Shown: piece by piece, positions 1 to 29,299 of the stretch
Position numbering within the stretch: position 1 is the first letter of the stretch
Layout of the letters: each line of letters begins with the position of its first letter
Source: an uncultured virus (IMG/VR IMGVR_UViG_3300029931_000005)
Lineage: Duplodnaviria; Heunggongvirae; Uroviricota; Caudoviricetes
IMG/VR virus record: IMGVR_UViG_3300029931_000005
Direction: 5' to 3' (one strand)
DNA length: 29,299 nucleotides
The notes under the pieces: model-generated
Databases searched by the model: none
Told to the model about the DNA's origin: nothing
Seen by the model: only the letters and a program-made list of their open reading frames with translations
Made by a program: the position numbers and the translations under genes

Positions 1-748
1 TGTCTAACTGACGCTGGCCAGCCGGGTCTTTCTGCCCAACGGTCCAAAGCTCCAGGTTTGATTCCCTGTTATCATTTCGTACGCCATTTCGGTGGTGAAT
101 CCGCTCGTGTGGTTCAAGGGCGCGGCCAAGCTTTTGAGCCATGACATAGCGGTGCTCAAACATCCACCCTTTTGCGTCAGCCCCAGGGTGGCCTTTGCCA
201 ACCTTGACCTTGGCGTAACCGCTGTTTGTTTCCCGCCGTGCACCAAGTGGTATCGAGCGGCATTCACTTGAACAAAAGCGGCGATACCGATCGCTGGTGC
301 GAGGAATTTCTTTGCCACATCGTTCGCAGAGCGACGACATCGGCCCCTTTCTGCGCAACATGCCCGCGCACTCTCGACCACATGTGAGCTTGTGGCGATG
401 TCTGCCATAATCGAACTCTTTTTGACAAACCGGGCACGTCCGAGTTCGCGAGTTCCCCCTATCTTTCTTGTAGCACTCGCGACTGCACCGCAAGTGACCA
501 TCGCGCGCAGGCTTAAATGGCTTCCCGCAAACAATGCATGGCCGCTTACGCCTACCTGGAAGAGCCCTGCCAGCGTTAGCGCAGTCACGAGAGCAGTATT
601 GCCCAGTGGTGCCGGACTTCTTTTGGAAACCCTTTCCACAGTGCTTACACTTGGCCTCGCCGATATACCGAGAGTGATCAACGCAATATTTCTGACGGTT
701 GCTACCTGCATCAAATTCCTTCCCGCAAACAACGCATTTTTTCTTCAT
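1..748 (-). CDS. HNH endonuclease with five N-terminal CxxC zinc-ribbon repeats (3' end outside the window)
   Basis: Not in the ORF track because it has no stop. Hand translation from ATG 748 (GGGAG SD upstream) stays open to the edge: MKKKCVVCGKEF...CKHCGKGF...CIVCGKPF...CPVCQKEF...CERCGKEI...EHRYVMAQKLGRALEPHERIHHRNGVRNDNRESNLELW, a typical HNH_3-type motif. Confidence 0.9.
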   Translation of the reverse strand, partial: MKKKCVVCGKEFDAGSNRQKYCVDHSRYIGEAKCKHCGKGFQKKSGTTGQYCSRDCANAGRALPGRRKRPCIVCGKPFKPARDGHLRCSRECYKKDRGNSRTRTCPVCQKEFDYGRHRHKLTCGRECAGMLRRKGPMSSLCERCGKEIPRTSDRYRRFCSSECRSIPLGARRETNSGYAKVKVGKGHPGADAKGWMFEHRYVMAQKLGRALEPHERIHHRNGVRNDNRESNLELWTVGQKDPAGQRQLD

Positions 749-762
749 GGCACAACTCCCTT

Positions 763-792
763 TAGAACAAATTTTCTACGGGAATTATACCA
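763..792 (-). promoter_or_regulatory. Extended -10 promoter with an overlapping LexA/SOS-box-like operator upstream of the HNH gene
   Basis: Minus strand reads TGGTATAAT (792-784). TAGAAC-AAAT-TTTCTA at 763-778 is one mismatch from AGAAC-N4-GTTCT and covers the predicted start site. The gap is AT-rich. Confidence 0.6.
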
Positions 793-815
793 TTTCTAAT
801 ATTGATTAACTATCT

Positions 816-1223
816 TTATAGCCTGAATATTTTGTTACTACCGTCACTCCATTGGCAAACTATATCCCCACCATTTGGCGTAACGGGGAGATTTGTGGCG
901 GCGTCTATATTGAATATCAGACGGCTGGTAGCCTCCGTGCCGGTGTCCTGGTAGCAATCAATGGATTCGGCCTGGTCGCCAGTTACGGCCGTAAATGTCA
1001 CGTTGGCCGCATCCGCCACTCCAGCGGCGACGGTCTTGGAACCCAGGTTGCTAGACGTGGCCACACGCGAGCCAGCGGCTCGGTCGGCCAGGTCCTGGTC
1101 GCTGGCCAGGTTGATGGTGTCATCCGCTTCATCGATCAGGACGAGCTTGATGTTGTCGCCATCCCAATCAATGTCGCCCGCTAAAAAGCCTTCTCGGCCA
1201 TAGTCATACAGGGAGTCTGCCAT
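816..1223 (-). CDS. Small virion structural protein (minor tail / fibre-associated)
   Basis: MADSLYDYGREGFLAGDIDWDGDNIKLVLID...LPVTPNGGDI..W...IFRL resembles a small phage protein I recall beside EAFG-repeat fibre genes; AAGGAG SD. Confidence 0.7.
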   Translation of the reverse strand: MADSLYDYGREGFLAGDIDWDGDNIKLVLIDEADDTINLASDQDLADRAAGSRVATSSNLGSKTVAAGVADAANVTFTAVTGDQAESIDCYQDTGTEATSRLIFNIDAATNLPVTPNGGDIVCQWSDGSNKIFRL

Positions 1224-1235
1224 AAGGTTCTCCTT

Positions 1236-1595
1236 CTACGAGACGGTCTTTGATTTCTTGAGGCGAATGCGCCCCTCAAACACCACCTCCGGTTTGCCAG
1301 ATAATGTCACTCGGCACTCATGGTAATAGCGCCCCGGCAACAGGTCGTTGGTGTCGGCTGCATCCAGCGTGATTTGCACGGCATCATTTGTGCCATCTTC
1401 ACTAACCAGCACGACCCCATCCCCCACGCTCTTTTCGATGACCGCCGACCCCGCCCCTTTCGACGTAAATACCCCGTAATAAATGGTGGCCCCGGTCATG
1501 TTTAATGGCTGTCCGGTGATGCTATCGGTCACTGGAGCGGTAATAATCTTGGCCGTCCCCTGCATCATTTCCAGGTCTTGATTTTTCTTTGTCAT
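1236..1595 (-). CDS. BppU N-terminal-like baseplate/fibre adaptor
   Basis: PLNMTGATI...VQITLDAADTNDLLPGRYYHECRVT pattern; ATGA overlap with the upstream gene. Confidence 0.6.
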   Translation of the reverse strand: MTKKNQDLEMMQGTAKIITAPVTDSITGQPLNMTGATIYYGVFTSKGAGSAVIEKSVGDGVVLVSEDGTNDAVQITLDAADTNDLLPGRYYHECRVTLSGKPEVVFEGRIRLKKSKTVS

Positions 1596-3610
1596 ATCTG
1601 CCCCTCTAGATTCTTGTCTAATGCGTATTCACCAAGCAGCCTGACGTTTAGGTCATAAATCCCCACCAGCGCCACGCGACCGGCAGCAGTCACAGTCAGC
1701 ACCATGACGGCCGTACCAAAAGCCTCGGCGCTGGCAATGCCTGCTGGCACAATAAACACAGCGTTATTGTTTATTTCCGTCGCCCCAAACACCTCGCTGC
1801 TGGCTATCCCGGCGGCAACCAGCGAAATGATGGTTTGAATATCGGCAGACCCGAACGCCTCGCCGCTGGGCATGCTGCTGGTCCCCAAGGTGATCCCTGT
1901 GTTTATAACGGCCGTACCAAACGCTTCCAGGGAATCAACGCTAACAGGCAAGAGGATAAGCGCGCCAGAGTCAACCGAGGCCGCGCCAAACGCCTCGCCA
2001 CTGGCAATGCTGTTGACCACCAGGGAGACGAGGGCCTGAATGTTGGTCGCCCCAAAGGCCTCGGAGCTGGGGATACTGCTGGCTGCCAGGGAAAGCAGAG
2101 AATTAAGCTGAGCAGTGCCAAACGCTTCGCCGCTGGCAATGTCGCCCGCCTCAATAAACACCTGTCCCTGGCTCACAGCGGCCGAGCCAAACACCGTGGC
2201 GCTGGCTATCCCGGCGGGCAGCAGCACCACCGCGCCGGGCAAAACAACGGCCGTTTCAAACGCCTCCTGGCTGGCGATTCCATTGGCTACCAGGGTGATA
2301 GAAAACCGCATCTCCGCCGCCCCAAAAGCTTCCTGGCTGCTAATTCCAGCAGGTAACAGGGAAACACTCCCAACGGTCATCAAAGCCGCCCCAAAAGCCT
2401 CCTGTGGGGCAATGCTGGCCGCAGAAAGGGTCAGATTGCCAGTATCAATTACGGCCGTTTCAAATGCCTCCTGGCTGGCCACCCCGCTGGGCAGCAGCGA
2501 GACGAAAGCCTGTAAAACGGCCGTGCCAAATGCTTCCAGGCTGGCAATTCCAGGGGGCAGCAAAACAACAGCGCCGGGGGCAACAACGGCCGTTTCAAAG
2601 GCTTCTAGACTGGCAACGCTGGTGGGGAGAATGGTTATTGCCCCGGAATCTACGAGGGCTGCACCAAATGCCTCCTGGCTGGCCACCCCGCTGGGCAGCA
2701 GCGAGATCAGGGATTGCAGCACGGCCGTGTCAAACGCCTCGCCACTGGCAAGGCTGCTCGTCACCAGAGAAATAGTGGCCTGCAAGGTCGCCCCTCCAAA
2801 GGCTTCCTGCGGGCTAATGCTGGTGACGACAAGGGTCAGGCTGCCAACCTGCACAACGGCCGTTTCAAACGCTTCCAGGCTGGCAATGCCGCTGGGCTGG
2901 ATGGCGATCGCGCCTTGATCAACAACGGCCGTTTCAAAGGCCTCCAGACTGGTAACCCCGCTAGGCTGGACGGTCACCGCTCCGGGTGCTACCGCGTGAC
3001 TGCTAAAGCTCTCTGCGCTATCAATGCTGCTGGCTACCAGGGTTTGAGGGCCTGCTAAACCGCCACCGCCAAAGTCGTCGACTGCACCGCTGGACATACC
3101 AAGCCCAAGATAGCCAGCGGTGGTGTAGGTGCTGTCGGTTCGACTGCCGAGACTGGTCCAGCCAGAACCGGTATCAACATAGGCCGTTAGCGTGCCGGCC
3201 ACAATCTCCAACCCGAATTTGTTCCCGGCGACCAGCTCCTGGCTAAAATTGGCACCCAGGACGGTTTCCACCCCATCATCAAATCGCACAATTTGCAACG
3301 TATCAGTGCCACTCACCTTGTTAAACTTAAGCGCATATCCATCAAACGAACTGCCGGAGATGTCCCCCAGCAGGGCACACACATACATGCTGCGATTGCT
3401 GGACGGCACAGTGGCAATCGTGGTGTACACCTCGCAATCGGCAACGGCGAGAATGGTCGCGTAGTAGCTGATATTCAGTCCAACGGCATTGGCCACGGCC
3501 GTGTTGGATGAAACTCTCAACCCACCCGCGAGATCGGCCCAGCCAGTCATCGGCGGGCCCTCGTTTGATCTGTTGAGGTTGTCGATTATCCCGTTTACAG
3601 GAAAGGCCAT
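1592..3610 (-). CDS. Fibre-like structural protein: N-terminal lectin-like domain plus 20 repeats of 22-23 aa
   Basis: Repeat consensus LLPSGIASxEAF(G/E)TAVV; located in the tail-tip module. Confidence 0.75.
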   Translation of the reverse strand: MAFPVNGIIDNLNRSNEGPPMTGWADLAGGLRVSSNTAVANAVGLNISYYATILAVADCEVYTTIATVPSSNRSMYVCALLGDISGSSFDGYALKFNKVSGTDTLQIVRFDDGVETVLGANFSQELVAGNKFGLEIVAGTLTAYVDTGSGWTSLGSRTDSTYTTAGYLGLGMSSGAVDDFGGGGLAGPQTLVASSIDSAESFSSHAVAPGAVTVQPSGVTSLEAFETAVVDQGAIAIQPSGIASLEAFETAVVQVGSLTLVVTSISPQEAFGGATLQATISLVTSSLASGEAFDTAVLQSLISLLPSGVASQEAFGAALVDSGAITILPTSVASLEAFETAVVAPGAVVLLPPGIASLEAFGTAVLQAFVSLLPSGVASQEAFETAVIDTGNLTLSAASIAPQEAFGAALMTVGSVSLLPAGISSQEAFGAAEMRFSITLVANGIASQEAFETAVVLPGAVVLLPAGIASATVFGSAAVSQGQVFIEAGDIASGEAFGTAQLNSLLSLAASSIPSSEAFGATNIQALVSLVVNSIASGEAFGAASVDSGALILLPVSVDSLEAFGTAVINTGITLGTSSMPSGEAFGSADIQTIISLVAAGIASSEVFGATEINNNAVFIVPAGIASAEAFGTAVMVLTVTAAGRVALVGIYDLNVRLLGEYALDKNLEGQI
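1695..3045 (-). repeat. Degenerate coding tandem repeat, 66-69 bp unit, about 20 copies
   Basis: Recurring AAACGCCTC/CTGGCTGGC/ACGGCCGTTTCAAA blocks on the + strand match the EAF repeats. Confidence 0.85.
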
Positions 3611-4588
3611 TTAGTCACCTGTCTGGCAAACCACATATGGACCATCTACTACCAGCAAGCCTAGGCACACCAGCTCGTAGGCACCTGGCGTCAGTATCAA
3701 AGGCAAATAAACGGTCGTCGGTGTGGCCGTAGCGGTTTCTGTCGGTGTGGCGGTGGGGGTGCTGGTATCAGTTGGCGCTGGTGTGTCTGTAGGAATGGGG
3801 GTGTCTGTAGGCGCAGGGGTATCGGTTGGCGTCAGCGTTGGTGTTGAAGTGGGTGTCTCCGTTGCTGTAGGAGTTTCGGTGGGAGTGGCAGTTGGCGCTG
3901 GTTGGAAAGTGGCGTCCAGCCGATGAACAACCCACTTCTGCCCCAGCTGCTGCACCCAAATGCTGGTTAGCTCCAGGCGCAAAAACGGCGCATAATCCAC
4001 CACGGCCGTGCCACACAGCAGCGGGTACTTCCACATGCCGCATACTTCGGTGCTGGGCCATTTGACCAGGGTAGCCACTGGCTGCCAGTTCGCCCCGTCC
4101 TCGCTGGCTTCAATAACGGCCGTAAAGCTGGTCCCGCCTACCGAAACCAACTCAACCATAAAATCAAGGGTAATCTGTGCCCCGGCTGGTATGCCCAGCG
4201 CAGCCAGATCGTACGTTTGCCACATATGCGCGGGTACGCCAGGGTAGCCAAAGCCCTCGTTGCTTACCGGGCCATTTTTGAACATAGCTCCGCCGCCACC
4301 GGGGTTTATGGGGTGACTATTCTTGCTGCCACATTTGGACAGAGACACGTGCTCATCGAGTTCCCATTCGGCAGCGTTAGTTGGCTCATTGTCGGGATAG
4401 TGGGTCATGGGACAGGTGTCGTTGTTGACACCCATGGCGAACCCATTTCGGATGAGGGAAAGCGTTACGGCCGCTTCTGGCTCAGCGCTGGTCGTCGGCT
4501 GGGAGGTAGCAACAACGGCCGCGAAAATCGGCAGCAGCAACAAAACACCAAATCTAAGTCTGTGAACAAGTTGGGAATATGTAACCAT
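3611..4588 (-). CDS. Secreted or surface protein with signal peptide, Pro/Thr linker and VYLPLI motif (moron-like)
   Basis: Basic then hydrophobic N-terminus ([19 protein letters not shown]), Cys-containing beta domain, PTxT repeats at ~3715-3900, then TVYLPLI. Confidence 0.75.
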
Positions 4589-4628
4589 GCTGGCATAGTA
4601 GACCTACGCCAGCATGGGGTTGTTGGCA
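4589..4628 (-). promoter_or_regulatory. Conserved phage promoter-like element, copy 1 (leaderless)
   Basis: TGCCAACAACCC-N16-TACTAT-N6-ATG(4588), with no SD. Confidence 0.75.
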
Positions 4629-5420
4629 CTAGAAGAAAGCGCCCTTGGTATGCTCGAAGAAGTTGCGAAAAAGCGTCTCGTTGCTGGTGCTATTCATGAT
4701 GGCCACCATGGCGCAGTTACCGCTTGCGAACGAGCTGCCGCCATGAAGTGCGCCTATCGTTACACCGACGGCCGTGGGATTATTGATCGATGCCGGAATG
4801 CTTGTTGTGTTTTGGCCAGAGCTCCAGCCGTCGCGTGTGCCCAGGAACACCTGGACAAATGTGCCTGGCGAGTAGTTACCAGCACAACAAACCCATTCAC
4901 CAGCTGGGGCCGGCGTCGTAGCATTTGTGGCAGTTGTGCCATTGCAAACAGTCAGGTTTAAGTTATCACTGGAACCAATCGTGAACAACCAAGCCATGTT
5001 GGCAGAGCCGCTAAGGGAGCTGGTTTTTGAAATGAGAGGGAATTGCGTACCAGCGGTTGATTTGTAGAACCAACCTATTACGCTCAGCGATCCCGTGATT
5101 TCCAGCCCGGCCTCGCTGGCCCGTGACAGATAAGTGCTAGAACCGTCGAGAGTAAGATAGCGCAGCAGGTTATTGGTGTGCTGCTGAAAGGCAACAGTTC
5201 CATTCGTAGACATGTGCCGGGCTTGGCCTGTTAGATCATAAATGAATCCAGGTGCCCACTGATTCATTAACCATACTCCGCGCAGGTTGGGAAAAAGCAG
5301 CGGTATGGTGCGCATGGCCATCCACGCCTCAACCACCTGATTCGGCCGCCTGATCTGAGTCCTAAGCTGCGCTACCTCGCGCTCCAGGCGTTGTATGGTT
5401 TGCATCATATCGCCGCTCAT
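4629..5420 (-). CDS. LamG/concanavalin A-like tail-tip protein with N-terminal coiled coil
   Basis: Start moved to ATG 5420 (ATGA overlap with the Tal stop). IQRLEREVAQLR coil, then LTLDGSSTYLS...LEITGSLSVIGW LamG-like pattern. Confidence 0.7.
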   Translation of the reverse strand: MSGDMMQTIQRLEREVAQLRTQIRRPNQVVEAWMAMRTIPLLFPNLRGVWLMNQWAPGFIYDLTGQARHMSTNGTVAFQQHTNNLLRYLTLDGSSTYLSRASEAGLEITGSLSVIGWFYKSTAGTQFPLISKTSSLSGSANMAWLFTIGSSDNLNLTVCNGTTATNATTPAPAGEWVCCAGNYSPGTFVQVFLGTRDGWSSGQNTTSIPASINNPTAVGVTIGALHGGSSFASGNCAMVAIMNSTSNETLFRNFFEHTKGAFF

Positions 5421-6526
5421 AGAATTCCCTCCACACGTGCGGATGCTGTCTCCAATCCCCCGCCACTGACAGACACACGAATCATGCGGATGATGGCCGT
5501 AATTTGCTGGCCCAGGTGGCTTATGGTGATTTTGTCGCCCAGCCACCAGCCATTACCGCCTAAAGGTGTCAGGGGTGTGGGTATCAGGTCGGCCGTAAAG
5601 CGCAGTTGCGCCCGTTTGGCGATTACCTCTGCCGCGGCCGCATCTTGCACCTTGGCCACCGTATTAGCCTGGCTGGCCGCCACATACCCTTCGCGCCGGT
5701 TCCACCGGCTGGCGGCAACGGCCGTGGCGTCACTGGCTGACTGCACATTTTGCAAAACCCCCTCACCCTCGCCTCCGGCGTAGACAAAGTTGATCTCGCT
5801 ATCGCGCAGTGTTTCCATCGTGGCATTAGTGATGTTGCCAAACTGGCTGCCAAAATAAAGCGGGTTATTTCCGTCGAATGAGCGGTCGTTGCCCGGCTGG
5901 CCGGTGCGTGTCTCGAAAATGAATGTATCGGGGGTAGCAGCCCGCATTCTCCAGAATACCTCAGCTCCTCCCCCTCGCGTTGTTTGCTGAATTTGCTGGA
6001 ATACGGCAAGTAGATTCTCGAATGCAGCGGCAATTTCGATGTCCGGCCCAGCGGACAGATCGCCCTGGACAGAAACCCCAAGTGCGCTCATGTCGCGTCC
6101 GGCCTCGGTGGCCAGGCTGCCCAGATTCTCGCGGGCATACGCTTTCATTACGTCATCGGCTGGGCCATCTTTGATACTGTAGTTAGTCCGGTCGAAGTAG
6201 GCGACGATGCGCCGCTTGATGAGTTCGTTGGGATCGCCACCAGACAGCCGCGTGGTGGCCAGACCAGAGGCTTCCATAGAATTTCCCCAGCGCCGGATAA
6301 ATCCAATAGCCACCAGCTGCAAGCTGGCCCCATCGGGGGCACGATAGATGTGAATGCGGTTATCCACCTGAGGATTGTTGTAAATACGGCCGTTGTCATA
6401 AGGCATTGGGACGTTAATCCAACCCACGTCACCATCCACCAGGGTGTAGTCAAATCCCTGAGTGGTGTTTAGCAGCTCCAGGTGGTTGCCTGCGTCGTCG
6501 GTGTACCAGATTTCGTAGCGGGGCAT
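5417..6526 (-). CDS. Tail tip/hub protein (Tal, siphovirus Gp37-like)
   Basis: Follows Dit; NFVYAGGEGEG...RWNRREGYV...WWLGDKITI motifs; AAGGAG SD. Confidence 0.75.
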   Translation of the reverse strand: MPRYEIWYTDDAGNHLELLNTTQGFDYTLVDGDVGWINVPMPYDNGRIYNNPQVDNRIHIYRAPDGASLQLVAIGFIRRWGNSMEASGLATTRLSGGDPNELIKRRIVAYFDRTNYSIKDGPADDVMKAYARENLGSLATEAGRDMSALGVSVQGDLSAGPDIEIAAAFENLLAVFQQIQQTTRGGGAEVFWRMRAATPDTFIFETRTGQPGNDRSFDGNNPLYFGSQFGNITNATMETLRDSEINFVYAGGEGEGVLQNVQSASDATAVAASRWNRREGYVAASQANTVAKVQDAAAAEVIAKRAQLRFTADLIPTPLTPLGGNGWWLGDKITISHLGQQITAIIRMIRVSVSGGGLETASARVEGIL

Positions 6527-6536
6527 TGTGGCTCCT

Positions 6537-8978
6537 TTAGTCGTAACTGGAGTACGTGTTGCGCCATTTCATGGTGGCGGTAATAGTGGGCGATCCGGCG
6601 TCAAGCACAAGGCACGCTATAGTGTTTACTTGTGGGCCAGCCGCATTGCCCGGCGCTACAAAAAACATGGAGATGTCGCTATTGGGCAGTATCGCCCGGG
6701 GCACCTTTCCAAATTGAGAACTAAGGGCGCTTAGAGATGACGGCCGTAGATCGATTGTTATGGTCTCGCCGTCAATCAATGAGTAATCAAAGTACAGCTT
6801 TGCGCCCGTGGTTAGATTGGTCAAAGAAACGAGACGGGCCGATGTGCCCCCGGATCGCTTTATTGAGATTGTAGGACAAGCGAGTTCTGTGCCCTCGTAA
6901 GACACCGAGGTGTTTGCCGGATAAAAACCTGTGCCCTCGGAATTGAAGCTTACATACAGATGGCCACTCAAATTGGCAACGGTGACCTCGAATGGGGTAG
7001 CCAGAGGTGGGTCAGGCAGCGAAATCTCTGCTGGCGACCAGGAGCTGCCGTTCCATATTGCCAACCCTTTCAGGTTGCTCAGACCTCCTATCTCGGTGAA
7101 CTCGCCACCTGCGTACAATTGGTTGTCTATGTAGACCAACGACTGAACGCTACCATCTGAATCCCCGATGGTTGTCCATATAGCTCCGTTCCACTGAAGC
7201 ACAACTCCAGCCCCGCCAGCCGCAAAAATCTTGTCGCCAGATGGATCGCTGGTTATCGACGTAACGAGCGTAATTGCCCCACCAAACGATCCCATTGCTT
7301 CCCAAGCACCACTGTCCGGATTCCACTTGGCAATTCTGTCCACGGACGTTGCGCCATCAGCCTGCGTAAAGACACCTCCTGCGTAAATCTCCCCTTTTAC
7401 CGTGATGTGTATGGCTCGCGCGGTGCCATTAAATCCAGTACCAAGTGTGCTCCACGAACTTCCATTCCACACGGCTATACGATTAGCCGATGATCCACCT
7501 GCCGTTGTAAATCCGCCTACCACGTAAATCCGGCCATCAATGCCAACAGCGACATCCTCACTAATGCCATTTAAGCCCGTGCCCAGCGCGCTCCAACTGC
7601 TGCCATTCCACACTGCTATACGGTTGGCAGCAACATCCATGTTGGTGAATTGACCGACTGCATACAGTCGGCCGTCTGCGGCGACTGCTAAACCGTTAAC
7701 TGTGTTGTTTTTCGTACCAGATCCCAGATTAGACCAAGCCTTCGTGACCTTATTCATTCTGGCTATCCAGTCAGAATTAGCGTTGCCGCTGACATCAGTA
7801 AAGCCTCCACCGATGTACACATAGGTATCATCCTCTGCAAAGGCATAAGCGCGAGGATCGGCCCCACCCACGGAGGAGGGTGGGCCCAACGTGTCCCATT
7901 GGCCATCAATTAAGGCCGCAACCATGCGAAACGTAGACGACGCGCTGGGAGTCAGGGTAACCCCGCGCTCCCCCACGTCGTACCACGCTGGGTCAGGTGC
8001 ATAGAACTGCAAGCCGTCAATCCGCTCACCCACAGTGCCGATCCGGTCTTTCACCCCCAGGCCAGCCACGTAATACACACCAATGCGCTTCTCTACGGCC
8101 GCACCGTGGTAATAAAGCTGGCGAGGTTGTGGCTTCTGGTCAATGCGGCCCACCCGGCTGTTCAGCGCCTTGGCCAGGGCCTGCCGCTTGGCATGTAGAC
8201 CTGGTGTGGTTTCACCATCAAAGCCGCCGCGCAGCAGCAGGTTGCTGCGCGATTGCACATTGATGCCCTGAAAGTTGTCGCCGGGCAGCAGTGGCTGCGG
8301 ATGGAAGAGCATTTGCAGTGGGAACACCCCGGTTCCTTCATCTGCGCCTGTCAGAAAGTTGAAGTCGGTATCTAAATTCATCAAACGGCCGCCGCTTGCC
8401 TCAAATTCATCTCTGGAGCTGCTGGATGCGTGGGGCGTGCCCGACCAGGCACAGCCCGGCTGGTCACCATCACAGTAAGTCGTCGGGTATGCCTTAGCTT
8501 CAATTTGGAGACAGTCCAGGTAAACAGCTCGACCTGCGCTCGGTGCGCCTGTCGTTTGCAGGAGGATGGTGCCCGTAGCGTCGGCGCTGGTGGCCAGTCT
8601 GATCTCTAGCTCTACCCATTTTCCTGTTTCGCCAATGGCGCTGTCCCACTCGCGCACCTGGGTTACCGTGGCACTGGTAAATCCAGAAGCGTTCAATCGG
8701 ATATCGTCGCCATTCCAATCTGCAGGCACATACAGACGAGCGGTGATGGTATAGGTTGTGCCCGTGTTCAAGCCGCTGCTTATGGTGAGTGTGGCCAGGG
8801 TGGTGTTATTCTGGTAGGTGCAAAGCAAGCTGTACACCCCGGCAAACTGCTGGGCGGCACTTCGCGCAATCGTGTTGGAGCCACTGGCTGACCACCCAGT
8901 AGTCGCCAGTTCAAACGACGGGTTTGTGCATAAATTTACGGTTGCTTCGGGTACGATGAGGCTCCAATTTTGGCCCAT
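6537..8978 (-). CDS. Evolved distal tail protein (Dit) with N-terminal carbohydrate-binding module and inserted beta-propeller
   Basis: Directly after the tape measure; NLCTNPSFE CBM-like start, FYAPDPAWY Dit motif, repeated GGxFT...RIAVWNGSSWSxLGTG blades. Confidence 0.75.
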   Translation of the reverse strand: MGQNWSLIVPEATVNLCTNPSFELATTGWSASGSNTIARSAAQQFAGVYSLLCTYQNNTTLATLTISSGLNTGTTYTITARLYVPADWNGDDIRLNASGFTSATVTQVREWDSAIGETGKWVELEIRLATSADATGTILLQTTGAPSAGRAVYLDCLQIEAKAYPTTYCDGDQPGCAWSGTPHASSSSRDEFEASGGRLMNLDTDFNFLTGADEGTGVFPLQMLFHPQPLLPGDNFQGINVQSRSNLLLRGGFDGETTPGLHAKRQALAKALNSRVGRIDQKPQPRQLYYHGAAVEKRIGVYYVAGLGVKDRIGTVGERIDGLQFYAPDPAWYDVGERGVTLTPSASSTFRMVAALIDGQWDTLGPPSSVGGADPRAYAFAEDDTYVYIGGGFTDVSGNANSDWIARMNKVTKAWSNLGSGTKNNTVNGLAVAADGRLYAVGQFTNMDVAANRIAVWNGSSWSALGTGLNGISEDVAVGIDGRIYVVGGFTTAGGSSANRIAVWNGSSWSTLGTGFNGTARAIHITVKGEIYAGGVFTQADGATSVDRIAKWNPDSGAWEAMGSFGGAITLVTSITSDPSGDKIFAAGGAGVVLQWNGAIWTTIGDSDGSVQSLVYIDNQLYAGGEFTEIGGLSNLKGLAIWNGSSWSPAEISLPDPPLATPFEVTVANLSGHLYVSFNSEGTGFYPANTSVSYEGTELACPTISIKRSGGTSARLVSLTNLTTGAKLYFDYSLIDGETITIDLRPSSLSALSSQFGKVPRAILPNSDISMFFVAPGNAAGPQVNTIACLVLDAGSPTITATMKWRNTYSSYD

Positions 8979-8993
8979 GTTAATCCTCCTACA

Positions 8994-11900
8994 TCAGGTG
9001 CCGCCGTAGATGGCACGCAATGTGTTTACATCGGACGAATCGGAAACCCGGTCGCCACGGCCGTTGAAATTCACCACCAACGAACTGCTGGATTGATCAA
9101 TGGTTTGGTTGCCGCCTATGCCAGGGGCAACTGCTTCCGTCAGGTCGAATTGAGGCGCAATACGCATACGAGACATTTCATCGGCAAAGTTTTTCCATGC
9201 GGTGTGCAGAGGGATAGGCGAGCCGGGGATGGCCCATTCGGGCAGGTCTGGGATATGAATCTTGAATTCAAATATGTGTGAGGTTATCCAGGTCCAAAAG
9301 CCCGTAATCGCACTGACCAGTGCGTCCCACCGCTCTTTCAATTCGTTTATAGGTTCCATGAGGCCGGAAATGATTTCGTTCCAGCGATCCCGGAGCTTTT
9401 CCAGAGCGTCTTTTATTTTTTCCTCAGCCCATTCTTTAATGAGGAGGAACACCGGCTCTATTAACCCCCATACCGTGTCCAACTTCTCTTTGATAGCGTC
9501 CCAAATCTCCGCCCACTTTTCCGACAGAAAATCAAACGCCTCTTTGAGGGTTTCCTGGAGCCAGGTTTGCACAGCAATGAAGATCGTTTCTATAAAAATC
9601 CAGGCCAGATTTAGCTTTTGCTGAATGTCTTTCCACTTTTCTGCCCACAATTCGGCCAGGAAACGCACCCAGGGCATGATGTTGTGCTCGATCCACCGGA
9701 TGATTTCCGCAAAAACAGCAACGATTAAATTCCAGACGTTTGTTAGCGCGATCTGAATGTTGTTCCATGATTCTGTCCATCGTGCCCAAAGCTCTTGGAC
9801 GGTTGGCACAAGCGTGTTGACGATCCAATCCCTGATGCTGGTAAACACGCCAGAGATAAAAGCCCATGCTGTGGACAGAGCTTCGGTTATTGCTGGCCAG
9901 GCGATATCCACCCACCATGCACGCAACGTTTCGATGGCTGCCGGCACATTCACCGATAGCCACTGCCAAACAGCCTGCAACAGCGGCTGGATGACGGCCC
10001 ACGCTTCGGCCGTTTTTTCCTGGATGCCCCCCCAATTTTCACGCCAGGCCACCATCAGTAACCCAACAACGGCCGATATGGCAGCAATGGCCACAGTAAG
10101 CGGGCCGCCCAAAGCCGCCACAACAAACTGGATAATGCCACTAATGACAGTCCAGCCACCGAAAGCAGCTGCGATGCCTGTGATAACTGTGTACCAGTAA
10201 GATATGAAGCCAACGACTGCGGACACCGCTGCTACCAAACCGCCAATCCAGCCGACGACAGTGGTAATGATAGTCCAGCCACCGAAGGCAGCCGCGATAC
10301 CCAGGACAATATTGATGATGGTGTCTCGATGCTCCAACAGGAACTCGCCCAACGGCCGTAAAAAGTCAATAAGTGGTTGTAACTTGGCCCTGACGTTCTG
10401 ATAGAACGTCGAAACTCGATTGCTAATGGTAGTAAAGACTTTGCCCCAGGTTTCGCCAAGCTCCTCCATTTGTCCCGTAAGCGGGGCAAACTTTTCGTTG
10501 ACCCGCTCAAAAACGGAATCGAACTTAGAGGCAAACAGATCGCCCATGTCCCCGGCGGCGGCCAATGGCCCCTCGATCATTTCAGGCAGTTCGCCAAGAG
10601 CCTTGCCTAGCTTGCCAGCTGCCCCGCCCGCTGCGCCGCCAACATCGTCAAGCGCATCTTCCAGCTCGGCTAACAAGTCAAGCTGGTCGGTGATCATCTG
10701 GTTGTTTTCTTCGTTAACGTCGACCAGGGCCTGCTGGGCGTCCACCTCATCCTGGATTTGCTCAGCTACCGACTGAGCCGCGTCCAGCTTCTCCTCAGCA
10801 GCCGCGACGGCCGCTGCCTTCTCATCCTCAGTGGCGCGGATCTGCTGCTCTAGCTCGATGCGCCGAGCTTCCATTTCCAGCTGCTCGCGCTCATGGTCGG
10901 TCAGACGCTCTTCGGCCAGCCGCTTGCGGATGCCCGCCAGTTCCTCCTCAGCATCTGCGCCCTGCTGCGCCCGGTTTAGGGCTGCAAGTTCCGCGTTAAG
11001 CGGTGCCAGCAAGTCGTCATATTGCTGAGTGACGGCGTTAACCTCTTCCTGGGCAGCCACCACGGCGTCGTTGGCCGCCTGTAGCTGAAAGAGGGTGGAA
11101 ACATAGTTTTGCAGTGCCGCATCGGTAATGCCGGCACTTTGGAAGATGCCGTTCAGCGCTTCCTGGCTGACGCTGCCCACCTCGCGCATTTGGGCAATGG
11201 CCGCAGCTACGGCCGAACGCGCCCCCATGATCCGGGGGATAAGGTCGGCCTCGGGCACCTGGTCGCCCAGGCTGTTCAGAAAGCCCTCGACGGTGTTGGT
11301 GATTTCGTCAAACACCGAGAAGTCACCATCGCCCCAGCCATCCATGTAGGCGGTCATGGCCCCCGCGCCCCACTCGTCCAGTTTTGGCAGCAGTTTGGGC
11401 GGAGAACCGGGTTGTAACCAGTAGGAGATGATTTGGCCGATTTGGGTAAGCACTGAAATAACGGCCGATGCTGCCGCCGCCATGCCGCTGGCCAGGCTCA
11501 CGATGATGTTCTCGCCCCAGCTGCCAGAGCTATCCGCCAGGGCGTCGAAATTCACCCCCATCGCCCGGGCAAGAGACTTAACGAAGTTGGCCCCAACCTT
11601 GACGATGTTGACGAGGATAGCGGCTATCCCTGCCCCAATTTGCAGTAATCCGGGCAAAATACGTCGAAATGCCGTGACTATCTCGGTGGCCACCGGCAGC
11701 AGCTTGCTACCAATTTCCGTTCCGGCATCTACCACCTCGCCGCGCAGCCCACGCAGCTGGTTGGCCAGCGAAGCACTGGTGCGCTCGGCGTCCCCCATTG
11801 CATCGGCGGCCTGTTCCTGAATGGCGATCATGACGGCCGTGGCACGCGTGGCGCGGTCCATAGCCTGGCCTTGCTCGATGAGACCATGCGTCAGCGCAAT

Positions 11901-12437
11901 GTTCTGCAGAGCCGTTTCGCGCACGTCGATGCCGTATTTCTGCATAGGCTCAGATGAGCCAGCCAATGCGCTGTTGATGTCGAGGATTACTTGGGCGTCT
12001 GCTTGATTGAAGAAACTGCCGAGGTCGGCGCCGGCCTGGGCCACCTGAACAGCGTAAGCAGCCGCCTGCTCCTGACCAAAACCCATCGCCTTGGTCATGG
12101 CAATGGTGGTGGAGACGCTTTGGGCCATTTCGTTGCGACTGCGGTTGGTGGCGGTCGCAATTTCATCTATGCTGGCGGCAAATCCCGATGTGGCTGCGCC
12201 GAGGGATGTGGCGATGAGGGAGTTGGCCTCTTGGGCATCGATGCCCATCCCGATGATGGCTGTGCCGTACTCCTTAACGGCATTAATGCCACCCTGGATG
12301 ATTTTGACCGTCGCACCAATGGCCAGGCCAGCGAGCGCCAGTTTGCCGAGGCTGGACACGGCCGACTGGACAGTGTTTTGCAGGCCAGAGCCGTCCAGGA
12401 CGATTTTTCCGTAGGCCGATCCGACATCCACGCTCAT
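8994..12437 (-). CDS. Tail tape measure protein
   Basis: 1147 aa, Ala-rich helical, coiled coil, hydrophobic segments, periodic Trp in the C-terminal part; follows the tail chaperone genes. Confidence 0.92.
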   Translation of the reverse strand: MSVDVGSAYGKIVLDGSGLQNTVQSAVSSLGKLALAGLAIGATVKIIQGGINAVKEYGTAIIGMGIDAQEANSLIATSLGAATSGFAASIDEIATATNRSRNEMAQSVSTTIAMTKAMGFGQEQAAAYAVQVAQAGADLGSFFNQADAQVILDINSALAGSSEPMQKYGIDVRETALQNIALTHGLIEQGQAMDRATRATAVMIAIQEQAADAMGDAERTSASLANQLRGLRGEVVDAGTEIGSKLLPVATEIVTAFRRILPGLLQIGAGIAAILVNIVKVGANFVKSLARAMGVNFDALADSSGSWGENIIVSLASGMAAAASAVISVLTQIGQIISYWLQPGSPPKLLPKLDEWGAGAMTAYMDGWGDGDFSVFDEITNTVEGFLNSLGDQVPEADLIPRIMGARSAVAAAIAQMREVGSVSQEALNGIFQSAGITDAALQNYVSTLFQLQAANDAVVAAQEEVNAVTQQYDDLLAPLNAELAALNRAQQGADAEEELAGIRKRLAEERLTDHEREQLEMEARRIELEQQIRATEDEKAAAVAAAEEKLDAAQSVAEQIQDEVDAQQALVDVNEENNQMITDQLDLLAELEDALDDVGGAAGGAAGKLGKALGELPEMIEGPLAAAGDMGDLFASKFDSVFERVNEKFAPLTGQMEELGETWGKVFTTISNRVSTFYQNVRAKLQPLIDFLRPLGEFLLEHRDTIINIVLGIAAAFGGWTIITTVVGWIGGLVAAVSAVVGFISYWYTVITGIAAAFGGWTVISGIIQFVVAALGGPLTVAIAAISAVVGLLMVAWRENWGGIQEKTAEAWAVIQPLLQAVWQWLSVNVPAAIETLRAWWVDIAWPAITEALSTAWAFISGVFTSIRDWIVNTLVPTVQELWARWTESWNNIQIALTNVWNLIVAVFAEIIRWIEHNIMPWVRFLAELWAEKWKDIQQKLNLAWIFIETIFIAVQTWLQETLKEAFDFLSEKWAEIWDAIKEKLDTVWGLIEPVFLLIKEWAEEKIKDALEKLRDRWNEIISGLMEPINELKERWDALVSAITGFWTWITSHIFEFKIHIPDLPEWAIPGSPIPLHTAWKNFADEMSRMRIAPQFDLTEAVAPGIGGNQTIDQSSSSLVVNFNGRGDRVSDSSDVNTLRAIYGGT

Positions 12438-12444
12438 CTAATTG

Positions 12445-12717
12445 CTACCTCATCAGTGCCAGCCAGTCGCTGCGCGTGGCCTGCCGCTTGCCGCCAGATG
12501 GCTGTTTTGGTTTGGCCTTATTCACGGCCGTAGAAGCTGACGGGCGTTCCTGATAGGCACGTTCTTCGGCGCGGTTCCCTACTACACGGACATAAACGTC
12601 AAAGTTGAGCGCGGCCAGAGGGTCTTGTATCCCGATCAGACTACTTGGCCTTTGGCCGTACGCGCTTCCCACGTGGTGCAGCAGCTCCAGCTGATCCCGG
12701 TTGTTGGCCACGAAAGG
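12445..12717 (-). CDS. Tail assembly chaperone C-terminal extension (gpT-like), probably reached by frameshift
   Basis: Overlaps the upstream ORF in the +1 frame, has no clear SD, and carries YGQRPSSLIGIQD..ALNFD. Confidence 0.65.
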   Translation of the reverse strand, partial: PFVANNRDQLELLHHVGSAYGQRPSSLIGIQDPLAALNFDVYVRVVGNRAEERAYQERPSASTAVNKAKPKQPSGGKRQATRSDWLALMR

Positions 12718-13138
12718 GCTTGAGCGCATCAGTCGCGCTCAGGGTTTGCTGCATGACGTAAAGCTTGTCGGTCATCTCGTCGTCAAATTCAGCCAGAGCC
12801 AGCGTGTTGTTGGCCAGGTCCGTTGTTGCGCCAATGCGAGGCGATACCATGGAGGCCACAAACACGGCGTCGATGAGGCCCATGTACTGGCCCAGGTTTT
12901 TAACAACCTCGGCTTCGTCGATTGCGACCGTGCCCTTTTTTGTCAGGTCCGTGATCAGCGTCAGGGGAATGTGGCCATTTAGCGCCAGGCTTTCGACAGA
13001 CACCGACTTCCGGCGCTTGATAGCCAGACCAGATGGCAGCTTGTCGTCTACCACCTGGTCGGCTTTTCTTTTCAACCACTCTTCCGGCGTAACGGCCGTT
13101 ACCACCACGCCTTCTTCACTGTTTCCCTTCCCACTCAT
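12641..13138 (-). CDS. Tail assembly chaperone (gpG-like)
   Basis: Lies between major tail protein and tape measure; LPSGLAIKRRK N-terminal motif; AAGGGGG SD. Confidence 0.75.
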   Translation of the reverse strand: MSGKGNSEEGVVVTAVTPEEWLKRKADQVVDDKLPSGLAIKRRKSVSVESLALNGHIPLTLITDLTKKGTVAIDEAEVVKNLGQYMGLIDAVFVASMVSPRIGATTDLANNTLALAEFDDEMTDKLYVMQQTLSATDALKPFRGQQPGSAGAAAPRGKRVRPKAK

Positions 13139-13152
13139 TAACTAAGTCCCCC

Positions 13153-13686
13153 TTAAGAAGCTGGTACAGATGCAGCGGTTTCGTGCTGGACGGTCTTGGC
13201 AACGCCATTGGTGCCGTCGTCAAAGCACTCGGCCTCAAATTCGTTCATGCGGAAGTTGCCATTTTCAAGCTTCATGAAGCCGGGCATACCGGAGAGCTTG
13301 ACCTTGTAGCACAAGAGATGCAGGTCACCAGACCCCTCATCCATAGCCTGCGCGTAAAACTTGAAGTACGGCAGGCGCTGACCAGCGTTAAGCTGCATGG
13401 TGGTGACCTCGTTGGGGGTAGAGCCTGTCGTGGTGGGGGTAATGCCCATCATAATGGCCAAAGCCGCTGCGGAATACTGGCCAGCGCTGAATTTCAGCTG
13501 GCCCCCGACGATGTAAAAGACAGACCCCTTGTTGGCATCATCGCCTTTGAGAATGCCGCCTTCCAATTCGGGGACAAATTCGGCCGTTACGGCCGCGCCC
13601 AGGTCCTCCTGAACCGAGCCGCCGATGTTAGTGACCTTTATGTCCCTGCACCCGAATACAATGTTGCCGTAGGTTGGACTAGCCAT
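13153..13686 (-). CDS. Major tail tube protein
   Basis: IVFGCRDIKV...LKGDD...DLHLLCYKVK resembles phi13-type tail tube proteins; synteny. Confidence 0.8.
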   Translation of the reverse strand: MASPTYGNIVFGCRDIKVTNIGGSVQEDLGAAVTAEFVPELEGGILKGDDANKGSVFYIVGGQLKFSAGQYSAAALAIMMGITPTTTGSTPNEVTTMQLNAGQRLPYFKFYAQAMDEGSGDLHLLCYKVKLSGMPGFMKLENGNFRMNEFEAECFDDGTNGVAKTVQHETAASVPAS

Positions 13687-14062
13687 TTGTTGCCTCCATC
13701 ATTTTGGTTGCTTGTTCAAACCAGCTTTCGATGAGCTGGCGACTGGCACCTGTGTTGGCGGAGACAAATTCAAGCCCCGCTTCAACCAGTTGACCGACTG
13801 TATGAATGTTCAGCCCAGCCAGCTCCGCTGCACGGTCTTTGCTCAGGCCAGAGATGACGGCCACCTGTCGGTCAGGTGCAGGTATCTCGTCATCAAGAAT
13901 TTGGAATTGCTGATAGGGATAATTGCGCAGGGTTTCCAGGAACGCGGGATCGGTAATGGTAACCGTCCAGTTGTTTGCCCGGTTCCAGACTCGGCCATCC
14001 AACTCGCGCTCGCCCTCGTGACCCACAAACTTCACGCGGATACTGAGTTTTGCGGATTTCAT
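13679..14062 (-). CDS. Helix-hairpin-helix domain protein
   Basis: ISGLSKDRAAELAGLNIHTVGQLV...TGASRQLIESWFEQA, an HhH-like pattern. Confidence 0.6.
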   Translation of the reverse strand: MKSAKLSIRVKFVGHEGERELDGRVWNRANNWTVTITDPAFLETLRNYPYQQFQILDDEIPAPDRQVAVISGLSKDRAAELAGLNIHTVGQLVEAGLEFVSANTGASRQLIESWFEQATKMMEATNG

Positions 14063-14394
14063 GATTCGGGCACCTCGATAAAGGCAATGGTCGTGTTGGT
14101 TGTGGCGTCGTAATTGACGTAGACCGTGCCATCAGCCTGGATGTAATCCGGTGTAAATCCACCGATATACCGCTCTGAGTTCCCCGGCACGGTCACGCTT
14201 TTGGGTGCAATTGTTTGGCCGTCCACGGTACGGCCGAACGGGATAGTGATGACACGTGCGCCGGTGCCCTGTTTGACATGCAGCACAGTGGCGCGTCCAG
14301 GCTTAAACGCATGACCATCCACATTTGCGTTTCTGTAGGTAGCTGCCATGCCTGCCCGGCTGGTCCTTTCGATATCTACGGTTATTCTTGCCAT
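14059..14394 (-). CDS. Small beta-rich virion protein
   Basis: Start moved to ATG 14394 (TAATG coupling with the upstream stop): MARITVDIERTSRAG...DGTVYVNYD. Confidence 0.65.
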   Translation of the reverse strand: MARITVDIERTSRAGMAATYRNANVDGHAFKPGRATVLHVKQGTGARVITIPFGRTVDGQTIAPKSVTVPGNSERYIGGFTPDYIQADGTVYVNYDATTNTTIAFIEVPES

Positions 14395-14810
14395 TAGCCG
14401 ATGTACCTCACGATCTCGAACCGGAGCACGTGCATAGAGGCGTCCAGTGTGGCATCTCGCCGCTCGTTCACGCTGTTTACCCAGCGCATTTCCCAAACCT
14501 TATCGGCTGGGTCACCCACCTTCTGGCGGTGGAACTTGGTGCGGGTGTAGTCTCTGGCCGCGTCAATGACGGCGTAGCCGGTTCTTTGATAAAAGAAAAC
14601 TGTGCAATTAAGGCGACCGGCAAACTCGTCCGGTCCAGATGCAAACTCGCCAGGTGTTGTCACCAGCGCACAGGGCAGCAGTTCGTCATTGGCGTCAAAA
14701 GCCGCTGGCGTCAGCTGTCGGCTGATCTCGTTGGTGGCGTGGATGCCGCCGGTGAGGATGGCGCTCAACGTGCTGTCTGCCTGCATGGCTGCCTGGATCA
14801 CTGTTCGCAT
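14394..14810 (-). CDS. Tail terminator/completion protein
   Basis: AAMQADSTLSAILTGGIH start typical of tail-completion proteins; upstream of the major tail gene. Confidence 0.7.
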   Translation of the reverse strand: MRTVIQAAMQADSTLSAILTGGIHATNEISRQLTPAAFDANDELLPCALVTTPGEFASGPDEFAGRLNCTVFFYQRTGYAVIDAARDYTRTKFHRQKVGDPADKVWEMRWVNSVNERRDATLDASMHVLRFEIVRYIG

Positions 14811-14850
14811 GTAGGGATGTTAGGTGAGGTCCGCCAACGGGTTGTTGGCA
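14811..14850 (-). promoter_or_regulatory. Conserved phage promoter-like element, copy 2 (leaderless), heading the tail operon
   Basis: TGCCAACAACCC-N16-TAACAT-N6-ATG(14810), with no SD. Confidence 0.75.
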
Positions 14851-14880
14851 CAAGAAGGGGATTTTGAGGTTATACGGCCG

Positions 14881-15684
14881 TTACGAAGATTTCAGAGATT
14901 CGATCAGCCCAATTGCTCCAGACAGCTCGTAGGAAACTCGCTTTAGTTGCTCTAGGGTATAGTCGTCAATTGGGGATTTGCGGGCTAACAAATGGGCCTT
15001 CAAACGAAGGGGGGCCTGAAACTCGTTGCCAAGCGTGTCTCCAATGATGGTATACACCTCCTCCATCTGGATAAACCAATCCTGGCGGCGAAGGTCGCTC
15101 TCAGCTTGTGCAGCACAAAAGCGCAAAGAATGCTCCAATTTGGACACCTCAAGGCGAGCGCTGCGCACCACCTCGTCATTGGCCAGTTCGATCAATTTTG
15201 TTAAATCAACTTCCTCACCAGCGTAACGCCAGACAGCCTGGGAAAAATCCGGCACATCATCGGCTGTGCGTTTGGCAATATTGGCAACAAACTCTATAGG
15301 AAGGCCGTGGCATTTTCGTTGTTTGGCAGCTCTAATCTGCTTGAGAACACCGGCCTTATTCATCTCTATAAGCCCCCACCCTTCTGGAAGCTCGTCAACG
15401 AAAATGACGCCCCCTGGAGCAACGAAATAGGCCTCGTTCGAGTGGAGATAAGCAAACTCGCGCTTGATAGGTTTTTTCAGCTCCCGCAAGAAATCCGCTC
15501 TCGTTACTTTCACCTCATAGACGATGCAGTAACCAAGTGGGGTGCTGCCGCAGCCGGTAGCAATGGCAAAAAAGTCGATTCGCTGTCGGTTTGGTGCTGC
15601 TAACTCAGCAAACGACGCCCATTTGTCGGCGTGACGAGTACAAAGCAATCGTATTATCTTCTGCGATACCTGCTTATTGTCCAA
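14881..15684 (-). CDS. MmcB-like PD-(D/E)XK nuclease-fold protein
   Basis: RIDFFAI...YEVKVTRADFLRE..KP.K...YFVAP.G....ELPEGWGL; looks lower in GC than its neighbours. Confidence 0.7.
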   Translation of the reverse strand: MDNKQVSQKIIRLLCTRHADKWASFAELAAPNRQRIDFFAIATGCGSTPLGYCIVYEVKVTRADFLRELKKPIKREFAYLHSNEAYFVAPGGVIFVDELPEGWGLIEMNKAGVLKQIRAAKQRKCHGLPIEFVANIAKRTADDVPDFSQAVWRYAGEEVDLTKLIELANDEVVRSARLEVSKLEHSLRFCAAQAESDLRRQDWFIQMEEVYTIIGDTLGNEFQAPLRLKAHLLARKSPIDDYTLEQLKRVSYELSGAIGLIESLKSS

Positions 15685-16889
15685 GAGCTATCTTCCAGAA
15701 AATGTTGCCTAAACTGTAATGGTCTGAGAAGGACCAGTAGGCCATCGAAAGCGCCACGCCATTGGTAACAAGGCTGGCAGAAACATCGCCACCAATCAAG
15801 GTTTCATAAGAATCCATTGCAGGCCACGAGGAGGAGCCAGTCATCCAGCCCCGCAACTTGTCTACAAACTCGTCGCTGTCCATAAGTACGGCCGTAGCAA
15901 AACAAAGGCAATTTGGATGCAAGGGCAGAATAATTTCACCAAGCGGGTACACACCATCACCATCCTCTCCGCCTTCGGCCACATCGTCGCACTCGTCGTA
16001 GCCAGCGTGGGCGGGGCTAAGATTTATCTTCTCCTTCTCTACCCACGGCATATTTTCAAACTGCTGTCGCGTTGCCATATGATGAATAGCCTGTATCTCG
16101 GTCCGGGCCAGGCGCAGCGCGTTGTAGCTCACCCCTTGCCCGGCGCAATCTTTGCCGGTCACCAGGCCAAGGCGATTCTTGCGAGCGATGTCACTCTTGG
16201 TGAGGGTGTACAGGCGCTCCTCTGTCCAGCGAGGGCAACCCTGGTTGGCCCCCAGATACTGCTCCAGCATTTCGGCCGTATCCCAGGCGCTCTTCCCCTC
16301 AGAGATAGCCAGAGAGATAACCCGGTCTATGCCCTGACGTGATGTCTGGTCCATTCGCCAAATTCGATTGCTGAGCTGCAGGCCGTCGCTGTACACTCGC
16401 CGCTGGGCGGCATCGAGCAGCAGCTGGAGCTGGGGATCAAAAACGCCGCCAGCAACCCGCTGCTGTTCAGTCAACAGCGACGGCCGTTTCCGGCGACTCT
16501 CCTGAATCTCATCGAGGGCGGGCAGCACGATGTCGCGATGCATCACGGCAAGGGTGCCAAAGGGGATGGCCGCCGCGTGACGCATGGCCCGGCCCAATAG
16601 CTCCGCATATAGCTGGAAACTCATCCCAGGCATCGAGCGTAGCCCGCAGCGCCCGCGAGCCGATAACAGAATCCACCTTCTCCCCACCCTGCCGCAAAAC
16701 GGCCGTGCCAGCATTGGCCACGTCCAGCAGCAGGCGATGAACCTCCCCCATGACGAAGAGGTTAAGGCGCACCACGGCCACCTGCTGCGCCTGGTGGACA
16801 TTTTTCAGGGTGATGTCGTCCAGCGTAGCGTCTGGCAGCGCAACCTCTGCTTCTTCTATTAAATGTGGGGTAATTACACCGATATTCAC
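15674..16889 (-). CDS. Head morphogenesis protein (SPP1 gp7 / Mu gpF-like), split by a +1 frame change near 16617
   Basis: N-terminal part in ORF 16509..16889 (coupled to the portal stop). C-terminal part in ORF 15674..16801 with LSNRIW, NALRLARTE and PLHPNCLC. Confidence 0.75.
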
Positions 16890-18190
16890 GGGGTAAAACC
16901 CTTAGCCAGCGAGCTGGCAATATTTGCCAGCCGCTCAGGGTCTAAATCCCCCCCACCCTCCGGCAGCAGCAGCTCCGGCTCTACGCCCAGGTATGGGGCA
17001 ATGATGGTGGCAATAATGTTGGCGGGGATGCCCAGGATTTGCATCTTTACGGCCGCTTCCACAATATTGCGAATGTCTTCTGGTGTGACCTTCTTCTTGG
17101 GCGGCCGCTTGATGGAATATTCCACCGTGTCCGGCAAGATGCCCAACAGCAACCACTGACGGTGCAGCAGCGGCTCCAGAATGTCGCCAACCACCCAGCC
17201 CCAAATCTCATCCAGAGATTCATCATACTGCTCTTTCTGGTAACCAATTACAGAGTAGTCAATATCCTGGCCATAACCCAGGATAGCCATCGGTGCGGGA
17301 GAATTGAGCCACCAGGTATTGAGGTGGTGGCGGATGTCGGTAATCTCACCCAGCTGGGCGTCGCCCTGCAGCACGCTTACATCGCCGTCGCTGTTCATGA
17401 AGAGGTCAGCCACGGCCGCAAAGGGGTTGTCCAGCACGGCCTTATTTTGCGTCTGGTATTTGGCCACGGCCCCCTCATCGTTCGTTTTCAGCTTGTGGAC
17501 AAATTTTAGACCAGCGCGAGTTTTCCGGCGCACGGCCACATCCAGCTCGCCCTGGTCCATGCGCTTGTAGGCTTTTTGCCCAGCGGCCAGCAGGGGACGG
17601 CCGTACCGTTCACCCTCATCATGGTCCCACCGAGCGTGAATGATTTCCCACTCGGCCAGCCAGATGTCATCTTTGTCAGGTTTCGTTTGCCACGGCCGTA
17701 CGGAATACCAGAAGGCCCGCAGCGGATCATCGAACCGGTCCAGGCCGTTGGAATTGCGGTGCATGTTGAGGGTAGGCTTGCGGGTAACGTCTACGATAAG
17801 ACGTTGGTTATTGACTGCCAGCTGCAGGAACTCATCACCATCCCGCAAGCAAAGGCGTACCCAATCGTCCAGGCGGCTCTGGAGCTTAATCCGCTTCACA
17901 AGGGCATCGGCAGCTTCTTTGGCGCGGGCATCGGTAGCTTCTATCTGGAAGCCGGCTTTTGTCGCATCCCGAGCAACTGCGGCCAATATCTCTTTGGCAC
18001 GGCCGTCCCCGCTAACGATTTCTCGGCTGTGCAGGATGTCGGCCATCCGCCCCTTCTTGGTTTCAAAGGCGGAGAAAATATCGGGAGCCTGGCGGCTCCG
18101 ATCGTCAACAAGCTGCTGAAACTCATCGGCCGTTGTGGGTTCACTGCGGCCCCGGCTAAAAAGGCGGTTAACTGCGTCTCGTAGGCCCAT
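16886..18190 (-). CDS. Portal protein
   Basis: 434 aa; IIHARW...YGRPLL....KAYKRM...ELDVAVRRKTRAG resembles the T4 gp20-like portal motif; precedes the head morphogenesis gene. Confidence 0.8.
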   Translation of the reverse strand: MGLRDAVNRLFSRGRSEPTTADEFQQLVDDRSRQAPDIFSAFETKKGRMADILHSREIVSGDGRAKEILAAVARDATKAGFQIEATDARAKEAADALVKRIKLQSRLDDWVRLCLRDGDEFLQLAVNNQRLIVDVTRKPTLNMHRNSNGLDRFDDPLRAFWYSVRPWQTKPDKDDIWLAEWEIIHARWDHDEGERYGRPLLAAGQKAYKRMDQGELDVAVRRKTRAGLKFVHKLKTNDEGAVAKYQTQNKAVLDNPFAAVADLFMNSDGDVSVLQGDAQLGEITDIRHHLNTWWLNSPAPMAILGYGQDIDYSVIGYQKEQYDESLDEIWGWVVGDILEPLLHRQWLLLGILPDTVEYSIKRPPKKKVTPEDIRNIVEAAVKMQILGIPANIIATIIAPYLGVEPELLLPEGGGDLDPERLANIASSLAKGFTP

Positions 18191-18191
18191 A

Positions 18192-18560
18192 TCAATCTTT
18201 CAACAGTCTATCCAGTGCGTCTTCTATCTCTGGAGCCAACAGGTCAATGGTCGGCACGATAATGGCATACATCCCACCGTGATCTAGCTCCAGATGAATA
18301 CCATACTCAATCGTGTGGCCATGACTCAGATAGATCGTGACCACCCCGTCAGCGGTATGCTCTGCAATTGAGAACAAACCGCTGCGGGCATTTCCAGTGC
18401 GATCCTCCCATGGAGCACCTATTCGCATCTCGTCTTGCGCCTCAGCGGCAAAATATTCGCCTAAGGCCAGGATGGATGCAAAGACGCGTTCGCCGTACTT
18501 TTCAATGTTACGGGCCAGCGCGTCCGGGTGCTTAACCCACTGGAATCCACTGGTGGCCAT
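18192..18560 (-). CDS. Neck protein (HK97 gp10-like)
   Basis: APWEDRTGNARSGL...IEYGIHLEL...YAIIVPT. Confidence 0.8.
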   Translation of the reverse strand: MATSGFQWVKHPDALARNIEKYGERVFASILALGEYFAAEAQDEMRIGAPWEDRTGNARSGLFSIAEHTADGVVTIYLSHGHTIEYGIHLELDHGGMYAIIVPTIDLLAPEIEDALDRLLKD

Positions 18561-18564
18561 GGGT

Positions 18565-18984
18565 TTACCCTGCGGGTGTAAATGTCGTGGGTGGTGCCAG
18601 GAGATAGGGATTCGGGTCTTTTAGGGAAGGCTTCACAGCGTTAAAGACGCCCTCCACAAAGTCATCCACCTGCTCCCGTGTAAGCGGCCAGCCCTGAGTA
18701 TGGGCAAAGGTGTAGACCGCATTAACCACAAACTCTTTTTTCTGCGCGTTGGTTTCCAGGCCCAACTGCTGCTCGGCGCTCCGGATCATGGCTTCGGTAA
18801 AGCCCCATACCAGATTGAAACGCTCGGTGCCCAGCTGCGCGGCCACCTTCTCGCGAAGGACCAGGAAATAGAGCCGCGCCTGATTGGCCAGGATGGGCAC
18901 AACCAGGGTGACGATGACGCTGAGCAAACCCAGGCCCAGCCGCCACAACAGTTCAGAAGTGAAATTTTCCAAGATGCTATTCAT
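18565..18984 (-). CDS. Holin (LL-H-like)
   Basis: One N-terminal TM helix, then IRSAEQ...AQKKEFV...QVDDFVEGVF. Confidence 0.65.
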   Translation of the reverse strand: MNSILENFTSELLWRLGLGLLSVIVTLVVPILANQARLYFLVLREKVAAQLGTERFNLVWGFTEAMIRSAEQQLGLETNAQKKEFVVNAVYTFAHTQGWPLTREQVDDFVEGVFNAVKPSLKDPNPYLLAPPTTFTPAG

Positions 18985-19319
18985 TATTGACTTAACTCCG
19001 CTTCGGCCTGCACGCTGATCTGCGTGTTCGGCCGTATAAACGTGACCCGATACAAACGGCCGTTGAGGGTGAACCGGTCGTCTTTTTGAATATCTAACGT
19101 GGTGTCACCCACCACCACGATCTGGGCCCGAGACTCTTCTGACTTTTCGCCGTTCGCCTGTCTGCCGCGGCTGCGGGTACGCTCGACACGCACTGTTTGA
19201 GCTGCCAGTATGGTGGTTGACCCACTCACATCCCGGCGCAGCACGAGGGAAACGGAGTTATCGCCGATCAAGCTGGCAACATCCGCCTTCATCTTGGCAA
19301 TGTCAGCAGCAGTCAGCAT
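18984..19319 (-). CDS. Head closure / head-tail joining protein
   Basis: MLTAADIAKMKAD...LDIQKDDRFTLNGRLYRVTFI pattern. Confidence 0.7.
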   Translation of the reverse strand: MLTAADIAKMKADVASLIGDNSVSLVLRRDVSGSTTILAAQTVRVERTRSRGRQANGEKSEESRAQIVVVGDTTLDIQKDDRFTLNGRLYRVTFIRPNTQISVQAEAELSQ

Positions 19320-19622
19320 TTAGCTGCGGTCCAGGTATTGCACCAGCAGCTTGCCGCCAGTAGAGGCGGTGCCGCCAGCGTTGTTGATGGTGTTGGCAGC
19401 CGTGATGGTGAACTCACTGGTGAGATCGGCAATGTCGGTGACGGCCGTACCTGCGCCAGGGAAGTGCAGCACGCTGATCAGCTCGTCAGCGGTGCTGATA
19501 CCCGTCACGGTGCGGTTACCCGCGCTGCCACCAGCAACAACGGCCATCTTGAAAAGGCCTCGCGCCAGCACCCCCTCGCGGGAACCAAAATCGGTTAAAG
19601 TTTGGACTTTAGGCATGGTCAA
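19320..19622 (-). CDS. Small virion structural protein
   Basis: Gly/Thr/Ala-rich 100 aa, translationally coupled within the head-completion genes. Confidence 0.6.
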   Translation of the reverse strand: MTMPKVQTLTDFGSREGVLARGLFKMAVVAGGSAGNRTVTGISTADELISVLHFPGAGTAVTDIADLTSEFTITAANTINNAGGTASTGGKLLVQYLDRS

Positions 19623-20278
19623 ATCTCCTCGGTCATGTAGGTGGGATACGTAGCCTGCATACCAATCGGGCCAACGTAATCTGCCACCATCTGGTCAAAC
19701 TGCTCATTTAATTGGGTGATGACCGACCCAATCGACGCATTAAGGTTCGACTTGTCGATCATCACATCCCCAAACTGATACTTCCAGTTATCACCCACCG
19801 CCCCGGCATTGATGAGGCGCAGCGCCTCCGCCTGGGCTTTGGTAATAACAATGTCCTGCATTTCATCTTCCAGGTAGGGGTACACCTCATCATCATTGAG
19901 GACGTGCCCGGCGCGGTACCACATATAGAAGGTGACGCTGTAGGCGGGCGTGGGTACAAAGGTGATGGTTTTGCCTGTGATGCTGTACTGCCCAGGCAGC
20001 GAGATGCCATTGAGAGGCACGAGGCCACCCCCTGGCTGCACATACACACCGTCGCCGGTGATGGTGCTCTCAAAGCGGATGATGCCCACAAAGTCATCGG
20101 GCAACGCATACGAGGCGGTGCCGTTCACCACGTTGAGCGCGGCACGCCGCTGCATGCCGACCTTTTTGGAGAAAGCTCGAACTGACCGCTTAACGGCCGA
20201 AATCATCTGCTCGGTCGTTAGGCCAGTCGGAAAGTAAACCTCCAGCTCCTCTATCAGGTCATCCAGAGCAATGGCCAT
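19619..20278 (-). CDS. Head-tail adaptor protein
   Basis: VVNGTASYALPDDF...ITFVPTP motifs and position downstream of the capsid gene. Confidence 0.6.
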   Translation of the reverse strand: MAIALDDLIEELEVYFPTGLTTEQMISAVKRSVRAFSKKVGMQRRAALNVVNGTASYALPDDFVGIIRFESTITGDGVYVQPGGGLVPLNGISLPGQYSITGKTITFVPTPAYSVTFYMWYRAGHVLNDDEVYPYLEDEMQDIVITKAQAEALRLINAGAVGDNWKYQFGDVMIDKSNLNASIGSVITQLNEQFDQMVADYVGPIGMQATYPTYMTEEI

Positions 20279-20856
20279 TAAGCAACCTCGAATTCCCCGT
20301 CACGCTGGAAGCGGACCAACCAGGCACCGGGATAATCGGCAACGGCCGTTTCAAACTGAGCAAACGGCACACGGCGGGACTCACCTTGCAAGATGCGACT
20401 GCCACCCAGAATGGCGGAGGCCAGGGTGTTCAGGCGGATAACCACCTCGGTAGGGCGATCTTCCCAATCTGCATAGACGGGGGTGCCGTCCCCACCTTCC
20501 GGGTCACCCGCAACGGGGTCATCTGCGACCGGTGCGGCCGTGTCATCAGACTCGGGCTCGGGCTCGGCTACGGCATCACCCGGTTCACCCGCGCCCCCAG
20601 GTTCAACATCGGGATCCGAATTCGGGGTATTTAGGTCACTTACCTCGGGGGTTGGTTCCTGGGGCGCAGGCGTACCCACGGCGGCTCCGGTCAACTCGGC
20701 CTCAGCAGCAGCCAGAATTTGATCGGCCGTTGTTTCGCCAATGCCGGAGATGTTGGTCAGCCCTTCCTTGCCAGCCTGCAGCGCCTGTACGGCCGTTTTG
20801 ATACCAGCATCGTCCAGGAGCTTGCGGGTGCGTGCGTTTAGCGTTTCAAAAGACAT
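20278..20856 (-). CDS. Helix-hairpin-helix protein with acidic Pro-rich linker
   Basis: Start moved to ATG 20856 (AGGAGG SD). LLDDAGIKT...LTNISGIGETTADQI is an HhH motif. Confidence 0.7.
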   Translation of the reverse strand: MSFETLNARTRKLLDDAGIKTAVQALQAGKEGLTNISGIGETTADQILAAAEAELTGAAVGTPAPQEPTPEVSDLNTPNSDPDVEPGGAGEPGDAVAEPEPESDDTAAPVADDPVAGDPEGGDGTPVYADWEDRPTEVVIRLNTLASAILGGSRILQGESRRVPFAQFETAVADYPGAWLVRFQRDGEFEVA

Positions 20857-20875
20857 GGTACCTCCTGATAGGGAG

Positions 20876-20913
20876 ATGTGCGGCGGGCCGGAGTAGGGGA
20901 GCCCGCCGCACAT
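20876..20913. other. 13-bp perfect inverted repeat downstream of the capsid gene (stabilising, processing or terminating stem)
   Basis: ATGTGCGGCGGGC (20876-20888) / GCCCGCCGCACAT (20901-20913); no U-tract on the minus strand. Confidence 0.55.
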
Positions 20914-20943
20914 TAAGGAAAAGGCGCTCAGCTAATTGGGCGC

Positions 20944-23742
20944 TTAGCTGATCTTGACGTAGGCGCCCTTGCCAGGAATCGGGGCGATATACCCGTTGTA
21001 CTGCTGGATATAATACTGTTCGCTGGCCACCAACTCGCGGTCGCTGTTGTAGGTCGGGAACGGGCCTTTCAGCTCCATTGCCCCGAAGGTGCGGTACATC
21101 AGCAGCTCGCGGTTGTGAATGAGGGCGTAGGCATCGGTGAACACCGGCGAGGCGTACACATCCAGCCCCTTCATCCGCCCCACGTACCCGGCTTCGTCCA
21201 ACATGGTGTCAGGACGGGCACCTGCGGCCGTGAAGAAATCGGCGTTGGAAATCAGGTCGCTGTTGGTCTTGCTCATCAGCATAATTTCCGGGGTGTAGAA
21301 GCGGTTCTCCACCTTCACCCGCGCCGTACCGGCTTTCTTGAGAAATTCCTTTTCGGAATCGGTGGCCGAGGCCCAGGTGCCGCCAGAGTTGCTGGCTACG
21401 GTGAGCACACGGCTCAAGGCATCGTGCATCAGGTTGCTGTCAATCCGGCGCATCACCTCTTTCATGAGCAGGTTGATGGTCCGGCCGACCACGTCGTAGC
21501 CCAGCTGGGAACGGCTGAATTTGATAGCCTCGTCGGTCACTTCCGTGGCCAGGCGGTCGGCAATCAAGCTCAGGTCCTCGTAGGCCACTTTGGAGCGGGC
21601 GCGTTCAATACCCAGGCCCTCACCCTTGCGGATGGCTTTGTGGGTGTAACTCACGTAGACCGTGGCCGCGTCAGCGATTGCCCCGTCGGCGAAGTTCATG
21701 AAACGGCCGTTGGTGTGGTCAATCACGTAATCGGTGCCATAGGTGTACAGCGTGCCGCCACCAGAGGCGGCGCTGCGAGCCACAATCGAGCTGGGGTCAA
21801 CACGCTTGTTGGCCAGGTTCACCCAGGTGTCGTCATCGGCAGTGATGCTTTCGTCGGTGACCGTGACATTGGTGCCGGTCTCTGCCTCATATTGAGCCTC
21901 ATAGAACACGCGGGTGGGGTTGGTGTCCACCGTACCCACATCGAAGATGCTCAGCGCCACCAGCTGCGGGAAAGCCTCGTCCACGATGGCCCGGAGCACG
22001 CTGTAAGGCGAGTTCAACTGGCTGGTGGTCATAGCCTCCTGCCAGTCGTGGGCTTCCTTGGCCAACTGGCGCTCAAACTGCTTGTCGAACGCTTCCAGGT
22101 ACAGCTTGGTGAAGCGTGCGGCCCGGCTGGTCTGGCTGCGATTTTGGCGCGGCTGCCAGAAGTTGTGGGCAATCATGGATTCGGTGATTTCATAAGCAGC
22201 CCGAGCAAACTCAGGCACATTAGCTTCGGCTTCAATCATCGGCACGATGTGCTGCACACGGCCGTTGCCACCCATACCCATTTGGGTCAGACGCTCTTTG
22301 GCGACCAGGGGGGCGAACAAGGCTTTGGCCTCTTCCAATTTGGTCTTGGCAATTTCCGCGGTGGCCGCTTCGCCGATATAGGCCTTCACCCGGTCCTTAT
22401 ACAGTTCGGGATAGGGCAGCTCAGCAACGGCCGTTTCCACGTAAGTGGCGGCTTCACGAGCCAGGTCTTTGGCGCGGCCCTCGTCCAGCTTTTTCTGCTC
22501 AGCGGCCAGCGCTTCGGCCAGGTTGCCATCGGGGCCAATGCCCAGGCGTTCGCGCAGAGCTTTCTCGGCCGCAGCAGCGGCAGCCTGTTCTTTGGCTTGG
22601 ACTTCGACCAGTTCGGCCTGACGTTGGGCTTCGGCCTCTTCCAGCTTGGCAGCCTTGTCGGCAGCAGCTTTGGCGGTTGCCTCGGCCGTTTTCACGGCTT
22701 CTTGCAGCTCTTTGATTCGAGCTTCGGCCGCATCAACGGCAGATTTGTCTTTGGCTTCACGCAGGGATTTCAGTTCTTTCTGCGCTTCGGCCAACTGTTG
22801 TTTGAGTTGTTCAATGTCCATTTCGTTCGTCGTGCCTCCATTTGCACTTTCTTGGAATGCGGTGACGCCAGCACCGGCAAAGCCTGGCTCCAGGACCAGA
22901 TCGGCCCCGGTTAAGCGCAGCCAGATAACCTCATCGATGGTTTCGTCACCCTCTTTAACTTGCTCACTCTCGCCGTAGGCCCTAAGCGAGATAGGAGGCA
23001 TCACTCCCGCTCGCATAACCGACAGGACATCTTTGCCAACGGCCGTTTCCACGACATTGCCAGCGATGTAGACCCAGCCGTCCGATTCGTCGAACCAGAC
23101 GTCGTCCCACACCACCACAACTTCGCGGAGCATTGGCCGCTGATACTTGTCCCCCGGATGAGCATCCTCGCCGGTCAGGATGGCGCGTGCCTGGGAAAAG
23201 CTCTCGTGCAGGTGGGAGCGCGCTTCTTCCACCGCATCACGGAGCACAATCCGCCGATACCGCCTGCCATTGCGATTTACCACATCCGCTTCGGCTAATT
23301 TGGCCTCTACACGCGGCACACCTGGTTTCTTCTTGTTCTTGGCTTCAACCAGGCGCACTGCGCTTGCATACGTTTCTGTAAATTTGGAGCCGCGCTTGAG
23401 GCGCTGCTCTGACATAGGGGCTGGCTCTCCTCCCCCGCCCTGGCTGCCGGGCAACTGGTAGCCCAGCTCGATCACTTCCCAATCCTCACGAGGGGCAAAC
23501 GTCACCTTGGCACCATCGCGCTGATAGGCGACCATGTAGAATTCGTCGATGGGCAGCTGGCTGCTGGACACCACGATGAATTCAGCAAAGGTGTCCTCAA
23601 CGTTGAACCACTCGCCGCTTTCATAGTCCCAATTGCTGGGGAACGTCTTGTGAAATGCCCGCACAATGACGTGCCGGGTGTACTCGATGGAACCCTTTAC
23701 CAATTCAGTTAGCGGGCTGCCCCGGTTAATACGCTTTTTCAT
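20944..23742 (-). CDS. Prohead protease-scaffold-major capsid polyprotein
   Basis: NRNGRRY...GEDAHP...ISLRAYG...GADLV protease motifs (T4 gp21-like), an Ala/Glu/Lys coiled coil, then a capsid-like C-terminal ~360 aa; AAGGAG SD. Confidence 0.88.
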   Translation of the reverse strand: MKKRINRGSPLTELVKGSIEYTRHVIVRAFHKTFPSNWDYESGEWFNVEDTFAEFIVVSSSQLPIDEFYMVAYQRDGAKVTFAPREDWEVIELGYQLPGSQGGGGEPAPMSEQRLKRGSKFTETYASAVRLVEAKNKKKPGVPRVEAKLAEADVVNRNGRRYRRIVLRDAVEEARSHLHESFSQARAILTGEDAHPGDKYQRPMLREVVVVWDDVWFDESDGWVYIAGNVVETAVGKDVLSVMRAGVMPPISLRAYGESEQVKEGDETIDEVIWLRLTGADLVLEPGFAGAGVTAFQESANGGTTNEMDIEQLKQQLAEAQKELKSLREAKDKSAVDAAEARIKELQEAVKTAEATAKAAADKAAKLEEAEAQRQAELVEVQAKEQAAAAAAEKALRERLGIGPDGNLAEALAAEQKKLDEGRAKDLAREAATYVETAVAELPYPELYKDRVKAYIGEAATAEIAKTKLEEAKALFAPLVAKERLTQMGMGGNGRVQHIVPMIEAEANVPEFARAAYEITESMIAHNFWQPRQNRSQTSRAARFTKLYLEAFDKQFERQLAKEAHDWQEAMTTSQLNSPYSVLRAIVDEAFPQLVALSIFDVGTVDTNPTRVFYEAQYEAETGTNVTVTDESITADDDTWVNLANKRVDPSSIVARSAASGGGTLYTYGTDYVIDHTNGRFMNFADGAIADAATVYVSYTHKAIRKGEGLGIERARSKVAYEDLSLIADRLATEVTDEAIKFSRSQLGYDVVGRTINLLMKEVMRRIDSNLMHDALSRVLTVASNSGGTWASATDSEKEFLKKAGTARVKVENRFYTPEIMLMSKTNSDLISNADFFTAAGARPDTMLDEAGYVGRMKGLDVYASPVFTDAYALIHNRELLMYRTFGAMELKGPFPTYNSDRELVASEQYYIQQYNGYIAPIPGKGAYVKIS

Positions 23743-23765
23743 GCCTCTCTCCTTGGCAGAAGATC

Positions 23766-23797
23766 AAAAAGAGCCAGACTTTTACTGTCTGGCTCTT
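23766..23797 (-). terminator. Intrinsic terminator-like hairpin just upstream of the capsid gene
   Basis: Minus strand AAGAGCCAGAC-AGTAAAA-GTCTGGCTC-TTTTT. Confidence 0.7.
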
Positions 23798-23831
23798 AGG
23801 CTATGGCATGGACGCCAACGGGTTGTTGGTG
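23798..23831 (-). promoter_or_regulatory. Conserved phage promoter-like element, copy 3 (capsid operon)
   Basis: CACCAACAACCC-N16-TAGCCT; 17 bp identical to the copy at 14832-14848. Confidence 0.75.
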
Positions 23832-23878
23832 CGTCGTATGTGGTTTTGGGAATTCGGGGTAACTAAATCGCTATTCTG

Positions 23879-24223
23879 CTACTCACCTTTTAGAATGAGC
23901 TTGATGGTTCGCGCCGCCCCCTGATTGACCGGAACGCCGCTGGTGCCGCTGCGGACTTTGATCCAACGGCCGATGCCGATCAGATCGTCAGACCCCAGAG
24001 CAATGGCACGAGAAGCGGCAGCAGTGATGGTGAATTCGGTTGCGGCCTTGTCGTACACATTATTGTAGGTGCCGGTTTCAGTAACGGCCGCTTGCAGCGT
24101 GAGGTTGGCTGCGGTCCAGGCATCGGGCATCACAACACCAACCAGGGTTTTGGTACCCAGATACACGGCCGCGCTGAGTGACGCGCCGTTGGGGATTACA
24201 ACATCAATTACCGCATCGTTCAT
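23879..24223 (-). CDS. Small beta-rich protein, possibly capsid decoration
   Basis: IPNGASLSAAV...MPDAWTAANLTLQ...IKVRSGT..PVNQGAARTI; AAGGAA SD; adjacent to the capsid gene. Confidence 0.6.
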   Translation of the reverse strand: MNDAVIDVVIPNGASLSAAVYLGTKTLVGVVMPDAWTAANLTLQAAVTETGTYNNVYDKAATEFTITAAASRAIALGSDDLIGIGRWIKVRSGTSGVPVNQGAARTIKLILKGE

Positions 24224-24252
24224 GATCCAATTCCTTTTTTAGAGTGACATAT

Positions 24253-24292
24253 AGCGGCAGGGTAACGCACTGCCACCAACGGGCTATTGGTC
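24253..24292 (-). promoter_or_regulatory. Conserved phage promoter-like element, copy 4
   Basis: GACCAATAGCCC-N16-TACCCT-N6-A. Confidence 0.7.
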
Positions 24293-24338
24293 AAATGGCC
24301 GCAGCAAGTCCCCGTCTCGGGTGGGGGACGGCCGTTGC

Positions 24339-24821
24339 TTACGGTAGTTTTACCCCACTGTTTGCTATCCTCAATTTGTAATAATACTTATCACCAAGCG
24401 CTCGCACCTTTTGGGGGTCCGATTTTCTGCCGACACCGTTGCATAAGGGAGACATATCATATATTAACTTTTCCTCATATCCCTTTCGTGCATCTTTTCC
24501 CGAAAGACGCACGGCTTCGTGCTGGCTCACATCATACAATTGGCACCACAGTTCTACATGCTGCTTGGGCAAACCCATTCCCTTTACAATATCTGCGGCG
24601 TCATACATATCTACTGTAATATTTTCTATCCCGGCAACCTCAATTGCTTCACTTAAGTTGCGGTTTGTTCTTTGCTTCCTAAAATGCTCCCAAACCCTTG
24701 ATGGAGCATAGGTGCTTTCGCCAATATAAAGGATGTCCTCGCCGCATCTAAAAACATAAACGTAATAGTCGCCATCTGGATACGTGTCGTTTTTGATTTC
24801 TTCGTAATTGGTAGCAATCAC
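24339..24821 (-). CDS. GIY-YIG nuclease
   Basis: YYVYVFRCGEDILYIGES....RVWEH; start moved to GTG 24821 behind an AGGAGAG SD; AT-rich. Confidence 0.8.
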   Translation of the reverse strand: MIATNYEEIKNDTYPDGDYYVYVFRCGEDILYIGESTYAPSRVWEHFRKQRTNRNLSEAIEVAGIENITVDMYDAADIVKGMGLPKQHVELWCQLYDVSQHEAVRLSGKDARKGYEEKLIYDMSPLCNGVGRKSDPQKVRALGDKYYYKLRIANSGVKLP

Positions 24822-24856
24822 TTTTGCTCTCTCCTGTTCCAGTTGTGATAATTGAG

Positions 24857-24882
24857 AAAAAAGGGCGAAACGGCCGTTTCGC
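24857..24882 (-). terminator. Intrinsic terminator-like hairpin built on the iterated palindrome
   Basis: 18-bp perfect palindrome GCGAAACGGCCGTTTCGC (24865-24882) followed by CCTTTTTT on the minus strand. Confidence 0.65.
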
Positions 24883-24920
24883 ACAAAGTATTAGGCGCGG
24901 CAGCTTCTCGCGGGTGGGGC

Positions 24921-25013
24921 GATCGTAACGATCTCGGGTCACAGAGATAAGCCAGTGTCTGTGGTTGTAACAACCACAGAGATGTCTGTTCGTGTAACAC
25001 GAACGGACATCTC
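24921..25013. repeat. Three tandem inverted repeats, each centred on G-TAA-C
   Basis: GATCG-TAA-CGATC (24921-24933); TCTGTGGTTG-TAA-CAACCACAGA (24958-24980); GAGATGTCTGTTCGTG-TAA-CACGAACGGACATCTC (24979-25013). Confidence 0.9.
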
Positions 25014-25389
25014 AACCATCCGTGTTAGGCGTACAGTTAGCCTCGTCCTCCGGGTCGTCTCGCTTTGGTTTCCCTAGTACCTCTGGCGCGAGTCGGCAGA
25101 TCGTGACGAGTCCGTCGCTCGGATCGATGCCTAGGCGCTCGCGGAGATGTTTTTCGCTCCACTGGAGGTAATCTTCCTTCTCGCGACGCCAACGCGCCCT
25201 TGCCTCCAGAAACCTCACCACCAACGGATGGTCTGCCGGGTACATCTTCAGCATTTCTTCCAGCTTTTTTTCTGCGACAGGACGCACCTCTTCGATTCTC
25301 CGTAGTGCGTCCTTCAGCGCTGCCAAATAAACTTCCAGGTTTTCACCCTCAATACCACTCAAAAGCTCTTCGGTTCCATCGTGTGTCAT
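25012..25389 (-). CDS. Hypothetical helical protein carrying a scaffold-like peptide
   Basis: Likely start ATG 25389 (GGAG SD); contains EKHLRERLGIDP. Confidence 0.65.
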   Translation of the reverse strand: MTHDGTEELLSGIEGENLEVYLAALKDALRRIEEVRPVAEKKLEEMLKMYPADHPLVVRFLEARARWRREKEDYLQWSEKHLRERLGIDPSDGLVTICRLAPEVLGKPKRDDPEDEANCTPNTDG

Positions 25390-25428
25390 GTTATTATCTC
25401 CATCTTGGATATTTTTACACAAAATAAA

Positions 25429-25731
25429 CTACCCACCACTCCCCCCAACGGCCGTTTTCACATCTGCCCGGTCCAGGATGGCCGTAGCGGCTTCGCGTCG
25501 GACACTGGGGTCAGAGTGGGCCAATAGGCACACCAGTGTATGGACCGCTGCGGGTGCCGCAATTTCGAACCTTTCATTATTCTGACGAATGCGATCACTG
25601 ACTTTATTGTAAAGCCCGACGCACTGATCGACCGCGAAGCCGTGCTCAGCCATCAGAATCTGGGCCACGGTCAGCATTATCTGACCAGCTAAATCTCCCG
25701 GCGCAGGCGCACCCAACCTCACCACAGACAT
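25429..25731 (-). CDS. Chimeric protein: paralog of 26523..26813 fused to a copy of a TerS C-terminal segment
   Basis: Start ATG 25731 (AAGGAG SD); hand alignments given under findings. Confidence 0.75.
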   Translation of the reverse strand: MSVVRLGAPAPGDLAGQIMLTVAQILMAEHGFAVDQCVGLYNKVSDRIRQNNERFEIAAPAAVHTLVCLLAHSDPSVRREAATAILDRADVKTAVGGSGG

Positions 25732-25753
25732 ATTCTCGCTCCTTATCTCAATA

Positions 25754-26215
25754 TTACTCACGGCCATCCTCCTCGACTGTCGTCTCCTCAACGGCCGTTT
25801 CTGTACCCTGAACCAACTTGGGATATGGTTCGAGGTAACCCATATCCCCCTCGTGTTTGGGAACCAAGGCTACGGCCGTGACTGCGAGAATTTTTGTTAC
25901 AACCTGCGGCCCATCGGGGCTGAGCTGGTCTGACTCCACAACCATACTGAGCGCCGGTCGGAGGTTGGCGGCGACGGCTTCATCAAGTGGCGTTTCAAAA
26001 TATATGACCAACTGGCCATCCACAAGCCGAACCTGGCCAATGGCATCCTCCAGGCGATACCCAGGCCACAAGGGAGTCAGGTTATAGCTAACAAGCGTGC
26101 CAGGCAGCATTTGCCGCACCAGTTCCTTTGCCTCATCGGATAATGTGTACCCGTTGAAGGACTCGCCCATCAACATGCCGTCATGCAGAACATAAGCGCC
26201 ATATGCCTTACTCAT
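25754..26215 (-). CDS. Hypothetical protein, possible degenerate prohead-protease paralog
   Basis: Start ATG 26215 (GAGGAGG SD); collinear motifs shared with the capsid protease domain. Confidence 0.55.
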   Translation of the reverse strand: MSKAYGAYVLHDGMLMGESFNGYTLSDEAKELVRQMLPGTLVSYNLTPLWPGYRLEDAIGQVRLVDGQLVIYFETPLDEAVAANLRPALSMVVESDQLSPDGPQVVTKILAVTAVALVPKHEGDMGYLEPYPKLVQGTETAVEETTVEEDGRE

Positions 26216-26226
26216 CTCCATCCTCC

Positions 26227-26523
26227 TCAACGGCCGTTTTTCTGGCCACTTCTCAAGTTTTCCAACATGTGGTCAAGATCGCTGGATAAATCCCATAGCG
26301 GTTCCAGGATCGGGTACGTTGTAACATCTGCGCTCATCAGGCCGGTTTTTGGGATGTGCACGGCAAAATCGTCAGGCAGCTTAGATTCGATAGTAAACAG
26401 TGCTCGATCTAGCCAGTGCATGATGTCATCAAGAACGGCAATCAGAACCTCACTGTTGCCCGCGCTGGCTTGAATCAACCGGGAGAGGGGAATAGCCACC
26501 AGGGTTTCGTTGATAGAATCCAT
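26227..26523 (-). CDS. Hypothetical protein
   Basis: TAATG coupling and GAGGGGG SD; no family recognised. Confidence 0.6.
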   Translation of the reverse strand: MDSINETLVAIPLSRLIQASAGNSEVLIAVLDDIMHWLDRALFTIESKLPDDFAVHIPKTGLMSADVTTYPILEPLWDLSSDLDHMLENLRSGQKNGR

Positions 26524-26813
26524 TATGCATCCCCCTCGACGGCCGTTAATGCCTCAGGCGCGGCCGTTCCCTCTTCCGCCCACGCCGCCTGGCCACCACG
26601 CAGCACGGCATTGTTCTGGCGGATGTGTTTGACCACCTTTTCGCCAAACTCGACACACTGATCTTGGGTAAAGCCATAGTCACCTATCAGGACCTGGGCC
26701 GCAGCCGTCATTATCTGGCTGGCCGAATCCTGGCGCACCTGCATCTCAAATGCCGCCTCGCGCAGCGCCTGGCGCTGTCTGCCGCTTACCTTGGTTTTGA
26801 TTTTCTTTCTCAT
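26523..26813 (-). CDS. Hypothetical protein
   Basis: AAGGGAAGGA SD; has an internal paralog at 25429..25731. Confidence 0.7.
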   Translation of the reverse strand: MRKKIKTKVSGRQRQALREAAFEMQVRQDSASQIMTAAAQVLIGDYGFTQDQCVEFGEKVVKHIRQNNAVLRGGQAAWAEEGTAAPEALTAVEGDA

Positions 26814-26823
26814 GTCCTTCCCT

Positions 26824-27096
26824 TTAACCTAAATCGTTAATGGCGCCGTGGTCGGTGCGACGGCCGCCCAGAATGCTGTCATCCAGGATGGCCCACACGG
26901 ACGGCTCTGGTTGATAAATTGGAACGCCTCCGGCGCTGATCTTCTCCATCAGCTGCCTAACCCCTTCCCTTGAGCGATACCCTGCTATTTCCATAACGCG
27001 CTCCACGGTAATACGTTTGTCTCGGCTGGTGAGCATGACAAAAACCACCTTGGCCGAGCGCCCCTGCGGGCTCATATCCTCGTAGATTAAGCTCAT
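26824..27096 (-). CDS. Winged helix-turn-helix DNA-binding protein
   Basis: ITVERVMEIAGYRSREGVRQLMEKISAGGVPIY, an HTH_11-like pattern. Confidence 0.55.
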   Translation of the reverse strand: MSLIYEDMSPQGRSAKVVFVMLTSRDKRITVERVMEIAGYRSREGVRQLMEKISAGGVPIYQPEPSVWAILDDSILGGRRTDHGAINDLG

Positions 27097-27129
27097 TGTT
27101 GTTGTGACTAGATACCGCTCGTCTGCCTC

Positions 27130-28878
27130 CTAAGTAAGTCCCAACTGGTCGGTCGTAACGACACGGCCGGTTCCGACTTCTAATTTTTTCTCAATCTCGG
27201 TAAAAATGTGCGGCGGAGCTGCGCACAGAACAAACCCATCACCATCGTCTGGCGAACGGCCGTATTCCTTCTTGAACTCGTCCTTATCCACCAGGCGCTT
27301 GATGGTCTTACCCGATCGGTTAACCCACTTCCACTTGCGGGCCGTCAGGTCAACCTCCAGTTCGTTAGGCGGGTCTACAACCTGGATACCCTTGATGGTC
27401 TCCCCGGCCTCGGCGTACATTTCCGTGACGATGAGATCGTAGGCATTGGGGTCATGAGCAGCAGAGCCGAAGTGAACTTCAATCACCTTGAACTCATCAA
27501 ACGCTTCCTCCAGCTCAATGTCCATTTTCAACAGGTCGATAGTGCCCCCACCAAAGCCGCCTGTGCCGTCCACGCGGATGTGCAGCTTTGTGACGCCCAG
27601 CCTGGCCAGGCGCAGGGCAGCTTTGCGCGTTTCCTGGTAGTAGACATTGTTGTCTAACTGGAAAAACTGAGCCTGCCGCCAGATGCGGCCCGCATGGCGA
27701 ATGTAGAGCGTGCCAAAGTCGCTGCCGCGCCGGGCGGCATCAATTCCCATGTAAGCCGTTGTCAGGTCGTGCTCGACCGGATTTACCTTACGTGCAACGG
27801 CCGATTCGTAGCGGCCAGATGGGATGAATGTATCATCACTGGTTTCCTTGGGGGCAATCCCCATGACACGGAAGAGGTATTCATTGTTTGGGCGATAAAT
27901 GACGCCCGGTTCCCACGGCAGCTCGAAAGTAAACCAGTCGGGGTTGTGCTCTGGTACAACGCGGCAGTGTTTTTCTACCATGGTCAGCACATAATCGCGG
28001 CGGACCGCGCCGGGCACAACCTCACGGCCGTGGAGCACGTTGGGGTGATGGTGGCAGCTCATGCGGAAATTAACCACATCCGACTGCCCGCGCTGCCGGT
28101 GAAACTTGCTGGTCCGGGTGCGCGGGTTGGCCGTCATGATCACGATGGCAATACCACCAGAGGCCATAGAGTCCACCGCGTCCCACACAAAGTCGGCGAC
28201 GCCCTCGGCTTCATCCAGGATGAACATCAGGTATTTTTCATGCTGCCCCTGGGCACGTTCGGTACCGGCGTTGTTGGCATTGTTGGTAGCCTTACCCTTG
28301 GCGAAGTGATTGGGCTTGTATTTCAGCTCTGGCTTTTCTAGGACGGTGCCGGGCAGGTCGATGTTGCGGCGACGGTCGGTGCGGATCTCCTTCCACAGCA
28401 GATCGTTGATCTGCTCGTAGGTTGGAGCGAAGGTGTACTCAATGCAGCCATCGGTCTCTTCTTCTGCAACGCAGTCGAAGAAGTGAGAAAACAGGCCAGA
28501 TAAAATCTTGGTCTTGCCCGTGGTGTGACCCGCCTCGATGCGCAGCCGATTTTGAACCGTCTGTCCCGGCTGCCAGTGCTGCAAATCGGCCGTAGCTACG
28601 TGGCCTTTCTCCCACTTGTCCTTTTCGTGCAGCTGCAGCAGAGCCAGGCGATACGCTTCAATAATCTGCACCTGTCCGGGATGTTCGGCCGTGCCGCTCC
28701 ACGGCGTCCAGCCCAGGCGCTCCACAATGTAGGTGTATGGGTCGTACTTGTAGCCAGACAGGGTGGGATAGGTGTACTGAACGGCCGTTTCCGTCTGGCG
28801 GCGGCGGCGCTCCTTGGCTGCAGCCAGGCGCACGTCGGCAAGGGTGGTAATCTGGCGGGTAGTGGTAGGCATCATCAT
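27130..28878 (-). CDS. terL: Terminase large subunit
   Basis: Walker A AGHTTGKT, Walker B FILDEAEG, TANP, nuclease motifs MGIDAAR.GSD and SPDDGDG. Confidence 0.93.
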   Translation of the reverse strand: MMMPTTTRQITTLADVRLAAAKERRRRQTETAVQYTYPTLSGYKYDPYTYIVERLGWTPWSGTAEHPGQVQIIEAYRLALLQLHEKDKWEKGHVATADLQHWQPGQTVQNRLRIEAGHTTGKTKILSGLFSHFFDCVAEEETDGCIEYTFAPTYEQINDLLWKEIRTDRRRNIDLPGTVLEKPELKYKPNHFAKGKATNNANNAGTERAQGQHEKYLMFILDEAEGVADFVWDAVDSMASGGIAIVIMTANPRTRTSKFHRQRGQSDVVNFRMSCHHHPNVLHGREVVPGAVRRDYVLTMVEKHCRVVPEHNPDWFTFELPWEPGVIYRPNNEYLFRVMGIAPKETSDDTFIPSGRYESAVARKVNPVEHDLTTAYMGIDAARRGSDFGTLYIRHAGRIWRQAQFFQLDNNVYYQETRKAALRLARLGVTKLHIRVDGTGGFGGGTIDLLKMDIELEEAFDEFKVIEVHFGSAAHDPNAYDLIVTEMYAEAGETIKGIQVVDPPNELEVDLTARKWKWVNRSGKTIKRLVDKDEFKKEYGRSPDDGDGFVLCAAPPHIFTEIEKKLEVGTGRVVTTDQLGLT

Positions 28879-29299
28879 TTCAACAATGCCTCAATCACAT
28901 CCTGGGGCGATCGAGCGTTTTGCAGCGCCTCAATCTGCACCAGGGTCAGGGCGGTCATGTCGATGTTATTCAAAATGAGGTTCATCAACTGGCCTTCTTT
29001 GGACGCCGTTTCCACGCCTGCCCGATCCAGGATGGCCGTAGCAGCCCGGTATTGGACGTTTGGGTCGGGGTTGGCCATCAGGGCCACTAACTTGCCGGCC
29101 GCCGTAGGCGCAGCCAGCTGCAGGCGCTCAGTGGCCAGTTGCAGCGACCTCACATATCTACTGTCCTGCCACTCCTTGGCCAGTGTGCTCAGCGCTCCCA
29201 GGCAATCGGCAAAAGCCGGGTCTAGCTTCCATTTCGTGTGATAGGTTTTGACGTTGCAGGTGTCAGGGCGGCCAAACACGGCCGTTTCCGACTCGCCAG
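28875..29299 (-). CDS. Terminase small subunit (5' end outside the window)
   Basis: Frame open to the right edge; TYHTKWKLDPAF...AATAILDRAG; ATGA overlap with terL. Confidence 0.7.
   Translation of the reverse strand, partial: GESETAVFGRPDTCNVKTYHTKWKLDPAFADCLGALSTLAKEWQDSRYVRSLQLATERLQLAAPTAAGKLVALMANPDPNVQYRAATAILDRAGVETASKEGQLMNLILNNIDMTALTLVQIEALQNARSPQDVIEALLK

What the first reader, a model, noticed from the sequence alone, without database searches (positions are those of the whole stretch)
985..29285. HIP1-like highly iterated palindrome ACGGCCGT that imprints on proteins
Seen: about 48 exact copies (e.g. 985, 2247, 6386, 13092, 19056, 23039, 28781) where under one is expected at ~55-60% GC, plus ~40 more CGGCCG cores. 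It is often extended (AACGGCCGTT, GTAACGGCCGTTAC at 13089, an 18-mer at 24865). It is used in all three frames: TAV, xGR and xRP peptides recur in unrelated proteins. Established: cyanobacterial HIP1 (GCGATCGC) and DNA uptake sequences behave similarly, and CGGCCG is the EagI site, whereas phages usually avoid palindromes. Inference: a host-driven process (methylation-linked repair, uptake or chromosome-binding site) acting on a long-resident phage; it could serve as a host-assignment signature.
Basis: partly seen in the sequence, partly recalled or inferred. Interest (0 to 1): 0.7.

Follow-up and report, generated by a model that had tools for sequence, protein, structure and literature searches.

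The report
Host's iterated palindrome written into phage
This phage carries the 8-letter palindrome ACGGCCGT about 80 times more often than chance because its Chloroflexota hosts write that word through all their DNA, and related phages in sister hosts carry those hosts' different words instead.

Summary
ACGGCCGT occurs 48 times in 29.3 kb, against 0.6 expected. The excess survives the codon-aware null: 9.7±2.3 and 3.2±1.1. All 28 TAV tripeptides are encoded by the word, and TAV is about 5-fold enriched.

The cause lies in the host. Five Chloroflexota genomes (Promineifilales/Ardenticatenaceae-type) carry 1.7-2.1 copies per kb, and the window carries 1.64. Only 2 of 151 class-level genomes have the excess, against 53 of 121 order-level genomes.

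Three results were not in the earlier scan notes I searched:
- Sister genomes use other words instead: TGCCGGCA in 4 and GCGGCCGC in 2.
- Syntenic relatives of this phage binned with such genomes have no ACGGCCGT. One carries GCGGCCGC at 1.9 per kb.
- Neither Vsr nor C5-methyltransferase presence tracks the word, and core one-off variants of every substitution type are depleted.

The best reading is an ongoing host-cell conversion bias of unknown reader, not Dcm/Vsr-type repair. The scan found this word before on other DNA. I found no description of it in the papers I searched. I rate it a new variant of the cyanobacterial HIP1 kind.

The parts
985..992 (.). ACGGCCGT, read TAV in gene 816-1223 (-)
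1592..3610 (-). 672-aa minor tail protein with 22-23-aa F[EGD]TAV repeats; it holds 10 copies of the word, which are not independent
1707..1714 (.). ACGGCCGT, TAV, tail repeat protein
1908..1915 (.). ACGGCCGT, TAV, tail repeat protein
2247..2254 (.). ACGGCCGT, TAV, tail repeat protein
2451..2458 (.). ACGGCCGT, TAV, tail repeat protein
2517..2524 (.). ACGGCCGT, TAV, tail repeat protein
2586..2593 (.). ACGGCCGT, TAV, tail repeat protein
2721..2728 (.). ACGGCCGT, TAV, tail repeat protein
2856..2863 (.). ACGGCCGT, TAV, tail repeat protein
2925..2932 (.). ACGGCCGT, TAV, tail repeat protein
3495..3502 (.). ACGGCCGT, TAV, tail repeat protein
4002..4009 (.). ACGGCCGT, TAV, gene 3611-4588
4116..4123 (.). 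ACGGCCGT, TAV, gene 3611-4588
4768..4775 (.). ACGGCCGT, PRPS frame, gene 4629-5546
5718..5725 (.). ACGGCCGT, TAV, gene 5417-6526
6386..6393 (.). ACGGCCGT, NGR, gene 5417-6526
6740..6747 (.). ACGGCCGT, LRPS frame, gene 6537-8978
9057..9064 (.). ACGGCCGT, NGR, tape measure 8994-12437
10352..10359 (.). ACGGCCGT, LRPL frame, tape measure
11833..11840 (.). ACGGCCGT, TAV, tape measure
12524..12531 (.). ACGGCCGT, intergenic
13089..13102 (.). 14-base palindrome GTAACGGCCGTTAC around the copy at 13092 (TAV, gene 12641-13138)
14874..14881 (.). ACGGCCGT, intergenic (touches the stop of gene 14881-15684)
15888..15895 (.). ACGGCCGT, TAV, head-morphogenesis gene 15674-16801
16480..16487 (.). ACGGCCGT, KRPS frame, gene 15674-16801
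16699..16706 (.). ACGGCCGT, ARPF frame, gene 15674-16801
17597..17604 (.). ACGGCCGT, YGR, portal-like gene 16886-18190; the only site shared with the G246 relative
17692..17699 (.). ACGGCCGT, VRPW frame, portal-like gene
17999..18006 (.). ACGGCCGT, DGR, portal-like gene
19056..19063 (.). ACGGCCGT, NGR, gene 18984-19319
19441..19448 (.). ACGGCCGT, TAV, gene 19320-19622
20342..20349 (.). ACGGCCGT, TAV, gene 20278-20913
20789..20796 (.). ACGGCCGT, TAV, gene 20278-20913
21703..21710 (.). ACGGCCGT, NGR, protease-capsid gene 20944-23742
22258..22265 (.). ACGGCCGT, NGR, protease-capsid gene
22427..22434 (.). ACGGCCGT, TAV, protease-capsid gene
23039..23046 (.). ACGGCCGT, TAV, protease-capsid gene
24328..24335 (.). 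ACGGCCGT, intergenic
24865..24882 (.). 18-base palindrome GCGAAACGGCCGTTTCGC around the copy at 24870 (NGR, start of gene 24339-24884)
25448..25455 (.). ACGGCCGT, TAV, gene 25429-25791
25791..25798 (.). ACGGCCGT, TAV, gene 25754-26230
25872..25879 (.). ACGGCCGT, TAV, gene 25754-26230
26230..26237 (.). ACGGCCGT, NGR then stop, end of gene 26227-26523
26539..26546 (.). ACGGCCGT, TAV, gene 26523-26813
27256..27263 (.). ACGGCCGT, YGR, 582-aa gene 27130-28878
28024..28031 (.). ACGGCCGT, HGR, gene 27130-28878
28781..28788 (.). ACGGCCGT, TAV, gene 27130-28878
29278..29285 (.). ACGGCCGT, TAV, gene 28875-29297

Best explanation
ACGGCCGT is not a phage device. It is the genome-wide 'highly iterated palindrome' of the phage's host clade, part of one order of filamentous Chloroflexota (NCBI Promineifilales/Ardenticatenia; records titled Promineifilaceae, Ardenticatenaceae, Ca. 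Leptovillus).

Shown: the phage carries the word at host density and with host-like saturation of every amino-acid context that can encode it. The word overrides codon preference and has changed amino acids. Homologous phages binned with sister hosts that use a different word carry that word and none of this one. Sites are mostly not shared even between relatives that live with the same word, so they are gained continuously.

Inferred: a host-cell, sequence-specific conversion bias coupled to replication or repair turns near-cognate sites into the word in whatever DNA replicates there for long enough. Its reader is unknown, and its specificity has switched at least twice within the order. The phage, probably a temperate or plasmid-like resident, has been rewritten by it. 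The process is not Dcm/Vsr-type deamination repair. About 0.9 of my confidence attaches to 'host-imposed word' and about 0.45 to 'repair/replication-coupled conversion bias' as the way it is imposed.
For: Density match:
- The window has 1.64 copies per kb. The 16.4-kb extension of the same phage (record G001) has 28 copies, 1.70 per kb.
- Five host-clade genomes have 1.69-2.09 per kb, which is 59-212 times the reversed-word control.
- The 53 of 121 order genomes with at least 0.9 per kb have a median of 1.53.

Specificity:
- Only 2 of 151 class-level genomes are hyper-abundant.
All titled non-Chloroflexota loci hold 0.4 per kb or less.

Saturation in ORFs of at least 120 aa:
- Phage: TAV 31 of 31, [DHNY]GR 19 of 29, xRPx 12 of 20.
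- Host G004: 373 of 380, 275 of 308, 117 of 170.
- Permissive peptides are enriched 5.2, 2.9 and 2.4-fold in the phage and 6.8, 3.7 and 2.0-fold in the host.
- Wrong-word controls run at 0-12%.

Natural experiment:
- Phage contigs G188:C62 and G260:C13 share 12 and 8 syntenic structural genes with the window at 31-58% amino-acid identity, and have 0 ACGGCCGT in all 109.3 kb and 69.5 kb.
- G188:C62 carries GCGGCCGC at about 1.9 per kb, and its genome has 12,073 copies in 8.0 Mb.
- In 20 alignable of 25 site-by-relative comparisons the relative never has the word, and it has the same peptide only once.

Ongoing gain: against the G246 fragments (a host with the same word), 1 of 5 alignable window sites is shared.

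Conversion signature: in 400 kb of host G004, core one-off variants total 68 against 296 for reversed controls, for transversions as well as transitions. Variants at the outer positions are not depleted.

Spacing is Poisson-like, with a CV of 0.85 in the phage and 1.05 in the host.
Against: - No reader or enzyme has been identified, so the conversion bias is inferred from patterns only.
- Saturation of permissive sites would give equal densities in phage and host under per-site selection too, so the density match does not by itself separate drive from selection.
- Density outside long ORFs is not higher than inside them in hosts (G004 1.56 vs 2.17 per kb, G188 0.50 vs 1.69). A pure mutational drive acting on unconstrained DNA might be expected to give the opposite.
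- The reversed-word controls are not codon-aware.
- The host link of the comparison phages rests on metagenomic binning plus the word itself. Neither contig is shown to be integrated.
- No CRISPR spacer or integrated prophage match ties this phage to a named host.
- The phage has proportionally more outer-position one-offs (21 and 24 against 76 full words) than host G004 (89 and 56 against 836), which is unexplained.
Confidence: 0.6

Rival explanations
1. Selected self-tag (mimicry). A host system reads the word, for example for strand discrimination in repair, recombination, nuclease protection or chromosome handling. Phages are selected to carry the host's current word, so the words are kept by function and not by a mutational bias.
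For: Homologous phages match their hosts' words exactly. Words switch within the order as a specificity would. The phage is as saturated as host genes. Xu et al. 2018 (PMC5861425, passages read) report that HIP1 sites are conserved beyond codon effects.
Against: Word-free stretches are tolerated in host genomes. A low-GC MTase/Vsr island in G201 has no copy in 2.8 kb, and G170 has gaps of up to 26 kb. So the tag is not obligatory for resident DNA. Spacing is Poisson-like and not regular. Near-complete saturation of thousands of sites needs a per-site benefit that is hard to picture.
Confidence: 0.2
2. Uptake-sequence-type molecular drive. The competence machinery prefers DNA carrying the word, and recombination with taken-up kin DNA spreads it, as for DUS and USS. 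The resident phage accumulates it as part of the host gene pool.
For: The density (about 1-2 per kb) and the tripeptide imprint resemble uptake sequences (Findlay and Redfield 2009, PMC2817400, abstract read). ComEC is present in 5 of 5 carriers and DprA in 4 of 5. From the search-listing abstracts, a 2024 bioRxiv preprint (10.1101/2024.09.10.611283) reports that HIP1 sites improve natural transformation efficiency in Synechococcus sp. PCC 7002. From passages read, the 2026 paper PMC13756078 reports a phylogenetic correlation between HIP1 and type IV secretion proteins and asks whether HIP1 acts as an uptake sequence.
Against: Phage DNA does not enter cells through uptake. Equal saturation in the phage and in host core genes is unexpected: the abstract of PMC2817400 says genes lacking homologs also lack uptake sequences. 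ComEC and DprA are nearly universal, so they do not discriminate. The imprint here is stronger (5-7-fold against about 2-fold).
Confidence: 0.12
3. Methylation-linked very-short-patch repair. A CGGCCG C5-methyltransferase with a Vsr-type T:G endonuclease converts T-variants into the word, as Dcm/Vsr enriches CCWGG in E. coli (recalled knowledge).
For: The core is a type-II-like site (CGGCCG). Elhai 2015 (PMC4390886, passages read) found CGATCG methyltransferases nearly coextensive with HIP1. The C-to-T variant ATGGCCGT is the commonest core one-off in both host and phage, which fits deamination at that C.
Against: Vsr (PF03852) is found in 15 of 121 genomes: 7 of 53 high, 0 of 12 intermediate and 8 of 56 low (Fisher p = 1.0). 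C5-MTase (PF00145) is found in 26 of 53 high and 18 of 56 low genomes (p = 0.08). None is found in G002, G003, G004, G006 or G055, and the first look gave no candidate at all in the long-contig G004. Depletion of one-offs is not specific to T or A variants; the C-to-T variant is the least depleted. MAG incompleteness and other methyltransferase classes leave a wider methylation ratchet open: PF01555 is in 116 of 121, MutS and MutL are in 5 of 5, and MutH is in 0 of 5.
Confidence: 0.04
4. Phage-specific function. The word is a binding site for a phage protein (packaging, replication or anti-restriction) and is independent of the host.
For: The word is spread evenly over the structural and early regions (1.64 and 1.70 per kb). 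The phage encodes an N6_Mtase-like protein and a ParB-like protein.
Against: Host chromosomes carry the word at the same density. Syntenic relatives lack it entirely and carry other words.
Confidence: 0.02

Closest known systems
HIP1 (GCGATCGC) and the alternate highly iterated palindromes of cyanobacteria (Elhai 2015, PMC4390886; Xu et al. 2018, PMC5861425)
   Same: It is an exact 8-bp palindrome at 1-2 per kb; Elhai gives 300-2,700 per Mb for HIP1. It occurs in coding and non-coding DNA and in all frames, and has no conserved flanks. The excess is beyond codon usage. One-offs at inner positions are disfavoured. Related genomes carry derivative or quite different words.
   Different: The word (ACGGCCGT) and the phylum (Chloroflexota) both differ. 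No coextensive C5 or clearly cognate methyltransferase was found. Here a phage and its relatives are shown to track the hosts' words. The HIP papers I searched do not mention phages: 'phage' has 0 occurrences in PMC4390886, PMC5861425 and PMC13756078.
DNA uptake sequences (DUS of Neisseria, USS of Pasteurellaceae; Findlay and Redfield 2009, PMC2817400)
   Same: Thousands of copies at about 1 per kb. They imprint on tripeptide frequencies, accumulate after gene transfer, and sit at poorly conserved residues.
   Different: The known uptake sequences are not palindromes (recalled). The imprint here is stronger. A phage is saturated with the word. Uptake preference is untested.
Dcm/Vsr very-short-patch repair bias in E. 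coli (enrichment of CCWGG, depletion of CTWGG; recalled)
   Same: It is a host repair process that shifts the frequency of a short palindrome across all resident DNA.
   Different: The defining genes do not track the word, and the variant spectrum is not specific to T or A variants. The size of the effect here is far larger.
Restriction-site (palindrome) avoidance in phages
   Same: This phage does avoid several 6-mer palindromes: ACTAGT, AGTACT, CTCGAG, GCTAGC and TTTAAA all have 0 copies in 45.7 kb.
   Different: ACGGCCGT behaves the opposite way; it is enriched and not avoided.

Membership tests
Highly iterated palindromes (HIP type, defined on cyanobacterial HIP1) | Short exact palindrome, tens-fold over-represented genome-wide at hundreds to thousands of copies per Mb | tested here: met
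   The window has 48 copies against 0.6 expected. Host genomes have 1.7-2.1 per kb, 59-212 times the control.
Highly iterated palindromes (HIP type, defined on cyanobacterial HIP1) | Scattered in coding and non-coding DNA, in all frames, and not part of a longer repeat or mobile element | tested here: met
   The flanks are not conserved beyond a weak A/T extension. All three frames and 3 intergenic sites are used. The word occurs both inside and outside ORFs. Exception: 10 copies lie in one protein's internal repeats.
Highly iterated palindromes (HIP type, defined on cyanobacterial HIP1) | Excess not explained by codon or amino-acid usage | tested here: met
   48 observed against 9.7±2.3 (synonymous permutation) and 3.2±1.1 (codon shuffle).
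Highly iterated palindromes (HIP type, defined on cyanobacterial HIP1) | Clade-wide, with derivative or alternative words in some related genomes | tested here: met
   Of 121 order genomes, 53 use ACGGCCGT, 4 use TGCCGGCA and 2 use GCGGCCGC.
Highly iterated palindromes (HIP type, defined on cyanobacterial HIP1) | The word is GCGATCGC, in cyanobacteria (HIP1 proper) | tested here: not met
   The word and the phylum both differ, so this is of the HIP kind but is not HIP1.
Highly iterated palindromes (HIP type, defined on cyanobacterial HIP1) | Cognate orphan methyltransferase coextensive with the word (Elhai 2015) | tested here: inconclusive
   PF00145 is in 26 of 53 high and 18 of 56 low genomes, and in none of 5 top carriers. 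PF01555 is in 116 of 121 and so does not discriminate. Specificities are unknown, and other methyltransferase classes were not tested.
Highly iterated palindromes (HIP type, defined on cyanobacterial HIP1) | The site is methylated in vivo | not testable with these tools
   This needs a long-read or bisulfite-type methylome.
DNA uptake sequences | Preferential uptake of word-bearing DNA by competent cells | not testable with these tools
   Only gene content could be checked: ComEC 5 of 5 and DprA 4 of 5, which does not discriminate.
DNA uptake sequences | About 1 copy per kb, with an imprint on the encoded tripeptides | tested here: met
   TAV is enriched 5.2-fold in the phage and 6.8-fold in the host. 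PMC2817400 reports about 2-fold (abstract).
Dcm/Vsr-type VSP-repair word bias | A C5-methyltransferase and a Vsr endonuclease present wherever the word is enriched | tested here: not met
   Vsr is in 7 of 53 high and 8 of 56 low genomes, p = 1.0. Top carriers lack PF00145.
Dcm/Vsr-type VSP-repair word bias | Specific depletion of the T (and complementary A) variants of the word | tested here: not met
   All core one-offs are depleted, and the C-to-T variant is depleted least: 19 against 29 for its control.

The most novel reading that the evidence does not exclude
These Chloroflexota have a swappable, sequence-specific 'word-writing' system whose target has changed at least twice within one order (ACGGCCGT, GCGGCCGC, TGCCGGCA). 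The current word acts as a lineage self-tag that resident phages and plasmids must match. A change of word would then re-draws phage-host compatibility, and the word would both rewrite proteomes and structure gene flow.
Probability: 0.2. Interest if true: 0.85.

Novelty: new variant of a known kind. Interest (0 to 1): 0.7.

Why it matters
What the cyanobacterial HIP1 palindrome does, and how it spreads, has been open for about thirty years. Here the same kind of phenomenon appears in another phylum. It comes with three mutually exclusive words inside one order, and with homologous phages that each wear their host's word. That gives a comparative handle HIP1 alone does not offer: the factor responsible should co-vary with word identity across closely related genomes, and it must act on phage DNA. 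The two textbook candidates (C5-methyltransferase and Vsr) can already be set aside.

In practice, the word gives a cheap and specific host-assignment signal for uncultured phages of wastewater and soil Chloroflexota. It also warns that peptide motifs such as TAV or NGR in these proteomes are DNA-level imprints and not functional motifs.

Tried and rejected
- **Whole genome of the window.** None is held, so host tests used genomes reached through a pattern scan.
- **Literal literature search.** 'ACGGCCGT' returned 293 papers; the 20 listed were primer-type hits and none concerned an iterated palindrome. 'Chloroflexi' + 'palindrome' + 'overrepresented' returned 3 irrelevant papers. 'HIP1' + 'cyanophage' returned 2 papers, and the one I read (PMC9239245) does not treat HIP1 in phages.
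- **Related phages in IMG/VR by portal protein.** Only two near-identical fragments came back: L001 with 3 mismatches in 5,883 bases and L002 with 17 in 9,410. Neither shows a gain or loss of the word, so they say nothing about turnover.
- **CRISPR spacer or prophage link.** Window 9300-29299 was searched against 121 order genomes; bases 1-9299 were not searched. The short, high-identity hits at query 15682-15712 match on both strands in several genomes, so they are a palindromic intergenic hairpin and not spacers.
- **'Integrated prophage' reading of G188:C62 and G260:C13.** Rejected. Both contigs are phage-like from end to end, so I call them phage contigs binned with those genomes.
- **Other words in 'word-poor' genomes.** The 2-4-kb loci were too short to tell.
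- **Earlier notes of this scan.** By place (relatives) nothing was recorded. By words, no note mentioned methyltransferases or the alternative words in this order.
- **TGGCCA as a deaminated derivative of the core.** Rejected, because its flanks are C..G and not A..T.

Full report
**Observation**

ACGGCCGT occurs 48 times in the 29,299-base window. Dinucleotide-preserving shuffles give a mean of 0.60 and a maximum of 3. The core CGGCCG occurs 90 times against 14.4 expected. No other 8-mer palindrome exceeds 6 copies.

All genes lie on the minus strand and form a siphovirus-type structural module: HNH endonuclease, minor tail proteins, tape measure, major tail, portal-like protein, and a protease-capsid fusion. 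Relative to these genes, the word is read 28 times as TAV, 11 times as [NHDY]GR and 6 times as xRPx. Three copies are intergenic.

Permuting synonymous codons within each gene gives 9.72±2.34 copies (max 18). Shuffling codons gives 3.22±1.09 (max 7). The observed count is 48. All 28 of the 28 TAV tripeptides are encoded ACG-GCC-GTN, and TAV itself occurs 28 times against 5.2 expected from composition.

One caveat applies. Ten copies lie in 22-23-residue repeats of one tail protein (1592-3610). Without that gene, 38 copies remain, or 1.39 per kb.

**The phage beyond the window**

A 39.9-kb virus record (G001; linear; CheckV completeness 44%) is identical to window 5835-29299 and adds 16,435 bases. 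The extension holds 28 more copies (1.70 per kb) against 1 of the reversed word. Its genes include an excisionase-like HTH protein, a radical-SAM protein, an N6_Mtase-like protein, SSB and a ParB-like protein. No C5-methyltransferase or Vsr match is seen among the called genes of the 45.7 kb.

**Where else the word is abundant**

No genome is held for the window. I therefore scanned one genome per species (185,579 species) for three copies of the word within 30-base gaps. This pattern has a chance expectation near zero (my estimate).

Counting the word only in the flanks of each hit separated two classes. All 2.5-10-kb loci with at least 0.75 copies per kb have record titles naming Chloroflexota: Ardenticatenaceae, Ca. 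Promineifilaceae, Ca. Leptovillus affinis, and unclassified 'Anaerolineae', 'Chloroflexia' or 'Chloroflexota' MAGs. All titled non-Chloroflexota loci have 0.4 per kb or less, so they are local repeats. Four loci of about 650 bases with a single flank copy have no title shown and are not counted.

Whole-genome counts in five of these genomes are 8,294-15,492 copies (1.69-2.09 per kb), which is 59-212 times the reversed-word control.

Among 151 genomes drawn evenly from the class, as the tool groups it, only 2 are hyper-abundant. Among 121 genomes drawn from the order:
- 53 have at least 0.9 per kb (median 1.53, range 0.92-2.18);
- 12 are intermediate;
- 56 have less than 0.2 per kb.

One of the 121, G184, is an unpublished genome. 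The NCBI lineage of Ca. Leptovillus is Chloroflexota; Ardenticatenia; Promineifilales; Promineifilaceae.

**Phage and host match quantitatively**

With long ORFs as gene proxies:

| | TAV | [DHNY]GR | xRPx | Peptide enrichment |
|---|---|---|---|---|
| Phage (45.7 kb) | 31 of 31 | 19 of 29 | 12 of 20 | 5.2, 2.9, 2.4-fold |
| Host G004 (400 kb) | 373 of 380 | 275 of 308 | 117 of 170 | 6.8, 3.7, 2.0-fold |

Wrong-word controls are used in 0-12% of their permissive sites.

**Alternative words in the same order**

This was not in the earlier scan notes I searched. The tool's control word, TGCCGGCA, is itself a palindrome, and it is the hyper-abundant word in four genomes that almost lack ACGGCCGT:

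| Genome | TGCCGGCA | ACGGCCGT |
|---|---|---|
| G168 | 4,690 | 21 |
| G170 | 8,850 | 64 |
| G187 | 6,775 | 110 |
| G224 | 4,560 | 132 |

A third word, GCGGCCGC, is hyper-abundant in 2 of the 121: G188 (12,073 in 8.0 Mb, against 2 for its reversed control) and G208 (10,592 in 6.1 Mb). Both alternative words saturate their own permissive contexts. In G170, CR[HQ] is encoded with the word at 32 of 36 sites and is 11-fold enriched. In G188, AAA is encoded with the word at 74 of 80 sites and is 3.9-fold enriched.

Avoidance is reciprocal. G170 has GGCC at an observed/expected ratio of 0.10 and 8 CGGCCG in 400 kb. G188 has no GCCGGC in 78.8 kb.

**A natural experiment with homologous phages**

A DNA search of window 9300-29299 against the order sample found distant relatives on G188:C62, G260:C13 and two short G246 contigs. 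G188:C62 shares 12 window proteins in synteny and G260:C13 shares 8, at 31-58% amino-acid identity.

- **Relatives in other-word hosts.** Neither contig contains a single ACGGCCGT in the 109.3 kb and 69.5 kb read. G188:C62 carries GCGGCCGC evenly, 5-15 copies per 5 kb and 47 in the 24.3-kb syntenic part. That is the word of the genome it is binned with. G260:C13 is rich in GCCGGC, with 153 copies in 29.5 kb; I did not count that hexamer genome-wide.
- **Relatives in a same-word host.** The G246 fragments hold 9 copies in 4.3 kb.
- **Site-by-site comparison.** In 25 site-by-relative comparisons, 20 were alignable. The relative never has the word, and it has the same peptide only once. For example, TAV aligns with NTL, KKA, LAR, TSQ and TKP, and NGR aligns with DGV, QGE and KGK. 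Against the same-word G246 fragments, only 1 of 5 alignable window sites is shared, and 5 of 6 G246 sites have no counterpart in the window.

So the sites are lineage-specific gains and not inherited motifs, and the imprint on proteins is direct.

A caution is needed on the host link. Both comparison contigs are phage-like from end to end: G188:C62 has a tape measure that wraps the contig ends, ParA/ParB, a sliding clamp, an integrase and its own methyltransferases. They are phage or phage-plasmid contigs binned with those genomes, not demonstrated prophages.

**Mechanism tests**

- **Vsr (PF03852).** Found in 15 of 121 genomes: 7 of 53 high, 0 of 12 intermediate and 8 of 56 low (Fisher p = 1.0).
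- **C5-methyltransferase (PF00145).** Found in 47 of 121: 26 of 53 high, 3 of 12 intermediate and 18 of 56 low (p = 0.08). It is not found in G002, G003, G004, G006 or G055. G004 has megabase contigs and gave no first-look candidate.
- **PF01555.** Present in 116 of 121, so it does not discriminate. The strong carrier G003 has only a marginal hit, E = 4.6e-4.
- **Mismatch repair.** MutS and MutL are present in 5 of 5 carriers tested, and MutH in 0 of 5.
- **Competence.** ComEC is present in 5 of 5 and DprA in 4 of 5.
- **One-off spectrum.** In 400 kb of G004, one-off variants at the six core positions total 68 against 296 for reversed-word controls. Transversions are included (ACCGCCGT 4 against 86), and the C-to-T variant is depleted least (19 against 29). 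Outer-position variants are not depleted (55, 89 and 56 against 63, 58 and 20). These controls are not codon-aware.
- **Spacing.** It is Poisson-like, with a CV of 0.85 in the phage and 1.05 in G004.
- **Word-free stretches.** Low-GC methyltransferase/Vsr islands in word-rich genomes lack the word.

MAG incompleteness limits every statement of absence. These are 'not found in those searched'.

**Interpretation**

Shown: the word is a property of the host clade, and the phage carries it at host level. It overrides codon choice and alters peptides. It is replaced by other words in homologous phages associated with other-word hosts. Sites turn over.

Inferred: a host-cell, sequence-specific conversion bias acts on all long-resident DNA, and its reader is unidentified. 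The variant spectrum and the gene distributions argue against a Dcm/Vsr-type route. Selection for a self-tag, and an uptake-type drive, remain live rivals. The ParB-like gene, together with relatives carrying ParA/ParB and an integrase, fits a temperate or plasmid-like resident lifestyle, but this is not shown.

**Comparison and novelty**

The behaviour matches cyanobacterial HIP1 and its alternates in density, frame independence, disfavoured inner-position one-offs and the existence of alternative words in relatives (Elhai 2015, PMC4390886, passages read; Xu et al. 2018, PMC5861425, passages read).

It differs in word, in phylum, and in the lack of a coextensive methyltransferase among the families tested. 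Neither of those two papers contains 'CGGCCG' in its main text, and the 2026 HIP1 paper PMC13756078 contains no 'Chloroflex'. All three contain no 'phage'.

The protein imprint resembles that of uptake sequences but is stronger (PMC2817400, abstract read).

My searches found no description of an ACGGCCGT-type iterated palindrome. Supplements were not consulted. Earlier notes of this scan had already reported the word in Chloroflexota genomes and in another phage. By word search, they had not reported the alternative words, the homologous-phage contrast or the methyltransferase and Vsr tests.

Noticed in passing
order sample: G168, G170, G187, G224 (TGCCGGCA); G188, G208 (GCGGCCGC): Alternative hyper-abundant 8-mer palindromes replace ACGGCCGT in some genomes of the same order. 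They have the same saturation of permissive codon contexts.
   Followed up: yes
G170:C2:1-400000 (L178-L197); G188 contigs C1-C4 (L172-L177): Avoidance is reciprocal. G170 has GGCC at observed/expected 0.10 and almost no CGGCCG, and G188 has no GCCGGC in 78.8 kb. Several ACGGCCGT genomes have only 4-27 TGCCGGCA copies in the whole genome. This looks like restriction pressure that may limit which word a lineage can hold.
   Followed up: partly
window, whole length: A second enriched hexamer palindrome: TGGCCA occurs 48 times against 23.3±4.3 under the synonymous-codon null (max 35). Its flanks are C..G (CTGGCCAG occurs 6 times), so it is not a decayed copy of the main word. TTTAAA is absent from the 45.7 kb of phage, although the hosts have it at about the expected frequency.
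   Followed up: partly
window 1592-3610 (-): The 672-aa minor tail protein is built of 22-23-residue repeats with an F[EGD]TAV core. Each repeat carries the word, so a protein repeat and the DNA word have amplified together.
   Followed up: partly
G188:C62 (L202-L204, L198, L199, L149, L150): A 109-kb circularly permuted relative of this phage has ParA and two ParB genes, an integrase, a sliding clamp, an MmeI-like enzyme and a C5-methyltransferase. This suggests a phage-plasmid lifestyle for the lineage.
   Followed up: partly
window about 24981-25010: An intergenic palindromic stretch matches short sequences on both strands in several order genomes (G233, G161, G220). It looks like a shared hairpin or terminator-like element and not a CRISPR spacer.
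   Followed up: no
L129:5282-6373 (G001 extension): The phage encodes a 363-aa protein with an N6_Mtase motif region and an N-terminal part matching phrog_5696, next to a 622-aa protein of no known family. Its target and role are unknown.
   Followed up: no
phage 45.7 kb compared with G004 400 kb: The phage has proportionally more outer-position one-offs (GCGGCCGT 21 and TCGGCCGT 24 per 76 full words) than host G004 (89 and 56 per 836). This is unexplained. Its true host may have a looser outer-base preference.
   Followed up: no

Follow-up and report, generated by a model that had tools for sequence, protein, structure and literature searches.

The late operons of tailed phages are mosaics of the Hendrix/Juhala type, in which accessory ('moron') genes occur and the boundaries of modules are marked by conserved sequences. 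Packaging can be redirected or blocked by the SaPI small-terminase homologues and Ppi, which are paralogues of the small terminase subunit (TerS) or TerS-binding proteins. The window, i.e. the whole stretch of 29,299 nucleotides analysed here, belongs to a siphovirus-like phage of Chloroflexota and contains an array of small genes that is the variable tail of the terS–terL transcription unit. Like morons, these are lineage-restricted small genes between conserved structural genes, with homology ending at short shared boundary sequences. Unlike classical morons, the array genes are without promoter or terminator of their own, and unlike mosaic boundaries, the joint is here a fixed 15-mer, made up of the host's hyper-abundant 8-bp palindrome and the Shine–Dalgarno (SD) sequence of the next gene, and present at four consecutive junctions. 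One member of the array is a chimera that includes a piece of TerS. Whereas the SaPI TerS is a full-length functional protein, the chimera has a 42-residue hairpin, without DNA-binding domain and tail. It is also like Rpp of Gram-negative PICIs, being a small protein whose action on TerS would change packaging. In the part of the source available (PMC6739421), Rpp is satellite-encoded and its heterocomplex with TerS changes DNA specificity, whereas the chimera is phage-encoded and TerS-derived, and its binding is hypothetical. The palindrome, ACGGCCGT, is comparable to HIP1 (GCGATCGC) of cyanobacteria; it is 8 bp long, about 80 times over-represented and found in a subset of related phages. 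What sets it apart is its local use, in an element that recurs from one gene junction to the next and at the point where a duplicated piece of terS ends. Taken as a whole, the best explanation of the locus in our view is a recombining accessory-gene array with a TerS-hairpin chimera, possibly associated with packaging, to which we assign a probability of roughly one half.

The terL gene (27130..28878, minus strand) encodes a protein of 582 aa with 658 homologues, many of them at 55–60% identity, and those in distant cultured phages are annotated as terminase. Its start is overlapped by the stop of the terS-position gene, whose 3' 140 codons lie in the window (28875..29297, minus strand); the complete gene, present in the near-identical record G001 (L003:16198-16860), encodes 220 aa. 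Residues 134–181 gave a weak match to PHROG 2538 'terminase small subunit' (E 0.015), and a C-terminal tail motif, D-L-S-x-L-T-x-E-Q-L, is found in 27 of the 61 ORFs upstream of terL in this terL family, the window's own included.

Six small co-oriented ORFs follow 3' of terL on the minus strand, with SD-like sequences or overlapping stop and start codons; this much of the original prediction was borne out by reading the sequence directly, and its label 'accessory operon' was right. Their placement between terL and the capsid gene also stands, except that a GIY-YIG-like gene (24339–24821) and a 114-aa ORF (23879–24223) intervene as well before the capsid fusion gene. The YVY...YIG spacing is readable in the former, whose match to Pfam PF01541 (E 0.007, 17.1 bits) lies below the cut-off of 22.6. 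The hairpins and terminator expected to close the cluster are present, namely two adjacent perfect or near-perfect hairpins (24958..25013, minus strand) directly 3' of the last gene and a terminator-like hairpin followed by a T-run (24855..24882, minus strand), the stem of which includes the palindrome ACGGCCGT. The folding of the closing hairpins (z=-4.7) was equalled in stability by none of 200 shuffled sequences. None of the six proteins had a significant match in Pfam, PHROGs or PADLOC, and a PDB sequence search with profiles of the 90-aa protein, the 96-aa family and the 153-aa protein gave nothing significant. The array is made of genuinely coding small accessory genes, not of head-protein fragments.

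The first two genes travel with terL in the closest relative, L082 (TerL 80% identical to that of the window), and are under purifying selection. The 90-aa gene (26824..27096, minus strand) is a conserved terL neighbour; its counterpart directly after terL in L082 is 86% identical over 87 aligned codons (83% by tblastn), with a dN/dS of 0.16, as compared with 0.10 for TerL, and a homologue after terL was also found in L029. Among the 40 of 150 differences listed in relatives, 16 in this gene were silent and 6 were not when taken singly; read by codon, only two codons in the same list change the residue, and a serine switch from TCN to AGY accounts for two of the 'non-silent' triplets. The 96-aa gene (26523..26813, minus strand), which has a basic N-terminus, a conserved helical core and a variable tail ending in TAV, belongs to a family of five members in 5.8 billion clusters, and its homologue comes after the 90-aa gene in L082. 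Eleven silent and 6 non-silent differences were recorded for it among the same 40 of 150, and in core codons 10–69 all nine listed differences were silent, with no replacements. A motif of 14–17 residues in the core, VL..HGFTPDQCV, resembles the inter-repeat helix-turn junction of TALE repeats (PDB 3ugm, 4hpz). The TALE-repeat match of the 96-aa profile was rejected as evidence of homology, because its whole-chain score (E 7.5e-14) sums 24 near-identical repeats; a single repeat reached at most 7.4 bits (E 51).

These two genes could be read as regulators of late transcription, the 90-aa protein being winged-helix-like and the 96-aa family basic, both binding DNA and controlling the head genes, with the TerS piece an incidental graft. 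A terminator and a separate unit lie ahead of the head genes, the N-terminus of the 96-aa family is basic, and a language-model atlas placed the 90-aa protein among winged-helix regulators, with all ten of its best named matches in one clan. The atlas scores (0.86–0.88) are, however, below the tool's line of 0.9, shuffled proteins give a one-clan result a third of the time, and no HTH match to the 90-aa gene was found in Pfam, PHROGs or the PDB sequence search. The original prediction that a winged-helix gene heads the cluster thus keeps the first position of the gene, while the winged helix itself is a sub-threshold language-model lead. We regard the regulator reading as unlikely.

The preferred reading of a packaging-associated array draws on the fifth gene (25429..25731, minus strand; 100 aa, or 110 aa from an alternative GTG start at 25761). 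Its predicted resemblance to TerS was confirmed, with 59.5% identity over 42 aa (BLASTP E 5e-12 among the window's 35 proteins), a Smith–Waterman z of 20, a score reached by none of 200 shuffles, and 89.5% DNA identity to terS over 38 nt. Overlooked earlier was the paralogy of its N-terminal half to the 96-aa gene at 26523–26813 (52.5% over 40 aa; BLASTP). Because of this paralogy and the 42 residues in common with TerS, the gene qualifies as a chimera: a member of the 96-aa family that, in place of the usual sequence linking core and C-terminal tail, carries the HEAT-like hairpin of TerS. The family core occupies 25576–25695 and the TerS hairpin 25450–25575, followed by the family tail TAVGGSGG (all minus strand). 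In comparisons with the respective paralogues (40–42 codons), both halves have a dS of about 1.25 and a dN/dS of about 0.25; the fusion is therefore old and maintained.

The copied segment of terS (29004..29129, minus strand) encodes residues 137–178 of the full-length protein, a HEAT-like helical hairpin with a match to Pfam HEAT_EZ below the cut-off. An AF2 model of TerS has helices at 144–153 and 159–178, at a pLDDT of 65 overall and 52–63 in the shared hairpin; a Foldseek search of this model against the PDB gave nothing at E<=0.001 and retrieved no TerS. By TerS structures in the literature, the shared hairpin is presumably the oligomerisation interface of TerS. This central hairpin is the part of TerS present in the chimera. 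The N-terminal domain of the TerS lineage, with its invariant SETAVF..PD.C...TY..KW..D..FA.CL, was not found in it, and hhalign of the 96-aa family plus the chimera against the TerS alignment (probability 0.4%) showed no similarity to the N-terminal part of TerS. The tail motif D-L-S-x-L-T-x-E-Q-L is absent too, the protein ending in TAVGGSGG. Whereas a TerS gene would adjoin terL upstream and be coupled to it, this gene is located 1.4 kb downstream, with four genes in between, and no second copy of it was found in the 39.9-kb record. A search of 1.84 billion representatives with the chimera returned 20 matches, 18 of which were to other proteins, most of them long and aligned over more than one segment; one of these, when retrieved, was a 329-aa protein with HEAT-type repeats. 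HEAT-like hairpins are generic, and the matches of the chimera behave like repeat proteins.

The fusion of the 96-aa core with part of TerS, together with the place of this family beside terL, points to a probable role of the 90-aa and 96-aa proteins and the chimera in the initiation of packaging, either as small adaptors or by binding DNA. Through the shared hairpin the chimera would probably dock on TerS or one of its partners, and, as it is without the TerS tail, would modulate terminase assembly and not perform it. A maintained gene that joins a neighbour's core to the central hairpin of TerS makes an obvious candidate modulator of the terminase and, by Rosetta-stone logic, hints at joint action of TerS and the 96-aa family.

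The recombining character of the array is suggested by its junctions. Four consecutive gene junctions carry a 15-nt element, ACGGCCGT-YGRGGRG, that consists of the palindrome and an SD. On the minus strand, the first (26532..26546, ACGGCCGT followed by CGAGGGG) lies between the 96-aa and 98-aa genes, the second (26223..26237, TGAGGAG) between the 98-aa and 153-aa genes, the third (25784..25798, TGAGGAG) in the tail of the 153-aa gene and the fourth (25441..25455, TGGGGGG) at the end of the chimera. The 15-mer occurs four times without mismatch, always on the coding strand and at consecutive junctions, and five times at up to one mismatch, where 0.04 matches are expected. In runs X5 and X7, from two studies, contigs of relatives cease to match at 25784 and run on into other sequence; direct evidence of a breakpoint comes from this one junction, element 3. 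The terS-like DNA of the chimera ends at 25451, inside element 4, and contigs of the terS type start matching there. The 98-aa gene (26227..26523, minus strand), flanked by the first two elements, starts within the preceding stop (ATAATG); its one homologue (44% over 72 aa), in L069, is differently placed relative to terL.

The octamer ACGGCCGT itself is present in 48 copies against 0.6 expected, about 80 times over-represented, and among 70 related viral loci it reaches 1.6–2.3 per kb in four (L028, L033, L069 and L076), with 0–3 copies elsewhere. Far above chance and lineage-specific, it is a highly iterated (HIP-like) palindrome. In 5/7 cluster genes a copy is found no more than 40 nt from the stop codon, as against 1/27 others (Fisher p=4e-4). 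As a general mark of the ends of small genes the palindrome was rejected: in four other palindrome-rich phage loci it was so placed in 4 of 48 small ORFs, about what its density predicts. New here is that a Chloroflexota counterpart of HIP1 coincides with gene junctions, with the end of a duplicated segment and with a breakpoint in homology, so that a connection of iterated palindromes with phage mosaicism becomes open to testing.

On this basis, the array may have been built and reshuffled by recombination at the junction elements. A bolder form of the proposal, to which we would give a small chance, is a palindrome-delimited cassette system, in which phages of palindrome-rich Chloroflexota would use ACGGCCGT plus SD as a portable joint for recombination; small late genes would be exchanged among phages and receive grafts from essential genes, and the TerS-hairpin chimera would insert into or cap TerS rings, tuning packaging initiation or excluding related superinfecting phages.

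In the original prediction the cluster was an operon pieced together from parts of the head-assembly proteins that the phage itself encodes, and its mimics of TerS, prohead protease and scaffold might absorb immune sensors or poison the assembly of competing phages. The TerS piece stands, diverged and under selection, but the protease is absent and the scaffold comes down to one short motif; of the three proposed mimicries, one thus fails and another is marginal. The supposed protease-like gene (25754..26215, minus strand; 153 aa, fold unassigned) had no BLASTP match to the window's own protease at E<1, a z of -0.3 (120 of 200 shuffles scored as high) and an hhalign probability of 0.14%. It matched no Pfam family even at E<=10. 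The atlas put it with Mu-like_Pro and DUF2213 clusters at 0.93–0.94, an assignment flagged as probably wrong, with 2 of the 10 best named matches in agreement, and its AF2 model (pLDDT 37.8, from a 4-sequence alignment) was unusable for a fold search. The protein has only three relatives (99, 84 and 78% identity), with conservation put at 77–85%, which share a conserved start and body and have tails that diverge after ETAV. A scan of genome contigs with the 153-aa alignment found nothing, and a match to a flagellar rod gene in the metagenome scan was discarded as chance.

It should be noted that a chimera with the TerS hairpin and without the conserved tail is the design expected of a dominant-negative subunit, and that satellites use TerS-binding proteins, Rpp forming a heterocomplex with TerS in the available part of its description (PMC6739421). 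Against this, the chimera belongs to the late operon of the same phage, whose TerS it would encounter, there is no PADLOC match above noise and no anti-defence signal, and the small terminase is named, in passages of PMC13581612, solely as a hypothetical STAND target still to be identified. No positive evidence for a decoy or interference role was found, and we regard it as improbable; the failure of an operon of self-mimics as immune decoys is a negative outcome worth recording.

The scaffold likeness concerns the last gene (25012..25389, minus strand), which encodes a helical, acidic protein of 125 aa with no relatives in cultured phages or in the 70 terL-related loci. A motif of 17 residues (25105–25155) resembles 22516–22566 of the protease–scaffold–capsid fusion, with 11 identities, a number reached by none of 200 shuffles, and 32/51 identical nucleotides; the whole-protein comparison gave BLASTP E values of 0.13–0.26 and z=5.2 (1 of 200 shuffles). 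The likeness is thus marginal: the motif is there, but it fails correction for the roughly 200 protein pairs compared. The gp21 protease of T4 cuts at L/I-x-E, and T4 internal proteins carry capsid-targeting sequences. By analogy with these, the 125-aa protein, and perhaps others of the array, might enter the prohead through the scaffold-like motif, with cleavage at L-x-E by the S77 (T4 gp21-type) protease. The protease domain of the fusion belongs to Pfam S77 (E 2.5e-14) and the shared motif includes L-R-E; however, L-x-E is common by chance and the motif match loses its significance once multiple testing is allowed for, which leaves head-internal cargo a slim prospect. A search of five related viral records for the S77 family gave no match, and the controls gave none either.

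Neutral duplication debris or spurious ORFs are hardly credible. In favour of this reading, the genes are ORFans, with 3 to 5 relatives apiece among billions of proteins for the 153-aa gene and the 96-aa family and no match to the 125-, 90- and 98-aa proteins among 50,697 cultured phage records. Of the two signs of debris named in advance, one holds, the TerS match being the only significant one; the other fails, since dN/dS is far below 1 wherever measured (0.16–0.25), so the genes are not neutral debris. Differences are concentrated at third codon positions, and starts and SDs are conserved. Debris is largely refuted for the chimera and for the 90-, 96- and 153-aa genes, a verdict that does not extend to the 98- and 125-aa genes.

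While the 90-aa and 96-aa genes come after terL in L082, the remaining four are of a very narrow lineage or of sporadic occurrence. In the sequencing runs of four relatives compared with the window (X5, X6, X7 and X9), 25050–25424, 25500–25724 and 26250–26549 had no coverage, so these runs bear neither for nor against the presence there of the 125-aa gene, the body of the chimera and the 98-aa gene. Alignments of the 90-aa and 98-aa proteins recovered the known loci again from viral contigs, plus one weak match of 29 residues. The source phage is an uncultured one from wastewater, and the metagenome scan with the 153-aa alignment retrieved the same phage on a 91-kb contig, identical (100%) over 9,543 nt.

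The six small genes downstream of terL are real and make up a variable array that closes the packaging operon; one part of the array (the 90- and 96-aa genes) is stably linked to terL and another part is lineage-restricted. A palindrome-plus-SD element recurs at the joints between array genes, and at least one homology breakpoint and one end of a duplication coincide with copies of it. Every long ORF of the window is on the minus strand, and together they constitute the late region of a siphovirus-like phage. The gene in the terS position is the first in order and is truncated by the end of the window; its full-length form (220 aa) was obtained from the 39.9-kb viral record G001, 100% identical to the window over the 5.6 kb compared, and the same region is found at 100% identity in a 91-kb metagenome contig. 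Next come terL, the six array genes, a GIY-YIG-like ORF, an ORF of 114 aa, and a 932-aa fusion in which an S77 prohead protease (Pfam E 2.5e-14) is joined to a coiled-coil scaffold region and to a capsid domain. After it lie the adaptor and head-closure genes, then the portal, a MuF-like gene, the tape measure and tail genes. Homologues of TerL at 55–60% identity number in the hundreds, and some of them are named at source as proteins of Chloroflexota or Anaerolineae MAGs.

The six ORFs, of 90 aa (26824–27096), 96 aa (26523–26813), 98 aa (26227–26523), 153 aa (25754–26215), 100 aa in what proved to be a chimera (25429–25731), and 125 aa (25012–25389), are seen directly in the sequence with their SD-like sequences and overlapping stop and start codons, as the original prediction had it. 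The end of the array is equally visible: two strong hairpins directly after the last stop codon are followed by a terminator-like hairpin with a T-run, and the 191-nt stretch after the last array gene has a fold z of -4.7. The closest terL relative found among genome contigs (CALKWL010000075.1, 2,391 nt, TerL 80% identical) carries terL, a homologue of the 90-aa gene (86% identity over aligned codons) and one of the 96-aa family (52–54%), in the same order as in the window; dN/dS between the two was 0.16 for the 90-aa gene and 0.10 for TerL. This contig has three palindrome copies and is binned in a MAG labelled Gammaproteobacteria, probably a binning artefact, because some of the few named family members derive from Chloroflexota MAGs and because of these three copies.

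Contigs of four runs from four studies, compared with the cluster at 80% likeness, provided relatives covering the 90-, 96- and 153-aa genes. Among the 40 of 150 differences listed, 11 in the 96-aa gene were silent and 6 were not, all nine in its core codons 10–69 being silent; for the 90-aa gene the corresponding numbers, taken singly, were 16 and 6, and since two triplets are TCN-to-AGY serine switches, the residue is changed in only two codons. Relatives of the 153-aa protein number only three (99, 84 and 78% identity), with a fixed start, a conserved body and tails that differ after ETAV. In the 70 viral loci with the same terL family, the only counterparts of cluster genes were a homologue of the 90-aa gene (locus L029, after terL), one of the 98-aa gene (locus L069, elsewhere) and TerS matches, and the cluster is no conserved unit across this family. 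Capsid and portal are not common to it either, so this terL family occurs together with structural modules of many kinds.

The window contains 48 copies of the octamer ACGGCCGT where 0.6 would be expected, an excess of about 80-fold; four of the 70 related loci (L028, L033, L069 and L076) have it at the same density, and the others have 0–3 copies. Within the array it lies 40 nt or less from the stop codon in five of seven consecutive cluster genes, versus one of 27 other genes (Fisher p = 4e-4). In the four other palindrome-rich loci it was near the stop in 4 of 48 small ORFs, about the density expectation, so the stop-codon pattern is local to the window array. The 15-mer ACGGCCGT-YGRGGRG has exactly four mismatch-free copies (expectation with up to one mismatch allowed, 0.04), always on the coding strand and at the consecutive junctions 96/98, 98/153, 153/chimera and chimera/125, with the purine run of each copy serving as the SD of the next gene. 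The last base of one element, 25784, is where contigs of runs X5 and X7, from different studies, both cease to match the window; beyond it the two runs have different sequences, and neither has that of the window. Contigs of terS type, from three runs, begin to match the chimera only at 25451, inside another element, and the DNA likeness to terS within the window stops at the same base. Recombination at these elements would build and reshuffle the array.

Most in-gene copies of the octamer are in the T-A-V reading frame, and ten are located in one tail-fibre-like gene (e.g. 2247–2932 within ORF 1592–3610). In the 96-aa family (26523–26813; protein relatives P0145–P0147 and P0132) the core is nearly invariant and the C-terminal tails vary in length and sequence, each with one or two palindrome-encoded ETAV units, which looks like the outcome of indels around the palindrome. 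The motif VL..HGFTPDQCV of this core (26610–26729) resembles the inter-repeat junction of TALE repeats (PDB 3ugm_A, 4hpz_A). The match was not taken as homology, as 24 repeats together add up to the whole-chain E of 7.5e-14 and a repeat taken alone reached 7.4 bits at best (E 51); the likeness may be read as a lead to a helical-hairpin fold.

Three array genes had been proposed to resemble head proteins of the phage itself, and this was tested by all-vs-all BLASTP of 35 minus-strand proteins and by Smith-Waterman alignment against 200 shuffles. The resemblance of 25429–25731 to TerS is real (59.5% over 42 aa, z = 20; DNA 89.5% over 38 nt). That of 25754–26215 to the prohead protease is absent (z -0.3, no BLASTP match at E < 1, hhalign probability 0.14%), and this protein matched no Pfam family even at E ≤ 10. 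Between 25012–25389 and the scaffold, one 17-residue stretch has 11 identities, a number that none of 200 shuffles reached, and the Smith-Waterman z is 5.2; given the BLASTP E of 0.13–0.26 and the roughly 200 protein pairs compared, this is only suggestive.

The TerS-like protein has a second parent, absent from the original prediction: its residues 13–52 are 52.5% identical to residues 29–68 of the 96-aa gene (BLASTP). An alignment of the 96-aa family (five members among 5.8 billion clusters and one from CALKWL010000075.1) with the chimera placed the conserved family core and the C-terminal ...TAVG.. tail in the latter, the TerS segment occupying the place of the short variable linker between them. 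No profile similarity was detected between the 96-aa family and the N-terminal part of TerS, and neither piece has another copy in the 39.9-kb record. The segment from TerS is a helical hairpin of HEAT-like type, matched under the cut-off by Pfam HEAT and Arm models, and the sole TerS-PHROG match of TerS (E 0.015) falls on this region. When the chimera was searched in 1.84 billion representatives, 18 of 20 matches were to other proteins; most of these are long and align at several places, and the one retrieved among the 18 is a HEAT-type repeat protein. We take the hairpin, from TerS structures, to be the oligomerisation core of TerS. The AF2 model of the window TerS was poor at the shared hairpin, and Foldseek with this model found no TerS. 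Among 61 ORFs upstream of terL (60 related loci and the window), a C-terminal D-L-S-x-L-T-x-E-Q-L tail was present in 27 and the HEAT-like motif in three; the chimera is devoid of this tail. Nei-Gojobori estimates, on only 40–42 codons per half and with dS near saturation, put the TerS half at dS 1.28 and dN 0.30 and the 96-aa half at dS 1.25 and dN 0.33, which argues that the fusion is old and that both halves are kept by selection. The gene is a chimera carrying a TerS hairpin and, by these comparisons, an old and selected one.

From the position of their genes beside terL, and from the joining of a piece of TerS to the 96-aa core, we propose that the 90-aa protein, the 96-aa protein and the chimera function together with the terminase. 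The chimera would dock via the shared hairpin and, without the conserved tail, would modulate packaging, not perform it. What the array shows is mosaicism of phage accessory genes in a variant form that includes a chimera derived from TerS. The proposal that the small proteins are a decoy or interference module has one good point in the tail-less TerS piece, and TerS-binding interference exists in satellites, as Rpp shows (PMC6739421); however, two of the three claimed mimicries were lost, PADLOC gave no support, and passages of PMC13581612 treat the small terminase as a conjectured STAND target only. In literature coverage that leaves out most subscription journals, we found no phage-encoded terminase decoy of Avs, no TerS-hairpin chimera in work on terminase small-subunit paralogues, and, on highly iterated palindromes in Chloroflexi, cyanobacterial methylation work only; a published account of a chimera or a junction element of this kind was not found there. 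The observation behind the proposal is partly confirmed, and its interpretation, partly supported, was overstated. The 90-aa protein may instead be a regulator, as sub-threshold language-model leads hint, and the 125-aa protein possibly head cargo, in view of its 17-residue motif containing L-R-E and of T4 biology. Neutral duplication debris, the outcome set against the original prediction, was contradicted wherever selection could be measured.

Several minor features were observed along the region. The start regions of the 153-aa gene (26205–26226) and of an alternative GTG start of the chimera at 25761 (25754–25770) are near-copies, consisting of GAGGAGGATGG, three bases and TGAGTAA, and both proteins are predicted to begin with M-S-K/N. 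The 114-aa ORF (23879–24223), just upstream of the capsid fusion gene and followed by a strong terminator (23797–23769), had no family match except a weak PADLOC 'subtilase' hit (E 4e-4), probably spurious. The GIY-YIG-like ORF (24339–24821; Pfam E 0.007, under the cut-off), situated after the array and ahead of the head genes, has a GTG start with an SD, in an ORF reaching 24884, and lies in a stretch of low GC content (0.49 versus about 0.56); an insertion of homing-endonuclease type is possible. LAGLIDADG inteins occur within terL of the relatives P0047, P0055, P0063 and L029. The gene order in 15674–23742 is unusual, with the portal far from terL: the protease-scaffold-capsid fusion, adaptor, head-closure gene, a holin-like ORF and a neck protein all come before the portal (16886–18190) and the MuF-like gene (15674–16801).

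Follow-up and report, generated by a model that had tools for sequence, protein, structure and literature searches.

The stretch of DNA analysed here, which we call the window, is 29,299 nt long and has all of its long open reading frames (ORFs) on the minus strand. These make up the structural block of a tailed phage, in which the terminase genes are accompanied by genes for portal-like and minor head proteins, a major tail protein, a tape measure, minor tail proteins and an HNH endonuclease. The large terminase gene, TerL (27130..28878, minus strand, 582 amino acids), was assigned by tblastn to annotated terminase large subunits. Across 77-87% of the query, its identity to these proteins, which come from cultured phages, is 24-27% (E 2e-17 to 3e-9); Pfam and a PDB sequence search gave no match. 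The small terminase gene, TerS (28875..29297, minus strand), is cut by the window end and its stop overlaps the TerL start; the full frame, seen in the locus L001, encodes 220 amino acids. Directly 3′ of TerL lies a 90-aa gene (26824-27096) that looks helix-turn-helix-like by eye and has no family in Pfam, PHROGs or NCBIfam. It is followed by P0002 (26523..26813, minus strand, 96 amino acids), a gene whose core (26610-26729) recurs in the chimeric gene described below. We found two relatives of P0002, namely a 91% identical ortholog in the locus L011 and P0012, a 102-aa protein from another phage. The family has no name in Pfam, PHROGs or NCBIfam, and the leads for it in a protein atlas are unnamed viral clusters. 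Farther along, at 20944-23742, a 932-aa head protease fusion joins a prohead protease domain (Peptidase_S77, E 2.5e-14) to an Ig-like region.

L011, found by a metagenome scan, is a relative at 86.6% DNA identity in which TerS, TerL, the conserved 90-aa gene and the P0002 ortholog keep their order. Beyond the stop of P0002, the L011 sequence continues with about 340 unrelated bases that contain one different ORF, and then with the ortholog of the window gene at 23879-24223. The intervening 2.2 kb of the window (24297..26528, minus strand), as delimited by blastn, the ORF list and the junction alignment with L011, are thus an accessory cassette. It holds five genes, encoding proteins of 98 aa and 158 aa, the chimera that is the subject of this work, a protein of about 126 aa and a GIY-YIG-like protein of 181 aa. 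The last of these genes (24339-24884) has a GC content of 0.44 (0.56 in the window as a whole), and its GIY-YIG match is weak and below the cut-off (Pfam E 0.007); together these suggest a homing-endonuclease-type insertion. The chimeric gene itself lies between TerL and the head protease gene, 1.4 kb downstream of TerL with four genes between, and on the same strand as the terminase genes.

A scan for consensus terminators gave its strongest hit of the stretch downstream of the cassette, after the gene at 23879-24223, where a hairpin with an 11-bp stem and a T run (23769..23797, minus strand) may mark the end of a transcription unit begun at the terminase genes. Two weaker hairpins were found inside the cassette, at 24958-24980 and 24865-24882, between the gene that follows the chimera and the GIY-YIG-like gene. 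One of them has a perfect 10-bp stem, the other is built on the iterated palindrome described below with a T run after it, and the pair may act as a stop to transcription within the cassette. Promoter-like signals in the stretch do not exceed expectation (2 found, against a shuffle mean of 3.1).

The chimeric gene, P0001 (25429..25731, minus strand), translates into 100 amino acids and a stop, and a Shine-Dalgarno-like AAGGAG (25739..25744, same strand) stands 7 nt ahead of its ATG. The N half of the protein (residues 13-52; 25576..25695, minus strand) is the core common to the P0002 family, and the C half (residues 53-94; 25450..25575, minus strand) is a TerS-type helical hairpin. BLASTP aligns residues 13-52 with residues 29-68 of P0002 without gaps (21/40 identical, E 3e-13) and residues 53-94 with residues 57-98 of the window's TerS piece, the hairpin encoded at 29004-29129, again without gaps (25/42 identical, E 6e-14). 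In an all-against-all BLASTP of the 34 delimited window proteins, these are the only paralogous pairs at E<1e-3. The initial annotation, made from the letters of the DNA, had called this gene a clean two-part chimera of a neighbouring paralog and a TerS segment joined with no linker, and the two BLASTP matches bear this out, with a junction exactly at N52/E53. Its alignment to the product of 26523..26813, given as 20/38, is recovered by BLASTP at slightly greater length; its count of 25/42 for the TerS part is identical to ours; and the DNA match that it put at 36/41 (25451-25491 with 29005-29045) agrees with our alignment, in which self-blastn delimits a core of 34/38 (25451-25488 with 29005-29042, E 1.4e-6). 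The two parent proteins are unrelated to one another (BLASTP E 6.2). A misalignment by MAFFT had hinted at deep homology between the P0002 family and TerS, but hhalign rejects it (probability 0.4%).

Read in its own frame, the chimera has a coding log-likelihood of +0.24 per codon, both shifted frames give negative values, and the coding statistics are positive in both halves. The AF2 model is poor (mean pLDDT 59) and predicts four helices, two in the N half (14-30 and 34-54) and two in the C half (60-70 and 75-88), with a low-confidence break at 53-58, at the junction. Aligned with the P0002 family, the chimera lacks about 17 N-terminal residues and has the middle and tail region replaced. 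The 40-residue core of the family (Q-I-M...D-Q-C-V...I-R-Q-N-N) is present, whereas the basic N-terminal segment (MRKKIKTK...QALREAAFE) and the long acidic tail are missing. An HMM of this core gives the chimera 95.6 bits, but the chimera is one of the three sequences from which it was built. The N half is nearer to P0012, from the other phage (25/40), than to the resident P0002 (21/40). Searches of Pfam, PHROGs and NCBIfam gave no HTH family in the chimera, and NCBIfam returned nothing meaningful for it or for P0002.

Both halves have diverged far from their resident counterparts, and to the same degree. By the Nei-Gojobori method, the C half against TerS gives a dS of 1.28 and a dN of 0.30 and the N half against P0002 a dS of 1.25 and a dN of 0.33, with dN/dS ratios of 0.23 and 0.27, respectively, that may mostly reflect constraint on the parent genes. 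By these distances, the halves are copies of equal age that long predate the split from the 87% relative, and both appear to have evolved under constraint, part of which may be that of the parent genes. Among proteins, the resident TerS is nearer to the C half by a small margin only, with 25/42 against 18-23/42 for 13 more distant members of the family. In a 38-nt block, the DNA of the C half matches TerS of the window phage and TerS of the 87% relative at 34/38 each, and 17 distant TerS genes at only 22-29/38, although these encode nearly the same residues. The donor was thus TerS of this lineage, or else the second hairpin helix was later homogenised by gene conversion.

The 3′ end of the gene is of a different character. 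The tail, VGGSGG and the stop (25429..25449, minus strand), begins within the palindrome AACGGCCGTT, and its DNA is like the tails of the P0002 family and unlike TerS. Past a shared AACGGC, in the six final codons and the DNA 3′ of them, 12/15 bases agree with the P0002 ortholog of L011 and about 4/15 with TerS, so that AACGGC is the point at which the sequence switches from TerS-like to P0002-like. It is plausible from these few bases that a P0002-type gene had its middle swapped for the TerS hairpin by recombination at short homologies; the P0002-like tail, at six residues, is too short to be proof of such a replacement.

The same phage, 100% identical over the common parts, was found in G001 (39.9 kb), in L006 (a 7.4-kb IMG/VR record) and in L012 (a 91,227-bp metagenome contig), and the chimera is identical in all three, as in every copy found. 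About 39 window bases are missing from L006 as an indel (23179-23221, within the 932-aa ORF), and this record is therefore not simply the same assembly. The phage is one of sewage sludge, and the window stretch is complete in four runs of one bioreactor-sludge study; the sequencing-run search listed no RNA run that contains it. It is highly improbable that the gene is an assembly artefact, since the same arrangement occurs in the window, G001, L006 with its indel elsewhere and the 91-kb contig behind L012, and since an assembler would be unable to join sequences only 65% identical to their supposed sources. The initial annotation had thought an assembly chimera unlikely given the divergence, and the divergence of both halves indeed excludes assembly chimerism. 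P0001 is very probably a real, old, in-frame fusion of a P0002-type core and a TerS hairpin in an uncultured tailed phage of about 91 kb.

What the C half brings with it depends on which part of TerS was copied. Small terminases choose the DNA for phage packaging. The resident gene is recognised as one by its relation to solved TerS structures, its position before TerL and its HTH-plus-hairpin plan. In an alignment of 16 homologues, from which our family profile was made, two parts of TerS are best conserved: an N-terminal region (TIIALVDARLAG...TYH.KWK..P.F) and a second part with the pattern AAERL.LA.P.A...L......D......RAA.AILDRAGVETA. The profile matches the solved TerS proteins of NV1 (7JOQ, E 1.5e-5) and PaP3 (6W7T, E 4.4e-3) precisely over this second part. 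PaP3 TerS, as described in PMC7672466, has an HTH-bearing helical region (residues 18-63), an α4-α5 hairpin (64-105) and a β-strand (107-121), of which the hairpin and strand form the oligomerisation core, and also a disordered acidic tail. A review outlines the same general domain plan for TerS proteins, with TerL binding in the C-terminal part in lambda and P22 (PMC9611059). The AF2 model of the resident TerS is fair (pLDDT 76) and has short helices at 64-103, ahead of a long helix (107-142) and helices at 144-154 and 159-190. With this model, Foldseek gave no significant match (best E 0.36), and the best VIA-align hit, 2ao9 (Z 7.3, rmsd 6.6, 102 aligned), is within the background for helical proteins.

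Comparison with this plan supports a C half that corresponds to the oligomerisation hairpin alone, without HTH, stalk strand or C-terminal tail. The initial annotation had taken the copied part for the TerS oligomerisation helices without the DNA-binding end, which agrees with the profile match to NV1 and PaP3 TerS and with the domain plan as set out in PMC7672466. The resident TerS runs 42 residues beyond the hairpin; the chimera stops 6 residues past it, so the TerS-type stalk strand and the C-terminal TerL-binding moiety are missing. What the chimera shares with the resident TerS family and with the PaP3 and NV1 proteins (6W7T, 7JOQ) is the pattern ER...AP.A...[6-8 residues]..R..AA..ILDRAG; unlike those two proteins, it has no HTH, stalk strand or acidic C-terminal tail, has a foreign N half and is not encoded beside the start of a large terminase gene. 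Because it lacks three of the four defining features of small terminases, it should not be annotated as TerS.

The hairpin also resembles a single HEAT-type repeat. It shares with HEAT and Arm repeats (PF13513, PF13646, PF02985, PF00514) a helix-turn-helix unit and the pattern LV.LL...DP.VR..AA.AL, but it is a single unit, and its Pfam HEAT/Arm scores of 13.6-19.0 bits are all below the gathering cut-offs of 20.6-27.7 (19.0 against 20.6, 17.2 against 27 and 16.7 against 27.7). HMMER with the chimera gave 20 matches among 1.84 billion representatives. Seventeen of these matches are proteins 329-1659 aa long that align in 3-11 stretches; five of the seventeen were read in sequence, and all five are HEAT-repeat proteins. 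The other matches were P0012 and P0014, the latter a TerS ortholog. Leads for the chimera in the protein atlas are, likewise, small clusters named 'HEAT repeat' (0.91) and clusters of TerS (0.85-0.86). The likeness to a single repeat explains both the weak Pfam matches and the dominance of long HEAT-repeat proteins in the library search. Those top matches might be taken to mean that the C half is an independent HEAT-like repeat merely resembling TerS. We regard this, too, as highly improbable, given the 38-nt block that is so much closer to TerS of the resident clade than to distant TerS genes, and given the motifs ER..AAP.A and AATAILDRA..TA, which are TerS-specific. A hairpin HMM made from the 16 TerS sequences gives the chimera 54.3 bits (E 2.7e-15), inside the range of true distant TerS (27-91 bits).

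The fusion appears to be confined to this phage. The initial annotation had suggested looking for it in other genomes, and neither the exhaustive HMMER search of 1.84 billion representatives, which did not return the chimera itself either, nor 26 further TerS-family loci gave another case. These loci came from an IMG/VR scan with the TerS alignment and are more distant; 22 of the 26 include at least 3.45 kb downstream of TerS, and each has exactly one ORF that matches the hairpin HMM, namely TerS. Among the fetched loci, a second hairpin ORF was seen in the window phage only, and the P0002 core in the window phage and L011 only. IMG/VR scans with the chimera, TerL, P0012 and P0014 returned the identical phage only, and genome collection scans with the P0002-family and TerS alignments returned nothing. 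Word-indexed searches of limited sensitivity found no match, either to the chimera or, among proteins of 30-120 aa, to the TerS hairpin region. Contigs from three other studies (80% likeness) cover parts of TerS, TerL, P0002, the 158-aa gene and the gene at 23879-24223; they leave 25088-25639 uncovered with no contig spanning it, from which nothing follows. Because the chimera is absent from L011 and the 26 loci have no second hairpin ORF, it is not needed for packaging.

Such a distribution bears on whether the gene has an important function at all. It could have arisen as a by-product when illegitimate recombination took place in a hypervariable region, and be an almost neutral ORF that simply persists. 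Its location in a cassette missing from a close relative would fit, as would the absence of an ortholog from the 1.84 billion representatives and the word-indexed library and a coding score below the 0.35-0.53 per codon of its neighbours. We nonetheless consider this distinctly unlikely: the 100-codon frame is open in both halves despite a dS of about 1.25, dN/dS is about 0.25 and the gene has a good ribosome-binding site.

If the gene has a function, its borrowed hairpin points to TerS as a candidate partner. Of 15 invariant or near-invariant TerS columns in the hairpin, by our own comparison, the chimera keeps 12, and its second hairpin helix is 12/14 identical to that of TerS. The three exceptions, in TerS numbering, are L141 to I, R164 to E and G174 to D, of which the latter two are non-conservative changes at near-invariant positions and count against docking on TerS. 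So do the strong divergence of the first hairpin helix (12/28 identical to TerS) and the missing stalk strand, which in PaP3 is part of the oligomerisation core. A mixed TerS/chimera oligomer had been proposed in the initial annotation as a subject for structure prediction. We predicted the complex of three copies of TerS residues 125-220 with the chimera, TerS being given with a 16-row alignment. The result stood above its controls, with a score of 0.44 against 0.00 for the best of three, and was graded 'weak support'; at least 43% of contacts are common to the runs, and the pLDDT of the partner is at least 56. Of 157 solved complexes, 116 attain the mark for such support, as do 2 of 215 mismatched pairs; at a score of 0.60 or under, only 18 of the 157 attain it, together with both of the passing mismatches. 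A score of 0.44 lies in the band in which such a verdict fails more often than it holds, unless the proposed pairing was probable beforehand. Moreover, TerS rings have already been solved and are in the PDB, so the pass may only reflect likeness to them.

Some of the same evidence could be read as reuse of the hairpin without any contact with TerS. The P0002-type core would then have gained self-assembly, into a dimer or ring of its own, and would serve a process of the P0002 family. The hairpin is a generic HEAT-like two-helix unit, as the long, multi-stretch library matches and the weak Pfam HEAT/Arm matches indicate; its first helix and two near-invariant positions have moved away from TerS; and the P0002-like gene tail suggests a modified P0002-type gene. 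Against such reuse stand the 12/15 conserved positions, the 12/14 identity of the second helix and, in the weak complex prediction, the score of 0.00 when an unrelated protein took the place of TerS. We judge reuse of this kind to be somewhat unlikely.

We tentatively favour a possible action on TerS itself, in which the chimera would bind TerS and alter the assembly or function of its ring, as a ring-binding modulator or poison. The initial annotation had likewise thought that the chimera could join or poison TerS rings, which is plausible. The chimera would be co-produced with the terminase, and its borrowed hairpin would dock on TerS protomers or on incomplete TerS rings. Since the chimera has no HTH, stalk strand or TerL-binding tail, each docked copy would take out one DNA-reading and one motor-recruiting element, or would cap ring growth. 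The outcome would be a substoichiometric modulator or a dominant-negative poison of the phage's own TerS or of the TerS of co-infecting relatives; the N-terminal hairpin would present an extra surface. A bolder version, which we think unlikely, is that of a purpose-built dominant-negative subunit, made from the phage's own TerS hairpin and carried on a swappable cassette, that would tune packaging initiation or sabotage the rings of closely related co-infecting phages.

Precedents exist for parts of this proposal. The RcGTA protein gp1, as described in PMC6854486, starts with the oligomerisation coiled coil and seemingly lacks a DNA-binding domain at its N-terminus, and is the essential, sole TerS of its particle. 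A natural TerS-type protein without a DNA-binding domain can thus exist; unlike gp1, the chimera is encoded in addition to a complete TerS and is without the C-terminal part. Rpp of Gram-negative phage-inducible chromosomal islands (PICIs) and Ppi of SaPIs are described as small proteins that bind phage TerS and block or redirect packaging, Rpp mimicking the TerS DNA-binding domain and docking onto that domain (PMC6739421). The action proposed for the chimera, whose binding to TerS is weakly predicted, would be of the same kind. Rpp and Ppi are satellite-encoded, whereas the chimera is phage-encoded, and the target of Rpp is the DNA-binding domain and not the ring core. To our knowledge, the TerS-subverting proteins described so far, Ppi and Rpp, are all satellite-derived and have other folds. 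The titles and abstracts of the literature we searched contain no phage-encoded TerS oligomerisation hairpin fused to another domain.

In the bolder version, the chimera would do between phages what the satellite proteins Ppi and Rpp do to phages. Any action on TerS would make it a new and very simple means of regulating or poisoning the packaging ring, built from the ring core of TerS. Binding would also make the 42-residue hairpin usable as a handle on TerS assembly. Even if it does not bind, the gene is a record of domain shuffling at microhomologies within a variable cassette. As a fusion, it would show clearly, and in a way that can be dated, how a new phage gene is made from joined pieces of two resident genes.

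The window is also rich in an iterated palindrome. The octamer ACGGCCGT occurs in 48 copies in 29.3 kb, where shuffles lead one to expect 0.6, and is the commonest 8-mer of the window, the next palindrome having 6 copies. Examples are at 25448-25455, 25791-25798, 26230-26237 and 26539-26546. Among the 46 genic copies, 30 are in the frame ACG-GCC-GTN (Thr-Ala-Val). The 10-mer AACGGCCGTT has 15 copies against 0.05 expected, and an extended form, AACGGCCGTYGRGGRG, is found at the 3′ end of each of four small genes in a row, among them that of the chimera. The density of the octamer is 2.2 per kb in L011 and 0-0.25 per kb at the 26 distant TerS-family loci. It resembles a highly iterated palindrome of the cyanobacterial HIP1 kind, although the sequence differs, and a full-text literature search for the octamer gave two matches only, both unrelated. 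Many diverged direct repeats are found in the gene for a 672-aa minor tail protein (1700-2970), including a 42-base exact pair (2461-2502 and 2665-2706); most of the repeat units carry ACGGCCGT, at spacings of 66-339 bases.
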